From positions 48,018-112,017 of IMG/VR virus record IMGVR_UViG_3300028800_000005: a stretch of 64,000 nucleotides of DNA; one strand, written 5' to 3'. A program made the position numbers and the translations under genes. This DNA is from a virus. Below the pieces are notes generated by a model. The model searched no databases. It was given only the letters and a program-made list of their open reading frames with translations, and had not been told where the DNA came from. Below are positions 1-64,000 of the stretch, one piece after another (position 1 is the stretch's first letter; each line of letters begins with the position of its first letter).

Positions 1-26
1 TCAACCTCTCGAAGTTTAGCAAGAGC

Positions 27-344
27 GTGGATAAGATCGACTTCTCGAAGCTCAGCAAGAGCGTAGAGGGAGTCTCCGTGTCCAGCGGGGAATCAGTCCG
101 GGACCTGCTGATCGTGGCTCTTCGTGGCGCTCTGAGCGCCCTGGAGGCTGCTGACGCCCCGCTCGGTGCCGTGCTGGACGCTGCGGACGCGGGCCAGCCT
201 GGTCCGACCACGGCCTACATCCGGGACGACGAGACCGGGAAGCTCCGCAAGCGGGGGCGCGGGAAGCCGCGTGCCGGTGAGACCGCCGTCTACCTCACCC
301 CGTCCCAGGAGAAGGCAGCCAGGGCTAAGGGAGAGCTGGAGTAG
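27..344 (+). CDS. hypothetical protein
   Basis: 105-aa ORF with phage-like codon usage, followed by a hairpin; the true start may lie upstream of the window. Confidence 0.55.
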   Translation: MDKIDFSKLSKSVEGVSVSSGESVRDLLIVALRGALSALEAADAPLGAVLDAADAGQPGPTTAYIRDDETGKLRKRGRGKPRAGETAVYLTPSQEKAARAKGELE

Positions 345-354
345 CAAATGAAAA

Positions 355-393
355 GGGCCCCTCTGCGAACCAGTGGCTCAAGCGGAGGGGCCC
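355..393 (+). terminator. GC-rich hairpin, probable terminator
   Basis: GGGCCCCTCTGC ... GCGGAGGGGCCC inverted repeat just after the stop at 344, followed by a pyrimidine run. Confidence 0.5.
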
Positions 394-594
394 CTCTCTC
401 GGTGAGGAGGAGGCACCGTGATCCCAGTATAACCAAAGTGCAGAATCAAAAGCAAAACAGGGAGGAGGAAAGCAACGTGACCATCTTTGACATGAGGCCG
501 CGCGAGCCGGAGATAAAGTTCCCGAAGTGCTGGGAACATATCCCTGCTCTGTTCGAGCTATGCCTCGCGGATCACTTCGGCAGGCAAGACGACG

Positions 595-1038
595 ATGAAG
601 AATAACGATCTCTCAGCGGACCCTGTGCCCAGGCTGGCACTGGTTTTCGAGGGTGCCCTGGCCTGGCTTCCTGACGAGAAGGTACAGCGTCAGTTCACCC
701 GGCACATGGACCGGGGCGAATTCAGTAAGGCCGTCGACCTGTTCGAGTTTAACCAGAAGCTTGAGACGGTGATCTGGGACAGGTCGTTCCGTGTGTCGAT
801 GCAGATCGACGTCATAACTTTCCTTGGCCCGGACAAGTTCGCGGAGGAGGTAGCCCGTAGGATAGGCGACGAGGAGCTGCCGATCCACAAGGTCTGGGCT
901 ACGACGCCGAAGATACTCGGCCGGAGGCTGGCCTACATGCCAGACCTTGTGCGGGTCTACCACGCGTACCCGCAGTACCAGCTTTACTTCGGGCAGAAAG
1001 GCAGGCTTCTAGATGACGCTAACCAGTTCGGGTACTAG
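595..1038 (+). CDS. HAD-fold-like protein, catalytic Asp absent
   Basis: N-terminal LALVFEGALA resembles HAD motif I (hhhDhDGhh) without the Asp residues; similar layout to 31878..32339. Confidence 0.4.
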   Translation: MKNNDLSADPVPRLALVFEGALAWLPDEKVQRQFTRHMDRGEFSKAVDLFEFNQKLETVIWDRSFRVSMQIDVITFLGPDKFAEEVARRIGDEELPIHKVWATTPKILGRRLAYMPDLVRVYHAYPQYQLYFGQKGRLLDDANQFGY

Positions 1039-1046
1039 GAGGAGAC

Positions 1047-1433
1047 ATGAAGGAACCAGCATTTAAGAGCTATTTCGAGGCCCGGGACTTCCTAGACATC
1101 ACATCCATGAACATGCCAGTCGAGTTCAACATGGCACAGATGGCGATCTTCAGGTTCCTGCTGTCACACACGATGTTCACGCAGGACGACGACTACGGGC
1201 GCGTGGATGACCGGTGGACCCGGCAGGAGACGATCGCGGACGCGGTAAGGTGCTCACGTGAGTATGTAAACAGGGCACTGAAGATTCTGGAGAACAAGGT
1301 CGGAGCCATCAAGCGCAAGAAGTGGCGGGACGGGGCACCGGGAAGCGTGCCGGACGAGATTCGGATCACCTGGCGGGCCATGTACAAGATTGCCGAGGGT
1401 GAACCTGGATCACACTCTATAGGAAGTGACTGA
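1047..1433 (+). CDS. winged HTH protein, replication-initiator-like
   Basis: RQETIADAVRCSREYVNRALKILENKVGAI helix-turn-helix; SD AGGAGG; lies upstream of the helicase. Confidence 0.6.
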   Translation: MKEPAFKSYFEARDFLDITSMNMPVEFNMAQMAIFRFLLSHTMFTQDDDYGRVDDRWTRQETIADAVRCSREYVNRALKILENKVGAIKRKKWRDGAPGSVPDEIRITWRAMYKIAEGEPGSHSIGSD

Positions 1434-1522
1434 TGATCACAGCGAGTGTGACCTACGATCACACTCTATTCCTTTGTAAAGAAAGAAAAGAACTACGTCG
1501 GTAGTGTTAGGAGGAAGAAGAC

Positions 1523-2074
1523 ATGAGTAACAGGTCATGGCTGAACAGCAAGGACCCGAACTACACTCGCCGTCAGTTCGACCCGAATTACAAGCCAGCA
1601 CGACAGGACCCCAGGCACCAGGAGAAGAAAGGTCCCCGCGAGTTCGACAGGAACTCCTGCCCCGCAGGATGGGACGCCTCAGTCTGGGAGCTGACCCTCC
1701 AGTTCGAGCAGGCAGCCGCCAGGGAGGGGATTCAACTGGCGACCGGCAGGCCCGTGATCTACTCCCTCCTGCGCGACAGGTGCGACTCGTTCCGCGACGG
1801 GCTGTACACCAGGCACAAGCGCTGGTCAGTCGACGGGGTGAACGTCCACGCTACCTGGCAGGAGATAGTCTCCGCTGCGATCTCCCGGCACTTCAGGGAC
1901 TACCAGGAGGACGAGTACGCGGCGGACTACTTTTGCGGGCCGGTGGTGTTCAACGATATGATCAGAGAGGTCCGGGAGCACGGGGCGAACCTCTACGGGG
2001 TCCGCAAGCTTGAGGAGCGGTACGGCTCCCTGGACTACAATCACAGCTACGCTGAGGAGGACGGCAATGAATGA
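1523..2074 (+). CDS. hypothetical protein
   Basis: 183-aa ORF with AGGAGG SD. Confidence 0.65.
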   Translation: MSNRSWLNSKDPNYTRRQFDPNYKPARQDPRHQEKKGPREFDRNSCPAGWDASVWELTLQFEQAAAREGIQLATGRPVIYSLLRDRCDSFRDGLYTRHKRWSVDGVNVHATWQEIVSAAISRHFRDYQEDEYAADYFCGPVVFNDMIREVREHGANLYGVRKLEERYGSLDYNHSYAEEDGNE

Positions 2075-2595
2075 CAGCTACAACTGGGACGAGTACTTCA
2101 AGAGCCACAACGTCCTGGATCTTCGGGAAGACCTCGGCCACTGGAAGGACGCCCGTCACTACTACACCCCGTCTTCCAGTCAGCGGCACACGCTTGACGC
2201 CCGGATCGCGCGGCTCGAAGAGTACCTGGCCGCCCGGAAGTTCACCGAGGCTGACGCCCGCGAGCTTCTGGCATCGATGGGGATCGATGACCCGCTTACG
2301 TGGCAGGTTCAGGTACTGGTTAACGTCCTGAACGCGGAGGGCCCGATCCGTGCCTTCTGAGCGCCAGACATTCCACTGCGGTGCGGAGGTTCTCCCTATC
2401 CTGCGTGAAGCGTGGAAGCCCCATGACGTCGACCACACATCCAATGGCTTTATCGAGTGGGCGGCCCCGTCCCCGCTGCCATACGGCATCGACATCTACG
2501 AGGAGCCGGACTTCCCGGACCATTACTTCGAGGTGCGAGCAGGTTCCGAAGTTCTTCTCGCCGGATTCATAGAGGCAGGCAATGGATCTAGGTAG
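2067..2595 (+). CDS. two small hypothetical proteins (2067..2360, 2350..2595)
   Basis: Overlapping start/stop junctions in operon. Confidence 0.55.
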
Positions 2596-3856
2596 AGAAA
2601 TGATCCGGGCGGTCCTGACAGAGAAGGGCGCGCTCAAGAAGTTCATCGACGCTGGATTCGGGCACGACTGGGTAAACGACAAGCAGGATCTTTCCCGCGC
2701 CGCTATCTTCGGGGACACGGACCTGGATGCCTACCGGTTCATCCTCCGGCACTGGGAGGACTACCGCGAGCCGCCTAGCCTGAGTTTCTTCCAGCACAGT
2801 TACCCGCCTGAGTCCCTCCGGCTGCCGAAGTCAGACCTTAAGGTCGAAGAACTCCTGGCGATGGTCCGCTCCGACGTGACCCGCGTCCAACTGGAGGAGG
2901 GCGGGTCGGAATTCATCGACGCGTTCGAGTCCGGGGACCTTGAGGGTGCCGTCGCGAAGATGGAGGAGACGGCACGGAAGATCCGCGCGGAGCGGACCTC
3001 CCGGAGCGTGCAGATTCCCTGGGACAGCGCGGACTACGACCTTGAGTCTAAGCTGAACCGAAAGGAGGTCGCCGGAATACACACGGGCATCGCAAAGCTT
3101 GACGAGAAGTTCTCCGGCTGGCAGCCCGGGGAGATGGTGACCTTCCTCGGCCGGGCGAAGGCGTGCAAGACCTCGCACCTCCTGAAGGCCGCGCTGGCTG
3201 CCCACGACGACGGCTGGAATTCCCTGGTGGTCACCGTGGAAATCAAGGGGTCGTCTATTGCCGAGCGGCTGGACTGCTTCGCGGCCGGGGTAGAGTACGA
3301 CCGGTACGTCCGGGGAAGGCTGGACGAGTCTGAGAAGAAGCGCGTCCGGATGGCGAAGTCTAATCGCGGACGAGAGGAGTACCTTCACGTAATCCAGCCG
3401 ACCGGGAAGTACACTATCGCGGACCTTGAGATGGACATCGAGAGGTACCGGCCGCACGTCGTCTTCCTTGACGGGTTCTACTTCCTGATCGACAGCCGGA
3501 CAGGGAAGCCCGGGTCGAACTGGGAGGGGCACGATAACCTCGCCCAGGATCTGCATAACCTCTGCCTGCGTCATGACATAGTGATCGTCGTGACGATGCA
3601 GGTCCGGGAGAAGCAGGCCCGGGGCGGTAAGAAAGGTGACCTGGACGACAACACGATGATGGGCGGGACCGGGCTTATCATGTTCTCGGACATGGTACTT
3701 ACCCTGGACATGGACAAGGAGACCTGGCTGAACACTATCCAGTGCTCCCGCAGCAGGACCCGGTACCTTCCCACGGTCAAGGGGACATGGTACTGGCCGA
3801 AGTCAGAGTTCCGGGTGATGGAGGATTACCTGGACGAGGACGAGGAGGACGAGTAA
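2582..3856 (+). CDS. dnaB: DnaB-like replicative helicase
   Basis: IHTGIAKLDEKFSGWQPGEMVTFLGRAKACKTS (Walker A variant), VTVE, VVFLDGFY (Walker B), VTMQ, SDMVL. Confidence 0.88.
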   Translation: MDLGREMIRAVLTEKGALKKFIDAGFGHDWVNDKQDLSRAAIFGDTDLDAYRFILRHWEDYREPPSLSFFQHSYPPESLRLPKSDLKVEELLAMVRSDVTRVQLEEGGSEFIDAFESGDLEGAVAKMEETARKIRAERTSRSVQIPWDSADYDLESKLNRKEVAGIHTGIAKLDEKFSGWQPGEMVTFLGRAKACKTSHLLKAALAAHDDGWNSLVVTVEIKGSSIAERLDCFAAGVEYDRYVRGRLDESEKKRVRMAKSNRGREEYLHVIQPTGKYTIADLEMDIERYRPHVVFLDGFYFLIDSRTGKPGSNWEGHDNLAQDLHNLCLRHDIVIVVTMQVREKQARGGKKGDLDDNTMMGGTGLIMFSDMVLTLDMDKETWLNTIQCSRSRTRYLPTVKGTWYWPKSEFRVMEDYLDEDEEDE

Positions 3857-4441
3857 TGGACGACACTCTTGACGGAGTTTACAAGTGGCTAGTGGAGGTC
3901 GTGCACTTCCCGTTCGACTTCTTCTTCGGGGACAAGCCGGAGTGGATGGACGTCGAGCGGCTAGCGACGGCCTGGTGGCTGTACGAGGGGAAGCAGGAGT
4001 CAATCGAGGACTACGTGGGAACTATCTACTACGAGACTTCATGGCCAAGGGATAACTGATGGAAGCGATCGACGGCCGGGGAAATGTCTGGACGAAATTC
4101 GATGACGCGGAGTTCCCGTGGCACATCACGAAGCTTACGACTGATCCCGACTGGAGCACGACAGCGGGCTGGCACTCCGGACGGGCCAGGAACCTTCAGA
4201 CTATCGAGATGATGTTCGGGGCCGTGGTGGTCCTGGATTCCGAGGAGGAATGATGGCAGAGGCACCTAAGCTCGTAGGTATTCCGGCGTACGAGATATTC
4301 GAATGGCGCGGCGATTACTGGATGACCCTGGGCATCGGTGATGATAACGAGGAGTTCGCCAAGGCCGCCGCCCGGCGTGAGCAGGAGAGTTACAAGCACG
4401 TCCGTCTGTTCAAGGTCACCCGCATCGAGATCGAGTTCTGA
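3856..4441 (+). CDS. three small hypothetical proteins (3856..4059, 4059..4253, 4250..4441)
   Basis: TAATG/TGATG coupled ORFs between helicase and primase. Confidence 0.6.
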
Positions 4442-5397
4442 TGCCTAAGACGGAATTCATCCGGCGGCCGGTGCCGAGTGACGTTCCGGCTGCCCTGGAT
4501 GAACTCGGGCTGGACTACTCAGTCTCCGGGGACAACGCGAAGATACTCTGCCTGTTCCACACTGACCATAGCCCCTCCTGCTACGTCCATGTCGACAGTG
4601 GCGTCTTCCACTGCTTCGTCTGCGACTCGGCCGGTCAGTTCGTGCAGCTCGTACAGCGCGTCAAGGGCCTGTCTGAGGAGAAGGCGGCACTCTGGTGCCA
4701 GACGAGGGCGTTCGGCCGCCTGCGTGGCGCTGCGGAGCGCATGGAGCTATCCTCGCACCGTAACGACACGACCCTGGTGATAAACGAGGCGAGCCTTGCC
4801 CTGTTCACGGCCCCGCCTGAGCGCGAGCTGCGTAAGCGCGGTATTGATTTGGACGCGGCCGATGAACTTGGGATACTATGGGACCCGAAGGAGCGTGCCT
4901 GGATTCTCCCCATGCGGGATCAAGACGGGAAGCTCGAAGGATGGCAGGTAAAGAAGGGCCATGATGTCTGGAACTACCCCGGGGACGACCGGAAGCGGGG
5001 AGTCAAGGGCGTTCGGAAGTCCGACTACCTCTTCGGACTCCATGCCATCTCTCACACTGCTCCAGTACGAGGCCTGCTGGTTGAAAGTCCACTCGATGTT
5101 GCTGTCTTCCGGACTGCCGGATTCCGAAGCGCGGTCGCAAGCTACGGCGTACGTGTCTCTTCTAGCCAGCTTGACCTTCTGACTGCGCACTGCGACGAGC
5201 TTATCTACGCCGGGGACAATGACGAGGCCGGATGGCTGATGGCTGATATCCTGCGGAAGGAGTTCAAGCGGCTGCCACTTAGTTTCTATAACTACGGGAA
5301 GACTAAGTGCAAGGACCCGGGAGAGATGTGGACGAAGGGGGAGGACATACTGTGGGGCATAACGAACGCGACGCGCGCACTGACGACGAGGTTCTAG
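4441..5397 (+). CDS. dnaG: DNA primase (CHC2 zinc finger + TOPRIM)
   Basis: CLFHTDHSPSC..FHCFVC zinc finger; LVESPLD and GDNDEAG TOPRIM motifs; KDPGE. Confidence 0.9.
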   Translation: MPKTEFIRRPVPSDVPAALDELGLDYSVSGDNAKILCLFHTDHSPSCYVHVDSGVFHCFVCDSAGQFVQLVQRVKGLSEEKAALWCQTRAFGRLRGAAERMELSSHRNDTTLVINEASLALFTAPPERELRKRGIDLDAADELGILWDPKERAWILPMRDQDGKLEGWQVKKGHDVWNYPGDDRKRGVKGVRKSDYLFGLHAISHTAPVRGLLVESPLDVAVFRTAGFRSAVASYGVRVSSSQLDLLTAHCDELIYAGDNDEAGWLMADILRKEFKRLPLSFYNYGKTKCKDPGEMWTKGEDILWGITNATRALTTRF

Positions 5398-5793
5398 ATC
5401 AACACCTGTGGGCCCAAATGGACCTGCGGGACGACAGTGATAACGTGGTGTGGCACGGGCGAATCTGCATCACGGGACCCGACGACATCGACCGCATCAA
5501 TGAGATCGCCCAGCCTTACCTGAACGTTCCGTTGACAAAGGATGCGGTGTATAAGCTAATCGCGGTGCTGCACGACGCTGGATTCCCGTCACGACATGCG
5601 AAGGACTGGATCTTCCAATGACGCGCAACTTTTCGGTAGAGCTTTACAAGTACCTGTCCGAGGACCCGGACCGTGCGGAGCGGTACCTGCTTGAGCCGGA
5701 GTACCGTACGGTAGTACGGCGTCTGATAGAGCAGCGGGTTATCAGCCGAAAGATAGAAGACAAGGTAATTCAGAAGATGGAGGAGGAGTTTTA

Positions 5794-6216
5794 ATGATTC
5801 GATGGATGCTATGGGGACGGCAGTGGGGCAAGAGTTACCAGACACTGGAGTGGTTCAAGGGGGACCCGGTCCACCGTGTTATCATCACCCCGAACCTGGT
5901 TCAGGCTGAGCAGCTCCGTCGTGAGCTTGCAAACTACTACCCGCACGGCCCGGACGATGCTGCCGCTGAATGGCATGAGCTACTGGAGACGAACGTCGTC
6001 AGCCTGACGCAGTGGTCACAGGAGGGAGACCATCACGCCAGGTACACCAGGGACTGGGAACGATTCTATCCGGAGGTCGCGATAGATAACCTGGACATGA
6101 TGCTCAAGGGCCTGGTTGGAGCGGACGTCTCCCTGGTTACCGCGAGCGGCGGGAACGACACGCCCGTGGGTCTCGTCATCGACCCGCGCACGCTAAAGTA
6201 CCCGACCATCGACTGA
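5794..6216 (+). CDS. small protein with terminase-ATPase-like motifs
   Basis: GRQWGKS (Walker A-like), VIITPNLVQA, VAIDN (degenerate Walker B); only 140 aa. Confidence 0.4.
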   Translation: MIRWMLWGRQWGKSYQTLEWFKGDPVHRVIITPNLVQAEQLRRELANYYPHGPDDAAAEWHELLETNVVSLTQWSQEGDHHARYTRDWERFYPEVAIDNLDMMLKGLVGADVSLVTASGGNDTPVGLVIDPRTLKYPTID

Positions 6217-6219
6217 CCC

Positions 6220-7872
6220 GTGCTGACCGGAAAGCTTCACCCGTACCAGGACCCCTGTGTTGACGCCGCGCTGGCACGGGGGCGGTACCTTATCGCCGCA
6301 GACATGGGTACCGGCAAGACGGTCATGTCCATAGCAGTGGCCGAGGAGCTGCTCGGGTGCGGGGACGTCTCCCGGGTCCTGATTGTCGTCCCGTCTTCCC
6401 TGAAGTACCAGTGGGCCCAGGCCCTGGCGAAGTTCACCGACCTGCCGACTAAGGTGGTCAAGGTAGGCAAGCACAAGATCACCGTCCCGGCAGATCCAAG
6501 GTGCGTTGTAATCAACGGGCGTGCATTCCAGAAGAACAAGGTCCAGTACTCTGCGGCCGATGACCGTAAGCGCCAGTACAATTCGGTGACCGACGCGACT
6601 GAGTACGTCATCCTGAGCTACGAGTCGATCCTTGATGACTCCCGGCAGGTACGCAAGCTCAAGCCCGGCCTGGTCATCCTTGACGAGTGCACCCAGATAA
6701 AGTCCTTCCGAGCGCAGCGGTCAAAGAAGATCAAGAGGATGCTTGACTCCGAGTACCGACTCGGACTGACCGGTACCCCCATTGAGAACGGCAGGCCCGA
6801 GGAGCTGTTCTCTATCATGCAGTGGGTCGACGAGGACGTGCTCGGCCGGTGGGATTTCTTCGACCAGACGTACATCCGCCGCGATTCAAATGGCATATCC
6901 AAGGGGTACAAGAACCTGCCGGTACTGCGCGAGCGGCTGGCCCCGGCGATGTCCCGGCTATCCAGGCACGACCCGACCGTCCGGTCGTACATGCCAGACG
7001 TGACCGAGGACCGCTGGTCAGTAGAGATCACCGGCCCTATCCGGGACGCGTACATGTCGATGGCCCGGGACCTTTACGCGGAGCTGAAGAACATTGGATT
7101 CGCCGGGAGGTCGTTCTCCGTGGCGGATTACTACGGGGGAGCGGCGGACGAGAGCACTAAAATCGGCAAGATCATGGCAATTCACACGGCCATGGAGATG
7201 CTGCTCGACCACCCTGACCTGGTAGTGAAGTCCGCCATGGAATACGAGGCCACGAAGAACCTGCCTTTCGAGAAGAGAAAGGGATCGAAGTACGCGTACC
7301 AGGTATGGCAGGACGACCTGCTTGATGACGTTTGGGACAGCCCGAAGCTGACCGAGCTGACCGAAAGGCTAACCCGCGCGCTGTCCTTTGACGCCAAGGT
7401 TCTGGTGTACACCAAGTACCGGTCGATGCTCCCGGTACTGTCGGAAGCGATCGGTGTCCCGTCCGTCCTGTACCACGGTGAGCTGACGTCCAGCCAGAAA
7501 GCGGCTGCTGTGGCTAAGTTCTCCGCACCGGCCGGGCCCCGCGTCTTCCTGTCATCCCATGCCGGTGCCTACGGCTGTGACATGAACATGGCTGACCACC
7601 TGGTCGACTACGATAACGCCTGGCAGGCGGGCAAGGCTGACCAGATCGACGCGCGCCACGTCCGAGCCAGCAGCGAGTTCAAGAACGTCTACGTCCACAA
7701 GATGGTCTGCGAGGGGACGGTGGAGGAACGCATCCTCCAGATGCAGCACCACAAGCGACGTGTGTCCGGCGCGGTCATGGACGGCAAGGGCGCGGACAAG
7801 TTCGGCCGCGTGGAGAACGACGTCACCGGGCTGACGGCGTTCCTTGAGGGCACGGTCGACGGCTTGATTTGA
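6220..7872 (+). CDS. SNF2-family DNA helicase/translocase
   Basis: LHPYQ, ADMGTGKT, ILDECTQIK, LTGTPIEN, AGAYGCDM, QIDARHVR. Confidence 0.9.
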   Translation: MLTGKLHPYQDPCVDAALARGRYLIAADMGTGKTVMSIAVAEELLGCGDVSRVLIVVPSSLKYQWAQALAKFTDLPTKVVKVGKHKITVPADPRCVVINGRAFQKNKVQYSAADDRKRQYNSVTDATEYVILSYESILDDSRQVRKLKPGLVILDECTQIKSFRAQRSKKIKRMLDSEYRLGLTGTPIENGRPEELFSIMQWVDEDVLGRWDFFDQTYIRRDSNGISKGYKNLPVLRERLAPAMSRLSRHDPTVRSYMPDVTEDRWSVEITGPIRDAYMSMARDLYAELKNIGFAGRSFSVADYYGGAADESTKIGKIMAIHTAMEMLLDHPDLVVKSAMEYEATKNLPFEKRKGSKYAYQVWQDDLLDDVWDSPKLTELTERLTRALSFDAKVLVYTKYRSMLPVLSEAIGVPSVLYHGELTSSQKAAAVAKFSAPAGPRVFLSSHAGAYGCDMNMADHLVDYDNAWQAGKADQIDARHVRASSEFKNVYVHKMVCEGTVEERILQMQHHKRRVSGAVMDGKGADKFGRVENDVTGLTAFLEGTVDGLI

Positions 7873-8324
7873 TTTGGGGAGTAACTCTGGGCTACCCTGA
7901 AGGGGAGCTTAGGAGGCTGACATGACAGACAAGCCACGGTACACCTACCAACTGCAGTACCTGCCATGGCTAGGGGAACCTCGCTACGTCCTGGTCGACC
8001 CTGAGGCGCTTGACGGGGACACGATCATCCGGGGGGAGAACTAGTGAAGGCAAAGAAACTGCTCGCCCATTTCCTGGAGTACTTTAACCTTACTCGGGAA
8101 GAGGCCGAGCACGTCTTCCACTGTTTTTCATGTGAACTCTCCGGACTGGAGGGTGCCCAGGAATTCTGCCGGGAGTTCATGGTTGAGTTCCGTGGATGGA
8201 CACCCCCGGTCCTGACGGAGGACGATAAGCTGTTCTCCCGGGCCCTGCAGAACTTGTGGGCTCCGTATATCCTAGATCAGATGCCCGTACTGAAGTTCGA
8301 GAAGTTCCAGGCCAAGGAGAACCA

Positions 8325-8888
8325 ATGACGACACGTAAGCGCCGCCGCCCGGCTCCGTCAATCGACATCGCGCACACGTTCCAGACGTACCTGTTCCAGC
8401 GGGAAGTCGCCGCGACCGCGACGAAGGAGAAGGAAAAGGCCGCCAAGGAGCTGCGGAAGGCTACCATTGAGCGTGGCGTGGTAGCCCTTGACGAGTACGG
8501 TAACGAGATCCACGGCGGGAACATCGAGTACGCCCTGGACGACCCTATCCAGGTCGGTAACAAGGTGTACGCCGGGATGGAGATGCGGAAGTCCCCGCAG
8601 ATATCATTCGATGAAGACACTGCCATGGACCTGGCCAGGGCCAAGAAGATCCCGTTGGCTGATGTCGTCGGCACGGTCACACTCACTATGTCCTACTCGG
8701 ACTACGAGCAGCTCCAGCGGGAAAGCACGCTGGACTCTTGGGACATTACCGTGTACCAAGAGGTCAACCAGGACGCATTCTATGTACTGAACCAGCAGGG
8801 CAAGATCACCGACGACGAGCTGGACTCACTGCTTATCGAGGGCGAGCCCAAGTACAGTCTCTGGCCGATCGAAAGGACAGGGGAATGA
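8325..8888 (+). CDS. hypothetical protein
   Basis: Start MTTRKRRR with AAGGAG SD, coupled to neighbours 8044..8328 and 8885..9193. Confidence 0.6.
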   Translation: MTTRKRRRPAPSIDIAHTFQTYLFQREVAATATKEKEKAAKELRKATIERGVVALDEYGNEIHGGNIEYALDDPIQVGNKVYAGMEMRKSPQISFDEDTAMDLARAKKIPLADVVGTVTLTMSYSDYEQLQRESTLDSWDITVYQEVNQDAFYVLNQQGKITDDELDSLLIEGEPKYSLWPIERTGE

Positions 8889-9195
8889 TCGATAGCATCA
8901 CGCAAGAAGAACTAGCTGAGGCGTTCATACGCCTGGGGTACACAAGTCGGCATCACGCGCCGAACATCTTCGCGGACATCGAAGCCCACCGCGAGTACTT
9001 CGAGGTCGGGGAAATCTACGAGGACAACAAGGGACGCCGCCTGCTGCGCCGGGAGAATGACCTGTGGCCGTGGCAGGTCATTACGTATGTCAAGGGTGAT
9101 CCGATGACCCAGCACGATGGGAGTCACTACGGGACGCTGCAGCTTGAGACGTTTCCGGAGCGCCCGCTCAGGAAGCTAGTCCCGGAGGGGTAGCC

Positions 9196-9531
9196 ATGGA
9201 GATCCTGATACTGAGCCTGGTCGCCCCTCCCCTGGGGCTGGCTTCCTTCTGGTTCTCGCTGCGCCACCCGTGGGGATGGATCTTCGGGATCGCGCAGTCG
9301 GTTGTCTACGCCACGCTCGGTGTCGCCAGCGGTGCCATCGGGCTGCTGATCTTCTCCCCCCTGTACATCCTTGTGTTCTCCAGGAACTTCTACCTAGCGG
9401 AGAAGGACCACAAGAAGAAGCTAGCCAAGAAGGCTAAGAAGACAGCCAAGAAGCAGGCAAAGATAGCCAGGCGCGTGGCCGAGGAAAACGCTACGCTCTG
9501 CATAATAGGAGGCAGTAATGCCAAAGGGTAA
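9196..9531 (+). CDS. PnuC-like membrane protein (possible nicotinamide riboside transporter half-unit)
   Basis: Three hydrophobic helices with WGWIFGIAQ and a Y..RNFY ending typical of short phage PnuC-like proteins; basic tail. Confidence 0.5.
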   Translation: MEILILSLVAPPLGLASFWFSLRHPWGWIFGIAQSVVYATLGVASGAIGLLIFSPLYILVFSRNFYLAEKDHKKKLAKKAKKTAKKQAKIARRVAEENATLCIIGGSNAKG

Positions 9532-9740
9532 GGGAAAGGCACCCCGGCCTGAGATCATCCCGCCGCCGCCCCTGACCGCTCCCGTCCCGGAGCTGTTCAC
9601 GGATGCCGACCGGCAGCTACCCGGCGCGGTCCAGTGGGTCCGTCGCGGTATCAAGGAACTGATCCAGAAGGCGTACTACATCGGGTACAACGATGGGTAC
9701 GCGCACGGGTACCAGGACGGCACCGATCACGGGCACGTCA

Positions 9741-10142
9741 ATGCGTGACGAGTACTTCATCCCGGGACTCAAGGGCCCGCAGAAGTTCGCGGCCCCCGAG
9801 CAGCATGAGGATGCCCTTGACGCCCTGCTGGGCCATCCGATCCTGATGCGGTACCAGGGAGAGGTCACCGAGTTCTACAAGATCGGCGCGCTAGCGAGGT
9901 CCCTGAACAGGTCCGTTGTCACCATCAGGAAGTGGCAGGACAAGGGGATAATCCCGAAGCCAAACTTCGCTATCCCTACGAAGGCACTGGGTGGTAAGAT
10001 CCGTCTGTACTCCCGGCCGCAGGTGCTGGGACTCCGGGAGATCGCGGAGGAAGAGGGCATCCTGATCGACACGACCAAGGCCATAACCCACACGCGCTTC
10101 GAGGAGCGCGCGTTTAACCTGTTCAGGGAGCTTAGGCAATGA
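9741..10142 (+). CDS. MerR-type HTH DNA-binding protein
   Basis: YKIGALARSLNRSVVTIRKWQDKGIIP...IRLYS. Confidence 0.75.
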   Translation: MRDEYFIPGLKGPQKFAAPEQHEDALDALLGHPILMRYQGEVTEFYKIGALARSLNRSVVTIRKWQDKGIIPKPNFAIPTKALGGKIRLYSRPQVLGLREIAEEEGILIDTTKAITHTRFEERAFNLFRELRQ

Positions 10143-10823
10143 GGATCGAGATACGGGACACTGAGGAACTGGTCCAGTACCTGCATCCGGCCACGATACA
10201 TGAGGTACGGTTCGTGCATGACACTGGAGGTTCGTCAACGTCTACCTCGGTGGAGCGAATGACCACGGCCGAGCTTAGGGAGCTGTGGGAGCGGGTTACT
10301 GACAGATTGGGGAGCATACGGTGAAGGCAACCCTGCGCATGATAGTTCCGGGCAAGCATGCATGGAGCGAGAAGATAGATCTAACCATGACCATGACGGA
10401 CGAGCGCGCCGCCCGGCGCACGTACGAGTACCTTACCGAGCGCGAGATCGGTGCCGAACTAACCACCACTAAGCAGGTCGTAGAGAAGAACGGGCTATGA
10501 TAATCGAACGCAGCCGCGAGCACGTGGTGAACCTGGGGAACTACGAGTCCGTCCGGGTCGGTGCTAGGATCACCCTGGACCGGGCGGATATCGAGGAGCT
10601 ACTGCAGGATGGCCTGAAGATCGAGGACGTTGTCACCCAGGCTGACGAGTGCCTTGATGCCCTGCTAGCCGCCGACCTCGCTGAGGCCGAGCAGAATGTC
10701 CCACCGGACAAAGAAACGCACCTCACGACCTGGAAGAAATGAGAACTACCCCCCAGCGGTAGTTTTGACCGGGGACAGTGGGCCCCAGTACCCTTAGTAC
10801 GGACATCACATGGAGGAAATTCA

Positions 10824-11645
10824 ATGGCCCGAGCACTGCGCCGTAGCGTTAACCCAGAGCCCGAGGACGAGGAGGAGGTCGAGGAGCGCGCCGAAAGCCG
10901 TCGCCTCTCGAAGTCCGCTGGCCGTCGCACCCGTAACGTCGAGCCCGAGGACGACGACGAGGACGAGGAGGACGAGCCGCGCGGTGGATTCCGTAGCCGG
11001 TCTTCCAAGCGTCGTTCTTCCCGGGACGACGAGCCCCTTAGTTCTTCTCTCGGCAGCGGCTGGGACGCCTACAAGAAGAACAAGGCTAAGTCCAGCAAGT
11101 TCAACAGTGAGGACCAGTTCAAGGTCCCGATGCTTCCCAAGGAAGACGAGGCTCTTATCCTTTTCCTTGAGGAGAAGCCTTTCGCTACCTACAATGAGCA
11201 CGGCGTTGGCCAGGGCAAGGGGTACCGAGCGTACGTCTGCCTAGGGGATGACTGCCCGTTCTGTGAGTTTGGGGACTCTCCCGGGTACCGTGCCGTCTTT
11301 AACATCGCCGTCTTCGACGACGACGGGAACGCGTCCGTCAAGTACTGGACGGCCACCCCGGCTCCACTGGACGAGATCGAGGAGCATGCCTTCAACGATC
11401 GTTACGGCCCGCTTAACAAGCCAGGGAACTACTACGTGGTCTCCAAGAAGGAGCAGAAGAACCACTTCAACAAGTTCAAGGTCGAGCGGGTCACTGAGGA
11501 CCAGGTTCGCGCCGAGTTCGAGATCGAGCCGATGTCAAAGGACGAGATCAATGAGCTGCGGGACGAGATGTTCGCGGCGAAGGACGTCGTCCGGGTCAAG
11601 ACCCGGCGTGAGCTGCGCGAGGCCGCGAAGGACGCTGAGGACTGA
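10824..11645 (+). CDS. single-stranded DNA-binding protein (gp32-like)
   Basis: Acidic/basic N-terminal tail, H..YVCLGDDCPFC zinc site, position just before the polymerase. Confidence 0.65.
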   Translation: MARALRRSVNPEPEDEEEVEERAESRRLSKSAGRRTRNVEPEDDDEDEEDEPRGGFRSRSSKRRSSRDDEPLSSSLGSGWDAYKKNKAKSSKFNSEDQFKVPMLPKEDEALILFLEEKPFATYNEHGVGQGKGYRAYVCLGDDCPFCEFGDSPGYRAVFNIAVFDDDGNASVKYWTATPAPLDEIEEHAFNDRYGPLNKPGNYYVVSKKEQKNHFNKFKVERVTEDQVRAEFEIEPMSKDEINELRDEMFAAKDVVRVKTRRELREAAKDAED

Positions 11646-11948
11646 TGCCGGGAAAGCAGATCAACGACTGGCAATTGCAGTCCCTTGTTGGTGCGCTGGA
11701 AGCGGCTGCCTCGAATGACATCCGGGATTTCGAATGGGGAAGTGAGGGCACGAGCTACCAGGTGCACTGGGATGACTCCGCAGAGGAGCACTACATCATC
11801 CTGGCTGACTAATGCCTGAGTTCCGATACCCGTACTACGAGCGGGGACCAGACGGCAAGGCGGTGCCCAGGGAGATCATAGTCGTCGCTGCCACCGAGGA
11901 AGACGCGCTTGCTCTGGCAGTAGCGGAATTCCAGCTCCGGATAAACGG

Positions 11949-13913
11949 ATGACCGGGAACATTGTCTTCACGGCCGAGCACCTTCGCTCGGTCGTGGAGC
12001 ATTTCCTGAAGCAACCTGCGTTCGCATGGGACGTAGAGACAGTCGGGGACCACCGGGGGACGCCCGCGCTGAACACGGTCACCTGGATCTCCATGGCGAC
12101 GCACGGCATGACCGTGGTCATCCCCTGTGGTCACCCTCTCGGGACGAAGATCATCGGGACGACTAAGGAACCACGCAAGGACAAGACCGGGAAGACTAAG
12201 TTCTTCACCGTCCCGATCTACGAGGACCCCCCCGAGCAGTTGTCCATCGGGACAGTGGCTGAAATACTGCGCCCGCTGTTCTTCACCGAGGGCATCACAA
12301 AGATCGCGCATGAGGCGACGTTCGACACCGGGTCGATCACTAAGTACTTTGACGGGGAGATATTCCCGGGCCCGTACGACGACACCAAGGTCATCATGCG
12401 CCTGCTGGACGAGAACACGGCGCAGAAGGACAACGGGCTTAAGGCTTGGACCAAGAGGATATTCGGGGCCGAGTACGATCACGAGAACGTCGGCAAGCGG
12501 GTAGAGATCCACCCGTTCGACAAGGTCGCCCACTACAGTTACATGGACGCGCTGTACACCTGGCTGCTCTGGTTGCAGAAGTTCCCCCGGATTGAGCGGG
12601 AGGGACTGACGGAGGCGTGGAAGGTCGACGTCGACCTTATCCCTGTTCTCACGGACATGCGGCTTAACGGGGCACACATGGACGTCCCCAGCCTGGAGAG
12701 TACCCAGGAGGAAATGGGTTCGCGGATGGTACTCCAGGAGGCGGACTGTTACCGTGCTGCCGGGAAGGAATTCAACCTGAATTCCCCGCCGCAGAAGCAG
12801 AAGATCCTGTTCGGCCCGAAGGCAGAAGGGGGACAGGGCCTCAAGCCCTGGAAGCAGACGGACAAGGGCGGCTGGTCGACGGACGCTGACGTCCTGGCGA
12901 GCTACCCGACGAACCCAGTCTGCAAGGCACTGCTGGCCTATGCCGACACGCACAAGCTCTTGAGCACGTACATCAATTCCTGGCTAGGGGAACCAGGGAA
13001 CCCCAAGAAGCCCTGCCTTATCACGGACGGGTTCCTTTACACGGAATTCCAGCAGCACGGTACCGTGACCGGGAGGTTCAGCGGGCGGACCCCGAACCTC
13101 CAGAATATCCCCCGGCCTGACAAGCCGTACGGAAAGCTAATCCGTGGCGCGTTCGACGCCCTGCCCGGTCATAAGCTAGTCGTCGCTGACTACGGTCAGA
13201 TTGAACTGGTCATCCTGGCGCACATGCTAGGCAAGGGCAAGCTCTACGATGGTTTCATGCACGGCGTCGACCCCCACACCGCGCACGCCGCTGGTGTGCT
13301 GCACAAGAAGCCGTTCATCACTAAGGACGGGGGCAAGGACGGGGGCATTACCCCGGCCGAGCGCCAGAAGTACGGTAAGACCCTGGGATTCACGATCGTT
13401 AACGGCGCGGGCTGGAAGACGATCGCGGAGACGGCCGGGGTATCGGGCAAGGAAGCCAAGAAGATCCAGGAGGACTACGACACCGAGTTCCCAGAGACCG
13501 ACCGGCTCAAGATAAAGCTGATCAAGCAGGCCATGTCCGTCTCCGGGGTGCCGTACATCCGGACTCCTATTCTCGGGCGGAAGCGCAGGCTGCGCGGGCT
13601 GTTCTCTGACGACTACGGCACGCGCGGGTACAATGAGCGCCAGTTGTTCAACACCATGATCCAGGGTGGAGCGGCCGAGCTTATGAAGCTCGCACTGATA
13701 CGGGTCTACTGGGCATTGAAGGAGCAGGTCCCCGAGGCCAGGCTTAGCCTCACCGTGCACGACGAGATGGTAGTCATGTGCCCGGAGGACAAGGCCGAGG
13801 CAGTGCGGAAGATCGTTATTTGGGCCATGACCGGCGGGGGAATTCAGGACCGCGTCAAGGTACCCTTGAATGTCGACTGCAAGATAGTTGACCGTTGGGC
13901 AGATGCTAAGTGA
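11949..13913 (+). CDS. polA: DNA polymerase family A (3'-5' exonuclease + polymerase)
   Basis: WDVET, HEATFD, YSYMDA exonuclease motifs; TGRFSGRTPNLQNIP; ADYGQIEL (A); K...F...NG (B); VHDE (C). Confidence 0.95.
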   Translation: MTGNIVFTAEHLRSVVEHFLKQPAFAWDVETVGDHRGTPALNTVTWISMATHGMTVVIPCGHPLGTKIIGTTKEPRKDKTGKTKFFTVPIYEDPPEQLSIGTVAEILRPLFFTEGITKIAHEATFDTGSITKYFDGEIFPGPYDDTKVIMRLLDENTAQKDNGLKAWTKRIFGAEYDHENVGKRVEIHPFDKVAHYSYMDALYTWLLWLQKFPRIEREGLTEAWKVDVDLIPVLTDMRLNGAHMDVPSLESTQEEMGSRMVLQEADCYRAAGKEFNLNSPPQKQKILFGPKAEGGQGLKPWKQTDKGGWSTDADVLASYPTNPVCKALLAYADTHKLLSTYINSWLGEPGNPKKPCLITDGFLYTEFQQHGTVTGRFSGRTPNLQNIPRPDKPYGKLIRGAFDALPGHKLVVADYGQIELVILAHMLGKGKLYDGFMHGVDPHTAHAAGVLHKKPFITKDGGKDGGITPAERQKYGKTLGFTIVNGAGWKTIAETAGVSGKEAKKIQEDYDTEFPETDRLKIKLIKQAMSVSGVPYIRTPILGRKRRLRGLFSDDYGTRGYNERQLFNTMIQGGAAELMKLALIRVYWALKEQVPEARLSLTVHDEMVVMCPEDKAEAVRKIVIWAMTGGGIQDRVKVPLNVDCKIVDRWADAK

Positions 13914-13937
13914 TATGCTTGCGGCGATAGGAGACTA

Positions 13938-14372
13938 ATGGCGAACGACATGGAACAACCGATTGACCTGACTCCGCTGCTGAAGACGCGGCTAGCCTGG
14001 GACCTGCTGCCTCATGAGGAAATGCACGCGTGGATGGAGAAGCTCGGACTGACTCCGGCGAACAAGGATGTCTCGGACATGGAGCACAAGGAGGCCCACG
14101 GAAGGGCCCAGCTCGCGGCTCCTATTTCCCGCCTTGTCGACGCGTACGTCGCAGTTATCTCAGAGATCCAGGCCGCGTACCTCGGAGAGCACGCTGAGGC
14201 TAACCAGGATCAGCTTGAGGCGTTCACGGAGGACGCGTTCATGCTCGGCCGCGCCGCTGCCCTGGCCGTCCTGGTGGAGTTCCTGGCGGACGGGGTTCTG
14301 GTTTACGGCCCGGAGCTAGTCCAGGGTCTATTGGAACTTGCTGAAGAACGAGAAGACGAGGACGAGAAATGA
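13938..14372 (+). CDS. hypothetical protein
   Basis: 144-aa ORF with AGGAG SD. Confidence 0.65.
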   Translation: MANDMEQPIDLTPLLKTRLAWDLLPHEEMHAWMEKLGLTPANKDVSDMEHKEAHGRAQLAAPISRLVDAYVAVISEIQAAYLGEHAEANQDQLEAFTEDAFMLGRAAALAVLVEFLADGVLVYGPELVQGLLELAEEREDEDEK

Positions 14373-14947
14373 GCTTTTGGGACCGCGCGCTCGGGACCCC
14401 GGCCCGCCCGAACGTAGCCCCGGCCCCCCAGCCGGGATGGGTTGCCCCTCAGCGGCCCCAGATGCCCCCTCAGGGCTACCCGCCGCAGCAACAGGGGTAC
14501 CAGCAAGGCTACCAGCAGCCATACCCCCAGCAGGCCCCTCAGGGACCGGGCAGTGGCCTCCCCCCGCAGTTCCAGGGCCTGGCCATTCAGCCAACGAAGA
14601 ACGCCGAGGACCAGCAGGCCGGGTACACTGCCGCGACACAGGGGTACATCAGGAAGCCACCTGACTGGGTGCGTAATCAGGCTTCGGAGCGCTGCCCCGA
14701 GTGCAACGGGGTTAACTTCGCGCGGCACGGGCAGGGTGAGGGAACCTACGGGAAGCTGCGCCGGACGACTGCGGGCGCTGTTGAATTCGGGCACTGTTTC
14801 GATTGCGGGTACACGATGAACGGCGGGAACCCCATGAGCGATGCCCAGATCGGGAACTCGCACTCACATGGCCTGTCAAATTCCAGCGGGACGGTTAAGG
14901 CTACCCGCCAGCCGCACGGGCTCAAGAATTTCTACGTGATATCGTGA
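14369..14947 (+). CDS. Pro/Gln-rich zinc-ribbon protein
   Basis: P/Q low-complexity N-terminus; CPEC...CFDC. Confidence 0.65.
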   Translation: MSFWDRALGTPARPNVAPAPQPGWVAPQRPQMPPQGYPPQQQGYQQGYQQPYPQQAPQGPGSGLPPQFQGLAIQPTKNAEDQQAGYTAATQGYIRKPPDWVRNQASERCPECNGVNFARHGQGEGTYGKLRRTTAGAVEFGHCFDCGYTMNGGNPMSDAQIGNSHSHGLSNSSGTVKATRQPHGLKNFYVIS

Positions 14948-15134
14948 CCTCCGACCAGCTCAGGGAGCTGGCGGGCATCACGGGAGTACGAAAGCTAAGC
15001 GACCACACTACTACTGTCGTCTTCCCAAATGGTGCCGCCCGCCCTGCCACGTCCCTTGAAGTCCGACTCTGGCATATTTTGACTAGCATGGCCCAGGAGG
15101 AATAAACTAAGGCCAGACCTAGGAGGAATTATTT

Positions 15135-16253
15135 ATGGCCCTCAGTACTGAGGTTCTCACCTGGATGGCCCGCCTGAACAAGGATATCGGGCCGGACACC
15201 ATTGTCCGGGCATCGGACATCGTGGTAGCCCACCGATTCACTTCCGGTAGCCTAGCCCTTGATGTAGCACTCGGCGGTGGCTGGCCAGGTAACCAGGCCG
15301 TTGAAGTCATCGGTAACGAGTCCAGCGGGAAGACGTACACCGTACTTAAGACCATCGCCGCTAACCAGAAGATCGATAAGGAATTCACGACCTTCTGGGT
15401 CGCGGCCGAGCACTACTCTCCGGAGCAGGCCGCTGCCCTTGGCGTCGACAACGACAGGGTAGTCGTCGCCCCGGCCGCACAGCAGGCCGAGGTCGGCCTT
15501 GACCTCATGCTGGACGCCCTGGAATCCAAGCTCTATGACTGCGTCGTCCTAGACTCATTCCCCGCCCTCATTCCCAGGGAAGAGGACGAGAAGGCGATGA
15601 ACGAGGCCGTCGTGGCTACCGGGGCGAAGCTGTTCAACAAGTTCTGGCGCAAGTACGGGACCTCGTCACACAGGAACAGCGACGGAACCGAGCGCCCCTA
15701 CCTCCTTATCGTCATCAATCAGTTCCGTGACAAGGTCGGCGGGTTCCAGAAGTTCGGTGTCCCTCAGACTACTCCGGGGGGACACGGCAAGGACTACGCG
15801 TTCTACACCCGGGTAAAGGTCGCCCGCGACGAGTGGATAACGGAGAAGCGCCCCGGCCTGCCGGACCCGGTGATTGTCGGTCAGGTCATGGCCTACAAGA
15901 CGACCAAGAACAAGTCCGCCTCGCCGCAGCAGACCGCTAAGGTGCGCGCCTTTACCCGGAACGCTCCCCTTCTCGGGTTCCACCGGGGGGACTATGACCT
16001 CGGTTCCGACTACGTCGACATGGGAATTCTCTTCGGCGTAATTCAGCTTAAGGGGTCCTGGCTTAACTACGACGGCCAGCAGTGGCAAGGCAAGGATGCC
16101 ATGAAGGACTCTGTCCGGGAAGACCTGGACCTTCAGGCTAAGTTGTCGGCCGAGGTTCTAGAAGTCGCCGCCGACCCGCGAAAGGCCGACGCGATGCTCC
16201 AGCAGGCCATAGAGGAAGCGCCGCCCAGGCGCAAGAGGGGACGCGCAGCATGA
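15135..16253 (+). CDS. recA: RecA recombinase
   Basis: SGSLALDVALGGG, GNESSGKT, AAEH, VLDS, INQFR, TTPGG, KNK. Confidence 0.95.
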   Translation: MALSTEVLTWMARLNKDIGPDTIVRASDIVVAHRFTSGSLALDVALGGGWPGNQAVEVIGNESSGKTYTVLKTIAANQKIDKEFTTFWVAAEHYSPEQAAALGVDNDRVVVAPAAQQAEVGLDLMLDALESKLYDCVVLDSFPALIPREEDEKAMNEAVVATGAKLFNKFWRKYGTSSHRNSDGTERPYLLIVINQFRDKVGGFQKFGVPQTTPGGHGKDYAFYTRVKVARDEWITEKRPGLPDPVIVGQVMAYKTTKNKSASPQQTAKVRAFTRNAPLLGFHRGDYDLGSDYVDMGILFGVIQLKGSWLNYDGQQWQGKDAMKDSVREDLDLQAKLSAEVLEVAADPRKADAMLQQAIEEAPPRRKRGRAA

Positions 16254-16401
16254 TGAACGTTCGGGAACTGATCGAGGCCCTGAAGGACAAGCCACAGGAC
16301 GCTATCGTGGTTTACGACGTTGAGTGGGGGCTAGGGAGCATCGCCTTGGTGGAAATTCAGCCACCCTTCGGCGCAACCAAGGAAATGGTGGTCTTGTCAT
16401 C

Positions 16402-16965
16402 ATGACACTCATAGGTGGCGTAGTGTCCGGGAAGCAAGTCATCATCGCAGGTGACCGCGCGGCCCTGTCACCGGAGGAACTCACCTCCGACACGCTGAAG
16501 CAGCCGAAGGTATTCCGATCGGGGGAACTAGTCCTTGGCGGGAGCGAGTCCTTCCGGATGATACAGGTTCTCCAGTACCAGCTCAAGATACCGCCGCTAA
16601 CCGACTTCGCCTTGTCGGACGGAGATCCCATGAGGTACATGGTCGAGGAGTTCATCCCGGCGGTGCGCGAGCTTCTGACGGATAACGGGTTCAACGAGAC
16701 CGGGGAAGAGGCGTCCCCGCCGGGCAATATCATGGTCGGGCTGCGTGGTCACCTGTACGTCATCCAGGGGGACTACGCGGTGATGGAAGCGACGGACCCG
16801 TTCGACGCGATCGGCTTCGGGAAGACGGCGTTCCTCGGTGCTATCCGTGCCGTTCGAATCGCCCAGCCGAAGCTTGCCGCGCACCATCAGCTAGCCCTTG
16901 CCATGGAGGTCGCGGAGAGCGTTACCTTTGCGGTCAAGGGCCCGTTCGATATCCTGGCCGCCTGA
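16402..16965 (+). CDS. HslV/proteasome-beta-like Ntn peptidase
   Basis: (M)TLIGG..VIIAGDR with N-terminal Thr, PKVF, AIGFG, VKGPF. Confidence 0.7.
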   Translation: MTLIGGVVSGKQVIIAGDRAALSPEELTSDTLKQPKVFRSGELVLGGSESFRMIQVLQYQLKIPPLTDFALSDGDPMRYMVEEFIPAVRELLTDNGFNETGEEASPPGNIMVGLRGHLYVIQGDYAVMEATDPFDAIGFGKTAFLGAIRAVRIAQPKLAAHHQLALAMEVAESVTFAVKGPFDILAA

Positions 16966-17309
16966 TGGACGAGAGGATCGCTAGGAGCAGGAAGCAGGAG
17001 CGTAAAGGGGCACAGCGGTACGGCGGGACGGTGAACAGCCAGTCCGGTGCCGGTGACATACGCAAGAACGATGTTCGAACCGAGACCGAGAGCATCGAGT
17101 TCAAGGGGACGTCTAACACCGGGTACCGTCTGACGCTGGCGGACCTCTGTACGGCCTGGCGGCATGCCCTGATGGACGGCCGGAACGTGATCTTCGGGAT
17201 CGAGTTCTTCCGGACGGACAAGTTCTTCGGGGTACCGACGCGCTGGGTCATCATGCCAGAGGATGATTACCTCGCCATGAAGGACCAACTACGTTTCTAC
17301 GAGGACTGA
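16965..17309 (+). CDS. PD-(D/E)XK nuclease, Holliday junction resolvase-like
   Basis: QE..SGAG..KNDV..IEFK pattern. Confidence 0.65.
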   Translation: MDERIARSRKQERKGAQRYGGTVNSQSGAGDIRKNDVRTETESIEFKGTSNTGYRLTLADLCTAWRHALMDGRNVIFGIEFFRTDKFFGVPTRWVIMPEDDYLAMKDQLRFYED

Positions 17310-17312
17310 CCT

Positions 17313-17696
17313 ATGGTGCTGCATCTCCGTCAGCCTAGTCCGGACCAGTGGCGTAATTCAAAGTGCCTTGGAAAGGTATTCGACGAGGACGGGAAGTACC
17401 AGGAGGAGCTGGACCCTTTTTTCACCCCCGACCGGGAAGAGGAAGCGGTTGACTTCTGCCGGGGAAAAGATGGGACCCCCTGTCCTATCATGGAGCAGTG
17501 CCTGATATTCGCCCTAGTCAACAACGAAAAATCAGGCGTGTTTGGTGGTACGCCTGAGCTGGATCGCAAGGCCATCCGTAAGAAGTGGCCACTCCGTCGT
17601 GGTAAGGACCCCCGCCCAGAGTGGCAGCTATTCGAACCGGGAGAGCCAGCGAGCTGGTACGCCGACGAGGAGCTAGGGGACGATAATGACGATTGA
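17313..17696 (+). CDS. whiB: WhiB-family transcription factor
   Basis: W...C...FF...C......CPIMEQCLIFAL...GVFGG. Confidence 0.8.
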   Translation: MVLHLRQPSPDQWRNSKCLGKVFDEDGKYQEELDPFFTPDREEEAVDFCRGKDGTPCPIMEQCLIFALVNNEKSGVFGGTPELDRKAIRKKWPLRRGKDPRPEWQLFEPGEPASWYADEELGDDNDD

Positions 17697-17917
17697 CGAG
17701 GCTCTGGCCCGCCTTGAATCAGATCTAACGCCCATCCTGGAGGCCACAACTATCCTCGGGCCGCTGAGCGAATCAGAAATTGCCCGGTATATCATTAGTC
17801 AGTACACAGAGGTTCCGTGGGAATACGTGAGTAACCTGCACGCGAAATTTAATGATGACGGTTCGGTGCATATTTCCTTGACGTACATGCCACCAATTAC
17901 GGAGGCTGAGGTGCACC

Positions 17918-19165
17918 TTGACGAAGCCAACGGGTAAGTTCGCCGCCCTCGCGAATGCCAAGAAGCAGGGGGGTATCCTGATCCCCGAGCTGCAAAAGGT
18001 TGCCCTGAAGTCGGCCGGTGGTGGCCATCCTGGCGGTAATGACCATATTCACCCGTCTGAGATGTCTAAGGCTGACTGGTGCCCCCGCGCGACCTATTAC
18101 CGCCTGAATACCGGTAAGGTCTTTGACGACAAGTTCTCGTTCATCCTTGAGAATATCTTTGACGAGGGTAATGAGATCCACGCGAAGTGGCAGCGGAGGA
18201 TGCGGGAGACAAAGAAGCTCTGGGGGTCCTGGAGGTGCCTGACCTGCAAGCAGTGGCGGCACCAGTGCTTTGAGCCCGGTATTGCCGCTGGCGGGATGTG
18301 CTATGACAAGATTATCCACCACTGGGAGTACATGGAGGTCCCTCTCGAAGACAAGGAGTCTTTGATCTGGGGCCACGAAGACGGGGCCATGGCCTTGGAG
18401 TCCGCCGCGCCAGAGGACGATATGCTTCCTGGCGGGTACATGGTCGAGCTAAAGTCGATCGGCCTCGGTACAGTTCGAGTCGACGCGGCCGAGAAGCTCA
18501 AGAAGTATTACGTGGAGACGACAGACGGCGACCGTATCTATAACCTGAACAAGTTCTGGAAGGACCTTAAGCGACCGTTCCTTTCCCACGTCAAGCAGGC
18601 GAACATTTACCTATGGCTGTCCGAGCGCATGGGCTTGCCGTTCACTGAGGTCCGGTTCCTGTACGAGTTCAAGGCAAACCAGCAGGTCAAGGAATTCGTC
18701 ATAAAGAAGTCCGACCGGATTCTGGAGCCGCTTTTGACCATGGCCAAGGGTGTCGTCTACGCTCTGGAGAGCGGGACCCCGCCGGTTTGCCCGAACGTAG
18801 ACGACCAGGGTAATCACGGCTGCAAGGCCTGCCGAAAGTATGAGGAGGAACTTGATGCCCCGCAGGAGAACAGCGCCAGAAGCGCCCCTGGAGAGCCCGG
18901 AGACGCACCAGGAGAGCCTGTACCGGCGCGAGGGAGCAAACGTCGCCGCACGCCGCCTGAAGTCTCAGGGGATCGACGTCGACCGGTGGGCGAGGCACCC
19001 CGAAAGCGACCCGCCCGGCGTACCACGGGACCTGACGGAGGAACGCGACCGGGACCTGATGAACATCTACCAGGAGGTCCAGCGGTGGGTGAAGTACCTG
19101 GCGCTTCAGCTAGCAGCGGCCGAGGTCGACGAGTCCTACGCCGAAAGGGCAGTAACCCGGACTGA
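17918..19165 (+). CDS. Cas4-like PD-(D/E)XK exonuclease with an overlap-derived C-terminal tail
   Basis: HPSE..WCPR, G..IH, GHEDG, VELKS, QANIY, C-terminal CP...CKAC. Confidence 0.8.
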   Translation: MTKPTGKFAALANAKKQGGILIPELQKVALKSAGGGHPGGNDHIHPSEMSKADWCPRATYYRLNTGKVFDDKFSFILENIFDEGNEIHAKWQRRMRETKKLWGSWRCLTCKQWRHQCFEPGIAAGGMCYDKIIHHWEYMEVPLEDKESLIWGHEDGAMALESAAPEDDMLPGGYMVELKSIGLGTVRVDAAEKLKKYYVETTDGDRIYNLNKFWKDLKRPFLSHVKQANIYLWLSERMGLPFTEVRFLYEFKANQQVKEFVIKKSDRILEPLLTMAKGVVYALESGTPPVCPNVDDQGNHGCKACRKYEEELDAPQENSARSAPGEPGDAPGEPVPARGSKRRRTPPEVSGDRRRPVGEAPRKRPARRTTGPDGGTRPGPDEHLPGGPAVGEVPGASASSGRGRRVLRRKGSNPD

Positions 19166-19394
19166 GGCCCTGAAGGGCTACGACTTCCGTAAGGTCGACG
19201 CTAAGACCCGCGCGAACGAGGACCAGGAGTACCTGGATGTCAAGGAAGCGCAGCTCGCCGCGTACGGGTACCGGAAGATGATCGCCGCCCTGTACGCGAA
19301 CGTCGACCGCGACGCTTTCCAGCTTTCCCGTGAGATCACCCGGCGTAGCGCCAGGTCTGACCGGGATCACCGCGCTGACCGGCACAGCAGTTAG
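18855..19394 (+). CDS. UvsY-like recombination mediator
   Basis: GAGGAGG SD; helical protein ending ...DQEY...LSREITRR in a recombination cluster. Confidence 0.5.
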   Translation: MPRRRTAPEAPLESPETHQESLYRREGANVAARRLKSQGIDVDRWARHPESDPPGVPRDLTEERDRDLMNIYQEVQRWVKYLALQLAAAEVDESYAERAVTRTEALKGYDFRKVDAKTRANEDQEYLDVKEAQLAAYGYRKMIAALYANVDRDAFQLSREITRRSARSDRDHRADRHSS

Positions 19395-19988
19395 CTTTTG
19401 CCAGCATGGCCTGGGCAGGACTAGACTGGGGAACGAAGCCAAGAAGACACGTCACAGGAGGAAACATGGAGACCCGCAAGACCCTGCCCCGGACACTGGA
19501 GCTAGCCGCCGTGATCGCGGTTGTCTACCCGATCGACCGCCTATGGGCCGCGTTCGGTGCCCCGCACACTGAGACCTGGCCGTTCTTCGCTAAGCCCCTG
19601 CCGTTCCTGCTGGTCCTCCTGAGCTTCCTGGTCCTGCTCTACGTCCCGACTATCAAGAAGGTCTACGACCGCGCGCGGAATGCCTGATGCACCAGGTAAC
19701 CGAGCGCGTCCTGAATATCATGTGGCAGCTAGAGTCTGTCTACGCCGAGATGGACCCGGACTTCGCACTGCTGCTGTCGTTCCAGGAGGCCCGGGAGCTA
19801 TATCACGACCTTGGGTCCAGCGGTTCCTTCGAGGTACACACGTATCTCCCTGTTAACGGGGAGGTGCAGTGTAATAGTTACGTCATTCCGCTGCAGTTGA
19901 GCCCGCCACCGTACCCGGACGGAAAGAGAGTCGTCTGGGCCCAGTGCGAGGGCCTTAAAATCGCCATCAAAGGCACCGAGGAGGCATA

Positions 19989-21920
19989 ATGACATTCACA
20001 GGACATTCAGCGAACCTGAACCTGAACCAGTGGGTTCTAGGCATCGCGGCACGAACCAGTCCCGACGAGATCCTCTGGCTTGACGGCAGCGATGCCGAGT
20101 ACCAGGAGCTTCTCAGGACGCTTGTCGCGTCCGGTACTATTCAGGGCCTGAACCCTCGTAAGCGGCCGAACAGTTTCCTGGCCCGGAGTGACCCGGGTGA
20201 CGTCGCGCGTGTCGAGTCCCGGACCTTTATCTGCTCGAAGAACGAGTCGGACGCCGGGCCGACCAACAACTGGGCGGACCCTGAATACATGCGTGGTGTC
20301 CTGGAGGCTAAGTTCAATGGGGCAATGCGCGGCCGGACGATGTACGTCATCCCGTTCTCAATGGGCCCGTTCGGCGGCCCGATCAGCCAGGTCGGCGTCG
20401 AGCTTACCGACTCACCGTACGTCGCGCTCTCCATGATGATCATGACCCGAGTCGGCCAGCAGGCCCTTGACGTCCTAGGTCCCTGCGGGGAATTCGTCCC
20501 GGCTGTGCACAGCGTCGGCTACCCGCTGCGGGACTTTAGTGGTGACTACCCGTTCGCGGACAACCCATCCCGCCCGGATATTCCGTGGCCGTGCAACGAT
20601 GACAAGTACATCGTGCATTTCCCGGAGACCAGGGAGATCTGGTCTTACGGTTCCGGCTATGGCGGTAACGCGCTGCTCGGTAAGAAGTGCTACGCGCTCC
20701 GCATCGCGTCAGTCCAGGCCCGGGATAACGGCTGGATGGCCGAGCACATGATGATTCTCAAGGTCACCCCGCCGTCCGTTATCGGTACGGTATCGTATGC
20801 CGGAGAATCCGGGCACGTCGTAACGGTTCCCGGCCGGACGGATCAGCCCGAGCCGATCTACGTCGCCGGGGCATTTCCGTCAGCGTGCGGGAAGACGAAC
20901 CTCGCCATGATCGAGACGCCAAAGGATCTTCCCGGGTGGAAGTTCGAGACCATCGGGGATGACATCGCCTGGATGAAGCCAGGGGCGGACGGCAGGCTAT
21001 ACGCCATTAACCCGGAATTCGGGTTCTTCGGTGTCGCGCCGGGGACGAACTACAAGACGAACCCGAACGCGATGCGCGCGATGGAGAAGGACACGATCTT
21101 CACGAACGTCGCGCTCACCGACGACGGGGACGTCTGGTGGGAGGGCATCGACGGTGACAAGCCAAGTCACCTTGTCGATTGGACTGGCCGCGATATCTAC
21201 CGGATGGGTGGGTACTACCAGACCCGTAATGGTGAAAAGGCTTTGGCCGCGCACCCTAACAGCCGGTTCACCAGCCCCACCAGGAACGCCCCCAGCCTGG
21301 CCCAGGAGTACCTGAACGCCCCTCAGGGTGTTCCTATCTCGGCTATCCTGTTCGGTGGCCGTCGTCCCTCCCTGGTCCCCCTGGTGACCGAGGCTAAGTC
21401 CTGGGCCCACGGGGTTTACATGGGCGCGACGATCGCGTCCGAGCAGACCGCAGCGGCTGAGGGGACGGTCGGGGAGCTTCGCCGGGACCCGATGGCGATG
21501 AAGCCGTTCATCGGCTATAACGTCCGCGATTACTGGCAGCACTGGCTGGACATGGAGAACATTCTCGGGGAGTCGAAGCTGCCGATGATCTACCGGGTGA
21601 ACTGGTTCCGTCAGGACAAGGACGGGGAATTCATCTGGCCAGGATTCACCGCGAACGCTCACGTTCTCCGCTGGATCTACGACCGGGTTACCGGATCGAC
21701 CTGGGGCCGTGTGACCCCTCTCGGAATCCTGCCTGTCCCGGCGCAGATCCCGGACGCCGACGCGAGCCTGTTCTTCGTTGACGTCCAGGGCTGGCAAAAG
21801 GAGCATGAGCTTTCCGGGAATTACCTCCGGGAAATGAAGGCCCCGAAGGAACTCCACCGGGTCCTGACCGATGACGACGCGGCCCTGGTCGCCCTCGCGC
21901 TGCATGAGGGGTCGGAGTGA
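19989..21920 (+). CDS. pckG: phosphoenolpyruvate carboxykinase (GTP-dependent)
   Basis: [77 protein letters not shown]. Confidence 0.96.
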
Positions 21921-22339
21921 GTCTTGTTGACCGGGAAATCCTCCGGTACACCGACCGTATCCGAACCCCCACCTTGGATCATGTCACACGGAATGATCCG
22001 CAGTTCGTAGCGGAATGGGTTCGGGTCAAGAAGCTCTTGGTAGCGGTTGACGAGGCCATGATGCTCCAGGGGATCTCGGAGGATACCCGGGCCAGGGTTA
22101 TCCGGACGGTTCTCCTGGGGTCGCCCGACGAGTCCGACGCGCTCGAACGTATGGCAGCCAGAGAGCGTGAAATGAAGCTGATGAACCAGCGGGTTTCTCC
22201 GCTGACATTTCCTCCAAAGTGAAAGTACGGACCACTGACCTCCCGAAGAAGGCGTTCATATTCGAGGACGATTCTCTGGAGGTCAAGAGGTCCAAGCGGT
22301 ACATAAACACGATCATTACCTTGAGAAAGGCGGCAAGAA

Positions 22340-22846
22340 ATGGGCACATGGCGTGGGACAGGACCGTGGGCAGAACCAGCGGCGGGCGTTGACGACGAGG
22401 ACGAGGTGACCTACCACAGCGACGTGGCCAAGCAGCACGCTTGCCGCTGCAAGAAGGCGGAAGAGGACGACGGCACGCTCCGGACGTTCGCCACGGGCGC
22501 GACCAGGGACACGGGCGAGGGGAAGCCACAGCACTGGGCCTTTGGTTCGGCCCTGGTGGAGAAGCGGTTCGGTGAGTACATGCACTCGAAGCGCATCCAG
22601 ACGGACGGCAAGCTCCGGGCCGGGGATAACTGGAAGAAGGGCATTCCGCAGTGGGAGTACTTCCATTCCCTGTCGCGGCACACCAATGACATGCGCCTGA
22701 TATCCGAGGGGTTCCGCGACGAGGCTACTGAGCCCGACATGGAGGTCGTTCTCTGCGCGATGCTGTTTAACGTCCAGGGCCTTCTCCATGAGGTTCTTAA
22801 GGAGAACATGGTCAACGGGAACCCGGCGAATAGGGAGCACAAGTGA
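22340..22846 (+). CDS. dATP/dGTP diphosphohydrolase-like protein (DUF5664 type)
   Basis: RTFATGATRD..GK, DNWKKGIP, SLSRH, FNV motifs. Confidence 0.7.
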   Translation: MGTWRGTGPWAEPAAGVDDEDEVTYHSDVAKQHACRCKKAEEDDGTLRTFATGATRDTGEGKPQHWAFGSALVEKRFGEYMHSKRIQTDGKLRAGDNWKKGIPQWEYFHSLSRHTNDMRLISEGFRDEATEPDMEVVLCAMLFNVQGLLHEVLKENMVNGNPANREHK

Positions 22847-23217
22847 CGACGTACGACACTATACTCGTTACCAGTGCAAACGCGGAAGTCCTGGCGGACA
22901 TAGACGACGAGCGCGATTACCAGGATTCCAAGTGGGGCGAGCAGAACTGGCCGGACGGGACAGGTGACCTACGTCGTATCCTGTACATGACCGACAGCAA
23001 CCTGGACCTGCGCAGCGGCCGGGAACTGGCTGACATCTTCCGTGCGAAGTGTAAGAACAGGCACGCTGCAGGGGCCCTCACCTGGCGCGATATCCTCCTG
23101 GAGGAGGTATTCGAGGCCATGGCCGAGGAGGACCCGGTGAAGCTACGCGCCGAGCTTATCCAGGTCGCGGCGGTCGCGACATCACACGCCCAGGCAATTG
23201 ACCGGCGGCAGAAATGA
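22843..23217 (+). CDS. MazG-like NTP pyrophosphohydrolase
   Basis: ER..QDSKWGEQN, ILLEEVFEA, ELIQVAAVA. Confidence 0.75.
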   Translation: MTTYDTILVTSANAEVLADIDDERDYQDSKWGEQNWPDGTGDLRRILYMTDSNLDLRSGRELADIFRAKCKNRHAAGALTWRDILLEEVFEAMAEEDPVKLRAELIQVAAVATSHAQAIDRRQK

Positions 23218-23621
23218 GCTGTATCGCGCGCATTGAACATCTTCGTCAATGCGGGTCAGAGGACTTGAAGAACGAGTTCTACTGCACGCAGCATCATGCC
23301 AAGAACCTTTACCTTATCCGCACTTACGGCATAAACCTCCTCAGTGCTGAGCAGCTCCTGGACCGGCAGGGTTGGAAGTGCCCGATTACGGGTGACGAGC
23401 TGACAGAGGGGCACTGGGTAGTCGACCACTCCCACAGGCAGAAGAAAGTCCGGGGGATAACGACCAGGTACGCTAACCACCGTCTTATCGGTCGGCATGA
23501 GGACTGGGTCCTTGTCCAGCACATAGCTGACTACCTGCGTGACCCCCCGGCGTACCGTCTGATGCCAGAGCAGAAGGTCCCGGTCAAGAAGCGAAAGAAG
23601 CGAAAGAAGAAAACCAGTTAA
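23214..23621 (+). CDS. endonuclease VII-like protein
   Basis: YGI......Q.WKCPI...VVDHSH...VRG....N..IG; several Zn cysteines replaced by Thr/Ala. Confidence 0.7.
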   Translation: MSCIARIEHLRQCGSEDLKNEFYCTQHHAKNLYLIRTYGINLLSAEQLLDRQGWKCPITGDELTEGHWVVDHSHRQKKVRGITTRYANHRLIGRHEDWVLVQHIADYLRDPPAYRLMPEQKVPVKKRKKRKKKTS

Positions 23622-23681
23622 CAGCACAGTGCGCTCCCTGTCTATTCTGGAGGAGGGTAATACTATCTTCTGGAGCATGAC

Positions 23682-23957
23682 ATGGAGCGCACTGATGACC
23701 TGGTTCTCCGGGTAAAGTCCACAACGCCGGTACCAGACCTGGCGAGTGCGGTGGCACACGGGGTTACTGACGGCAAGCACGTTATCATGCGGTGCATCGG
23801 CCCGCAGCCTATCTCGCAGGCTACCAAGGCGGTCGCCGTCGCACGCGGGTACGTAGCACCGCGAGGAATTGACCTGGCTTTGATACCCGGGTTCATAAAC
23901 GTTGAGATGCCCGAAGGCACGGTAACCGGAGTAGCATTGAGAGTTGTGGTCCTGTAG
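23682..23957 (+). CDS. spoVS: SpoVS-family (Alba-fold) protein
   Basis: LRVKSTT....ASAVAH...IGPQPISQATKAVAVARGYVAPRGIDLALIPGF. Confidence 0.85.
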   Translation: MERTDDLVLRVKSTTPVPDLASAVAHGVTDGKHVIMRCIGPQPISQATKAVAVARGYVAPRGIDLALIPGFINVEMPEGTVTGVALRVVVL

Positions 23958-24002
23958 GTAATTCCGCGTACAATGGGAGTGCATGCAACATAGGAGTTCT
24001 CC

Positions 24003-25099
24003 ATGATGATGAATCAGCAGCCAGTAGGGAACGGCGGGTTCTCTCCCCAGCAGCCACCGCCATTCCAAAGTCGTGGGCAGGCATTTGGCGAAGGAATGGT
24101 CGGCGGGCAGTTGTCCGCACCCCCGTCGATGCTTGAGCAGGCCGCGAAGTTTAATGCGCAGGTCCCCCAGACCTACCGACCCAGCGGTTCCATGAACGGC
24201 ATGAGCGCCAACCAGTACCAGAATACCCTGGGCGGTCAGTTCCAGAACCCTAACGGTATTTCGCAGGACTACTACCAGACCAAGCGCTACTTCCCCCAGG
24301 GACAGTAATGAGCACTAAGCGGTTCAGTAACCCAGACGGCACGGACTCCCCGGAAACTGGCCATTGGACGATCCAGGAGACCGCCGCTAACCCCGGGCAC
24401 GTTGCCGGTGGCGAGGTCTTCCGAACGTACGCGCCGGACCACACGAACACCCCGGCTAACGTCCGGACGTGGACCGTCCAGAGCAGCATGACCGGGTCAG
24501 ACCAGAACCTTACCGAGCACACCGGAGCCGTCTCATGAGTTCAGACCCAGTAAAGACTGACTTCCCGGCGATGGGCCTTAACGGCATCCCGGAGTCGGTC
24601 ATTAACATGTCCGGCAACCGTTCGCCGTACACCACGCCGCGCCCGAACTCGGGACCGTCTGGTGACTCCATCGACGGCGCTACCGGTGGCCCGGCCAAGC
24701 ACAGCCTGGTGAACGCCGAGGTTCTCGGCCCGGTCTGCGCCCCGCAGACCACGCTGTTCTACCCGAACGCGGCCGACCACGAGAAGACCGGCCGGAACGT
24801 GAAGCTCCTGCCGCCCCGCTCGGGTGCCTCGGACTTCTGGGACAACCGCGCGCAGGGCCCGTACGTCGGCTAACATGCCTCAGGATAACCAGCAGCAGAA
24901 TGTCGGAGCGTCGCGGAATGAGAACTTCTACGACGCCTCCGATTCTGCGCGTTCTGGGTTCCTTAACGCCGGGCGAACGCCTAGCTGGGGACCGCAGACG
25001 GCAGGGAACCCGCACGACGGCGGGTACAATCCCTGGCACAGCACCCGCGAGGACATTCCCGACGAGACACCGGACAGCCCCTCTTCCGACCAGTGGTGA
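24003..25099 (+). CDS. run of small low-complexity hypothetical proteins (24003..24308, 24308..24538, ~24535..24873, ~24875..25099)
   Basis: Coupled ORFs rich in G/P/Q/N downstream of a TACAAT -10 near 23969. Confidence 0.5.
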
Positions 25100-25103
25100 T
25101 CAC

Positions 25104-25802
25104 ATGACTGACGAGCGTGGCAAGTGGCCAAACACGCCCGGTGGACGGCGCAGGCAGCGCATCCAGGACGTCCGGGAACAGATGCCGCCTGTCTACAACA
25201 AGAATGGCGAAGAGAGCTTCGGACGTAGCCGCAGGCGCTTTGAGGGTGCTGTCGCGCGTTCGTCCATGCCTGCCGGTGACCTTTCGGCCGTCAATGAGGT
25301 TCACCTGACGAGGGCTAACCAGTCAGCCCTGGCGCAGTACGATATAAATAGCCGGGACATAGAGATCCCGACACCTAAGGGACAGAGCCTGAAGCGGGAC
25401 ACGGCCGAGGACAAGACACTGCTCGCGCATTCTATTGTCCATGAGACCGGGCACGCTATCGACCGGAACCTTAACCCGGAGCAGTTCTTCCCGATTAAGG
25501 ACAAGGCTCGATCGGGCCGCCGTGAGGCGGTCGCGGAGAACTACGCGGACAAGCACACACGTGGTTACGGTGGTGAGCCCGGCGGGAGTTACTCCACCTA
25601 CGATGCCGCAGTGCAGGCCCACCTGAACAACAAGAGCAGGGGCGGGTACGCACCCATTAAAAAGGACTTCGGGGCGAAGGGCGTGGAAACGTACCAGGGA
25701 TTCCGTAAGCTCGGCATGACTCCGTCTGACTCGGCACCGCCAGAGCATGAGGTAAACCAGAAGCTGTCCCAGACGTGGGCACCGAATAGTAAGTTCGTCT
25801 GA
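25104..25802 (+). CDS. zincin-like metallopeptidase
   Basis: IVHETGHAID (HExxH) with downstream EAVAE. Confidence 0.6.
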   Translation: MTDERGKWPNTPGGRRRQRIQDVREQMPPVYNKNGEESFGRSRRRFEGAVARSSMPAGDLSAVNEVHLTRANQSALAQYDINSRDIEIPTPKGQSLKRDTAEDKTLLAHSIVHETGHAIDRNLNPEQFFPIKDKARSGRREAVAENYADKHTRGYGGEPGGSYSTYDAAVQAHLNNKSRGGYAPIKKDFGAKGVETYQGFRKLGMTPSDSAPPEHEVNQKLSQTWAPNSKFV

Positions 25803-26377
25803 TGGACAGCACCGCTAACTCAAACTGGAGTGTCCAGGCGCAACCTTGGAACGGCAGCGCCGGTAAGATGCTCGGCGGTGGCGGGGACCCGTCGATGGTA
25901 AACCTCGGTACGGGCGCGGCCCGGCTGGACAAGATCCGCATGGGTGCGGGCCAGCTACCGGACGCGCAGTACCCCGACGGCTACCTCGGGAACTACCGGA
26001 GCAAGAACGAGGGCAAGCTCCAGCAGCGGATGGACGACCGGAGCTACCAGCGAGGCGTCCACAAGTTCGTCAAGATGACCCCTGACGAGTACCGCTGGCC
26101 CTCAGACTTCGGCCCTGACTCGGGCCTGGTGAACCAGGCCAGGACCGCACGGGCTACGGGTGACGGCACGATCCAGACGCGGCGGTTTGGTTCGACAGGA
26201 GACCCTGCCGAGAGGTATCGTGGATACATGCAGGGTGGCCCGATGGTCACCGACCGTGAGATGTCTGAGCTGTACCGGCGCTACGGCATCAACGCCGTCA
26301 CCGGTCAGGGCACGGACCCGGTCGACCCGGCACGCAGGGCCGTAATCTCCAAGATGGCACCCGGACTGAGCTGGTAG
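25802..26377 (+). CDS. hypothetical protein
   Basis: 191-aa coupled ORF (QYPDGYLG, SYQRGVHK). Confidence 0.65.
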   Translation: MDSTANSNWSVQAQPWNGSAGKMLGGGGDPSMVNLGTGAARLDKIRMGAGQLPDAQYPDGYLGNYRSKNEGKLQQRMDDRSYQRGVHKFVKMTPDEYRWPSDFGPDSGLVNQARTARATGDGTIQTRRFGSTGDPAERYRGYMQGGPMVTDREMSELYRRYGINAVTGQGTDPVDPARRAVISKMAPGLSW

Positions 26378-26385
26378 GGGGAGAC

Positions 26386-26643
26386 ATGAGCGCAACCGAG
26401 AACTTGAACGGAGAGCAGTTCTCTGACTGGGCCCGTAGCGCCCTGGACCCTCAGGGACCTCTGCGCCAGGGACTTCAGGAAGAGTACGCCCAGCGGGGGC
26501 CCCGCATGGAGCGCAAGGTCGCGGGACAGCGCGTGGATAACTACTGCACCGGATGCGGCGTCCACCAGCCCGTGAACCCGGGAACCTTCAAGTGCCCGAC
26601 CTGCACCGACAAGGCATACGACCGCATGTCTGCGAGGATCTGA
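26386..26643 (+). CDS. QF-leader protein with zinc ribbon
   Basis: Starts MSATENLNGEQF; CTGC...CPTC; GGGGAG SD. Confidence 0.65.
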   Translation: MSATENLNGEQFSDWARSALDPQGPLRQGLQEEYAQRGPRMERKVAGQRVDNYCTGCGVHQPVNPGTFKCPTCTDKAYDRMSARI

Positions 26644-26944
26644 TGCCCTGGCGACTCCCTGACAGTTTCATCGATGACACGCACACCTGGAATAACCACA
26701 ATGACCAGGTGATGTTCGAGCGTGCATTTGAGACTGAGCCCGGGGAGGAGCAGAAGATGGCATTGTCACTTCTTTGCGCGAACCCTGGTACCTCCGAGAA
26801 GTTCATCCGGAACACGCTGCAGAACCCGAGCATGACTGATCGTACCGCTCCGTCCTTCCCGCCGCCTACAATTGAAGAAGTATTCGCACGCAGTCAGGCC
26901 CCCACCGGGGACAATGACATGGCCCGTCAGGCAGGGGCGCATTA

Positions 26945-27898
26945 ATGCCAAAGAAGCAGCCCGCACCGCAAGATAACCCGAATTTCGCGACTCACGTCCA
27001 GAACGTCGTGAACTCGGTCAAGTCGGCTACGCCCGCAGAGACCGAGGCCGGGCTGAAGTGGTACCCGGAAGCGCACGCCCAGACTCTTGACGTCGCGAAG
27101 CGCAATCCCGGGCCGATTGAGGACTACGAGTCCGCCGGGACAATGGACAAGCACGGGGTCGGCGGGAACAACGTCGGTTCAGTTCACCCGGCCATGGCCC
27201 GCGCGGCTGGCGAGGTCGCGGCATTGTCTCCCGCGCGCCCGGCGGGAATGCGATGGGAGCATAACGTCCCGGCAGCCGCTCAGCTAAAGGACGTCACGCC
27301 GGAGCAGCGCGGTTCGATTAATGACGCCCGGTCGATGGCTAAGCGCCAGTCACAGGCAATGGGCGCGCTAAAGTCTGCGAAGAACCGTGGCGCTGGCGTT
27401 GACGAGGCCCAGGGTAACCTGGACAGGGCCTCCGAGGCGTTCAAGGTCCGCTCCGCGCAGGCGCGTGCCCCGTTCAAGGACACGCCACTGGGTCACGCCG
27501 GAGTTCACGCGATCGGAAAGGCCCTGGACATCCAGGCTGGTGACGTCCACCCGTACGAGGCGCTCGGTACCGTCAAGGAACGTCACTTCGCCCATGATCT
27601 TTCCCGGCCGCATGACGCGGAAAAGGTTTTCCACGGCGCTAGCGGGACGATTGACGAGCACATGAAGAACGTCATGGAGGGCCCGGAAGTCAGCCACGGG
27701 TGGAAAGAGAGTGCGGCGGCCCTTAGCGTGCCCCGAACTGCCCCCGACCCCGGCACCCAGGGCGGGTACGTGTACGGCAGGTCCGTCCTGCATGAGGCTG
27801 CCCGGCAACTGCGCATGCGACCTAATGCGGCCCAGCCTGTATCCTGGGTACATGAGAAGGCAACAAAGCCACGCACCGGTAACCGGGGCACTAAGTAG
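26945..27898 (+). CDS. conserved phage protein with HhH-glycosylase-like motif pattern (recalled as DUF7178-like)
   Basis: GLKWYPEAH, VAALSP...W.HN, K..F, TIDEH, Y....AA....P...Q..SW. Confidence 0.45.
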   Translation: MPKKQPAPQDNPNFATHVQNVVNSVKSATPAETEAGLKWYPEAHAQTLDVAKRNPGPIEDYESAGTMDKHGVGGNNVGSVHPAMARAAGEVAALSPARPAGMRWEHNVPAAAQLKDVTPEQRGSINDARSMAKRQSQAMGALKSAKNRGAGVDEAQGNLDRASEAFKVRSAQARAPFKDTPLGHAGVHAIGKALDIQAGDVHPYEALGTVKERHFAHDLSRPHDAEKVFHGASGTIDEHMKNVMEGPEVSHGWKESAAALSVPRTAPDPGTQGGYVYGRSVLHEAARQLRMRPNAAQPVSWVHEKATKPRTGNRGTK

Positions 27899-28376
27899 GA
27901 GTTCACATGGGACGTCCAGTCAGCAGGAGCTGTAACCGCGAGCTTGCGCAGGGCCTTACCGATGGCTCCTACAAGCAGATCGTGAAGGACCGTGGCGGCA
28001 TAGTCGAGTCGTCGACTTACGAGGCGCGCAAGAACCTCAGCGTGCCGCTTTACGGCATCGTGGAGAAGGAAGAGAAGGAACTCGGGGACGCGGTCGGCCC
28101 GGTTCGCACGCCGTACGTCGTCGACAGCCCGAAGCCCGGACTCCTGGTGACCGACCAGGACCGGTAATTTTGACATCGGAGAACTAAACGGACTAGCCTG
28201 AAGTCTAGGCATCGAATGGAGCACCACATGATCATCGGCACGGACGTGCACGGGGACGCAGTAGAACTCCCCGTAGAGCTTAGGGACGAGGGCATCCTCG
28301 ACTTCGGCTCCGAGCACGCGCTTTGCTGGCACTGGGCCGATGACTTTGTGCTCCGCATTTCTACTGAGGAGCATGA

Positions 28377-28721
28377 ATGACGATCGACCGCAAGGTGCAG
28401 TATGGAAGCACGGTCACGGCTGTTACCGGACTGGCTACCTGGCTGCTCACGACATACGCATTCCACGGGTCCATGCCGACTGCGGTTGCCACCGCGCTCC
28501 CTGTCCTGATCGCCTCGGTTATCGGCTGGATTACCTCTTACATGACCAAGCAGGCACCGAAGGACGTCGTCCGCGCGGCGGACAAGCTCGAATCGGATGC
28601 CACCGTGCACCAGATGTCGCTGGCTCTCCTGGCCACGCACACCCCGAACAAGGTCCAGGCACGCGCTTTCCCAAAGGCATACCCGCCAGTCGGCCCGCAA
28701 GCCCCATTCGGGGGACAGTAA
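28377..28721 (+). CDS. small two-TM membrane protein (holin-like)
   Basis: Two hydrophobic segments ending IGWIT; GAGGAG SD. Confidence 0.45.
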   Translation: MTIDRKVQYGSTVTAVTGLATWLLTTYAFHGSMPTAVATALPVLIASVIGWITSYMTKQAPKDVVRAADKLESDATVHQMSLALLATHTPNKVQARAFPKAYPPVGPQAPFGGQ

Positions 28722-29284
28722 TGGCTGGTAAGCGGGTCCGGATTCTCGTATGTCCCCGGTGTGAGACGGTAGAACCCATTGAATGGTGCGCCACCGCTCC
28801 CGGCTCGAATCCTGAGTGCGGGCACGCCCAGTGCGCTGACCTCCTGAACTTCAGGGTAATGCCGCACACTGCCGACCTGGCCGAAGGCAGGGTCTACCAC
28901 AGTAACCTGCTGCTGACTGACGTCGCGTCCGACGACTGGAACCGGCTGTCGACGCGAAAGAACATCCTGAAGAACTTCACCGCCCCGGGTGACGCCACGC
29001 CTTACGGCGCGGAACTCTACGCGATCAAGGAGAACTACCAGGAATCCGCTATGCAGTGCTGGAAGCAGCATAACCGCACGACAGACTGCGGTGAATGGCG
29101 GCACTCTTCAAAGCGCCTGGTTGACCAGCGTGAGGAGACAAAGGATCTCCGTCGTGAGCTAAAACTGGAGACGCGCTCGAAGCACCGGCCGACCATGACC
29201 TACCTCTGTGACTTCTGCCCGATGCGGAGCATCAAGGAGACTAAGGTCGACGCAGAGAAGTACGGATTCCAGAGTCCGTACTGA
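28721..29284 (+). CDS. Cys-rich hypothetical protein
   Basis: CPRC, CW..H...C, YLCDFCP. Confidence 0.6.
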   Translation: MAGKRVRILVCPRCETVEPIEWCATAPGSNPECGHAQCADLLNFRVMPHTADLAEGRVYHSNLLLTDVASDDWNRLSTRKNILKNFTAPGDATPYGAELYAIKENYQESAMQCWKQHNRTTDCGEWRHSSKRLVDQREETKDLRRELKLETRSKHRPTMTYLCDFCPMRSIKETKVDAEKYGFQSPY

Positions 29285-29844
29285 TGATCATTACCTGCGG
29301 CATGTGCCCGGCGTCTTTCGAGCGAACTTTTTATCGCCGGAAGTACTGTAGTGATGCGTGCGCAGCAGCGGCCATTCGCAGGAGAGATCGACTCCGGTAC
29401 CAAAATCCTCCACGCCGGGCGGATTGTAACGCACGCGCCGCCGCGTGGAAGGGCGCTCACCCAGAGACGACGAAGGCGCATATGCACTCAAGGCATTTGC
29501 TTCGCCGGTACAACCTATCGGTAGAGCAGTACCTAAAGATGCTTGATGACCAGGGTGGGGTTTGTTACACCTGTCATCGAACCGAGAACGGAGTGCATTA
29601 CAAACAACTCTCGGTGGACCACGATCACAACTGCTGCCCCGGATCTAGGTCGTGTGGTAAGTGTATCCGCAAGCTACTGTGTCATCAGTGCAATAGCATA
29701 CTTGGTATGTTGGATGAAGATCCAGTGGTGCTCCAGTGTATTGCGGATCGTCTTGACACATTCTTCGGACTCCCAGGTAGTGTGTTCACATCAATGGCCA
29801 ATTATGTTCAAGAATATTCAGTAACCCCTACTAGGAGGAACTAG
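29284..29844 (+). CDS. free-standing EndoVII-type (HNH) homing endonuclease
   Basis: CGMC..KYCSDAC N-terminus; RRYNLS..Y..M..Q.G.CYTC, VDHDH.CC.....CGKCIR.LLC..CN..LG; visibly more AT-rich codons. Confidence 0.8.
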   Translation: MIITCGMCPASFERTFYRRKYCSDACAAAAIRRRDRLRYQNPPRRADCNARAAAWKGAHPETTKAHMHSRHLLRRYNLSVEQYLKMLDDQGGVCYTCHRTENGVHYKQLSVDHDHNCCPGSRSCGKCIRKLLCHQCNSILGMLDEDPVVLQCIADRLDTFFGLPGSVFTSMANYVQEYSVTPTRRN

Positions 29845-30714
29845 TGCTGTTTACCGAGATCGCACTGGCGATCGTCGCCGCTGCATTCCTTTTCATCGAC
29901 GCCCTGTACATTCGGGAGCGCAAGTGGCGTCGTTACACGGAGTACGTCCTGCGCGAGGAGGCCAAGCATCACAACGACATGATGTCGGCCCACCTTGACC
30001 TTATCACGCGGTACGAGCGAGTCCAGCACGGGTACGACCAGGGTGTCCTGGAGGGAATGCGGCAGGCGTACGTGAACGTCCGCGCTACACTGGCCGACGA
30101 ACTCTTTATCACGGGCGGGACAGACGGGGCGAAGCTCCGTGCGTTCGTCCTTCCCTTGCTGGAGAACCTCGGAACTCACGAGACCAAGATCCTGGACGAG
30201 ATGAAGGGGAACACGAAGGCGCGCGAGGCATTCGAGAAGCACGCGGGGAACACCGAGCCAATCAACATGTTCCCGGGCAATAACAAGCCGCAGATAGCAC
30301 AACCAGTGGAGGATAACTGACATGGACATTCCCGAACTCGGACACTCGGCAGCTCGCGCTCGCCAGGAGTCCCCGAAGGCAATTCCCGACGAGGACGACA
30401 TGAGTCCGCTGTCCCCGCTCCCGGACGTCATTCACGCTGACACGGCGTTCCTCGTCTACAAGACCCCAGACGGTCAGGTTATCCTGACGGCGGACCTGAA
30501 CACTCCGGTGTCAGTCCGTCGCGGGCCGCTGAACCACGATATCGTCGGGATGTCACACTGCGTCCTTGAGGACATCCGGCTGATGGGTTCCGCCCCGGCA
30601 ATTGCCCAAACGGTCGTGAACGCGGTTAAGCTGGAGCAGCAGCAGCAGATGGAGCAGATGCAGCAGGCCCAGGTTCTCCAGCAGATCCAGAAGCAGAAGC
30701 AGGGGCACCTGTAA
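29844..30714 (+). CDS. two hypothetical proteins (29844..30320 membrane-anchored; 30322..30714 Gln-rich tail)
   Basis: AGGAGG and GGAGG SDs, N-terminal TM in the first. Confidence 0.6.
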
Positions 30715-30874
30715 TGACCAGTGAAGAGATGCACCTGGATAACGCACTCGCGCGACTGCAAAAGGCGCATGTGTACGACGTCAGCGCCGAGCTGACCTAC
30801 GGGCAGGCATACCAGCGGCTAGTCCAAATGGGCCTCCGTCCACAGATCCGACGCAAGTACCGAGGGACTAAGTA

Positions 30875-31858
30875 ATGATCGACCCGCGTTTCTTCGAGAA
30901 GGCTGCCTCCGGGCAGCCTGCTCCCTCTACGGAGGGAGGTGCCTCCGGGTACTTCTCCCGGCCAGAGCCGATGCTGGACCCTAACCTGTTCGAGAACGGG
31001 CGCTTGCGTGAGAAGGTGCGCAATCACCTGCTCGGAACGCTGGTTAACTGGCTAGACGAGACTATGGCTGCCCATGAGATGCAATCCTGGCTGCATGTCT
31101 GGCTGGCTGGCAGCGGCATCAGTTACCAGTGGGCGGCCAGTCGTGGCAACGGTGACCTTGACGTCCTGTTCGGCGTTAACCTCGGTAAGTTCCAGGCCGC
31201 TAACCATGGCTGGGACTGGTCGGAGGCTGAGACAGCCGCCCAGGTAAACGACGGTATGAAGGAAGGACTCTGGCCGTCGACAGCACAGACCAGGTTCGGC
31301 TTCGGTACCTATGAGGTCACGTACTTCTGGAACCCGGGGACCGGAAGTGACATCAAGAAGATCCACCCGTACGCCGCGTACGACCTGGTGAAGGACAAGT
31401 GGGCAGTACCCCCTCCGCAGCTCCCAGAGATCCCTGGAGAGCTTTACCCCCAGGACTGGTACATCCAGGCCGGGAAAGACTCCGAGGCCGCCCTGAGGCT
31501 CACACGGGCCTTTAACGAGCATATCCAGAAGTACTCGGACGCAATGCCAGGCTCAATGACCCAGCATAACTCCGGAGCGGCCCTGAACGGCATCGTCGCG
31601 GAGGCGAATAACCTATTCACGGACATGCACACCGGACGCCGTGCCGCCTTCAGCGACCAGGGCCAGGGCTACGGCGACTACGCTAACTTCCGGTGGCAAT
31701 TCAATAAGTTGAATGGAGCAGTGCAAGCCCTTTCCCAGATAGCAAACGTTGGTAAGGAAGCGCGGCGGCAACAAGAGACGGAGCAATGGGGAGCGCCCAT
31801 CGATGGGGCAGAGATCGCGCTCCGTCGGGCAGTACAACAGTACCGAGGTCGTTTGTGA
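30875..31858 (+). CDS. nucleotidyltransferase (Pol-beta superfamily)
   Basis: WLAGSGISYQW...GDLDVLF (GS..DxD); YEVTY; AYDL. Confidence 0.75.
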   Translation: MIDPRFFEKAASGQPAPSTEGGASGYFSRPEPMLDPNLFENGRLREKVRNHLLGTLVNWLDETMAAHEMQSWLHVWLAGSGISYQWAASRGNGDLDVLFGVNLGKFQAANHGWDWSEAETAAQVNDGMKEGLWPSTAQTRFGFGTYEVTYFWNPGTGSDIKKIHPYAAYDLVKDKWAVPPPQLPEIPGELYPQDWYIQAGKDSEAALRLTRAFNEHIQKYSDAMPGSMTQHNSGAALNGIVAEANNLFTDMHTGRRAAFSDQGQGYGDYANFRWQFNKLNGAVQALSQIANVGKEARRQQETEQWGAPIDGAEIALRRAVQQYRGRL

Positions 31859-31877
31859 GTGAAGAGGTCTTGCAGGT

Positions 31878-32339
31878 ATGAGGAAGACATTCGTCATCCC
31901 GGTCGAGGGTGTTATTCGCAAGGTAACAGACGGCCAGCCTATTGTGCAGATGGTAGAGCTTATCAGCTCGTTCGCCGGGGAGAACACGTTCATCTACCTG
32001 ACCGACGAGGCTGCCAATGACACCGCTGACTGGCTGAACCTCCACGGCCTTGGGCACACGCTTGTCCTCGGGCGTGATGCTGACCGGCTGATGCAGCTTC
32101 GCCGTATTCAGCATGAGTGGGGATATAACGTAGACTTCGTTATCGAGCCCGATCCTGAGGTTGTCGCGAAGCTCGTCGAGCACGGTTACCCGGTTCTAGC
32201 TTTCTTCCACCCGTACTATTCAAAGCGCGAGTGGAGACCAGATTACAAGTTCGAGGTCACCCCCTGGGACGACATCAAGGAAGGCATCGTGAAGCAGCAG
32301 GCAATGCGCGCGAACGACAGCCGCACACGGAGCGAGTAA
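31878..32339 (+). CDS. HAD-fold-like protein, catalytic Asp absent
   Basis: FVIPVEGVI (motif I degenerate), YLT, T.DWL..HGL, FVIEPDP. Confidence 0.55.
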   Translation: MRKTFVIPVEGVIRKVTDGQPIVQMVELISSFAGENTFIYLTDEAANDTADWLNLHGLGHTLVLGRDADRLMQLRRIQHEWGYNVDFVIEPDPEVVAKLVEHGYPVLAFFHPYYSKREWRPDYKFEVTPWDDIKEGIVKQQAMRANDSRTRSE

Positions 32340-33841
32340 TGTTGCTGTACATGGCAGGTGCCGAGAATAACGAGTGGAGGAACTTTCTCTCTGACCTCGG
32401 TGTCGAGTACGTCTCGATGTCCTTCGTCGGCCTGTCAAAGCGCGTAAAGGGCACGGCGAAGTGGTCGATTGCCTCGCACTTCGAGGGGCAGCATGTTCTC
32501 CTTGACGCTGGCGGGTACTCATTCAACAAGAAGGACTCCACCGCGACCGAGGAAGAGGCGATGGAGACAGCGAACGCTTACATGGCGTTCGTCACCCAGA
32601 ACATTGACGCGGTCGACCTTGTTACTGAGTTCGACGCGAATATACTCGGCCGTGACTGGCTGCTGGCGATGCGAGAGGATTTCTATGACGACCTCGGGGA
32701 CAAGTTTTGCCCAGTATGGCATGAAGACACCAGTACAACGGAACTGGAACGACTCGCGAGCCGCTACGCGCATGTGGGAGTCCTGGCTTCAGGACTTGAC
32801 GAGCACCTTGTGCCTATACTCAATGGATTGGTATCGCGTTACGGTGTCAAGTTCCACGGTCTAGGCATCACCGCGACAAAGACCTCGTTGTGCCAGGCGG
32901 TGAAGTGGGACTCGATCGGCTCCAAGAGCTGGATCTCACCGTCCATCGACGGCGATACTATCATCTGGACCGGGCAGGAGCTGAAGCGCTACCCGGCTAA
33001 GCTTAAGGACCAGGCCAGGCGACGCCACAAGAGCTACCTGGAGCGTCAGGGCTTTGACGCCGACAAGATAGTAGGGGACGACCGCAAGGAGGTTCTACGG
33101 CTCTCTGTGTGGTCCTGGCAGCAGTTCATGGAGTCGCTCGCACATGCCAGGGTGTTCAATCCTTTCGGTGGTGGCCCTATCGGAGTTACTCCCCAGGGTG
33201 ATAACGGGGATACTGAAAATGAGGAACGGCATGTAGACGGTGTTGATCACCCTGTGCCTGACCCGGGGAACCGTGGGTTGCTCCCCGCCGTCGTCGAACG
33301 ACGTGATCCCGTGCTCCTGCCGGTCATGGGAATCGAGGTAATCACCAATAAGTCCGAGGACGAAGATGGTGAGGATTTCGAGGAGCGGGTCGTAACCACG
33401 CCCGCAAAAGCACCCTTGATGCAGTGCAACACATGCCACATCAGGGACAATTGCCCGAAGGCAAAAGCGAACGCTGAGTGTGCCTACGAGATACCGATCC
33501 AGGTAACCTCGAAGAACCAGATGCGCAGGCTTCAGGACGCGCTGATTGAGATGCAATACCAGCGTGCGGCGCGGATGGTGATGTTCGAGCAGGCCCTTGG
33601 CGGATACTCAGACCAGAATGCATCGGCCGAGATAGACAGGCTTCAGAAGCTGATTAACGCCAAGCGTGAGGCAGAGAAGACAGGCTTCACCCTCCACATG
33701 GAGGCACACGACGACAAGGGCGTTGGCGTCATGAGCCGGGTGTTTGGTCGCGACGCGGGCGACGCTGTCACGGCTCTCCCTGAGGTTGTCGACGCCACAC
33801 AGTACATTGAAGCCGAGATCGTAAACGAGACGGAAGAGTAA
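32339..33841 (+). CDS. TGT/DpdA-like TIM-barrel protein with Cys-rich C-terminal domain
   Basis: LYMAG, VLLDAGGYSF, EFD, PVWH, FHGLG, DSIGS.SW; CNTC.....CP......C. Confidence 0.6.
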   Translation: MLLYMAGAENNEWRNFLSDLGVEYVSMSFVGLSKRVKGTAKWSIASHFEGQHVLLDAGGYSFNKKDSTATEEEAMETANAYMAFVTQNIDAVDLVTEFDANILGRDWLLAMREDFYDDLGDKFCPVWHEDTSTTELERLASRYAHVGVLASGLDEHLVPILNGLVSRYGVKFHGLGITATKTSLCQAVKWDSIGSKSWISPSIDGDTIIWTGQELKRYPAKLKDQARRRHKSYLERQGFDADKIVGDDRKEVLRLSVWSWQQFMESLAHARVFNPFGGGPIGVTPQGDNGDTENEERHVDGVDHPVPDPGNRGLLPAVVERRDPVLLPVMGIEVITNKSEDEDGEDFEERVVTTPAKAPLMQCNTCHIRDNCPKAKANAECAYEIPIQVTSKNQMRRLQDALIEMQYQRAARMVMFEQALGGYSDQNASAEIDRLQKLINAKREAEKTGFTLHMEAHDDKGVGVMSRVFGRDAGDAVTALPEVVDATQYIEAEIVNETEE

Positions 33842-34014
33842 CTCCCCAACGTGCGTATTCCTAACAACGGTCCCCTGGAGGGCGAGACTCAGGTCTGCCC
33901 CCGCTGCAAGGGCACCGGGTTCACGGACCAGTATGACGAGGACGTCTGCCTTACGTGTCTGGGGGAGGGCGAGGTCCCTGTGCTCCAGGTCACACGGAAG
34001 ACACCCTAGATCTG

Positions 34015-34044
34015 TTGCCAGCACCCCCATCGGCCGACTAGACT
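34015..34044 (+). promoter_or_regulatory. SigA/HrdB-type promoter
   Basis: TTGCCA-18 nt-TAGACT upstream of 34067. Confidence 0.55.
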
Positions 34045-34066
34045 GGAGTTGTCGGAAGGGGACACC

Positions 34067-35299
34067 ATGGACACCGCAGTCACCACTGAGGCACCAGAAG
34101 TGCAGGCCGACCGCTGGCTGTACCGGCTGAACGACCAGGAGCTGGTCGACACCCGCGAGAAGATCGCCAAGATGAACGCACGGGCTGCCAAGCGCGGCCT
34201 GGCTGGTGAGCTGACCGTCTCGGCCGTGAAGGTCCGCCAGACGCGCAAGCTACCGAGCGGCTTCGAGATCACCGAGTCCTGGTGGGACACTGAGATCCTC
34301 GGTGCAGCTCCCCAGTACAACGGGTGGAAGTTCATCGCTAGCCTGGACTTCGACCCGGCTGCTGGCCTGATCACCAAGACGATCCCCGGCCTGGCAGGCA
34401 AGATCGACCGCAGCAAGCTGCAAGACAACTGGTGTGACCACTGCAAGACCAGCCGGTTCCGTCGACTGGCCTACCTCCTGGAGAGTGCGACCGGCGAGCG
34501 ACTGCAAGTCGGCAGCACGTGCATCAAGGACTTCCTCGGCCAGGCGGTGCGTCCCGTGTTCACCAGTGAGGACACCATTCGCGAGGAGTTCGGCGGCTTC
34601 GGTGCCTCTGACTACGACGTCACCCCGCTGGACGTGCTCGCTATCGCGTGGGCCGCAGTTCAGGAGTTCGGTTTCGTCCGCTCTGGTGACTACGACGACG
34701 TCCCGACCAAGCGGCGCATCGATCAGGTTCTGTACCCGGCCAGCAAGGGCCAGGCTGCCATCGACGACCGGGCCCTGGGTGAGAGGCTCCGTCCGCTGGC
34801 TGCCAAGGCTGCCGAGCAGGCCAAGCTGATTCAGTCCTACATCCTCAGCGACGAGTTCAGCGGCGACAGTGAGTACGTTCAGAACCTCAAGCAGATCGCC
34901 GGGGCCGAGCGGGTCGGCCGGAGGTTCTTCGGTCTCCTCGCTAGCGCGCCGCAGGCGTGGGCCAAGTCGGTCGAGCGGGACCTGCGCCGCCAGGCCGAGC
35001 AGGCTGAGATCAAGAACGAGTTCTTCGGCTACGTCAAGGACAGGATTGAGCTTACCGTCCGCATCAAGTCCATCCGCTACTTCGATGGAGCCTACGGGAC
35101 CACCACCTTGTACACCCTGGTTACCGACGACGGTCACCTGGCGCAATGGTGGGCATCCAATTCCGCACTGGGAAATGAGGTCACCAATCACAGCTACCTA
35201 GTCAAGGCCACGATCAAGGGCCACGAAGATTACCAGGACACCAAGTACACAAAGCTCACGCGGGTCACTGTCCTAGAAGACATCCCCGGAGAGGAGTAA
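34067..35299 (+). CDS. conserved phage protein (Zn motif plus probable C-terminal OB fold)
   Basis: CDHC...R.R....QVGSTC.KDFLG; C-terminal beta-rich ATIKGHEDY...TKLTR. Confidence 0.65.
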   Translation: MDTAVTTEAPEVQADRWLYRLNDQELVDTREKIAKMNARAAKRGLAGELTVSAVKVRQTRKLPSGFEITESWWDTEILGAAPQYNGWKFIASLDFDPAAGLITKTIPGLAGKIDRSKLQDNWCDHCKTSRFRRLAYLLESATGERLQVGSTCIKDFLGQAVRPVFTSEDTIREEFGGFGASDYDVTPLDVLAIAWAAVQEFGFVRSGDYDDVPTKRRIDQVLYPASKGQAAIDDRALGERLRPLAAKAAEQAKLIQSYILSDEFSGDSEYVQNLKQIAGAERVGRRFFGLLASAPQAWAKSVERDLRRQAEQAEIKNEFFGYVKDRIELTVRIKSIRYFDGAYGTTTLYTLVTDDGHLAQWWASNSALGNEVTNHSYLVKATIKGHEDYQDTKYTKLTRVTVLEDIPGEE

Positions 35300-35827
35300 G
35301 AATGCAGGCAGCACAGCCAGACAGCCGGTACGCTTACCGGCTAGTCTGCGGAGACATAGGCCTTGGTTCAAAGGACCTATCGGAGCACGACCACCTGTTT
35401 TGCGCAGTTCACCGGAATTATGAGCGCATCGCAGGGTTCGGCATCAGGTGGAGCAGGCTCCAGGCTGAAGCCGCAAGTGAGAGTGCCAGTGTTGTCTAGG
35501 TAGGAGGTGATCCTCTATCTCCCCTGTCGGAGGGGTAATTTCGACAACACGATCCGGTCCCCGGTATACTGGGGATCGGATCATTTATTGGAGGAACATG
35601 GACGTCAACGACTACATCAGGGGCCTTTCGGACCAGGATCTGAAGAAGGAGATCCGCCGTCGTAACGAAGAGGTCGCGCGTGAGGCCCGTGAGTGGATGG
35701 AACGGGAGTACCGGGAGCGGCAGGCTGTACGGGCCGGTGCCAGGTCTGAGTTCTGCGCGGCACAGGGTATCACACCGGAGCAGTTCGAGGCCGTCGAAGA
35801 CTACCTGGACGAAGAAGCGAATTCGTA

Positions 35828-36379
35828 ATGCTCTCTGACCTACCGCAGCCAGGAACAATCGGGCTAACTGCGATCGACGGCCAGGTCGGCAAGGCAATTC
35901 ACTTCCTGCAATGGCTGAATGAGAACCCGTTCAAGAACTGGTTCAAGAAGAACACCGACCCGAACTATGAGCATGTCGTGCTCTACCTCGGCGCGACGAA
36001 AGAATACCCTGAGGGTGCACTGCTTGAGGCTGAGCCCGGCGGCTCAAGGATTCGCTCGGTAGAGGAATACTCGGAGATCTACTGGTGCACGCGCATCGCG
36101 TGGAAGTTCTACAAGGCACTGCCCCTGATCGCGAACGAGGCTAAGCGTGACACCGGCATCCCGTACTCGTTCCTTGACTACCTGGCGCTTACGCTCCGGC
36201 GAATGCACTTCTGGTTCCCAGGGATGCGCAGGTATCTCAAGGCCATTGGGCACCAGATCTGCTCCCAGCTAGCTGTCTGGGAGTACGAGAAGCACGGCTG
36301 TTACCTGTTCCCACACGAGTGGGCCGGGGATGAAACGCCGATGGATATCTACTACCTGGATCAGAAACTAGGAAAGTAA
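35828..36379 (+). CDS. permuted papain-like NlpC/P60 (YiiX-type) enzyme
   Basis: His before Cys: EHVVLYLG..LEAEPGG...PYS...ICSQL...TP. Confidence 0.7.
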   Translation: MLSDLPQPGTIGLTAIDGQVGKAIHFLQWLNENPFKNWFKKNTDPNYEHVVLYLGATKEYPEGALLEAEPGGSRIRSVEEYSEIYWCTRIAWKFYKALPLIANEAKRDTGIPYSFLDYLALTLRRMHFWFPGMRRYLKAIGHQICSQLAVWEYEKHGCYLFPHEWAGDETPMDIYYLDQKLGK

Positions 36380-37049
36380 TGGCACTACTCGATTACAAGC
36401 CGCAGGGCAAGGGCACACTGGGAAGCTACGTCCGCTTCGCCCCTGGGGAGATCGACCACGCCGTCGATGCCCCGGGGCTTGGCGTCATCACATATTACGG
36501 GACCAGGCGACGAGGTGAGTACGTCGACATCACGGCCGATAACATGAAGGCTATAGAGCTTGTCCCTGGCATGGAGGCCGAGCAGGATAACGGCAAGGCC
36601 CAGACGTTGTCACGAATGCCCAAGGATTTCTCGCAGGAGCAGCGTGAGGTTACCTGGTACGCACTTCTGGGAGGCCGACGTGCCAGGCACTGAGCAGGCG
36701 CAAGGGTGGGGCATGGGCGCGTACGCGATGTGGGGTGCGAGCGCGTTTACTAAGCATAGTCTCATGGCTGATGTTACCCCCAGCGCGTCTAGCCCGGGGC
36801 TGCGTGAGATCTACTGCTGGCAGTGCGGGACGCTGGCCCTTAGGACGTACTCGTACCAGACGACGTACACCTGCAAGGTCTGTGAATGCTCAGGCAAGCT
36901 GACTCCAGATGAAGGGCGGAAGTCGTTCACTGACCCGAGGACGACCAATATGTTCCGTGGGGTGACGACGGTGACTCACGAACGGTACCTGGACTTCGGT
37001 GACCCTGAGGTGTCCAGGATGAACGGCAGCCCGGCTTGACCCACCTTAC

Positions 37050-37082
37050 AACCCCCTCTGTACGGCCCAGAGGGGGTTTTTT
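37050..37082 (+). terminator. rho-independent terminator
   Basis: AACCCCCTCTG-loop-CAGAGGGGGTT followed by a T run. Confidence 0.85.
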
Positions 37083-37347
37083 CATGCCCTCTTATTTTGC
37101 GTTCAGCAGGACGCGGGCGGGTATGATTGTGGTATGCCCATAGACGTCGACTGGTCCCACCGGCACCACATGGTCAAGTGCCCTGTGTGCCACGTGCTGC
37201 ACTGTGCTTGCCAGTGCCCGCGTGACCGCTGGCGCTACGACATTGTTGTCCGCCGGGCGGCTGACGGGCTGATGTACTGGGACGCTAGCGAGCACGCCTG
37301 GTGCAAGGTCATAGGCTCGAAGCACGAATCCGACTGGAGGCAGCACA

Positions 37348-37551
37348 TTGAGCGCAACTGAGGTACTAAGTTCCCTTCAGTTCAAGAGGCACCCCGTGAG
37401 GGCCGCAGCGCAACGTGTGCACGCTGCTGAGAAGCACGCGGCTGGTCGCCTCGGCCACGGTGTCGACCGGGCGCTAGACGCCCTTGAGGGCCCGCATGAC
37501 CCAGGGAACTGGAACGATCACCCGGATGACATCGGGGAGATCACACCGTGA
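37348..37551 (+). CDS. QF-leader small protein
   Basis: TTG start with GGAGG SD; MSATEVLSSLQF. Confidence 0.55.
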   Translation: MSATEVLSSLQFKRHPVRAAAQRVHAAEKHAAGRLGHGVDRALDALEGPHDPGNWNDHPDDIGEITP

Positions 37552-37711
37552 CTGAGGATCGTGACCAGGCGGCCCTGACCCTGCTGAAGATGATGTCCGA
37601 GCTGAACTTCGACCAGATAGCGTTCCTCGTCGGTTACATGACTATCAAGGACATCGACCTCGCAGCCAGGGCAATGACAGCACTCCAGTTCACCGACGTC
37701 GGGCAGGTCAA

Positions 37712-38086
37712 ATGAGCGCACAAGAGAATTTGAATCCTCAGCAGTTCTATCATGGTTCTAACCAGGAGTTCAAGCCAGGTGACATGCTGACTCCTGCGGG
37801 CGGTAAAGCCCACGCTGACTCCTGGGATAACAAGGATTACTCGCCGGGAGAGTACGTCCACACGACGCTTGACCCAGGGACGGCACATCTTGTCGCGGGG
37901 CGAAAGAACGATTACGAAGGGCTAGGTCACGTCTACACGGTAGAGCATACCGGCCCGGTAGAAGAGGACAAGTCGATGAACGCCGACATGCAGTCCGCCG
38001 GAGCGAGGAACTTCCGCACCAAGAGCCCTGTACGTGTCACCGGGGAAGATCATGACTGGTGGGAACGCCAGCAGAGGGGCGTGTAA
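37712..38086 (+). CDS. Arr-like ADP-ribosyltransferase 1 (QF leader)
   Basis: FYHGS...FKPGDML.P, YVHTTLD, HVYTVEHTG.VEED, FRTKSPVRVTGE. Confidence 0.75.
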   Translation: MSAQENLNPQQFYHGSNQEFKPGDMLTPAGGKAHADSWDNKDYSPGEYVHTTLDPGTAHLVAGRKNDYEGLGHVYTVEHTGPVEEDKSMNADMQSAGARNFRTKSPVRVTGEDHDWWERQQRGV

Positions 38087-38364
38087 TGGCAGCCACAGAT
38101 AACCTGAATCCCCACCAGTTCTACCACGGGTCGGACCATAAGTTCGGCCGAGGGGCAATGGTGAAGCCAGGGCATGCCCCGCTGAATTCACCGTCCCCTG
38201 AGGAGCACGCTTACTTCGCGCGGACGCCGGAAGAGGCAGAGGGATACGGAAGGTACGTCCATGCGGTAAACCCGACAGGGGACTACGAGGACGACCCTAA
38301 CGCACAGGGGGCACTGCGCTCACGTGATCCCCTGCGCGTCCGGTATACCCACTCGACGTCCTAA
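38086..38364 (+). CDS. Arr-like ADP-ribosyltransferase 2 (QF leader)
   Basis: FYHGS, HAYFA, VNPTGDYEDDPN, RSRDPLRV. Confidence 0.8.
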   Translation: MAATDNLNPHQFYHGSDHKFGRGAMVKPGHAPLNSPSPEEHAYFARTPEEAEGYGRYVHAVNPTGDYEDDPNAQGALRSRDPLRVRYTHSTS

Positions 38365-38721
38365 ATGAATTCGGGAGTGTAATGGCAGCGCAAGATAACC
38401 TGAATAAGAAGCAGTTCTACCACGGTACTAGCGCTGCCCTGAAGCCTGGCGATTACCTGTCTCCCAAGGGCGCTAATGAGTTCGGCAGGCATGAGACGGA
38501 GAGCGGGAGAAGCCACGTCTACGCAACACTCGATGAGGACACAGCGTGGGGGTACGCCATAGACCATGCAGGGTCCGTCGACCGGGCTCACGTCTACCAG
38601 GTTCAGCCAACGGGGAAGACAGAGCCCGACCCGAATGCCGGTGAGTACCCGGCTATAAGGACACGCGCTCGCATGAAGGTCACACGGGAACTGGCCTACT
38701 AGCGCTAAATGAATTCGGGAG
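38361..38721 (+). repeat. 17-bp perfect direct repeat CTAAATGAATTCGGGAG (38361-38377, 38705-38721)
   Basis: Exact match flanking the third ART gene. Confidence 0.85.
38382..38702 (+). CDS. Arr-like ADP-ribosyltransferase 3 (QF leader)
   Basis: FYHGT..LKPGD.L.P, HVYAT, VYQVQPTG..EPDPN, RT...KV. Confidence 0.8.
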   Translation: MAAQDNLNKKQFYHGTSAALKPGDYLSPKGANEFGRHETESGRSHVYATLDEDTAWGYAIDHAGSVDRAHVYQVQPTGKTEPDPNAGEYPAIRTRARMKVTRELAY

Positions 38722-39860
38722 ATAGCAGGTTACCTAAAGCTCCCTGCCGTCCAGGCTATGGTGAACGTACAGCCAGCCGTATGACCCGTCATCCCGGTGA
38801 ACCGGATTCAAAGTCGGCCCGCAGGGACAGTCCTCTGTTACCTCATGCCGGATAATATCATCCAGGGGGTGGACGTGGAGCGTGTCGTCATCCATGGCCC
38901 TAGCCTATGCCGGTAGCCTGTGCTAAGTCAAAATGAATTTGGGCGGGGGAGATAGCCCAAGGGTAGCGCACACACATAGTGCATACACACCACGCACCAC
39001 ACTCCCAGGGGTGTCAGGAGAGTATCACCACCAGGTATACCCTCCCTCACACCTACTCCCCACCCTCCCATACCCTGTCACCTAATTAATTTGGCGAGGG
39101 GGGATATGCAGACTGACACCCCCCATACTATGTACTTGGAACCATCATGCTCAGGAGAGTAACTGTACACCCCTGATACCCTCCCTCAGCCTATGGTCCT
39201 TGGGTAAATTAATTTGGGCGGGCGGGGAGTCCAGGGGACTACCACTATTAGCTATACACATAGGGATGGGCTAAGGCACCGGGACCAGGAGTAACTATGC
39301 GGTCACTCCTACCCCTCTGGTCTAGCTACTCCCCAGTGTCCACTACCCTGTCTCACCTGGACCGGCAAATGTGCAAAGCACATTATGTCGTCCAGGTGGC
39401 CGCTTGTGGCCTCGAATTCGGGGATTTATCCCCGTATTCGCGCTGTTCACGACCAAATCTCGTAGATTTGTTCGAGAACACCCTTGTAATTACTAATTGC
39501 GCAAGCTTATTAGTAATTACTGCACTGCCATGCCCCTGGCACCGGACTGGCCACGAAATAGTAATTTCGGCGGCCAGGCCGATGGCCAGTGGTACAGGCG
39601 ACACGTGTATGTACTGCATTATCCCGCGCGCTGCGCGGAATAGATTGGTATAGGCACTCGGTAATTCCGAGGGGGGGTACCCTTTAACGGCTTTTCCCTG
39701 GATTAGCGCGGCCAGGAAATCGGGATGAACAGCCAGCGGGACTCCGGGACAGTGGCTACAGGCAGGATCTTAAATCGGTAATTCCGGGCAGTGGCCCCTA
39801 TCGGTGCACCCGGATCACGACTGGATAGCCCCCCTAATTCGGAATTAAGGCTCTGATATT
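38703..39860. repeat. non-coding region with degenerate ~135-bp repeats and AT-rich palindromes
   Basis: No credible ORF; CAGGAG(AG)TA units at 39015, 39152, 39286; AATTTGG+G-tract at 38936, 39088, 39211; inverted repeat 39486-39520. Confidence 0.7.
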
Positions 39861-39883
39861 GTTTTGCGGGGCCGCCGGGGACC

Positions 39884-42852
39884 GTGGTAAGATCGGTGTA
39901 CACACAGACAGGAGACCGTATGTACATCGCACTTTCAATTCCGCCCCGCCCGGGACGCCCGGACGGCGTCATGCTTCTGACCCAGGCGGCGACCTACTCG
40001 ACCGACTCGGCCGGGACCCTCCACATGTACAGGATGCGCGAGTACCGTGAAGACGTTCCTTGCCAGTATGGCGGGTACCACACGGTCACCCGGACGGAGC
40101 CGGAGGAGTTCCTTACGCTCCCCCGGGGCGCGTACGAGGCGGTCCTCGCCGGGGACACGCGCGAGGAGAGGGACCTCCTGGTCTCGATGTTCACCGCGAG
40201 GGAACCTCAGGGGTAACCCATAATTCGGAATTTGCGCGTCCCGCATGCCCCTGGTAAGCTCAGGGGGTACCTAGACAGGGAGGGCACATGGGTTTCAGCA
40301 GGCCGAACGTAGCTCAGGACGCCAGGGCCCGCTATGAGGCAGGCCACACGATCCTGGCCGTCACCCACGACTGCGGCATGAAGGTCGACACGGAGGTCTT
40401 CGCTAACATCATCGAGGATGCCGAGAGGGAAGGCTGGCACCTGGAGCACATCTACCAGGCACCAGGACGGCAGCTCATGATCTTCCGGCGCGCACGGTAA
40501 CCCCTAATCTCGATTTGACGGTCCTGCGGAGGCGTTGTTAGTCTTGGATCTTCACAAGGACCAGGACGGGAGAACCGGAATGCTAGCAAAGGAAGAGGCG
40601 GTCGCGATGACCGTCATCACGATCTGCGGTATCGGCTGCAAGCCGGTATCTGCCGGGAAGCGCGACGAGATCCAGGAGGTTCTTGACGCGCTCTGGGAGA
40701 ACGGACGCCAGAACGGGCTCGCTGAGGCGCAGCTTGACGAGGGCCCCGGGACCGGCTAAACTGAGGGCTAGGAGGAATTATGGCACACTACGACGAGATG
40801 AAGTCCGAGGAAGACCTTCGCCGCGATAACGCGGTCGCCCTGGCCCTGCGCGAGATCGACCGGGCGCGCATTTCCGGCGTCTCTGCGGTCCCGGCCCTGG
40901 AGCAGCTCTTTAACTACGGCGAGGAGACCGGGTACGACCAGGCCGTCCGCGACGTCGCGGAGGGGATATCCAAGCTAGGGAGCGGGCGCTGATGACTACC
41001 GTGAACCGCGAGGACGCGACAGCGATCCTGGTCTCCAAGGGCTACTCAGGCGACGAGGCCAGGAAGATCCTTGACGAGGCGAGGGTTTACGGGACGGCCC
41101 TGACCGTCCCGCGCGACTGCCCTAGCCTCTGGGTCACCTCCTGGTACCAGGGGTCGGTCGTACCGGCCTACCGGATTCAGGAAAACGACTCCGGCGAGGA
41201 GGTTACCTTCTGATGGACTTCGAGACCAGCAGGGACCCGGACCAGGCTGTCCACTTTACCGCCAGGAAGCTGCAGGACATCCTCGGCGTGGAAGTTCCCC
41301 CGGCGTACCGCTCGAAGTTCTACGCGGCCCTTCGGAACCTTCGCCAGTCCGGGTACACCACCGGCTGGGACGACGCCGAACAGCTTGGAGATAACTGATG
41401 TACAGCGTATTCATCCGCCGGAACAGGATTCGCCAGGAGCCGGAATGGCTTCTCCGCGCGAGGACAGACGAGAGGTACGAGGCGTGGGACCGCGCCCAGA
41501 AGCTCGCGGACGCCTACCAGTACCACGTCCGGGTCACCGACCCTGACGGTTCCGTGGTCTCCGAGATAATTCCGGCGTAATTCCGATTTTACCGTACCCT
41601 CGGGGAAGCCCCTCGGGGAGTCAGGAGGAGAAATGGGCGATCACACGGAGCAGTATTACCGGATAGGAAAGAAATACGTCCGGCAGCAACTGGCTAAGGT
41701 CCTTACCGAGTCCCGCAGTGAGGTGACGGCCTCGGGGATCATCCAGGCCCTTGACCATGTCGCGGAAGAGATGGGCCTGGAGAAGAAGACCGTGGTCCGG
41801 ACCTACTACACCAGTAACGAGGAGGAGTAATGAACCGGGAGCACGCGCTGAACACCGCAATCCAGCTTCTTTTCGGGGACCAGGTGACTGAGTCCCAGGA
41901 GAGCATCCTGTCCGACCTCTATGAGAAGGGGGTCCGTGACGGCCAGTCGCTGAAGGTCACCGGGGGATGGGTCAATGAGTTTTCCGACCTCGAATGGCAG
42001 CCCCTCGGTGAGTTCCCCCCGCTGGACGGTCCCTACTTCAGCCGGATGACTGAGACCGGGGAATGGGCCAGGGAGACAATTTCCACCCTGCAGGCCGAAG
42101 CGGACGCTTACCGTATCTACGGGCGCACCCTGGACGGTGCCTGATGGCGACAGAGGGCGCGGTCGCCCAGTACGAGGCCGGTTGGAACGCCGCCATGAAC
42201 CAGGTTCTCAGGGCCCTGAACGACGCCCGGTGGGGATTTCACAGCGAGGAGTACATGAGGGCCCTGGACGACCTCGCGGCGGACCTGTCCTTCCGCCGGA
42301 CAGTTATCGCGGTCAGGTACGACCTGTAATGACACCTGTCCAGTCACCGGGAATAGAGGTTTCCGCCCTCCCGGACTACGACGAGGCTATCCCGTGCCAG
42401 TGCCGGTGGCTGGTGCCCTGGCGCGGTGAGACGTTCGAGTGCGGGGAGCCGTCAGATTTCCGGCTGCGCATCCACTGCGTGAACGGCCACGACTACACGA
42501 CCTTTAACTGCAGGGCCTGTTACGTTACCTGGGCGGCTGACGTCGTCCCGGTAACCTGCCGGGTATGTGATGCCCCCCTGACCGACTGGAGCACGACATG
42601 AGGAACTTCATCCGGAGCGCGCGGGTATATGTCCAGGGCTGGATTGAGACCCTGGACATCCGCTTCCGCTCTCCCGAGACCTACCGGGCCCTGAAAGAGA
42701 ACAAGCTCGCGGGTCCTGAGAAATTTGCGGAGGTCTCCCGGCCTGCGGCACCCTACTGGCTGGACCGCCCGACAAACGAGCAGGTCCGGCGGAACTACGC
42801 TCTCAGCGACGAGGAGGTAGAGGAGCTTCTGAACCACTTCCGCCGCCAGTAA
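39884..42852 (+). CDS. array of about 12 small hypothetical (early-type) genes
   Basis: 60-110 aa ORFs with strong SDs and TGATG/TAATG coupling, several preceded by TTG(A/C)C..TA..(C/A)T promoters. Confidence 0.6.
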
Positions 42853-42974
42853 GGTGTCCCGCCAGGGCCCCCCGGGTAATTTTCCCGGAGGGGCCCTTGA
42901 CTGTCTGCGACGGGGGATGATACGGTCGTAACTCGTCCCGTTCAGGGAGACATAGGAAAGGAAGGAACGAGAGT

Positions 42975-43367
42975 ATGCGAAAGGTGATTCACGGCCTGGC
43001 CCTCGCCGTGGCCACTGCGTCCGTCGCGCTGGCCACTGCTTGCGCCGGGAATAAGCCCCCGCCGACCGCTAAGAGCGTCCTTACCGGGGACGGTTACAGC
43101 GTTCTGGTGAATGAGTCCCCCAAGGTCATTCACGACAGCTTCGGTGAGGCCGCCCCGTACATCGCCCCTAACGGGGTAGCCGCCGGGGAGAGGGGAAGCA
43201 CCCTGGAGCTTGTCATCGTCGCTGACACCAGCGCGGACGCGCAGAATGTCATCTATCCGGCCCTGAGCGGGTCCCTCAAGGGGGCAGGTGTCTCCTGCTC
43301 TCTTGACGGGGTGGTAACCCGCTGCACGGGGCCCGTTACCGCGAACTGGGTAAACGGGGGCCAGTAG
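42975..43367 (+). CDS. lipoprotein
   Basis: MRK + hydrophobic stretch + LATAC lipobox. Confidence 0.65.
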   Translation: MRKVIHGLALAVATASVALATACAGNKPPPTAKSVLTGDGYSVLVNESPKVIHDSFGEAAPYIAPNGVAAGERGSTLELVIVADTSADAQNVIYPALSGSLKGAGVSCSLDGVVTRCTGPVTANWVNGGQ

Positions 43368-43470
43368 GCCCCCTGCAACCCCCCACAGGGCCCCCCGGGT
43401 TTGACGTACCCGGAGGGGCCCTGTAGTGTGGACGGACAGGTAAAAAGAGCGAGTGAGAGGAGAACCTCAG

Positions 43471-44094
43471 ATGATCGCCCTGACACCGATTCCGGTACTG
43501 CTACTGGCCTCACTTAGTCCGTTCCATATGACCGCACCGCCAGCCGCGCACCACGCACCACCCCCGGCCGCGACCGCCAGGGCTCACCACGCCCCGGCAC
43601 CGCACAAGGCGCACAAGGCCCGCGCCAAGGAAACCCCGTACCACGTCTGGGACACCACGGTCCCGTCGAACGTCCCGGCCGGAAAGCGCGCCGCGTTCTA
43701 CGCGAACGGCGCTTACGCCGCGACCGTCTCACAGACCGCCGGGCACACCCCGGTCCTGTGGATCGACGTCTTCGGGTCGAACCCGAACGCTAACGTCGTC
43801 GATGTAGAGCCCGGTGACGCGACCGCGTCGCAGGCCGCCGCATGGGCACACGCCCGCGTCGACCTCCACCCCGGCCAGACCGCGATTATCTACGTCGCTA
43901 AGTGCCACTGGCAGGACGTCAAGAACGCCGTCTCTGCCCTACCGAAGCACGTTCAGGATAACGTCCGCTACTGGATCACGGACCCGACCGGCGTGGACCA
44001 TGTCGTCCCCGGCTCGCAGGCGACCCAGTGGCACTGGGACGCGAACGTGGACATCTCAACTGTCCTCCCGTCACTGACGAAGGCAGGTGCCTGA
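43471..44094 (+). CDS. secreted GH25/DUF1906-like muramidase-type protein
   Basis: Signal-like N-terminus, Pro/His/Ala linker, FYANG.Y, VDVEPGD, IIY, YWI, ATQW, DIS; paralogous to 48022..49167. Confidence 0.55.
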   Translation: MIALTPIPVLLLASLSPFHMTAPPAAHHAPPPAATARAHHAPAPHKAHKARAKETPYHVWDTTVPSNVPAGKRAAFYANGAYAATVSQTAGHTPVLWIDVFGSNPNANVVDVEPGDATASQAAAWAHARVDLHPGQTAIIYVAKCHWQDVKNAVSALPKHVQDNVRYWITDPTGVDHVVPGSQATQWHWDANVDISTVLPSLTKAGA

Positions 44095-44651
44095 TGATTA
44101 TCGCCCCGATGCTGATGATCGCCGTCACGGCGAACAGCCACCACCATCCCGTCGCCTCAGCCCACCGGCACCACCACAGTGCCCCTGTACGGCCCGCAGC
44201 GCGCCACCACAGGCACCACAAGGCCCAGGTGACCATACCGCTGCCAACCGGCCCGATGCAGAACGCAGGGAGCATCTACCGGGGCCTGAGGGGCATGGGC
44301 CTCAGCCCCGCCGCTGCGGCCGGTGTCGAAGGGAACCTCTACCAGGAGTCCCACGGGGACCCGCACAGCTACAACCCGGTCGGCGGGGGACTGTTCGGGC
44401 TGACGAACCAGAACGGCGGGTCGCCGTCCGGCGGATCGCTCCAGAGTGAGCTTCAGAAGCTCCACGTCTACATCACCACGAACGGCTCCGTCCAGGACGT
44501 GAACGCGCACGCGACCGGCAGCACCCAGACGCAAAAGGCCGCGAACGTCGCGAACGATTTCGTCCAGCGGTATGAGCGCGCGGGAATTCCCGCCAGCGGG
44601 ACCCGCATGCAGGCCGCTAAGCACTTCGCCCAGGCGCAGGGGGGATCATGA
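44094..44651 (+). CDS. secreted lysozyme-like protein (phage tail lysozyme type)
   Basis: GLSPAAAAGVEGNLYQES, GGGLFG, F...YER.G....R...A; His-rich linker after hydrophobic N-terminus. Confidence 0.65.
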   Translation: MIIAPMLMIAVTANSHHHPVASAHRHHHSAPVRPAARHHRHHKAQVTIPLPTGPMQNAGSIYRGLRGMGLSPAAAAGVEGNLYQESHGDPHSYNPVGGGLFGLTNQNGGSPSGGSLQSELQKLHVYITTNGSVQDVNAHATGSTQTQKAANVANDFVQRYERAGIPASGTRMQAAKHFAQAQGGS

Positions 44652-45436
44652 CACGCAAGATCATCGCGGCGACCGTCGCTGCCGCCAGCGTTGCCACGGG
44701 AGTGGCCCTGGCCGTCCCGGTGAGCGCGTCTGTGCCACCGCCGGTCACGGTCAGCGGTAACGGCTCCACCCAGACGCACACCAGCCCCCAGTTCGCTCTC
44801 CACGCGGGCGGGGCGGACGTCACCACCAGGGCTGGCAGTGTCAAGTACACCGCGAGCCACCACGGGCCAGTCTCCTGGCAGGACCCGTACCTGACGACAG
44901 GGTATAACGGAGGCAAGCGGGCGGGGACCGCGCTGCCGGTCCAGCTCGGCAAGCAGGGGAACCCGGTCGCGTCGGTCAGCTACACGACGACCCGCGACTT
45001 CTGGGGAGACGTCGGATTTGACATCTGGCTTACCGAGACGCCGAACAAGCACAGCTACGCGCAGATGACGGACGGCGGGCCCGGCACGACGGAGATCATG
45101 ATATGGTTCTCCAGCGTCGGCCTGCCCCTTCCGCGCACGGGCTACTACGCGAACATCGACGGCATGAAGTTCGGCACGATCGTCGGGCTGGCCGCCCAGG
45201 GGCACGCTAAGTCGGGCACCCGGGCCGGGTGGAACAACGTGAACTTCATCCTGGACGCCCACAAGCCCGGCGCGTTCATCCACCACGGCCACCTGGCCCT
45301 GAACCCGTTCCTGGAGTTCGCGGTCAAGAAGGGCTGGGTCAAGCCGCACGATTACATCATGGCGATCAATAACGGCGCAGAACTGACCTACGGCGGAATG
45401 TCGGTCACCGGGTACTCCCTGACCGGGCTGCGATAG
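44648..45436 (+). CDS. secreted GH12-like endoglucanase
   Basis: Signal peptide; GFDIWL, TEIMIW (nucleophile Glu), NGAE (acid/base Glu). Confidence 0.65.
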   Translation: MTRKIIAATVAAASVATGVALAVPVSASVPPPVTVSGNGSTQTHTSPQFALHAGGADVTTRAGSVKYTASHHGPVSWQDPYLTTGYNGGKRAGTALPVQLGKQGNPVASVSYTTTRDFWGDVGFDIWLTETPNKHSYAQMTDGGPGTTEIMIWFSSVGLPLPRTGYYANIDGMKFGTIVGLAAQGHAKSGTRAGWNNVNFILDAHKPGAFIHHGHLALNPFLEFAVKKGWVKPHDYIMAINNGAELTYGGMSVTGYSLTGLR

Positions 45437-45972
45437 GAGGCAAGATGGTTTCCCGAATCCTGACTACCGTCCAGTTCGACGGTTACAGCAATTCCATCCT
45501 GGTGGAGCCTCCGGACGAGCGTACCGGGTGGAAGGTAGCACAGATGACCCAGAGCCTGTCCCGTTCGAACGGGATCGCCCAGGTAACCATTCTCTGGGAA
45601 CTAGACGAGTACTCATGGCGGGAGGACATGTAATGCGCTGGTCACTAACGGCCTACCTGGCTTCAGAGGCGCTAATCCGGCGCTGGGAAGCGGAAGCTGA
45701 CCTGGCCCGGAAGGAAAAGGAAGCAGAGGAGGAAGAGGAAGATGCCTGAGGGAACCAGCAAGCTTATCCGCAAGCGCCCCGGGGAGCACCCTGAGGTTGT
45801 CAGCGACCCCGGTACCGGGCAGATGATGGAGTTCGAGAACCGGCAGATAGCCAGGACGTACGCCCGCCAGGCCAGGATCGCCACCGGATGGGAATACTCG
45901 ATTTACTGGGTAGCGGACGACGGGATGCCGCGCCTGGAGAGTGTCGAGCCCGTAATCCGGGAGGACTGACCA

Positions 45973-46419
45973 GTGAAGCGAGAAGTGCCAGAACTACCGG
46001 AAGGAAGTCTACTGATGACCACACCGAAGGTCTACCTGGCCGGGCCGATAAACGGCTGCTCGGACGCGGAGGCAATGAACTGGCGGAACACGGTTCACAA
46101 CCGCCTTGGACCGGGGTACTGCCTTGACCCGATGCGCCGGGACTACCGGGGCAGGGAAGACGACTTCGCGTCGGAAATCGTCGCGCACGACAAGACGGAC
46201 ATCTTTAACAGCGCGATCGTCCTGGCGAACTGCTCGAAGCCAGGATGGGGCACGGCGATGGAGATCTTCTACGCGTTCTCGCACAGTAAGCCGGTCGTTG
46301 CCGTGATACCCGAGGACGCCCCCGTATCCCCCTGGGTCAGGCAGCACACTGTCCGTGTATTCACGAGCTTTTTCGACGCCGTCGAATTCGTGGCCGATTA
46401 CCTTAAGGCAATTGAGTGA
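45973..46419 (+). CDS. nucleoside 2-deoxyribosyltransferase-like protein
   Basis: VYLAGPI, WR, LDPMRR, D..DI, GTAME..YA...KPVV. Confidence 0.75.
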   Translation: MKREVPELPEGSLLMTTPKVYLAGPINGCSDAEAMNWRNTVHNRLGPGYCLDPMRRDYRGREDDFASEIVAHDKTDIFNSAIVLANCSKPGWGTAMEIFYAFSHSKPVVAVIPEDAPVSPWVRQHTVRVFTSFFDAVEFVADYLKAIE

Positions 46420-46715
46420 TCCCCCGGTACCCGGACGACAAGCTCTTTTACGCGATGGTAAGAGAGAATGTCCTGGACCGTAACATGTGGGACGACCTTG
46501 TCCAGGAGGCGCGAATCCACGACTGGAAAATGCGAACCGAGCACCCGGGCATGTCCCCGCAGTGGTACCACAAGTGCGCCCGTCGGCGAATTAACGAGGT
46601 AAGCAAGCGCCAGACGTGGACGGGCTACACCAGCCACCGGGGGCACCCGATCGATCCGCTCCGGCGCGCTCATGATTCCCTGGACCAGATGAACGGCTGG
46701 GGTTCCGAGGAGTGA
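46416..46715 (+). CDS. small protein with sigma-70 region-2-like motif
   Basis: WDDLVQEARI..W, WY...ARRRI; no region 4. Confidence 0.35.
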   Translation: MIPRYPDDKLFYAMVRENVLDRNMWDDLVQEARIHDWKMRTEHPGMSPQWYHKCARRRINEVSKRQTWTGYTSHRGHPIDPLRRAHDSLDQMNGWGSEE

Positions 46716-47669
46716 CCCCGGCGTGCTAGGGTGGAGTTACAAGCAATCCTGGGGAGGATGACATGGCCGGACACCGGTTCGCGGTAGGCGACGAAGTACA
46801 CAGGGTAGTTCGCGGAGAGCCCGTGACGCGCTACATCCTGGTGATCGAGGAGGTTCTGCCCGCGCGCCTCTCGGACGTGACGCGGAAGCCATTCTTCCCG
46901 TACCGGGTGTGGGACCCCCGCACCGGCCTGATCTCACATGCCAGCGACGAGTTCCTTACAGCAGCTACCGGGAGGTCATGATGCCCCGCAAGAAGACGGA
47001 CTACCGGCCGGTAATCGGGCAGGTTTCCGCAGAGTTCGACGTCATCCCTGGCGTGTCCCACCGCCTGGTGAAGCTACCCTCTGGCTGGGTCCACACGCGG
47101 TACGCGGGGAACGTGCTCACCACCCGTGAGGAACTGACCCAGGAGGCAGTAGAGTCGCTCCTGACAGCCGCACAGGACCGGGGGGACGCCATCCAGGGCC
47201 CGGCTATGCCGGATATCGCGCAGGTCTACGTCATCAGGGAGGCATGATGGGGTTCTACGCCGGGAAGAAGTCCGTGGAGCTGAAGCAGGGCACGCGTTTC
47301 GTGCACCGGCACTACCTCGCGGACGGGGTAAAGCTGCAGGACGTCCGGCAGGACCCGGACAACCCCGATTTCTACGCGATATTCGAGGTGACAGCAGTCA
47401 TCTGCGGGCGGGTTTACTACCGGCACACCGGTACCGAGGGCCCGGCGCAGTGGTTGTTCGACCAGGCCAGGGCAGCCGACTACGTCAGGAAGGTGCTTTA
47501 GACATGATCAAGCCGATCCTAGATGGCATCATGGCATTCGAGCAGGGCGAACTTTCGGCCGAAGAGACGGTCGCGCTGTTCCAGGAGCTGGTGAACTCCG
47601 GAATGGCCTGGAAGCTCCAGGGAAGTTACGGACGTCTGGCGAATGACCTTATCCAGGCTGGCCTGGTGA

Positions 47670-47945
47670 CTACTCCGGACGTGGCGTAACGCGCTGGTAG
47701 CTGTACCCGGTGCGACGAGAGGTCCCCTGCACATGGCGGGGGACCTCTTCATTGCTGATTTTAAGTACGTAGTTGCCTTTTACCGGCTCGAAATGGCACC
47801 AGAAGCGCCCAGTTTTCGGTGCGTGGTCATACTGGCGGGCTAGCTGCGTCGCCGGGCACTTCAAAAGGTTCCCCGGGCACCACAAAGGGTGAATTAGCAT
47901 CCAGCCGCGCTGGTCAAGCTCAATTATGTGTTCCATATGGGCCAT
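47670..47945 (-). CDS. hypothetical protein, the only credible minus-strand gene
   Basis: GAGGAG SD upstream on the minus strand; fills a gap without a good + ORF; HPLWC...C. Confidence 0.55.
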   Translation of the reverse strand: MAHMEHIIELDQRGWMLIHPLWCPGNLLKCPATQLARQYDHAPKTGRFWCHFEPVKGNYVLKISNEEVPRHVQGTSRRTGYSYQRVTPRPE

Positions 47946-48021
47946 TCGTACTCCTCACATTGCCTTTAGTCTACGGCCTAGACTGGGGACGAGGCAAAAA
48001 ACCCCCTGAGGGAAGGCAGTT

Positions 48022-49167
48022 ATGACTCACTCCACGCTAGATTACTCCGGGCAGCCGTTCGCCAGGCCCGAAAAGCCCGCCGCCGGGCTGGCAGGCCGTG
48101 TGACGGCCCGCATCCTGGCCGCCGTGCGCCCCGCCGCAGTCGGTTCGACCCTTCTCGGACAGGATTCCGTCAGCACCTCCGCTATGTCCAGGGGCCTTTC
48201 AGTCTACTGCGGCTACGAGGGCGGGCTGCTCGGGTACGCCAATGGCCGGTACACCACGATGGGTTCGGTCTACGCCTATTTCCCGGGTAAGAAGTACGTC
48301 AGCGTCGGACGGGACGCGATCGACATCGAACCGGGCCTGGCGTCCCCCTCGGCCGCCCCGAATTTCGTCCGGAACGCGAAGCCGACGCACACGACAAAGC
48401 CGGTCGTTTACTGTTCGGCCGGGGACCTTACCACCGTCATCGGGTACCTTAACCGCGCGGGCATCGCGCGCTCGAAGTACTTCATCTGGTCGGCCCACTG
48501 GACCGGTAAGCACATCTGCGGCCCCGGCACCTGTGGCTATCCCCAGGCGGACGCGACCCAGTACGGCTCGAATAACTCGTTCGACAGCGACGTTTTCAGC
48601 GCCGCCATGTTCGGGCCCGTGCCCCCGGCGGCCAATCCGTCCTTCCCGCTGAAGGAAGGGGACGCGGACGTCACTGGCTCCGGCCCGGTGCGGCAGCTAC
48701 AGACCAGGCTGAACACCTGGCAGAAGGCGATCGGGAAGTACGGTGTCCTGAAGGTCGACGGGCAATTCGGCGCGGCGACAAAGGCTGCCGTCGCGGACGC
48801 GCAGTTCCACTTCAGTGAGCGCGGGGTCAAGGCCGGTACCTGTACCAGCGCCCTGTTCAAGAAGCTCAGTGCAGCGCCCCCGGTCACTCCCGCCCCGGCC
48901 CCGAAGCCGGAGACCGACGCGCCCCTGATGGTGACCTCGCAGAAGAACGTCACCGTCGCCTACAGCCTGAAGGTGGACCGCACCATCCCCGCCTACACGG
49001 GCCTGTACGCCACCAAGGTCGAACGTGCGGGCACTACCTGGCGCACGGACCATAACAGCGCGGAGGCTGTCTTCATCCTCCACGTGCCCCTTCCCGGGAC
49101 GTACACGGTCACTACCGGTGCCCGGGGATACAAGAACACCGTCCAGACGGTGATCGTCACCACCTGA
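48022..49167 (+). CDS. endolysin (GH25/DUF1906-like catalytic domain + peptidoglycan-binding domain)
   Basis: YANG, IDIEPG, PVVYCS, WSAHW, ATQY, DSD; LKEGD..VRQLQ..L...VDGQFG..T..AV..Q. Confidence 0.75.
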   Translation: MTHSTLDYSGQPFARPEKPAAGLAGRVTARILAAVRPAAVGSTLLGQDSVSTSAMSRGLSVYCGYEGGLLGYANGRYTTMGSVYAYFPGKKYVSVGRDAIDIEPGLASPSAAPNFVRNAKPTHTTKPVVYCSAGDLTTVIGYLNRAGIARSKYFIWSAHWTGKHICGPGTCGYPQADATQYGSNNSFDSDVFSAAMFGPVPPAANPSFPLKEGDADVTGSGPVRQLQTRLNTWQKAIGKYGVLKVDGQFGAATKAAVADAQFHFSERGVKAGTCTSALFKKLSAAPPVTPAPAPKPETDAPLMVTSQKNVTVAYSLKVDRTIPAYTGLYATKVERAGTTWRTDHNSAEAVFILHVPLPGTYTVTTGARGYKNTVQTVIVTT

Positions 49168-49183
49168 CAGGAAGGGGGTGCAC

Positions 49184-49261
49184 ATGCTCACCACGGCCCT
49201 GATCATCCTTGGGGTGATCGCACTGATCCTGCTGATCATCTACCTCATCCGCCGGGCGTAA
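49184..49261 (+). CDS. 25-aa single-TM peptide after the endolysin
   Basis: MLTTALIILGVIALILLIIYLIRRA with GGGGG SD. Confidence 0.45.
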   Translation: MLTTALIILGVIALILLIIYLIRRA

Positions 49262-49846
49262 GCTCGTTTTGCCCTCTGGTCCCCGGATCTCCTAGTCTGT
49301 TGCTATCCGACAGACAGAGAGGTACGGGGACCATGAAGAAACTGCGAGACCTGCTACTGAGCAGCCGGGACAGCCTCCAGGAGGCCCTGGCTGAGGCTGA
49401 GACGCTCGGGGACACCGGGCTGTATAACGAGGTAGACGAGGCGCTGGCTGGTGTTGAGACCGCCCTTAGCGACCTCCGGGACCTGTTTCCAGAGTGACCC
49501 AGGACACGGGCACCCTGGCTTGACCTGGCCCGTTCATCGGGTAAGCTGAAGGTACAAGACCCGGAAAGCCAAGGGAGGCACCACATGGACACCACAGTCA
49601 CCCCGCCAGTCCCCGCCGACGTTCTCGACGAGGTTGCGCAGACGGTCCTGGCCTTCGCTACGTGCGACGCTGACGCTGGCGAGGCAGAGACTGCCTACGT
49701 TCGCGTTATCGGCCCGGACGGCAAGGTTCTGGACTTCTGCGCCCACCACTACAACCTTCTCGAAGTCGACCTGCTCAGTGCCGGTTTCACCGCCGTCATC
49801 GACATCCGGTCGACCCTGGAGCCGCAACCGTCGACGGGGGCCTGAC

Positions 49847-50191
49847 ATGGCCGACCCGCTGGCCTGGAGGCGCGCAGCCCGCTGTGGCAGCTACCAGGTT
49901 GCCCCTGGTGAGCAGTGGCCGTGGGACACCGACCGGTTGCGCGGGAAGCGCGCCGCGACGGTCATGGCCGAGCGCGAGAAGGTCGCCAAGGGAGTCTGCA
50001 CCGGATGCCCCGTGCGCGACCGCTGCCTGACCGAGGGCCTCATGAACGACGTCACCACCGACATGCCAGACGGAATCTGGGGAGGCGCGACGCCAGAGGA
50101 GCGAGCGCCACTTATCGGGAAGCGCATCAAGTGGATTTCCGGGATGCGACGGCTGACTGACCCCGGGACTCCAGTTAGGAAGCGGGCATGA
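49847..50191 (+). CDS. whiB: WhiB-family transcription factor 2
   Basis: WRRAARC, AKGVCTGCPVRDRCL, GIWGG.TPEER. Confidence 0.88.
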   Translation: MADPLAWRRAARCGSYQVAPGEQWPWDTDRLRGKRAATVMAEREKVAKGVCTGCPVRDRCLTEGLMNDVTTDMPDGIWGGATPEERAPLIGKRIKWISGMRRLTDPGTPVRKRA

Positions 50192-51198
50192 TATGGGTAA
50201 TTCTCGCCCTTGCGGGCCTGCTGGCCCTGGTCCTGGCCGCACACAGCGCGCCAACACGGCCCAAAGGGTCACCCCGGCCAAAGAGGAGGCCACCGAAGTG
50301 AGGATTCCAAGTCCCGTCGCGAAAGCAGCGATCGACGTCTCACAGCTTAACCAGATCCTGGGGACTGACTCGGCTGAATCGGTCCTGCTGGCTGCCATGA
50401 CCCGTAACCGGCGTGAGGTTCTGGCCCAGGTCGCGGACATGGCCGAGGCCGCCGCTGCCTCCGAGGACGTAGCGGGCCTGGACCCGGGCATCGTCCTGGA
50501 ATGGTTCGCTGCCTACCTGCGGGAAATGCTGCCCGACGAGGACCAGCCGGGAGCGTACGCGCCGAGTGACGGCGACTACGTCGAAGTCCACCTTACCGGG
50601 GTGATCTCCGAGTACGAGATTACCGGCGATGGCGTCCCGACCTTCACCGCCTGGGATATCACGACGGACAACGGCCTGAGCATCCCGCTGGAGTCGCACG
50701 ATTTCCACCAGGCACGGGTCCAGGTGCTCCTGCCGGGGGTAGATTGATTGCGGCCCTTCTCATTGGCACGGTCGGAACGATCATAGCTAACGCGCTGTGG
50801 TACTTCCTGGCCGCCCGACCGCTGCAACGGCGGGAGAGGGAGGCACTGATAGAACTTCACAGGGCGCATGAGGAGGCAGAGTCCGACCGGGCCCTGTCTG
50901 CCAGGAACCACAAGCGGCTTGCTAAGATCATTAGCAGGCTCGAATACATGGAAGTCAGGGAGGAAGAGAAAAATGGGATGGACCACTGACGGACCCCGCT
51001 CAGTTCACACGGTGACGGGCGCGCACAGCATGCGTGAGCACCGTGAGCGCAAGCGTGACCAGGCCGAGGTCCGTAACGAGATGACCTCACCGGAGCGGCG
51101 CAGGCGCTACCGCTACGACACCGAGTACCGCGACCGGGTCCGTGCCGAGAAGTCGCACGAGTTCCTTAAGTCGACGCTCCCGGAGGAGGCGTAACGAC

Positions 51199-51393
51199 AT
51201 GCCCGCCTACGAGTTCAAGTCCGAGGAAACCGGTAAGGTCCGGGAGCTGTGGCTGACCTTCACGGACCTTGAGTCAATGGACGGCGGGTGGACCGAGTAC
51301 GACCACGAGACCGGAGAGCTAGAGCATTACCGCCGGGTATACAACGCCCCGGCAGTTCATTTCCGGGGCAGTGGCTGGGCGTGCAAGTCATGA
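51199..51393 (+). CDS. FmdB-like small protein lacking Zn cysteines
   Basis: MPAYEFK...RRVY.AP..HFRGSGW. Confidence 0.55.
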   Translation: MPAYEFKSEETGKVRELWLTFTDLESMDGGWTEYDHETGELEHYRRVYNAPAVHFRGSGWACKS

Positions 51394-51692
51394 CCAGGTC
51401 CCAGCTCTCCGACGACATTGCCGTCAAGGTATCCGGGTTCGCTGGCTCATGGAAGTTCGTCGGCGCGTTCATGGGCGGGGCCGGTGCCTGGATGCTGGTG
51501 AACAGCTTCGCCCACTTCGACGGCCAGGACATATACCTGAACCTGATGATCTCGATAGCGACGACGCTACTGGCGACGTTCATCCTCATGAGGGAGAACC
51601 GGCACCGGCAGCACGACATCGAGGTCCGCAGGGAGCACATGGAGATGACCCGGCAGATAAAGATCCTGCTGGAAAGGGAGACTCATGGATAA
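51390..51692 (+). CDS. DUF1003-like membrane protein
   Basis: SDDIA..FAGSWKF, YLNLMIS...FILM..NR. Confidence 0.7.
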   Translation: MTRSQLSDDIAVKVSGFAGSWKFVGAFMGGAGAWMLVNSFAHFDGQDIYLNLMISIATTLLATFILMRENRHRQHDIEVRREHMEMTRQIKILLERETHG

Positions 51693-51828
51693 CCTTCAGG
51701 ACATGGCTGAGCGCGCGGTCGAGGCGCAGGCGCAGTTCGAGGCGCACTTTGACCACAAGCCGAAGATCGACACACGGACCCCGTCCCAGGTGAAGGACCA
51801 GGCCCGCCGGGAGAACTGGAAGTAAGTT

Positions 51829-51858
51829 TTGCCACGGGCAGTGTCTGGGCGGTACAAT
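51829..51858 (+). promoter_or_regulatory. promoter of the tRNA/ncRNA cluster
   Basis: TTGCCA-18 nt-TACAAT, 7 nt before the first tRNA-like element. Confidence 0.7.
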
Positions 51859-51865
51859 TCAATAT

Positions 51866-51931
51866 GGCGGTAGCAGGCGCTACGAGAGTCTCATAAGCTC
51901 ACAGGCCGTGGTTCAATTCCCGGTACCGTCA
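51866..51931 (+). tRNA. degenerate tRNA-Met(CAT)-like gene with truncated D region
   Basis: Acceptor GGCGGTA/TACCGTC, loop CTCATAA, T-loop TTCAATT with a bulged stem; only about 12 nt between the acceptor and anticodon stems. Confidence 0.5.
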
Positions 51932-51981
51932 CGAGGAGAGCGTATGGCCCCGAAACTCGGAACACCCGCTGCGTGATCCTA

Positions 51982-52070
51982 GGTCTGCTAGATACCTGCC
52001 CGGCGACGCGGGCAGGTACCCGGGCCGGCGAAAGCCGTTACCGCAGGAGTTCGAATCTCCCGGCAGACCG
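51982..52070 (+). ncRNA. tRNA-like RNA with no canonical D or anticodon arm (Ser-like)
   Basis: 8-bp acceptor GGTCTGCT/GGCAGACC, GGAG-TTCGAAT-CTCC T arm, 10-bp hairpin, GAAA-capped arm, discriminator G. Confidence 0.6.
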
Positions 52071-52073
52071 TAA

Positions 52074-52145
52074 TGGCTTGTAACTCAGCGGCAGAGTGGG
52101 TGCCTGTTAAGCACTAGGTCGCAGGTTCGAATCCTGCCAAGCCAG
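52074..52145 (+). tRNA. tRNA-Asn(GTT)
   Basis: Full cloverleaf: TGGCTTG/CAAGCCA, ACTC/GAGT, GGTGC-CTGTTAA-GCACT, GCAGG-TTCGAAT-CCTGC; CCA not encoded. Confidence 0.95.
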
Positions 52146-52354
52146 CCTGGCACTCCGCGTGGTGTTGCCTTTGGGGGCCCTACGGCAACAGGGCCCGACC
52201 ACGTGCTAAAAACCGTCCGTACCTGAGTGCGGGAGGGACGGGGGCCCTTCGGCGGACTTTCCTCCCCTTTCCCCGCCGGGGGGCCTTATACTTGGGGGGA
52301 CAGAGGCGGCAGAAGAATCGAGACTGTCGCCGCCCCTCCCGAAGAGGAACTTAA

Positions 52355-52720
52355 ATGACTGCTTACGCCGATTCCGTCACCGCTGTTTCCGCGCTGACGC
52401 CTGGCCAGCTTGTCCGCTCCGTGTCGACCCGTACCGGGTTCGTGCGCGTCTACGACCCCACGCTCGGCGGGACCGCGACCCGCAGCTCTGCGAACCTCCC
52501 GTCCGTCATCGCCGTGACTCCCAAGAGCCAGTACGACGACGCGGCCCCCTGGTACAGCCAGGGCACGCTGACGAACGGCGCTGACACCGGTACCGCGAAG
52601 GCCGGTGCGGTCTTTATCCAGCTCGCGCCTGCTGCGGCCGACGTCGCTAACGCCAGCTCGGTCCAGTCGTTCTGGGTCGACCCTAGCGCGGTCATCGTCA
52701 CCTCCGTTGGTAACGACTGA
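52355..52720 (+). CDS. Ala/Thr-rich hypothetical protein (possibly virion-associated)
   Basis: GAGGA SD, strongly biased codon usage. Confidence 0.6.
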   Translation: MTAYADSVTAVSALTPGQLVRSVSTRTGFVRVYDPTLGGTATRSSANLPSVIAVTPKSQYDDAAPWYSQGTLTNGADTGTAKAGAVFIQLAPAAADVANASSVQSFWVDPSAVIVTSVGND

Positions 52721-52735
52721 CCTTCATTTCGACAC

Positions 52736-52806
52736 AGTGGCTCCCCCCGTTGTAGGGTGATGTCACCGGGGAACCCCTGGTGAGACCCTGACGGGAGGGA
52801 GCCACT
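52736..52806 (+). other. long imperfect hairpin
   Basis: AGTGGCTCCC..CCCGT..AGGGT..TCACCGGGG / CCCCTGGTGA..ACCCT..ACGGG..GGGAGCCACT, followed by a T-rich tract. Confidence 0.6.
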
Positions 52807-53381
52807 TTGCATTTGTTCTTGCTGTTTCTGCTTAGTTTTGCGATCGGCCTGGCCGCCTTGCTGGCCTGTGGCGGAGTCGGTGTCCTTGTATACATCCTGG
52901 TACTGTGGGCAGCCTGCGGTAAAGATTTTGTCCGGAAGATAATCCATTATTACCGGGAGCGTTCGTGATCTGTCCATTTTGCCGCCGGGGCGGCGATTAC
53001 CTGAAGCACGCCGAGAGCAAGGCCGCTGACGCGTACCGCGATTACTTCCGCCGGACAGCGGAGACATGTCATGCCAAGTGCAAGGGTGGTACACACTGTG
53101 ACTGCCAGCACTGGACAGACGCGTCCGGCATTCAGGAGAAGTTCCAGAACAGTCTGCTTTCTACGGGGGAGAACATAAATGAAAACTGAGGACCGCTGGT
53201 CGGAATCCCACACGCGCCGGATTTCCTTCACGAAGGACGAGGTTGTCGCGGCCCTTGGCGTTACGCCTCCCGGTCCCGGGTACACTACTCACGTATTCAT
53301 GGAGTCTTACAATACGCGGCTCGACGACCAGGGCCCGGAGTTCGTCGTAACATTCAGCAAGCACTCATAGGGGGAGGGCCC

Positions 53382-54179
53382 GTGCACCCGGACCAGGCAG
53401 TGGACGCAATGCACCTGGCGTATGACAGGACAGAGCACAAGACAGTTCCGACGGGGTCAGTCGGCCTGGACTACATCCTTGGTGGCGGGTACCCGGTCGG
53501 CCGCTGTTCAGAGATCTACGGCGAGACCTTCACCGGTAAGACGACGCTGGCCCTGGAGGGGGTCCGCCAGATGCAGAAGCTCGGGACAGTGGCCTACATC
53601 GACCTGGCCGGGGACTTCAACCCGGACTACGCGGAGGCGATCGGCATCGACGTCGATGACCTCCTGGTGTTCCACACCCTGAGCTGGCTGTGCCGGTACG
53701 GGGTCGACGAGTGGGTGGACCTCTACGACTTCATAGTCGTGGACGGCCTCCAGACGAAATCTGACGCCCTCTACGTCGAACGGGCCCGCCAGACCGTCCT
53801 GGCCGTCTCCCAGGTCCGTACGGCGCTCTCCGACCCGTACAGGGGTACTACCGGCGGCTACCTGGAGCACGCGAGCGTCCGGGTCCGCATGAGCAAGCGC
53901 GGGGACCTGTACGCGGCTGACGTCTCCCGGAACACCTACGGGAACCCCGGGACGTCCCGGCGGTCCTGCCGGTTCCGTATCGGCCCGGACGGGATCGACC
54001 AGGCTGACGAGGTTTTCGGGCTAGCTGTCCAGACGGGCCTGATCGACACGGAGAGGGGACGGCACTACTTCCGGGGTGATTACCTCGGCCACGGGCGTGA
54101 GGCCGCTCTACGGGCCGTTCTGAGCCGTCCAGAGGGTATCTCGGACCTTGAGGCCGCGCTGGCGGACAAGCTCTGGTAG
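53382..54179 (+). CDS. degenerate RecA paralog
   Basis: PTGSVGLDYILGGGYPVGRCSEIYG...GKTTLAL, YA.AIGID, IVVD, SQVR, YLGHGRE. Confidence 0.8.
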   Translation: MHPDQAVDAMHLAYDRTEHKTVPTGSVGLDYILGGGYPVGRCSEIYGETFTGKTTLALEGVRQMQKLGTVAYIDLAGDFNPDYAEAIGIDVDDLLVFHTLSWLCRYGVDEWVDLYDFIVVDGLQTKSDALYVERARQTVLAVSQVRTALSDPYRGTTGGYLEHASVRVRMSKRGDLYAADVSRNTYGNPGTSRRSCRFRIGPDGIDQADEVFGLAVQTGLIDTERGRHYFRGDYLGHGREAALRAVLSRPEGISDLEAALADKLW

Positions 54180-54195
54180 CAGGAACCACCCTGGT

Positions 54196-54223
54196 TTGAC
54201 ACCTGGCCAGGGTGGTGTATCGT
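54196..54223 (+). promoter_or_regulatory. SigA-type promoter inside an inverted repeat
   Basis: TTGACA-16 nt-TATCGT; ACCACCCTGG/CCAGGGTGGT arms surround the -35. Confidence 0.6.
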
Positions 54224-54303
54224 AGCTAGTGAACGTTAAAACTAAATAAGGGGGACGGACCACCCGGCGCTCAGCGCTCAGGGGGCCTCGCAACCCCCAT
54301 CCA

Positions 54304-54382
54304 GGCAGGGAGCTGGCAGGTAGCCAGACCCACAGGGGCAGCGGACAGGACGCTGCTGGAGGTTCAATCCCTCCCCTTGCCA
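54304..54382 (+). ncRNA. tRNA-like RNA with aberrant anticodon region (Leu-like)
   Basis: Acceptor GGCAGGG/CCTTGCC + A; CTGGC-AGGTA-GCCAG; CCC-ACA-GGG; GCAGCG-GACAGGA-CGCTGC; GGAGG-TTCAATC-CCTCC. Confidence 0.6.
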
Positions 54383-54691
54383 CGCAGGTACCACTTCAGG
54401 GAGGAATCATGAAGCACACCTGGATGACCAAGAACGACACCAGCCCCGGCTTCTGGGACGGGCACCCCGACATCGGGAACGAGGTCGACGTGTGCGCGCG
54501 TGACGCGGATGACCCGCACAACGGGCCGAAGTGCAAGGACTGCGGATTTAACTTCTGCGAGCACTGCAGCCCGGAGTGCTGGGACGACGATAACTGCGGG
54601 AACGTGAAGGTCCCTGCGGACGGGCCCGCCATGACCGAAGACGAGTTCCGCGCGGTAACGGCGCTACTGCGGCCGGTCGGGTGGTAAACTT

Positions 54692-54744
54692 GGGGGGAGA
54701 GATTCGCCGGGATCGCTCACGAGTCCTTACGAGTCTCTCCCCCC
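54692..54744 (+). terminator. long hairpin, probable terminator
   Basis: GGGGGGAGAGATTCG ... CGAGTCTCTCCCCCC followed by TTT. Confidence 0.55.
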
Positions 54745-55200
54745 TTTCTAAGTGAGGCGAATATGGCGGAACCAGACCTGACCACGGTCTACGAGGTCGG
54801 ATGGCATTCGGGCTTTGGCGGGATGTCAAGCACGCACACGCTGAACCCGATCCAGTTCCGGCACCAGCTTCACGAGAAGTTCGGTCACCTGGACTACTTC
54901 GAGATCGCGGGCGCGGGCCGGTACACACCGGACAAGATGCCGGGTGACATCGACCAGTTGCCATCGAACACTAATCCTCCGGCGCAGAAGCCGCCGGGAG
55001 CGCGTCGCTGACGCAAACACAGGGGAGGAACCCAGATGATCATCCTTATCTCGACTGTCGTCCTGGCCGTCCTGTTCGCAGTCTTCGTCCTGGCCGCGAT
55101 GTTCGGTGCGTTCGACCACCTGCCTCACTAGTTTTGACCGAACGAGCATCGTCGATGGTATGCTCGGTCACATGAGCCCTAACCGAAAGAGGTATCCCGG

Positions 55201-56613
55201 GTGACCTACCGAACTCTTACCGAAGCCGCTGATGCGATCCCTGGGATACGGGCGGTACTGCTGTCCGGGTCAGGGCACCTGTCTGCGGCCCAGGAAATCA
55301 AGGATTCATTCGGGTACTCCACGTCCGAGAAGTCCGTCCGGCGCTGGCGCTCGGAAAGGCACCTGGAGATTGGGACGGAGCCGTTCGCGGACGATCCGGA
55401 ACTAGCCGAAGACATCGGGAACGGCATGGACCTCGGTGACGAGGAAAATGTTACCGTCCCTGGCTGGTCCGGTTTCCAGGAGGATGACCGGGCGGGGCTG
55501 CACTCTAAGCTGGACACGGCCCTGGCTGCCGTGAACGCGAACCCGGACGACGTCGCTGGTCTCCGTGTCTCCCAGTACCAGACGATTACCAAGGACAAGG
55601 CCGGGGACGCGCACGTCCACGATCTGTACGCGGTCAAGCTCCTGGTCCGTACTAAGGACGTAACGCCGGAGTGGCTCCTTATTCAGCCCGCTACCCCCAC
55701 CGTCGTGCACGCGGTTAAGAGCAGTGGCCACAAGCGCAGCGGGGAGCAGGTCGCGGTGATCCTCCCGGACCCGCAGATCGGTTACCGGTTCTTTATCGAT
55801 GACCAGACCTTTGACCCGTTCCACGACGAGGCCGCGATGAACGTAGCCCTCCAGGTCGTCCGTGACGTCTCCCCGGACATGGTTATCCACCTGGGGGACT
55901 TTCAGGACTTCCCGGCATTCAGCCGGTATGAGCAGGAGCAGGCTTTCGCCGCGACGACACAGCGGGGACTCGACCGGGGGCACCAGTTCCTGGCCGAAGT
56001 CAAGGCAGTGGCCCCGGATGCCCGGCAGGTCGTCATGGAGGGTAACCATGACAAACGCCTCCAGACAATGATCGTGAATAACGCCCTGGCGGCATTCGGA
56101 CTTAAGCGGGCCGGGAGCGTCGACAAGTGGCCCGTCCTGTCCCTGCCGTACCTGCTCAGGTTCGAGGAACTCGGCGTGGAGTACATCGAGGGGTACCCGG
56201 CCGGGCAGTTCTGGCTGAATGACCACCTCAGGATCATCCACGGGCTGAAGGTCCGAAGCTCGCAGAGTACCGCGTCGGCCGTCGTCCACGACGATGACGT
56301 GTCTACGATCTTCGGTCACATCCACCGCGTGGAGACCCAGTACCTCACAAGGCAGAACAGGAACGGTGCTAAGACACTTGTAGCACATTCCCCCGGCTGT
56401 CTATGCCGGATTGACGGGGCGGTCCCCTCAGTCAAGGGGAGCACCGATCTTACCGGCCGTCCGGTGGAGTCATTCGAGAACTGGCAGCAGGGGATGTCCA
56501 TCGTCCGGTTCGAGCCAGGGGACGGGTCCTTTGCGATCGAGTCCCTGTTTATTGACACGCGGAACGGCCACAAGGTAAGGTTCGGGGGGAAGGTGTACTC
56601 GCCGGATGTTTAG
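55201..56613 (+). CDS. calcineurin-like metallophosphoesterase with N-terminal HTH-like region
   Basis: LPDPQ, LGDFQD, EGNHD, IHG, FGHIHR. Confidence 0.85.
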   Translation: MTYRTLTEAADAIPGIRAVLLSGSGHLSAAQEIKDSFGYSTSEKSVRRWRSERHLEIGTEPFADDPELAEDIGNGMDLGDEENVTVPGWSGFQEDDRAGLHSKLDTALAAVNANPDDVAGLRVSQYQTITKDKAGDAHVHDLYAVKLLVRTKDVTPEWLLIQPATPTVVHAVKSSGHKRSGEQVAVILPDPQIGYRFFIDDQTFDPFHDEAAMNVALQVVRDVSPDMVIHLGDFQDFPAFSRYEQEQAFAATTQRGLDRGHQFLAEVKAVAPDARQVVMEGNHDKRLQTMIVNNALAAFGLKRAGSVDKWPVLSLPYLLRFEELGVEYIEGYPAGQFWLNDHLRIIHGLKVRSSQSTASAVVHDDDVSTIFGHIHRVETQYLTRQNRNGAKTLVAHSPGCLCRIDGAVPSVKGSTDLTGRPVESFENWQQGMSIVRFEPGDGSFAIESLFIDTRNGHKVRFGGKVYSPDV

Positions 56614-57862
56614 GCCGGAGTACTGGAACTACACCATAGAGACTATCTCGGGACCGGCAGTCGACCGGCTGCTGTGCGAGGAACTAACACAGGAGGCACG
56701 CGAGAATGAACTTCGAGACAAGGCTAGGCCTGTACGCCGGGGCCAACAAGCTCCCCGAGCAGAACGCGCACCGGAAGGTTCTGGGCAAGGACGGGCTAAC
56801 GGGGGCGCAGCGCCGTCGCCTGCTTAAGAAGGACCGGAGCCAGTTCGCGGCCGAGGTCGGGGCTGAGAGCGACAAGGGGACTAAGTGAGTACGGACGACG
56901 TCGAAGCCTTCACCAGGAACCCTTACCTGGCTGTAGCGAATAAGGGATCGGATCTCTTCCACGTGCAGTACTTTGGCCCGGGAGGGTACTACCACTACCA
57001 CCTGGAAGACGGTTACTGCACGGACAAACACTGCGCCACTTCCGTTCCCGAGGAGGTACTACGCGATGGTTATCGGTAACCTTCTCCCGGCGATCCTTAA
57101 GAGGACGCCCCGGAGGGCGCGTACGGTGTCCCTGAAGTTCGAGACCCCCGAGGCGTCCCAGCGGTTCGAGCAGTGGCTTCATGCCGAGGGGTTCCCCCTC
57201 TGGCAGGACTACGAGCCCTACGAGTAAACAGTCAACCGTGCTCGGCTCTCTGGTAATATTACAGTGAGCCGAGCTTTTCGTTTGACCTAATGTCCGGAGC
57301 AAAAATAAATGAGTGCCATACTGGCGTTTGCGGTCATCTTTCCGTGCATTGTGGTCATCGGAGGGGTTGTCCTCGCCCTGGTCCGTATCGATGTCCAGAG
57401 GTGGATTCTGAAGGAGGTCGTCTCACTGCTGAAGAATGATGACACTCCCGTCGCGGTATACGCGCACCAGAGCCGCGAGGAGGCGAAAGCCGCCCGGAAG
57501 GAAGCCGAGGCGGTCAAGGAAGCAGCCAGCGCGCTCCGGCAGGACGTAGCGGAGACGCACACGGACGTACGTCAGATTCGGGACCTTCTTATCCAGCATA
57601 TTTCCGACCGCGAAATCCACAAGGGGCTGTAATGGATAACGAGTACGCCGACGCGAAGACGGAGTGGTCGGACTGGAACGCTAATACCGCGTTCAACACC
57701 GGGCTGGCCAAGGCCAAGGGTACACCCGGTATACAGGCCAGGTCACGTAATGCCGAGTTCCAGACGGCAGCGAGCCGCCCGCACATGGAGCCGGGCCGGT
57801 TCACGGACCAGATGCTAGCGCGCGCCTGCCATGCAGGAAAGCAATACGCGGGGGTGTAGCCT

Positions 57863-58033
57863 GTGCCCTTTAAATCCGAAGCCCAGCGCAAGTTTCTTTA
57901 CGCTAACCAACCTGAAGTTGCCGAGCAGTGGTCCGAGGAAGACAAGAAGAAGCGCAAGGGCCGAAAGGACGAGCACAAGAAGCACCAGCGGGCCAAGCAC
58001 TTCGAGGAGGGCAGTGGCCGTGGCAGCGACTGA
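57863..58033 (+). CDS. small basic phage protein of the MPFKS.AQR type (not in ORF track)
   Basis: Manual translation from GTG: MPFKSEAQRKFLYANQPEVAEQWSEE... Confidence 0.65.
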   Translation: MPFKSEAQRKFLYANQPEVAEQWSEEDKKKRKGRKDEHKKHQRAKHFEEGSGRGSD

Positions 58034-58520
58034 TAACATGAATAAGGTTCAGTTCTACCACGGGAATGCGACCCCTCTGGAAGAGGGTGACGTAATCGAG
58101 CCGGGGCACCGGGCTAACTGGAGTAAAGACCTTACTAAGGACTCGAAGCACCAGTACGCGTTCGCGACGACGAACCTCACGGATGCCGTCCGTTACGCTG
58201 GCCGCGCGGAATACAAGCAGCAGAACCGGAATATGGACCGGGCCTACGAGGAGCATTTCCCCGGCGTCCCTCGCGGCGCGGTAACAATGGGGATGCGCAA
58301 GAAGGCCGGTCTCGAATCCGATGACGCCCTGACGGGAAACGTCTCAGGGCATATCTACAAGGTTGAGCCGGTCGACTCCTCCTCGGTCTCCGTCGACCCG
58401 GAGGACGAGAACAGGAAGCGCGGGAAGGACCCGGATGCTTTCCGGAGCAAGGCAGGCTGGCGGGTTACCGGTAAGGTCCCGTACCAGGAGGCGCGGAAGC
58501 AAGCGGGGTTCAAGTACTAA
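58020..58520 (+). CDS. Arr-like ADP-ribosyltransferase 4 (QF leader, internal insertion)
   Basis: GTG start after GAGGAGG; AATDNMNKVQFYHG..L.EGDVIEPG, YAFAT, IYKVEP...DPE, FRSKAGWRV. Confidence 0.75.
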   Translation: MAATDNMNKVQFYHGNATPLEEGDVIEPGHRANWSKDLTKDSKHQYAFATTNLTDAVRYAGRAEYKQQNRNMDRAYEEHFPGVPRGAVTMGMRKKAGLESDDALTGNVSGHIYKVEPVDSSSVSVDPEDENRKRGKDPDAFRSKAGWRVTGKVPYQEARKQAGFKY

Positions 58521-58849
58521 TGAGCGCGCGCGAGAACCTTAATCCCCAGCAGTTCTTTCACGGGACGCAGGAAGAGGTCAGCCCTGGCGACGTTATCAAG
58601 CCCGCCGTTGCGGCCGGTAAGGACATTAACTTCCCGGGACTGAGTTCCCCGGAGCACGCCTACGCCACCAAGAGCAAGCGCGATGCTAAGTTCTACGGAA
58701 GCCATGGGGGCAGCTACCCGGACACGAACGTCTACAAGGTGGCCCCCGTGAACCCGGCCGATGTTGAGCCGGACCCGAACGAGTACGCGGCTAACCCCCG
58801 CATGCACAAGGACTTCCGGTCTAAGTCCGGATTCAAGGTGGTGTCCTAA
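58520..58849 (+). CDS. Arr-like ADP-ribosyltransferase 5 (QF leader)
   Basis: MSARENLNPQQFFHGT...PGDVI.P, HAYAT, VYKVAP..EPDPN, FRSKSGFKV. Confidence 0.8.
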   Translation: MSARENLNPQQFFHGTQEEVSPGDVIKPAVAAGKDINFPGLSSPEHAYATKSKRDAKFYGSHGGSYPDTNVYKVAPVNPADVEPDPNEYAANPRMHKDFRSKSGFKVVS

Positions 58850-59157
58850 TGAGCGCTCAGGACCATCTCTCGCCCCACCAGTTCAAGCACCCGAAGCTTC
58901 GCGAGGTTGGCGGGGCACTCGCCATGACCGCCGTGCTTGGCGGGGGAGTAGTCGCCCACGTTCCGTTTGACTCGGACCACGCATTCCGAGGGGCGTACGG
59001 TGTCGCATACAAGAAGCCACCGGTCGGCCAGAGGAGTGACGAGCGTGATGCTTACACTACGGCGAGTAGCAAGATTCGCGGGCAAAAGGTGACGGCCGAG
59101 TGGAATTCGTCTAACGCGCAGCTCGGGCACACTGAGTCCCATCTGGACATCATGTAA
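58849..59157 (+). CDS. QF-leader protein with hydrophobic segment
   Basis: MSAQDHLSPHQF followed by VGGALAMTAVLGGGVVA. Confidence 0.6.
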   Translation: MSAQDHLSPHQFKHPKLREVGGALAMTAVLGGGVVAHVPFDSDHAFRGAYGVAYKKPPVGQRSDERDAYTTASSKIRGQKVTAEWNSSNAQLGHTESHLDIM

Positions 59158-59859
59158 TGCCGAACAGAGACTTTAATGAGCTTGTCGACGTCCTGCGGCC
59201 CCCTGCTCCGGAGATCCCCCGGGCCGAGCAGCTCGAACGGGAGCGGCTAGGGATCTTCTACAGCCATGAGCCAGGGACGGCCCTGCACGCCCCGGAGAAC
59301 CCCGCTCGCGAGTTCCAGCCCGACAACGGGCCAGTTGAGCCGATCCCGATGGGCCGGGCCGCTGTGTGCGTCCTGGACGAGCGCGGGGGGCATGTCCGTC
59401 TTGGGGAGAACTGCCCGCACTTCGAGGGCTACGACCGGGACACTGTGACCGAGGTAACACTCTAACTGGTTCCGCGAGGGCGGCCCACCGGGTAAGCTCA
59501 AGGTACAAGCCAACCGGAGGGGGACCCGATGCAAGCCGAACTTCTGACCTACAAGATCACCTGGTCCGACGCGCACGACGAGGCGCACATAGTGGTCCGC
59601 TTCGGTGCCGAGCTAGCGCGCCAGTACATCAACGCGGTGTTCAACACCCCCGGATGCACGCTTCTGCGAGTGGAGACCGCATGAGTACCAAGCCGGAGCT
59701 GTTCAGCTTCTACCAGTGGCCCCATACGCACATCGTCCACATCACCCACGCCAACCCCGATGGCACTGTGACCATACAGCGCGTCAGCGGGGTTACCGCG
59801 AACGGCGGCATATGGTTCGGGGTTCCCCAATCCAAGCTCACCAGGGTTAGGAGCACGGC

Positions 59860-60810
59860 ATGAGCGGCCAGGACAAGATTTACGAGATGATCACCGAGCG
59901 GATGATCGCCCAGCTCGAAGCTGGCGTCGTCCCGTGGCGGAAGCCCTGGGCAGCCGCCGGGATCGGGGTCCCTAGGAACATCAAGTCCGGCAAGGGCTAC
60001 CGTGGCGTTAACGTCTTCCTGCTCGCCGGAGACTACACGTCCCCCTGGTGGGGCACCTACGACCAGATGGCCGAGAAGTCCGGGGCCAGGAAGGTTTCCG
60101 ATAACTCCCGGCGCGGGAACCACTGGGAGAAGGACGGCGAGTACTGGACCGGCCTTAAGGGCGAGAAGTCGACGGTCATCGTCTTCTGGAAGCGCCTGGT
60201 CGTGGACGACAAGGAATCGGAGAACGGCAAGAAGGTCATCCCGATGCTCCGTTACTTCCACGTCTTCAATGCCGAGCAGGTCCAGGGCATCCCTGAGAAG
60301 TACCTCGCCCCGAAGACTCCGGAGACAGTGGACCCGGACGTGGTCCTTGAGACCGCGCAGAATATCCACGACGAGTACCTGGCGCGAGAGGGTGCACCCC
60401 GTTACCGCGAGACCGGTAACCGGGCGTTCTATAACCTGGAAGACGGGGACACGATTACCGTCCCCGCCCGCGCTGCCTTCCCGGACGAGCGTGATTACCA
60501 CAGCACGCGGTTCCATGAGGAGACGCACTCCACCGGGCACTCCAGCCGCTGTGACCGTCCTGGCGTCGTTAACTTCGACCACTTCGGGACCGGCCAGTAC
60601 GCCAAGGAAGAACTCGTCGCGGAAATGGGCGCGTCGATGCTTATGGCTATCGCGGGCATCGAGACCAAGGAAACGTTCGAGAACTCGGCCGCGTACGTCC
60701 AGAACTGGCTCAAGAACCTCAAGGACGACCACAAGCTGGTAGTGGCCGCAGCGGGTCAGGCACAGAAGGCAGTGGACCACATTCTAGGCGTTACCTACGA
60801 GGAGGCATGA
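59860..60810 (+). CDS. ardC: ArdC-like antirestriction protein (ssDNA-binding + zincin-like domain)
   Basis: LEAGVVPWRKPW, YRGVN..LL, W.TY.Q, GEKS, FHVFNAEQ, AFY, HE..HSTGH, YAKEELVAE, SAAY..W. Confidence 0.92.
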   Translation: MSGQDKIYEMITERMIAQLEAGVVPWRKPWAAAGIGVPRNIKSGKGYRGVNVFLLAGDYTSPWWGTYDQMAEKSGARKVSDNSRRGNHWEKDGEYWTGLKGEKSTVIVFWKRLVVDDKESENGKKVIPMLRYFHVFNAEQVQGIPEKYLAPKTPETVDPDVVLETAQNIHDEYLAREGAPRYRETGNRAFYNLEDGDTITVPARAAFPDERDYHSTRFHEETHSTGHSSRCDRPGVVNFDHFGTGQYAKEELVAEMGASMLMAIAGIETKETFENSAAYVQNWLKNLKDDHKLVVAAAGQAQKAVDHILGVTYEEA

Positions 60811-61061
60811 TGGAAATCCGTAACCACCCGGACCAGTTCACCCTGACCGACAAGGAGACATTTGAACTCCTGACGGACCTGGGGGCGTCCCAGGACGCCG
60901 CGACCGAGTCCGTTAACTGGTCGCACGAGCATGGCTTCGCGCGGGCTCCCCTGGGCAAGTGGTACGTCCAGGTTGACCACGCCGGGGACCGGAAGTTCAT
61001 CGTGTCGGTCCATGCTAAGCGCGCCAGTAAGGTGACCCGGGACATCCGGTAGACTAGACCC

Positions 61062-61415
61062 ATGAGTAGTCGAAAGGCAGAGTTCTGGAAGACCCTCCAG
61101 GCCGCGAAGCTTCAGGTCAAGCAGTCCGAGTCCGAGGGTGACCTCCGGCGTGACATGTTCTACGCGTCAAAGCCGGGTCCCCCCGACATCGACTTCGACC
61201 CTACTCCAAGCTCTGACCGGTCGAATCCCCGGACTGCCGCGATGCAGTACTGGCAGGATCAGCAGGTCATGCGGATTTCCTGGGGGGACGGCGGGACCCC
61301 GTACCTCTATTACGACGTCTCCCCGGACGAGGCTAGGCGCTTTACCAAGGTGACCAGCCCCGGGCGGTTCGTGAACGGTACTCTCAATATGCACGCCTAT
61401 GGCAAAGACCAGTAA
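61062..61415 (+). CDS. KTSC-domain protein
   Basis: Y...M.I.W.DG..Y.YYDV......F....SPGRFVN. Confidence 0.7.
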   Translation: MSSRKAEFWKTLQAAKLQVKQSESEGDLRRDMFYASKPGPPDIDFDPTPSSDRSNPRTAAMQYWQDQQVMRISWGDGGTPYLYYDVSPDEARRFTKVTSPGRFVNGTLNMHAYGKDQ

Positions 61416-62147
61416 TTACCATTTGGCACAGCGGGGGGACTAGGCTCCTGCGCAGGAACACTAAAAGGGAGCACTGACATGGATCTCAAATGGAAGCTAC
61501 TCGGCTTGTGGTGGCGCATCCGGAGCTTTAACCCGCCAGTCATGGCGCGGCGCATCAAGCTAGCTCCGGACGCTGCCAGGGCCGACGTCGTCCGGACCTA
61601 CGAGACGGAGTACCCCTACCGGCCGGGCTACGGACTGGTACTGCACCTGTACGGCTCGCACGGCGTCCTCCTGGGCGTCCTGCAGCCTAAGGTGGACCTG
61701 GACGACGCCGCTATCGACGCGCGCCTCCTGCTGGCTCTCCGGGCCGCTGAGGGCCCCGCGTCCTGGCGGAAGCGGGCATGGCTGGCTGGCCGGGCCGCCA
61801 TCGATGCCGGGGACCTGATCGAGTACCACGCGCGCAGCGCGGAAGAGGCACGGGAGTTCTCTGACATGCTCGGCCTGGACGACTGGCGCACCAAGGTAGC
61901 CCGCGACGATGCGTAACAAGATCCAGGTAGTACCTGGCTGGGACCCGCACCGGTACGACAAGCTGGAGCGGAAGGTCCAGCGGCTGGATACCTCGCTGCT
62001 GCTGGACTACGCCGACGCGGCCGGGTCCGGCATGGCACGGGCGTTCGGGGACTTTCGCCGGGGCGGGGACACGGTGTCCCTGGAGGAGGTCCAGGAGGGC
62101 CTGATGTCACTGTGGGCGATCGTCCAGACCCTCAAGGCCAGGGCCGT

Positions 62148-62175
62148 TTGACACCTGCGCAGGGCCGGGTAGACT
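62148..62175 (+). promoter_or_regulatory. SigA-type promoter
   Basis: TTGACA-16 nt-TAGACT upstream of 62204. Confidence 0.65.
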
Positions 62176-62203
62176 GAAGGTACACCTTGGAGGAGGGGTT
62201 CAG

Positions 62204-62841
62204 ATGACAGGCTACAGCACCGACCAGGAGCGCACCGCCCAGTTCTTCGACGACCTGAAGCAGCATCGCCACGAACAGAACGTGCGTACGGCCGAGACCG
62301 TCGCCGTCGCCGTCGCGGCAGGATACGCGGCTAGCCAGTGGGAGAAGAAGAACCAGGGGCGCAAGGCGGTCATCACGCAGATGTCCGACCCCGACCGAAG
62401 CTCCGCAGTCCGGGCCCGGCGAATCGGTGCCTGGCTCTGGGTGCTGGCCCTCCTGTTCCTGGTCCTGTGCCTGGCCCCCGCAGTCACCACGTCGTTTGTC
62501 TTCATCCCCGCGCTCGTCGCCGCATTCGCCGCAGGCGGGTTCCGGAAGTACGGTAACGACATCGTCGCGCGGGCAGCGACCCAGCTTCAACAGGAGGCAG
62601 CCAACTCATGATTATCCTGATACTCGCAATCGTGGCGCTCTGCATCGTGTACGACTGGAAGAATTCCCAGTACGTCTCACGGAACGTGAACATCGCCTAC
62701 GGCGTCTCAATTCTCTTTCTCGCCATCATCGGCCTGGGGATCATCGCCTTCGCGCTCATGATCGTGTCGGTAATCCACACCTATCTCGCCAAGCAAAAGG
62801 CGATCAAGGCCCGTAACGACCAGGACTGGGAGCGTAAGTGA
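62204..62841 (+). CDS. two membrane proteins (62204..62611, 62608..62841)
   Basis: Two hydrophobic helices each; GGAGG SDs. Confidence 0.55.
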
Positions 62842-63212
62842 AGGTCTACCTAGCCGCTGACTACGCGCGGAAAGACGAGATCCAGGGCATCCGGGTTAGC
62901 CTGGAAGACCGGGGTGTCAAGGTCACCAGCCGCTGGCTGGACACGGCCGACGATGGCATTCCCTGGTCGGCCGAAGCAAAAATAGACCTGGACGACATCC
63001 GGGAGGCCGACGTGGTAGTCAGTTTCACCACGGGGGCGCACGCACGCGGGGGCAGGCATGCCGAGTTCGGCATTGCCGTCGCGCTGGACAAGGGCCTGAT
63101 CCTGGTTGGCCCGCGTGAGCATGTCTTCCATTTCCTTCCGGGTGTCCTGCTCCTGAATTCTGTCTCTGAACTTCTCTCCTGGGCCGATGTTTACACGGAG
63201 GCGCACCGCTGA
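62838..63212 (+). CDS. nucleoside 2-deoxyribosyltransferase-like protein 2
   Basis: KVYLAA, TSRW, DLDDI..AD, GGRHAEFG.A, VFH. Confidence 0.7.
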   Translation: MKVYLAADYARKDEIQGIRVSLEDRGVKVTSRWLDTADDGIPWSAEAKIDLDDIREADVVVSFTTGAHARGGRHAEFGIAVALDKGLILVGPREHVFHFLPGVLLLNSVSELLSWADVYTEAHR

Positions 63213-63631
63213 TGGTCCACCGGAAGAAGTCCGCCGAGAAAGTGGCCCCTAAGGCTCCGGCTAAGCCCGAGACCTCGGCCGCGAGAATTCGAGGGTGGGC
63301 GAAAGAGAAGGGCATCCCCTGCCCCGAGCGCGGTCGAATCCCGTCCAAGGTGATGGAGCTTTACGCGGGGAAGAACATCCCGGGCCTGATCGAAGAGGCG
63401 GTATCCGAAGAGGTCAAGGACAACCCGATCTTCCATGCCCATGGTAAGCGGCACGATGCAGCCTGCCAGTTCTGCACGATAAACACGGTCTCTCACGGGA
63501 CCCGGCACGATCTCTGCCCGGGGACGATTAGGAACGCTGACCCGCGTCACCGCCATCGCGTCTGGACCTGCCCGTGCTGGCAGCAGAACCCCGAGGGGCA
63601 CACCCGGGCGAAGGACTACAGGCCCGCCTGA
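63212..63631 (+). CDS. Lsr2-like DNA-binding domain fused to a Cys/His-rich domain
   Basis: IRGWAKEKGI.CPERGRIP..V...Y (RGR AT-hook-like grip); C-terminal CQFC..H..CPG..WTCPC. Confidence 0.75.
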   Translation: MVHRKKSAEKVAPKAPAKPETSAARIRGWAKEKGIPCPERGRIPSKVMELYAGKNIPGLIEEAVSEEVKDNPIFHAHGKRHDAACQFCTINTVSHGTRHDLCPGTIRNADPRHRHRVWTCPCWQQNPEGHTRAKDYRPA

Positions 63632-63666
63632 TGATCCGGTAAACTGGAGAAGTCGACAGGAGTCCA

Positions 63667-64000
63667 ATGAGCGCGCTTGATAACGTATCCAGTCAGCAGT
63701 TCGTCAACCAGGTGCACAAGACTGGTGGCGCATCTGTCCACGCTAACTCCGGAAAGCTTCTGCCCCCCGGTAAATCCGGGTTCATGGTTGGCGGCACCGC
63801 GCCTAGCATGCAGGTTCCGTCCGAGGAGTTCGGGCCCGAGCACGTCCAGAAGTTCGCTGCCTCTCTGCCAGCCGACCACAGTACTTATGTCGGCGGCTGG
63901 GAGCATGAGGGCCAGGTCTACCTGGACGCTTCCCAGAAGGTTTCCCGGGCCAAGCAGGCGACGCGGCTAGGCAAGAACCGTAACCAGATCTCCGTCTGGG
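63667..64000 (+). CDS. QF-leader protein, possibly SAM-lyase-like; truncated by window end (not in ORF track)
   Basis: Manual translation MSALDNVSSQQF...GFMVG...VGGWEHEGQVYLDAS....A..LG..RNQISVW; AGGAG SD. Confidence 0.6.
   Translation, partial: MSALDNVSSQQFVNQVHKTGGASVHANSGKLLPPGKSGFMVGGTAPSMQVPSEEFGPEHVQKFAASLPADHSTYVGGWEHEGQVYLDASQKVSRAKQATRLGKNRNQISVW

Follow-up and report, generated by a model that had tools for sequence, protein, structure and literature searches.

A shared N-terminal peptide on unrelated small proteins of BRock-related myoviruses resembles an address tag

Ten tagged genes in one phage genome

The window analysed here, a 64,000-nucleotide stretch, belongs to the complete 112,017-bp genome of an uncultured Streptomyces-type phage with ten small genes whose products carry a shared peptide ending in Gln-Phe. 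A strict regular expression, run on six-frame translations of the window and the whole genome, returns exactly the nine starts that an earlier note had listed (carriers 1 to 9 in Table 1), all on the plus strand; seven use ATG, and carriers 2 and 6 use TTG and GTG, respectively. A 12-column HMM of the leader gives ten matches at 16 to 27 bits in the six-frame translation of the 112,017-bp genome, where the next best scores 6.8 and nothing further comes near the tag score. About 0.00 to 0.01 chance matches to the DNA patterns are expected in the window, and a looser start-anchored pattern has 8 forward matches in the genome against 0 to 1 in a control.

The tenth copy reads RGAQENLSKPQF-YHGS and lies just past the end of the window (genome positions 181 to 216), within a sixth Arr-like ADP-ribosyltransferase (ART). 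Its GTG start stands 12 codons upstream of the tag, and this N-terminal extension is kept in relatives. Gln-Phe thereby occupies residues 22-23, so that its reported constancy at residues 11-12 describes the nine copies well and fails as a rule, relatives being variable too. Nor does the leader have a fixed length beyond this genome, as had been claimed: the core [DE]NL[NS]PxQF is placed 1 to 16 residues from the start in relatives. Carriers 9 and 10 lie directly upstream of genes for an ARC ATPase and a terminase.

Table 1. Tagged genes and the peptidase gene discussed in the text (window coordinates unless stated otherwise)
Feature	Position	Strand	Description
Carrier 1	26386..26643	+	85 aa; tag MSATENLNGEQF, then CxxC...CxxC zinc-ribbon-like body
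Carrier 2	37348..37551	+	67 aa, TTG start; tag (M)SATEVLSSLQF, then basic Ala/His-rich body
Carrier 3	37712..38086	+	124 aa; tag MSAQENLNPQQF, then Arr-like ART; Pfam PF12120, E 3.5e-11, from residue 12
Carrier 4	38086..38364	+	92 aa; tag MAATDNLNPHQF, then short Arr-like ART; PF12120, 24.7 bits
Carrier 5	38382..38702	+	106 aa; tag MAAQDNLNKKQF, then Arr-like ART; PF12120, E 1e-12
Carrier 6	58020..58520	+	166 aa, GTG start behind GAGGAGGG; tag (M)AATDNMNKVQF, then Arr-like ART with long insert; PF12120, E 1.1e-7
Carrier 7	58520..58849	+	109 aa; tag MSARENLNPQQF, then Arr-like ART (FHGT); PF12120, E 1.5e-6
Carrier 8	58849..59157	+	102 aa; tag MSAQDHLSPHQF, then orphan body with Gly/Ala-rich hydrophobic stretch
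Carrier 9	63667..64000	+	126 aa; crosses record junction and ends at genome base 155; tag MSALDNVSSQQF, conserved body, PHROG 17808
Carrier 10	genome 148-531, outside window, after carrier 9		sixth Arr-like ART
Peptidase	16324-16965		BPH/HslV-like Thr1 peptidase; profile matches BPH 5OVU (E 1.3e-8) and HslV; Thr directly after Met

All five ART carriers of the window match Pfam Arr-ms from residue 12, in keeping with their first description. The PF12120 matches begin at this residue and span the whole domain (E-values of 1e-12 to 3e-5), with carrier 4 just under the cut-off, 0.3 bits short of 25 bits. In the AlphaFold model of carrier 5 (pLDDT 79), residues 1-7 score below 50 and the first strand comprises residues 12-16; its top Foldseek matches are the Arr structures 9IAF and 2HW2 (E 1.5e-7, TM 0.71). 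The ART carriers are thus predicted to have the Arr fold. The presence of six diverged ART paralogues in one lytic-type phage argues for substrates other than rifamycin.

The remaining four window carriers have bodies unrelated to ARTs, as the earlier note had proposed: comparison with ART-family profiles gives probabilities below 1%. Carrier 1 shows no similarity in this comparison and only weak Pfam hints of a zinc ribbon; its composition is coding-like (GC1/2/3 of 0.62/0.51/0.80), and relative G008 has a positional counterpart with another body behind the same upstream gene. For carrier 2 we looked for a family match, ART similarity and an orthologue and found none of them; with GC1 (0.75) above GC3 (0.68), this ORF is not clearly coding. 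Carrier 8 is coding-like (GC3 0.73), has no family match and shows no similarity to ARTs in the profile comparison. The sole match of carrier 9 is PHROG 17808, of unknown function, and its fold model is poor, which leaves the label 'SAM-lyase-like' unsupported. Its homologues include P0004, with the tag variant MSATDHLNPQLF, and P0005, which starts without a tag (MSHEEF...).

Could the tag be nothing but the N-terminus of Arr-like ARTs, with the four other carriers as decayed or frameshifted ART genes? Six of the ten carriers here are ARTs, and in the ART carriers the Phe of the tag is the first residue of the Pfam Arr-ms domain. However, besides the absence of profile similarity, a six-frame ART HMM search detects no ART remnants in other frames of the non-ART carriers, and we reject a decayed origin for these four. 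In relatives, the tag is also borne by GNAT, ParB-like and R-S-E-type bodies, while some ARTs have extra residues between the Gln or Gln-Phe of the tag and their own FHG motif (QF-PEL-FHGS, Q-L-FHGT). With the tag disordered in the model as well, we regard an ART origin as extremely unlikely.

A portable peptide in front of many bodies

A degenerate DNA pattern for the tag, of about 37 bits, has 22 matches on 19 viral contigs with GC contents of 41-67%, every one of them located at an ORF start. Its matches in bacterial genomes (596 Gb) are all internal or due to chance, bar those in a single mobile element of an Actinomycetota MAG, which has two copies. Over this genome and the 19 contigs, carrier bodies form at least 24 unrelated BLAST clusters; at least four enzyme folds that are unrelated to one another bear the tag, as do about 20 orphan bodies. 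The body types comprise Arr-like ARTs, R-S-E-like ARTs, GNAT acetyltransferases, ParB/Srx-like domains and many orphans; among 54 carriers, Pfam recognises Arr-ms in 8, GNAT families in about 7 and ParB_N in 2. Carriers are mostly of host-modifying enzyme types (ARTs, GNAT acetyltransferases, ParB/Srx-like proteins). They are single-domain proteins of 57-166 aa: none of the 55 non-redundant carriers exceeds 166 aa, against 37% of called ORFs above 170 aa.

Conservation ends exactly at the Phe, immediately past which column entropy rises from 0.14 to more than 3.4 bits. Within the tag, synonymous codons vary freely, Leu using all six codons and Ser both codon boxes, which bears out the observation that codons differ between copies. 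The idea of a portable module also stands, given the unrelated bodies, the tag-less homologue of the carrier 9 body (found both with and without the tag), the synonymous variation and the predicted disorder of the tag outside the ART fold. We are therefore confident that the N-terminal peptide M-[SA]-A-x-[DE]-N-[LMV]-[NS]-[P/x]-x-Q-F is a disordered, portable tag, and that selection for its amino-acid sequence maintains it directly ahead of many small accessory proteins with unrelated bodies, in a sub-clade of uncultured myoviruses that are relatives of Streptomyces phage BRock and have genomes of roughly 100-115 kb. The shared peptide looks like an undescribed address tag; our literature search found no description of it, in agreement with the earlier note.

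A tag kept by peptide-level selection on many unrelated proteins implies that one common partner must read it. Alternatively, the shared start may have no reader and be a by-product, either as the conserved 5' end of a cassette for recombinational swapping of bodies, or as an N-terminal sequence favouring translation initiation and protein stability. The arrays are tightly packed, with TAATG stop-start overlaps (as between carriers 3 and 4), and turn over fast between close relatives; CAG-TTC is invariant in the ten copies of this genome, and the six position-2 Ser codons are all AGC. An M-S/A-A start moreover favours Met removal. Yet the peptide is kept over the whole GC range of the contigs despite free synonymous change, and initiation rules do not account for the conserved N, L, P, Q and F. 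Some copies of the motif lie 12-16 residues past the start, behind conserved extensions, and 36 nucleotides with many differences make a poor recombination target. These points make a by-product very unlikely.

Distribution and candidate readers

The tag is patchy among relatives. Seven complete genomes, whose capsid protein is 63-71% identical, lack it, as do four cultured Streptomyces phages of the BRock group (BRock, LuckySocke, GiJojo and pSt2308; capsid 66%). Arrays differ even between close relatives: the trio of carriers 6 to 8 is replaced by other DNA in G017. In this window, and as arrays in low-GC relatives, most carriers lie in the non-structural arm, and in most relatives they are outside the head module. 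Four relatives have carriers inside the virion-gene block, co-oriented with conserved structural genes and abutting or overlapping them: three in G004, two in G005, and one ART carrier about 60 nucleotides after the capsid gene in G007/G012. When 80 loci were chosen by the capsid gene alone, a strict tag lay no more than 10 kb from that gene in just 3.

What could read such a tag? One answer is docking without packaging, where the tag would bind a single hub in the infected cell and gather modifying enzymes at one place or under one control. Such a hub might belong to the host's machinery (RNA polymerase, ribosome or chaperone) or be a regulator or inhibitor that the phage itself encodes. The arguments for a common reader are identical to those for loading into the head, discussed below, and several features fit docking: the prevalence of arrays in the non-structural arm, the variable distance of the tag from the N-terminus, as in short linear docking motifs, and the sharing of head genes with tag-less relatives, which suits a reader outside the head. 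On the other hand, we found no candidate hub, the tag pattern copies no conserved bacterial N-terminus in the genomes of 185,579 species, and carriers embedded in virion operons would be odd for early-acting enzymes unless these were carried over in the virion. We consider docking, with either kind of hub, plausible but doubtful.

The reader could also be the phage's own BPH/HslV-like Thr1 peptidase (Table 1), here perhaps with the ARC/Mpa-type ATPase, the tag serving for processing or degradation: cleavage after the Phe would activate the enzyme, or the effector would be destroyed at a set time. The peptidase gene is real by profile. Once carriers and genes for HNH-type endonucleases are set aside, no other G000 gene is both conserved in at least five low-GC contigs with tags and missing from tag-less BRock. 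In low-GC relatives, the peptidase gene is found 1-3 kb away from the tag arrays, and 10 of 11 complete genomes without tags lack it. Proteasome-type peptidases cleave after hydrophobic residues, which the invariant terminal Phe of the tag would fit, and the ARC ATPase gene adjoins two carriers. However, the peptidase is far commoner than the tag, occurring on 264 viral contigs, with strict tags nearby in only 12 of the 80 loci kept. One complete genome (G023) has the peptidase without tags, whereas G008 and G010 have tags without a peptidase in 37 and 51 kb of sequence. Among complete genomes, one has both, one the peptidase only and 10 neither, which is not significant, and the genomes are not independent of one another. 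ARC is restricted to a G000-like subgroup and absent at the syntenic place in G001, and the Arr fold begins with Phe12, so that cleavage behind this residue would trim the first strand. All this makes a processing or degradation tag quite unlikely.

Putative loading into the phage head

Our best guess for the role of the tag, a tentative one drawn by analogy, is capsid loading, the partner being part of the assembling head. The model is the capsid-targeting sequence (CTS) of the T4 internal proteins Ip1-3 and Alt (PMC3012670, PMC12373910). In both systems, a short N-terminal leader is the only similarity among unrelated, fast-evolving accessory proteins, each genome has several such genes, which cluster in variable places, an ADP-ribosyltransferase is among the cargo and a search with the leader reveals new members. 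The systems differ in leader sequence, host phylum and phage lineage (here actinobacterial BRock-type myoviruses), and the putative cargo here is mostly enzymes rather than restriction inhibitors. To our knowledge, the T4 leader bears no apparent resemblance to the tag. Whereas gp21 removes the T4 leader, this genome lacks an S77 (gp21-type) prohead protease: the complete 112-kb genome has no match to S77, S78 or ClpP prohead proteases (PF03420, PF04586, PF00574), nor does it encode a Prp cysteine protease (PF04327), so that a T4-style load-then-cut cycle would be without its usual enzyme. The gene order is portal-scaffold-capsid without a protease, as annotated in cultured relatives.

Short disordered terminal peptides also address diverse cargo to an HK97-fold shell or a contractile-tail particle, as encapsulin cargo-loading peptides (mostly C-terminal) and the N-terminal loading signals of contractile injection systems do, with sequences different from that of the tag. 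Another parallel is the Prp-cleaved N-terminal extension of ribosomal protein L27, which in Staphylococcus phage 80alpha also occurs on the scaffold and capsid proteins (PMC9405229, PMC5744158). Like the tag, these are N-terminal peptides of roughly 9-14 residues on unrelated proteins, with a (D/N)-L...Q-F core and a Phe right before the mature protein. However, the Prp motif is MLxx(D/N)LQ(F/L)F followed by A(S/H)KK (PMC9405229), whereas the tag has three residues between L and QF and continues with variable residues. The capsid and scaffold proteins of this phage carry no tag, by leader HMM and direct reading of their N-termini, and Actinomycetota, the likely hosts, are not among the phyla listed with the long form of L27 (PMC9405229).

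Under head loading, a component of the assembling head would read the tag much as the capsid-targeting leader is read on T4 internal proteins and Alt, and a changeable set of enzymes would be loaded into the virion, to enter the next cell along with the DNA. As scaffolding is the task of a separate protein in this phage and a canonical prohead protease is lacking, the tag would stay in place unless a non-canonical peptidase removed it. Since tag-less relatives share the head proteins, the head receptor would have to be a conserved site that they leave unused or a sub-clade-specific protein, and we found no candidate for the latter. Small carrier size, placement in the virion block of four relatives and the position of the last two carriers upstream of the ARC ATPase and terminase genes were counted in favour of head loading. 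Counted against it were the non-structural-arm position of most window carriers, the scarcity of strict tags near capsid genes and the hydrophobic stretch of carrier 8, which would fit oddly inside a head; a tag 12-16 residues from the start, furthermore, means that the N-terminus need not be free.

ART and ParB-like domains are typical among proteins injected with phage DNA (PMC5512222). The polyvalent proteins and effectors injected with phage or plasmid DNA, described by Iyer et al. in 2017 (PMC5512222), resemble the carriers in their ART, ParB/Srx-like and other host-modifying domains and in an inferred role in the first minutes of infection. Their domains, however, are fused in a giant polypeptide or to MuF/portal domains, whereas the carriers are separate small proteins with a common tag. 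Possibly, actinobacterial myoviruses have a new capsid-targeting system with the tag as its loading signal, in which swappable single-domain enzymes (ARTs, acetyltransferases, ParB-like nucleases or NTPases) would be packed in a scaffold-built head without a canonical maturation protease and delivered with the DNA. If true, polyvalent injected proteins would have a modular, 'unbundled' counterpart in this system, and the tag would offer a ready-made handle to find injected effectors from sequence alone.

Copies of the leader in the genome

The nine leader starts listed in the earlier note, which name the carriers here (window starts 26386, 37348, 37712, 38086, 38382, 58020, 58520, 58849 and 63667), were all matched at those positions, and nowhere else in the whole genome, by a strict regular expression run on six-frame translations. 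ATG is the start codon in seven of them, TTG in 37348 and GTG in 58020. A leader HMM gave ten matches at 16-27 bits, with a runner-up at 6.8 bits. The tenth copy of this N-terminal peptide ending in Gln-Phe, or tag, occurs within a sixth Arr-like ADP-ribosyltransferase (ART), with a GTG start 12 codons upstream; since relatives conserve the extension that precedes it (SERYNQ[WF]L...), this copy is internal to its ART. A weak tag-like string lies about 20 residues into a longer conserved ORF (88% in the related genome G017) and was left out of the carrier count. The observation is thus confirmed and extended.

Five carriers (37712, 38086, 38382, 58020 and 58520) are Arr-like ARTs, as first described, with a Pfam Arr-ms match from residue 12. 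For the 38382 protein, the AlphaFold model (pLDDT 79) has structural matches to the Arr crystal structures 9IAF and 2HW2 (E 1.5e-7, TM 0.71); its first strand comprises residues 12-16, and residues 1-7 have no order. The other four carriers have bodies unrelated to ARTs: the ART-family profile, compared with each body after removal of the leader, gave probabilities below 1%, and a six-frame ART HMM matched only the six ARTs of the genome, which rules out decayed ART genes. Codon-position GC is coding-like in 26386, 58849 and 63667 and ambiguous in 37348. The 63667 protein is 126 aa long, its gene spanning the record junction. Of two homologues of its body, 58% and 53% identical to it, one has a variant tag (MSATDHLNPQLF) and the other none (MSHEEF...); a fold model for this family (pLDDT 53) was too poor for fold search.

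A scan for promoters and terminators around the arrays was uninformative, apart from one strong terminator at 37050-37078. This terminator-like hairpin lies a short way before the carrier array at 37348-38702, which suggests that the array starts its own transcription unit.

Features discussed in the text. Positions are in the window (bases 48018-112017 of the 112,017-bp record) unless marked as genome (whole record) or as loci in genome records (L-numbers)
Feature	Position	Strand	Content or basis
Tenth tag copy, RGAQENLSKPQF-YHGS	genome 181-216, just beyond window end		leader HMM
Weak tag-like string MSSTHTLNPIQF, MSSTHTLNP[IL]QF	54823, inside ORF 54763-55011	+	leader HMM
Terminator-like hairpin	37050-37093	+	11-bp stem, then TTTTTTCAT
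BPH/HslV-like proteasome-fold Thr1 peptidase, 213 aa	16324-16965	+	profile match to PDB BPH 5OVU, E 1.3e-8
Full-length ARC/Mpa-type proteasomal ATPase	genome 598-2115 (L083:598-2112), outside window		AAA and both proteasomal OB domains
Tag carrier MSAQDNLS[RK]AQF..., 159 aa, two copies	L062:5665-6144, L077:3055-3534		Actinomycetota MAG MFD05377.bin.2.76
Post-array protein, 164 aa	L105:4385-4879 and relatives		no known family
Galactosyltransferase-like moron	genome 24173-24970 (L084:5173-5967)		
Major capsid protein	genome 16544-17545 (L083)		LRFEQF at residues 46-51, LTASQF at 91-96
Short ORF, 54 aa	28216-28380	+	35 residues align at 57% identity with residues 280-314 of this phage's major capsid protein

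A portable module with a patchy distribution

The IMG/VR record, which has a 108-bp terminal repeat and a completeness rated at 100%, is a myovirus encoding a terminase, a portal of the SPP1 type, a coiled-coil scaffolding protein, a tail sheath and, as its major capsid protein, a member of Phage_capsid_4. This capsid protein shares 66% identity with its counterparts in cultured Streptomyces phages, namely BRock (genus Borockvirus), LuckySocke, Alone3, GiJojo and pSt2308. Their genomes measure 112-116 kb and are annotated with a portal, a scaffolding protein and a major capsid protein, and without a protease. These GenBank phages were reached through the capsid protein only; megablast and tblastn searches of GenBank phages with the window region and with single carriers produced nothing useful, and word-based searches of a large protein collection returned only two to three relatives per query. 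A relative of the capsid protein is encoded in at least 587 viral contigs.

Searched for with a degenerate DNA pattern whose information content is about 37 bits, the tag gave 22 matches in 19 viral contigs of 41-67% GC, every one of them at the start of an ORF of 65-151 aa. The contigs are fragments of phages of about 100 kb, and the same capsid protein is present, at 62-97% identity, in 7 of the 14 that were searched. There are several carriers per tag-bearing contig, and low-GC contigs hold arrays of 7-11 consecutive tagged genes. Directly past these low-GC arrays lies a 164-aa protein that is 93-96% identical across contigs, against only 60-80% for the neighbouring genes.

The 55 non-redundant carriers, 57-166 aa long throughout, form at least 24 clusters by BLAST. 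Among these are Arr-like ARTs, GNAT acetyltransferases, ParB_N-like domains and a family with YRG...HW[ST] motifs that by eye resemble those of R-S-E ARTs, the rest being orphans. Within the tag, all six Leu codons and both Ser codon boxes are used, and column entropy jumps from 0.14 to more than 3.4 bits directly past the Phe. Body diversity, free synonymous codons and this abrupt end of conservation make the tag a discrete module under selection at the peptide level. The portable-module reading of the earlier note, including its remark that codons differ between copies, is supported. Its fixed leader length, however, does not hold among relatives, where the core [DE]NL[NS]PxQF lies 1-16 residues from the start (for instance MNLNPQQF, MSNLSPKQF or MKQTPREPDHDPSEPRNLSGVQF), so that the 12-residue length is a local habit rather than a rule.

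In cellular genomes (one per species, 185,579 bacterial and archaeal species, 596 Gb), most matches were internal to a Pseudomonas/Azotobacter gene, which from its sequence we take for a putative iron-type alcohol dehydrogenase, and there were scattered chance matches; we therefore reject host mimicry. The only real cellular carriers were two copies, 98% identical, on two large bacterial contigs of an Actinomycetota MAG, and the copy that was inspected adjoins a Prim-Pol gene and a DDE transposase.

Presence in complete genomes was scored by counting matches to a start-anchored pattern against controls. This genome has eight forward matches, compared with 0-1 in controls; within this capsid lineage, seven complete genomes have 0-2, the control level, and the pattern is not enriched in the four cultured Streptomyces phages related to it. 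A profile search in BRock found no match either. The tag is present in one of the 12 complete lineage genomes checked, namely this one.

Candidate readers of the tag

A discrete, peptide-selected module on many bodies would need a common reader, and we find it quite improbable that the tag is a cassette end without one. Our best single guess, a tentative one, is capsid targeting or injection. By analogy, head loading is the closest precedent: an N-terminal leader directing packaging is the sole feature common to T4 internal proteins (PMC3012670, PMC12373910), Alt of T4 is a packaged ART, and injected effectors typically have ART and ParB-like domains (PMC5512222). In four relatives, carriers are wedged in the block of virion genes, abutting structural genes, and in G007 and G012 the next gene after that for the capsid protein encodes an ART carrier. 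However, a strict tag occurs within 10 kb in only 3 of 80 loci selected by capsid, and there are tag-less relatives with the same head proteins. The capsid and scaffold proteins bear no tag, and no S77, S78, ClpP or Prp peptidase was found in the complete genome. A complex prediction with the capsid protein, the scaffold and the first 36 residues of carriers (A5, A6, A7) returned 'no answer' (score 0.00) and is neutral on binding.

A galactosyltransferase-like moron occupies the slot of the virion block that holds carriers in the relatives G004 and G005. The major capsid protein contains two L-x-x-x-Q-F strings, the first followed by AIKK, which recalls the L27 cleavage context; both strings are probably unrelated to the tag, since tag-less BRock has them too. 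A 54-aa ORF in the replication arm looks like a stray fragment of the capsid gene.

Instead of a head component, the common reader could be an intracellular hub, for which the tag would be a docking motif, although we consider this doubtful. It is improbable, in our view, that the tag serves for processing or degradation by the BPH/HslV-like peptidase of the phage. This peptidase, in which Thr directly follows Met in relatives, is kept in tag-bearing relatives, near their tag arrays. The cultured phages of the BRock group lack it, as do six of seven tag-less genomes that are complete. It is, however, much commoner than the tag, with relatives in 264 viral contigs, and one complete genome has the peptidase and no tags; the association is thus weak, and we did not retain the peptidase as a specific partner.

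Two further candidates were rejected. The ARC ATPase gene directly follows the last two tag carriers and precedes the terminase; as a universal reader it fails, because it is found in records like this genome only and is missing at the syntenic site of G001 and from all other complete relatives. The Prp/long-L27 system shares the (D/N)L..QF flavour of the tag but differs in motif spacing and context, and PF04327 finds no match in the genome.

Significance of the tag

No published description of the tag was found in the literature searched. It marks a sub-clade within the viral contigs, at least 587 in number, that share the capsid protein. Should it be an address label, the host-directed effectors of a large group of Streptomyces-type phages that is uncultured could be listed from sequence only and, since the tagged bodies are mostly orphans, the tag would point to dozens of new candidates for host takeover or anti-defence. 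Because the tag is patchily distributed, the question lends itself to direct tests by comparison and simple fusions. If the tag proves to direct head loading, no signal of this kind outside the T4 group would have been so sharply defined before; it would operate without the usual protease and might serve to bring foreign proteins into actinophage particles. A reader in the form of a host hub or of the phage's proteasome-like peptidase would be new biology of another kind.
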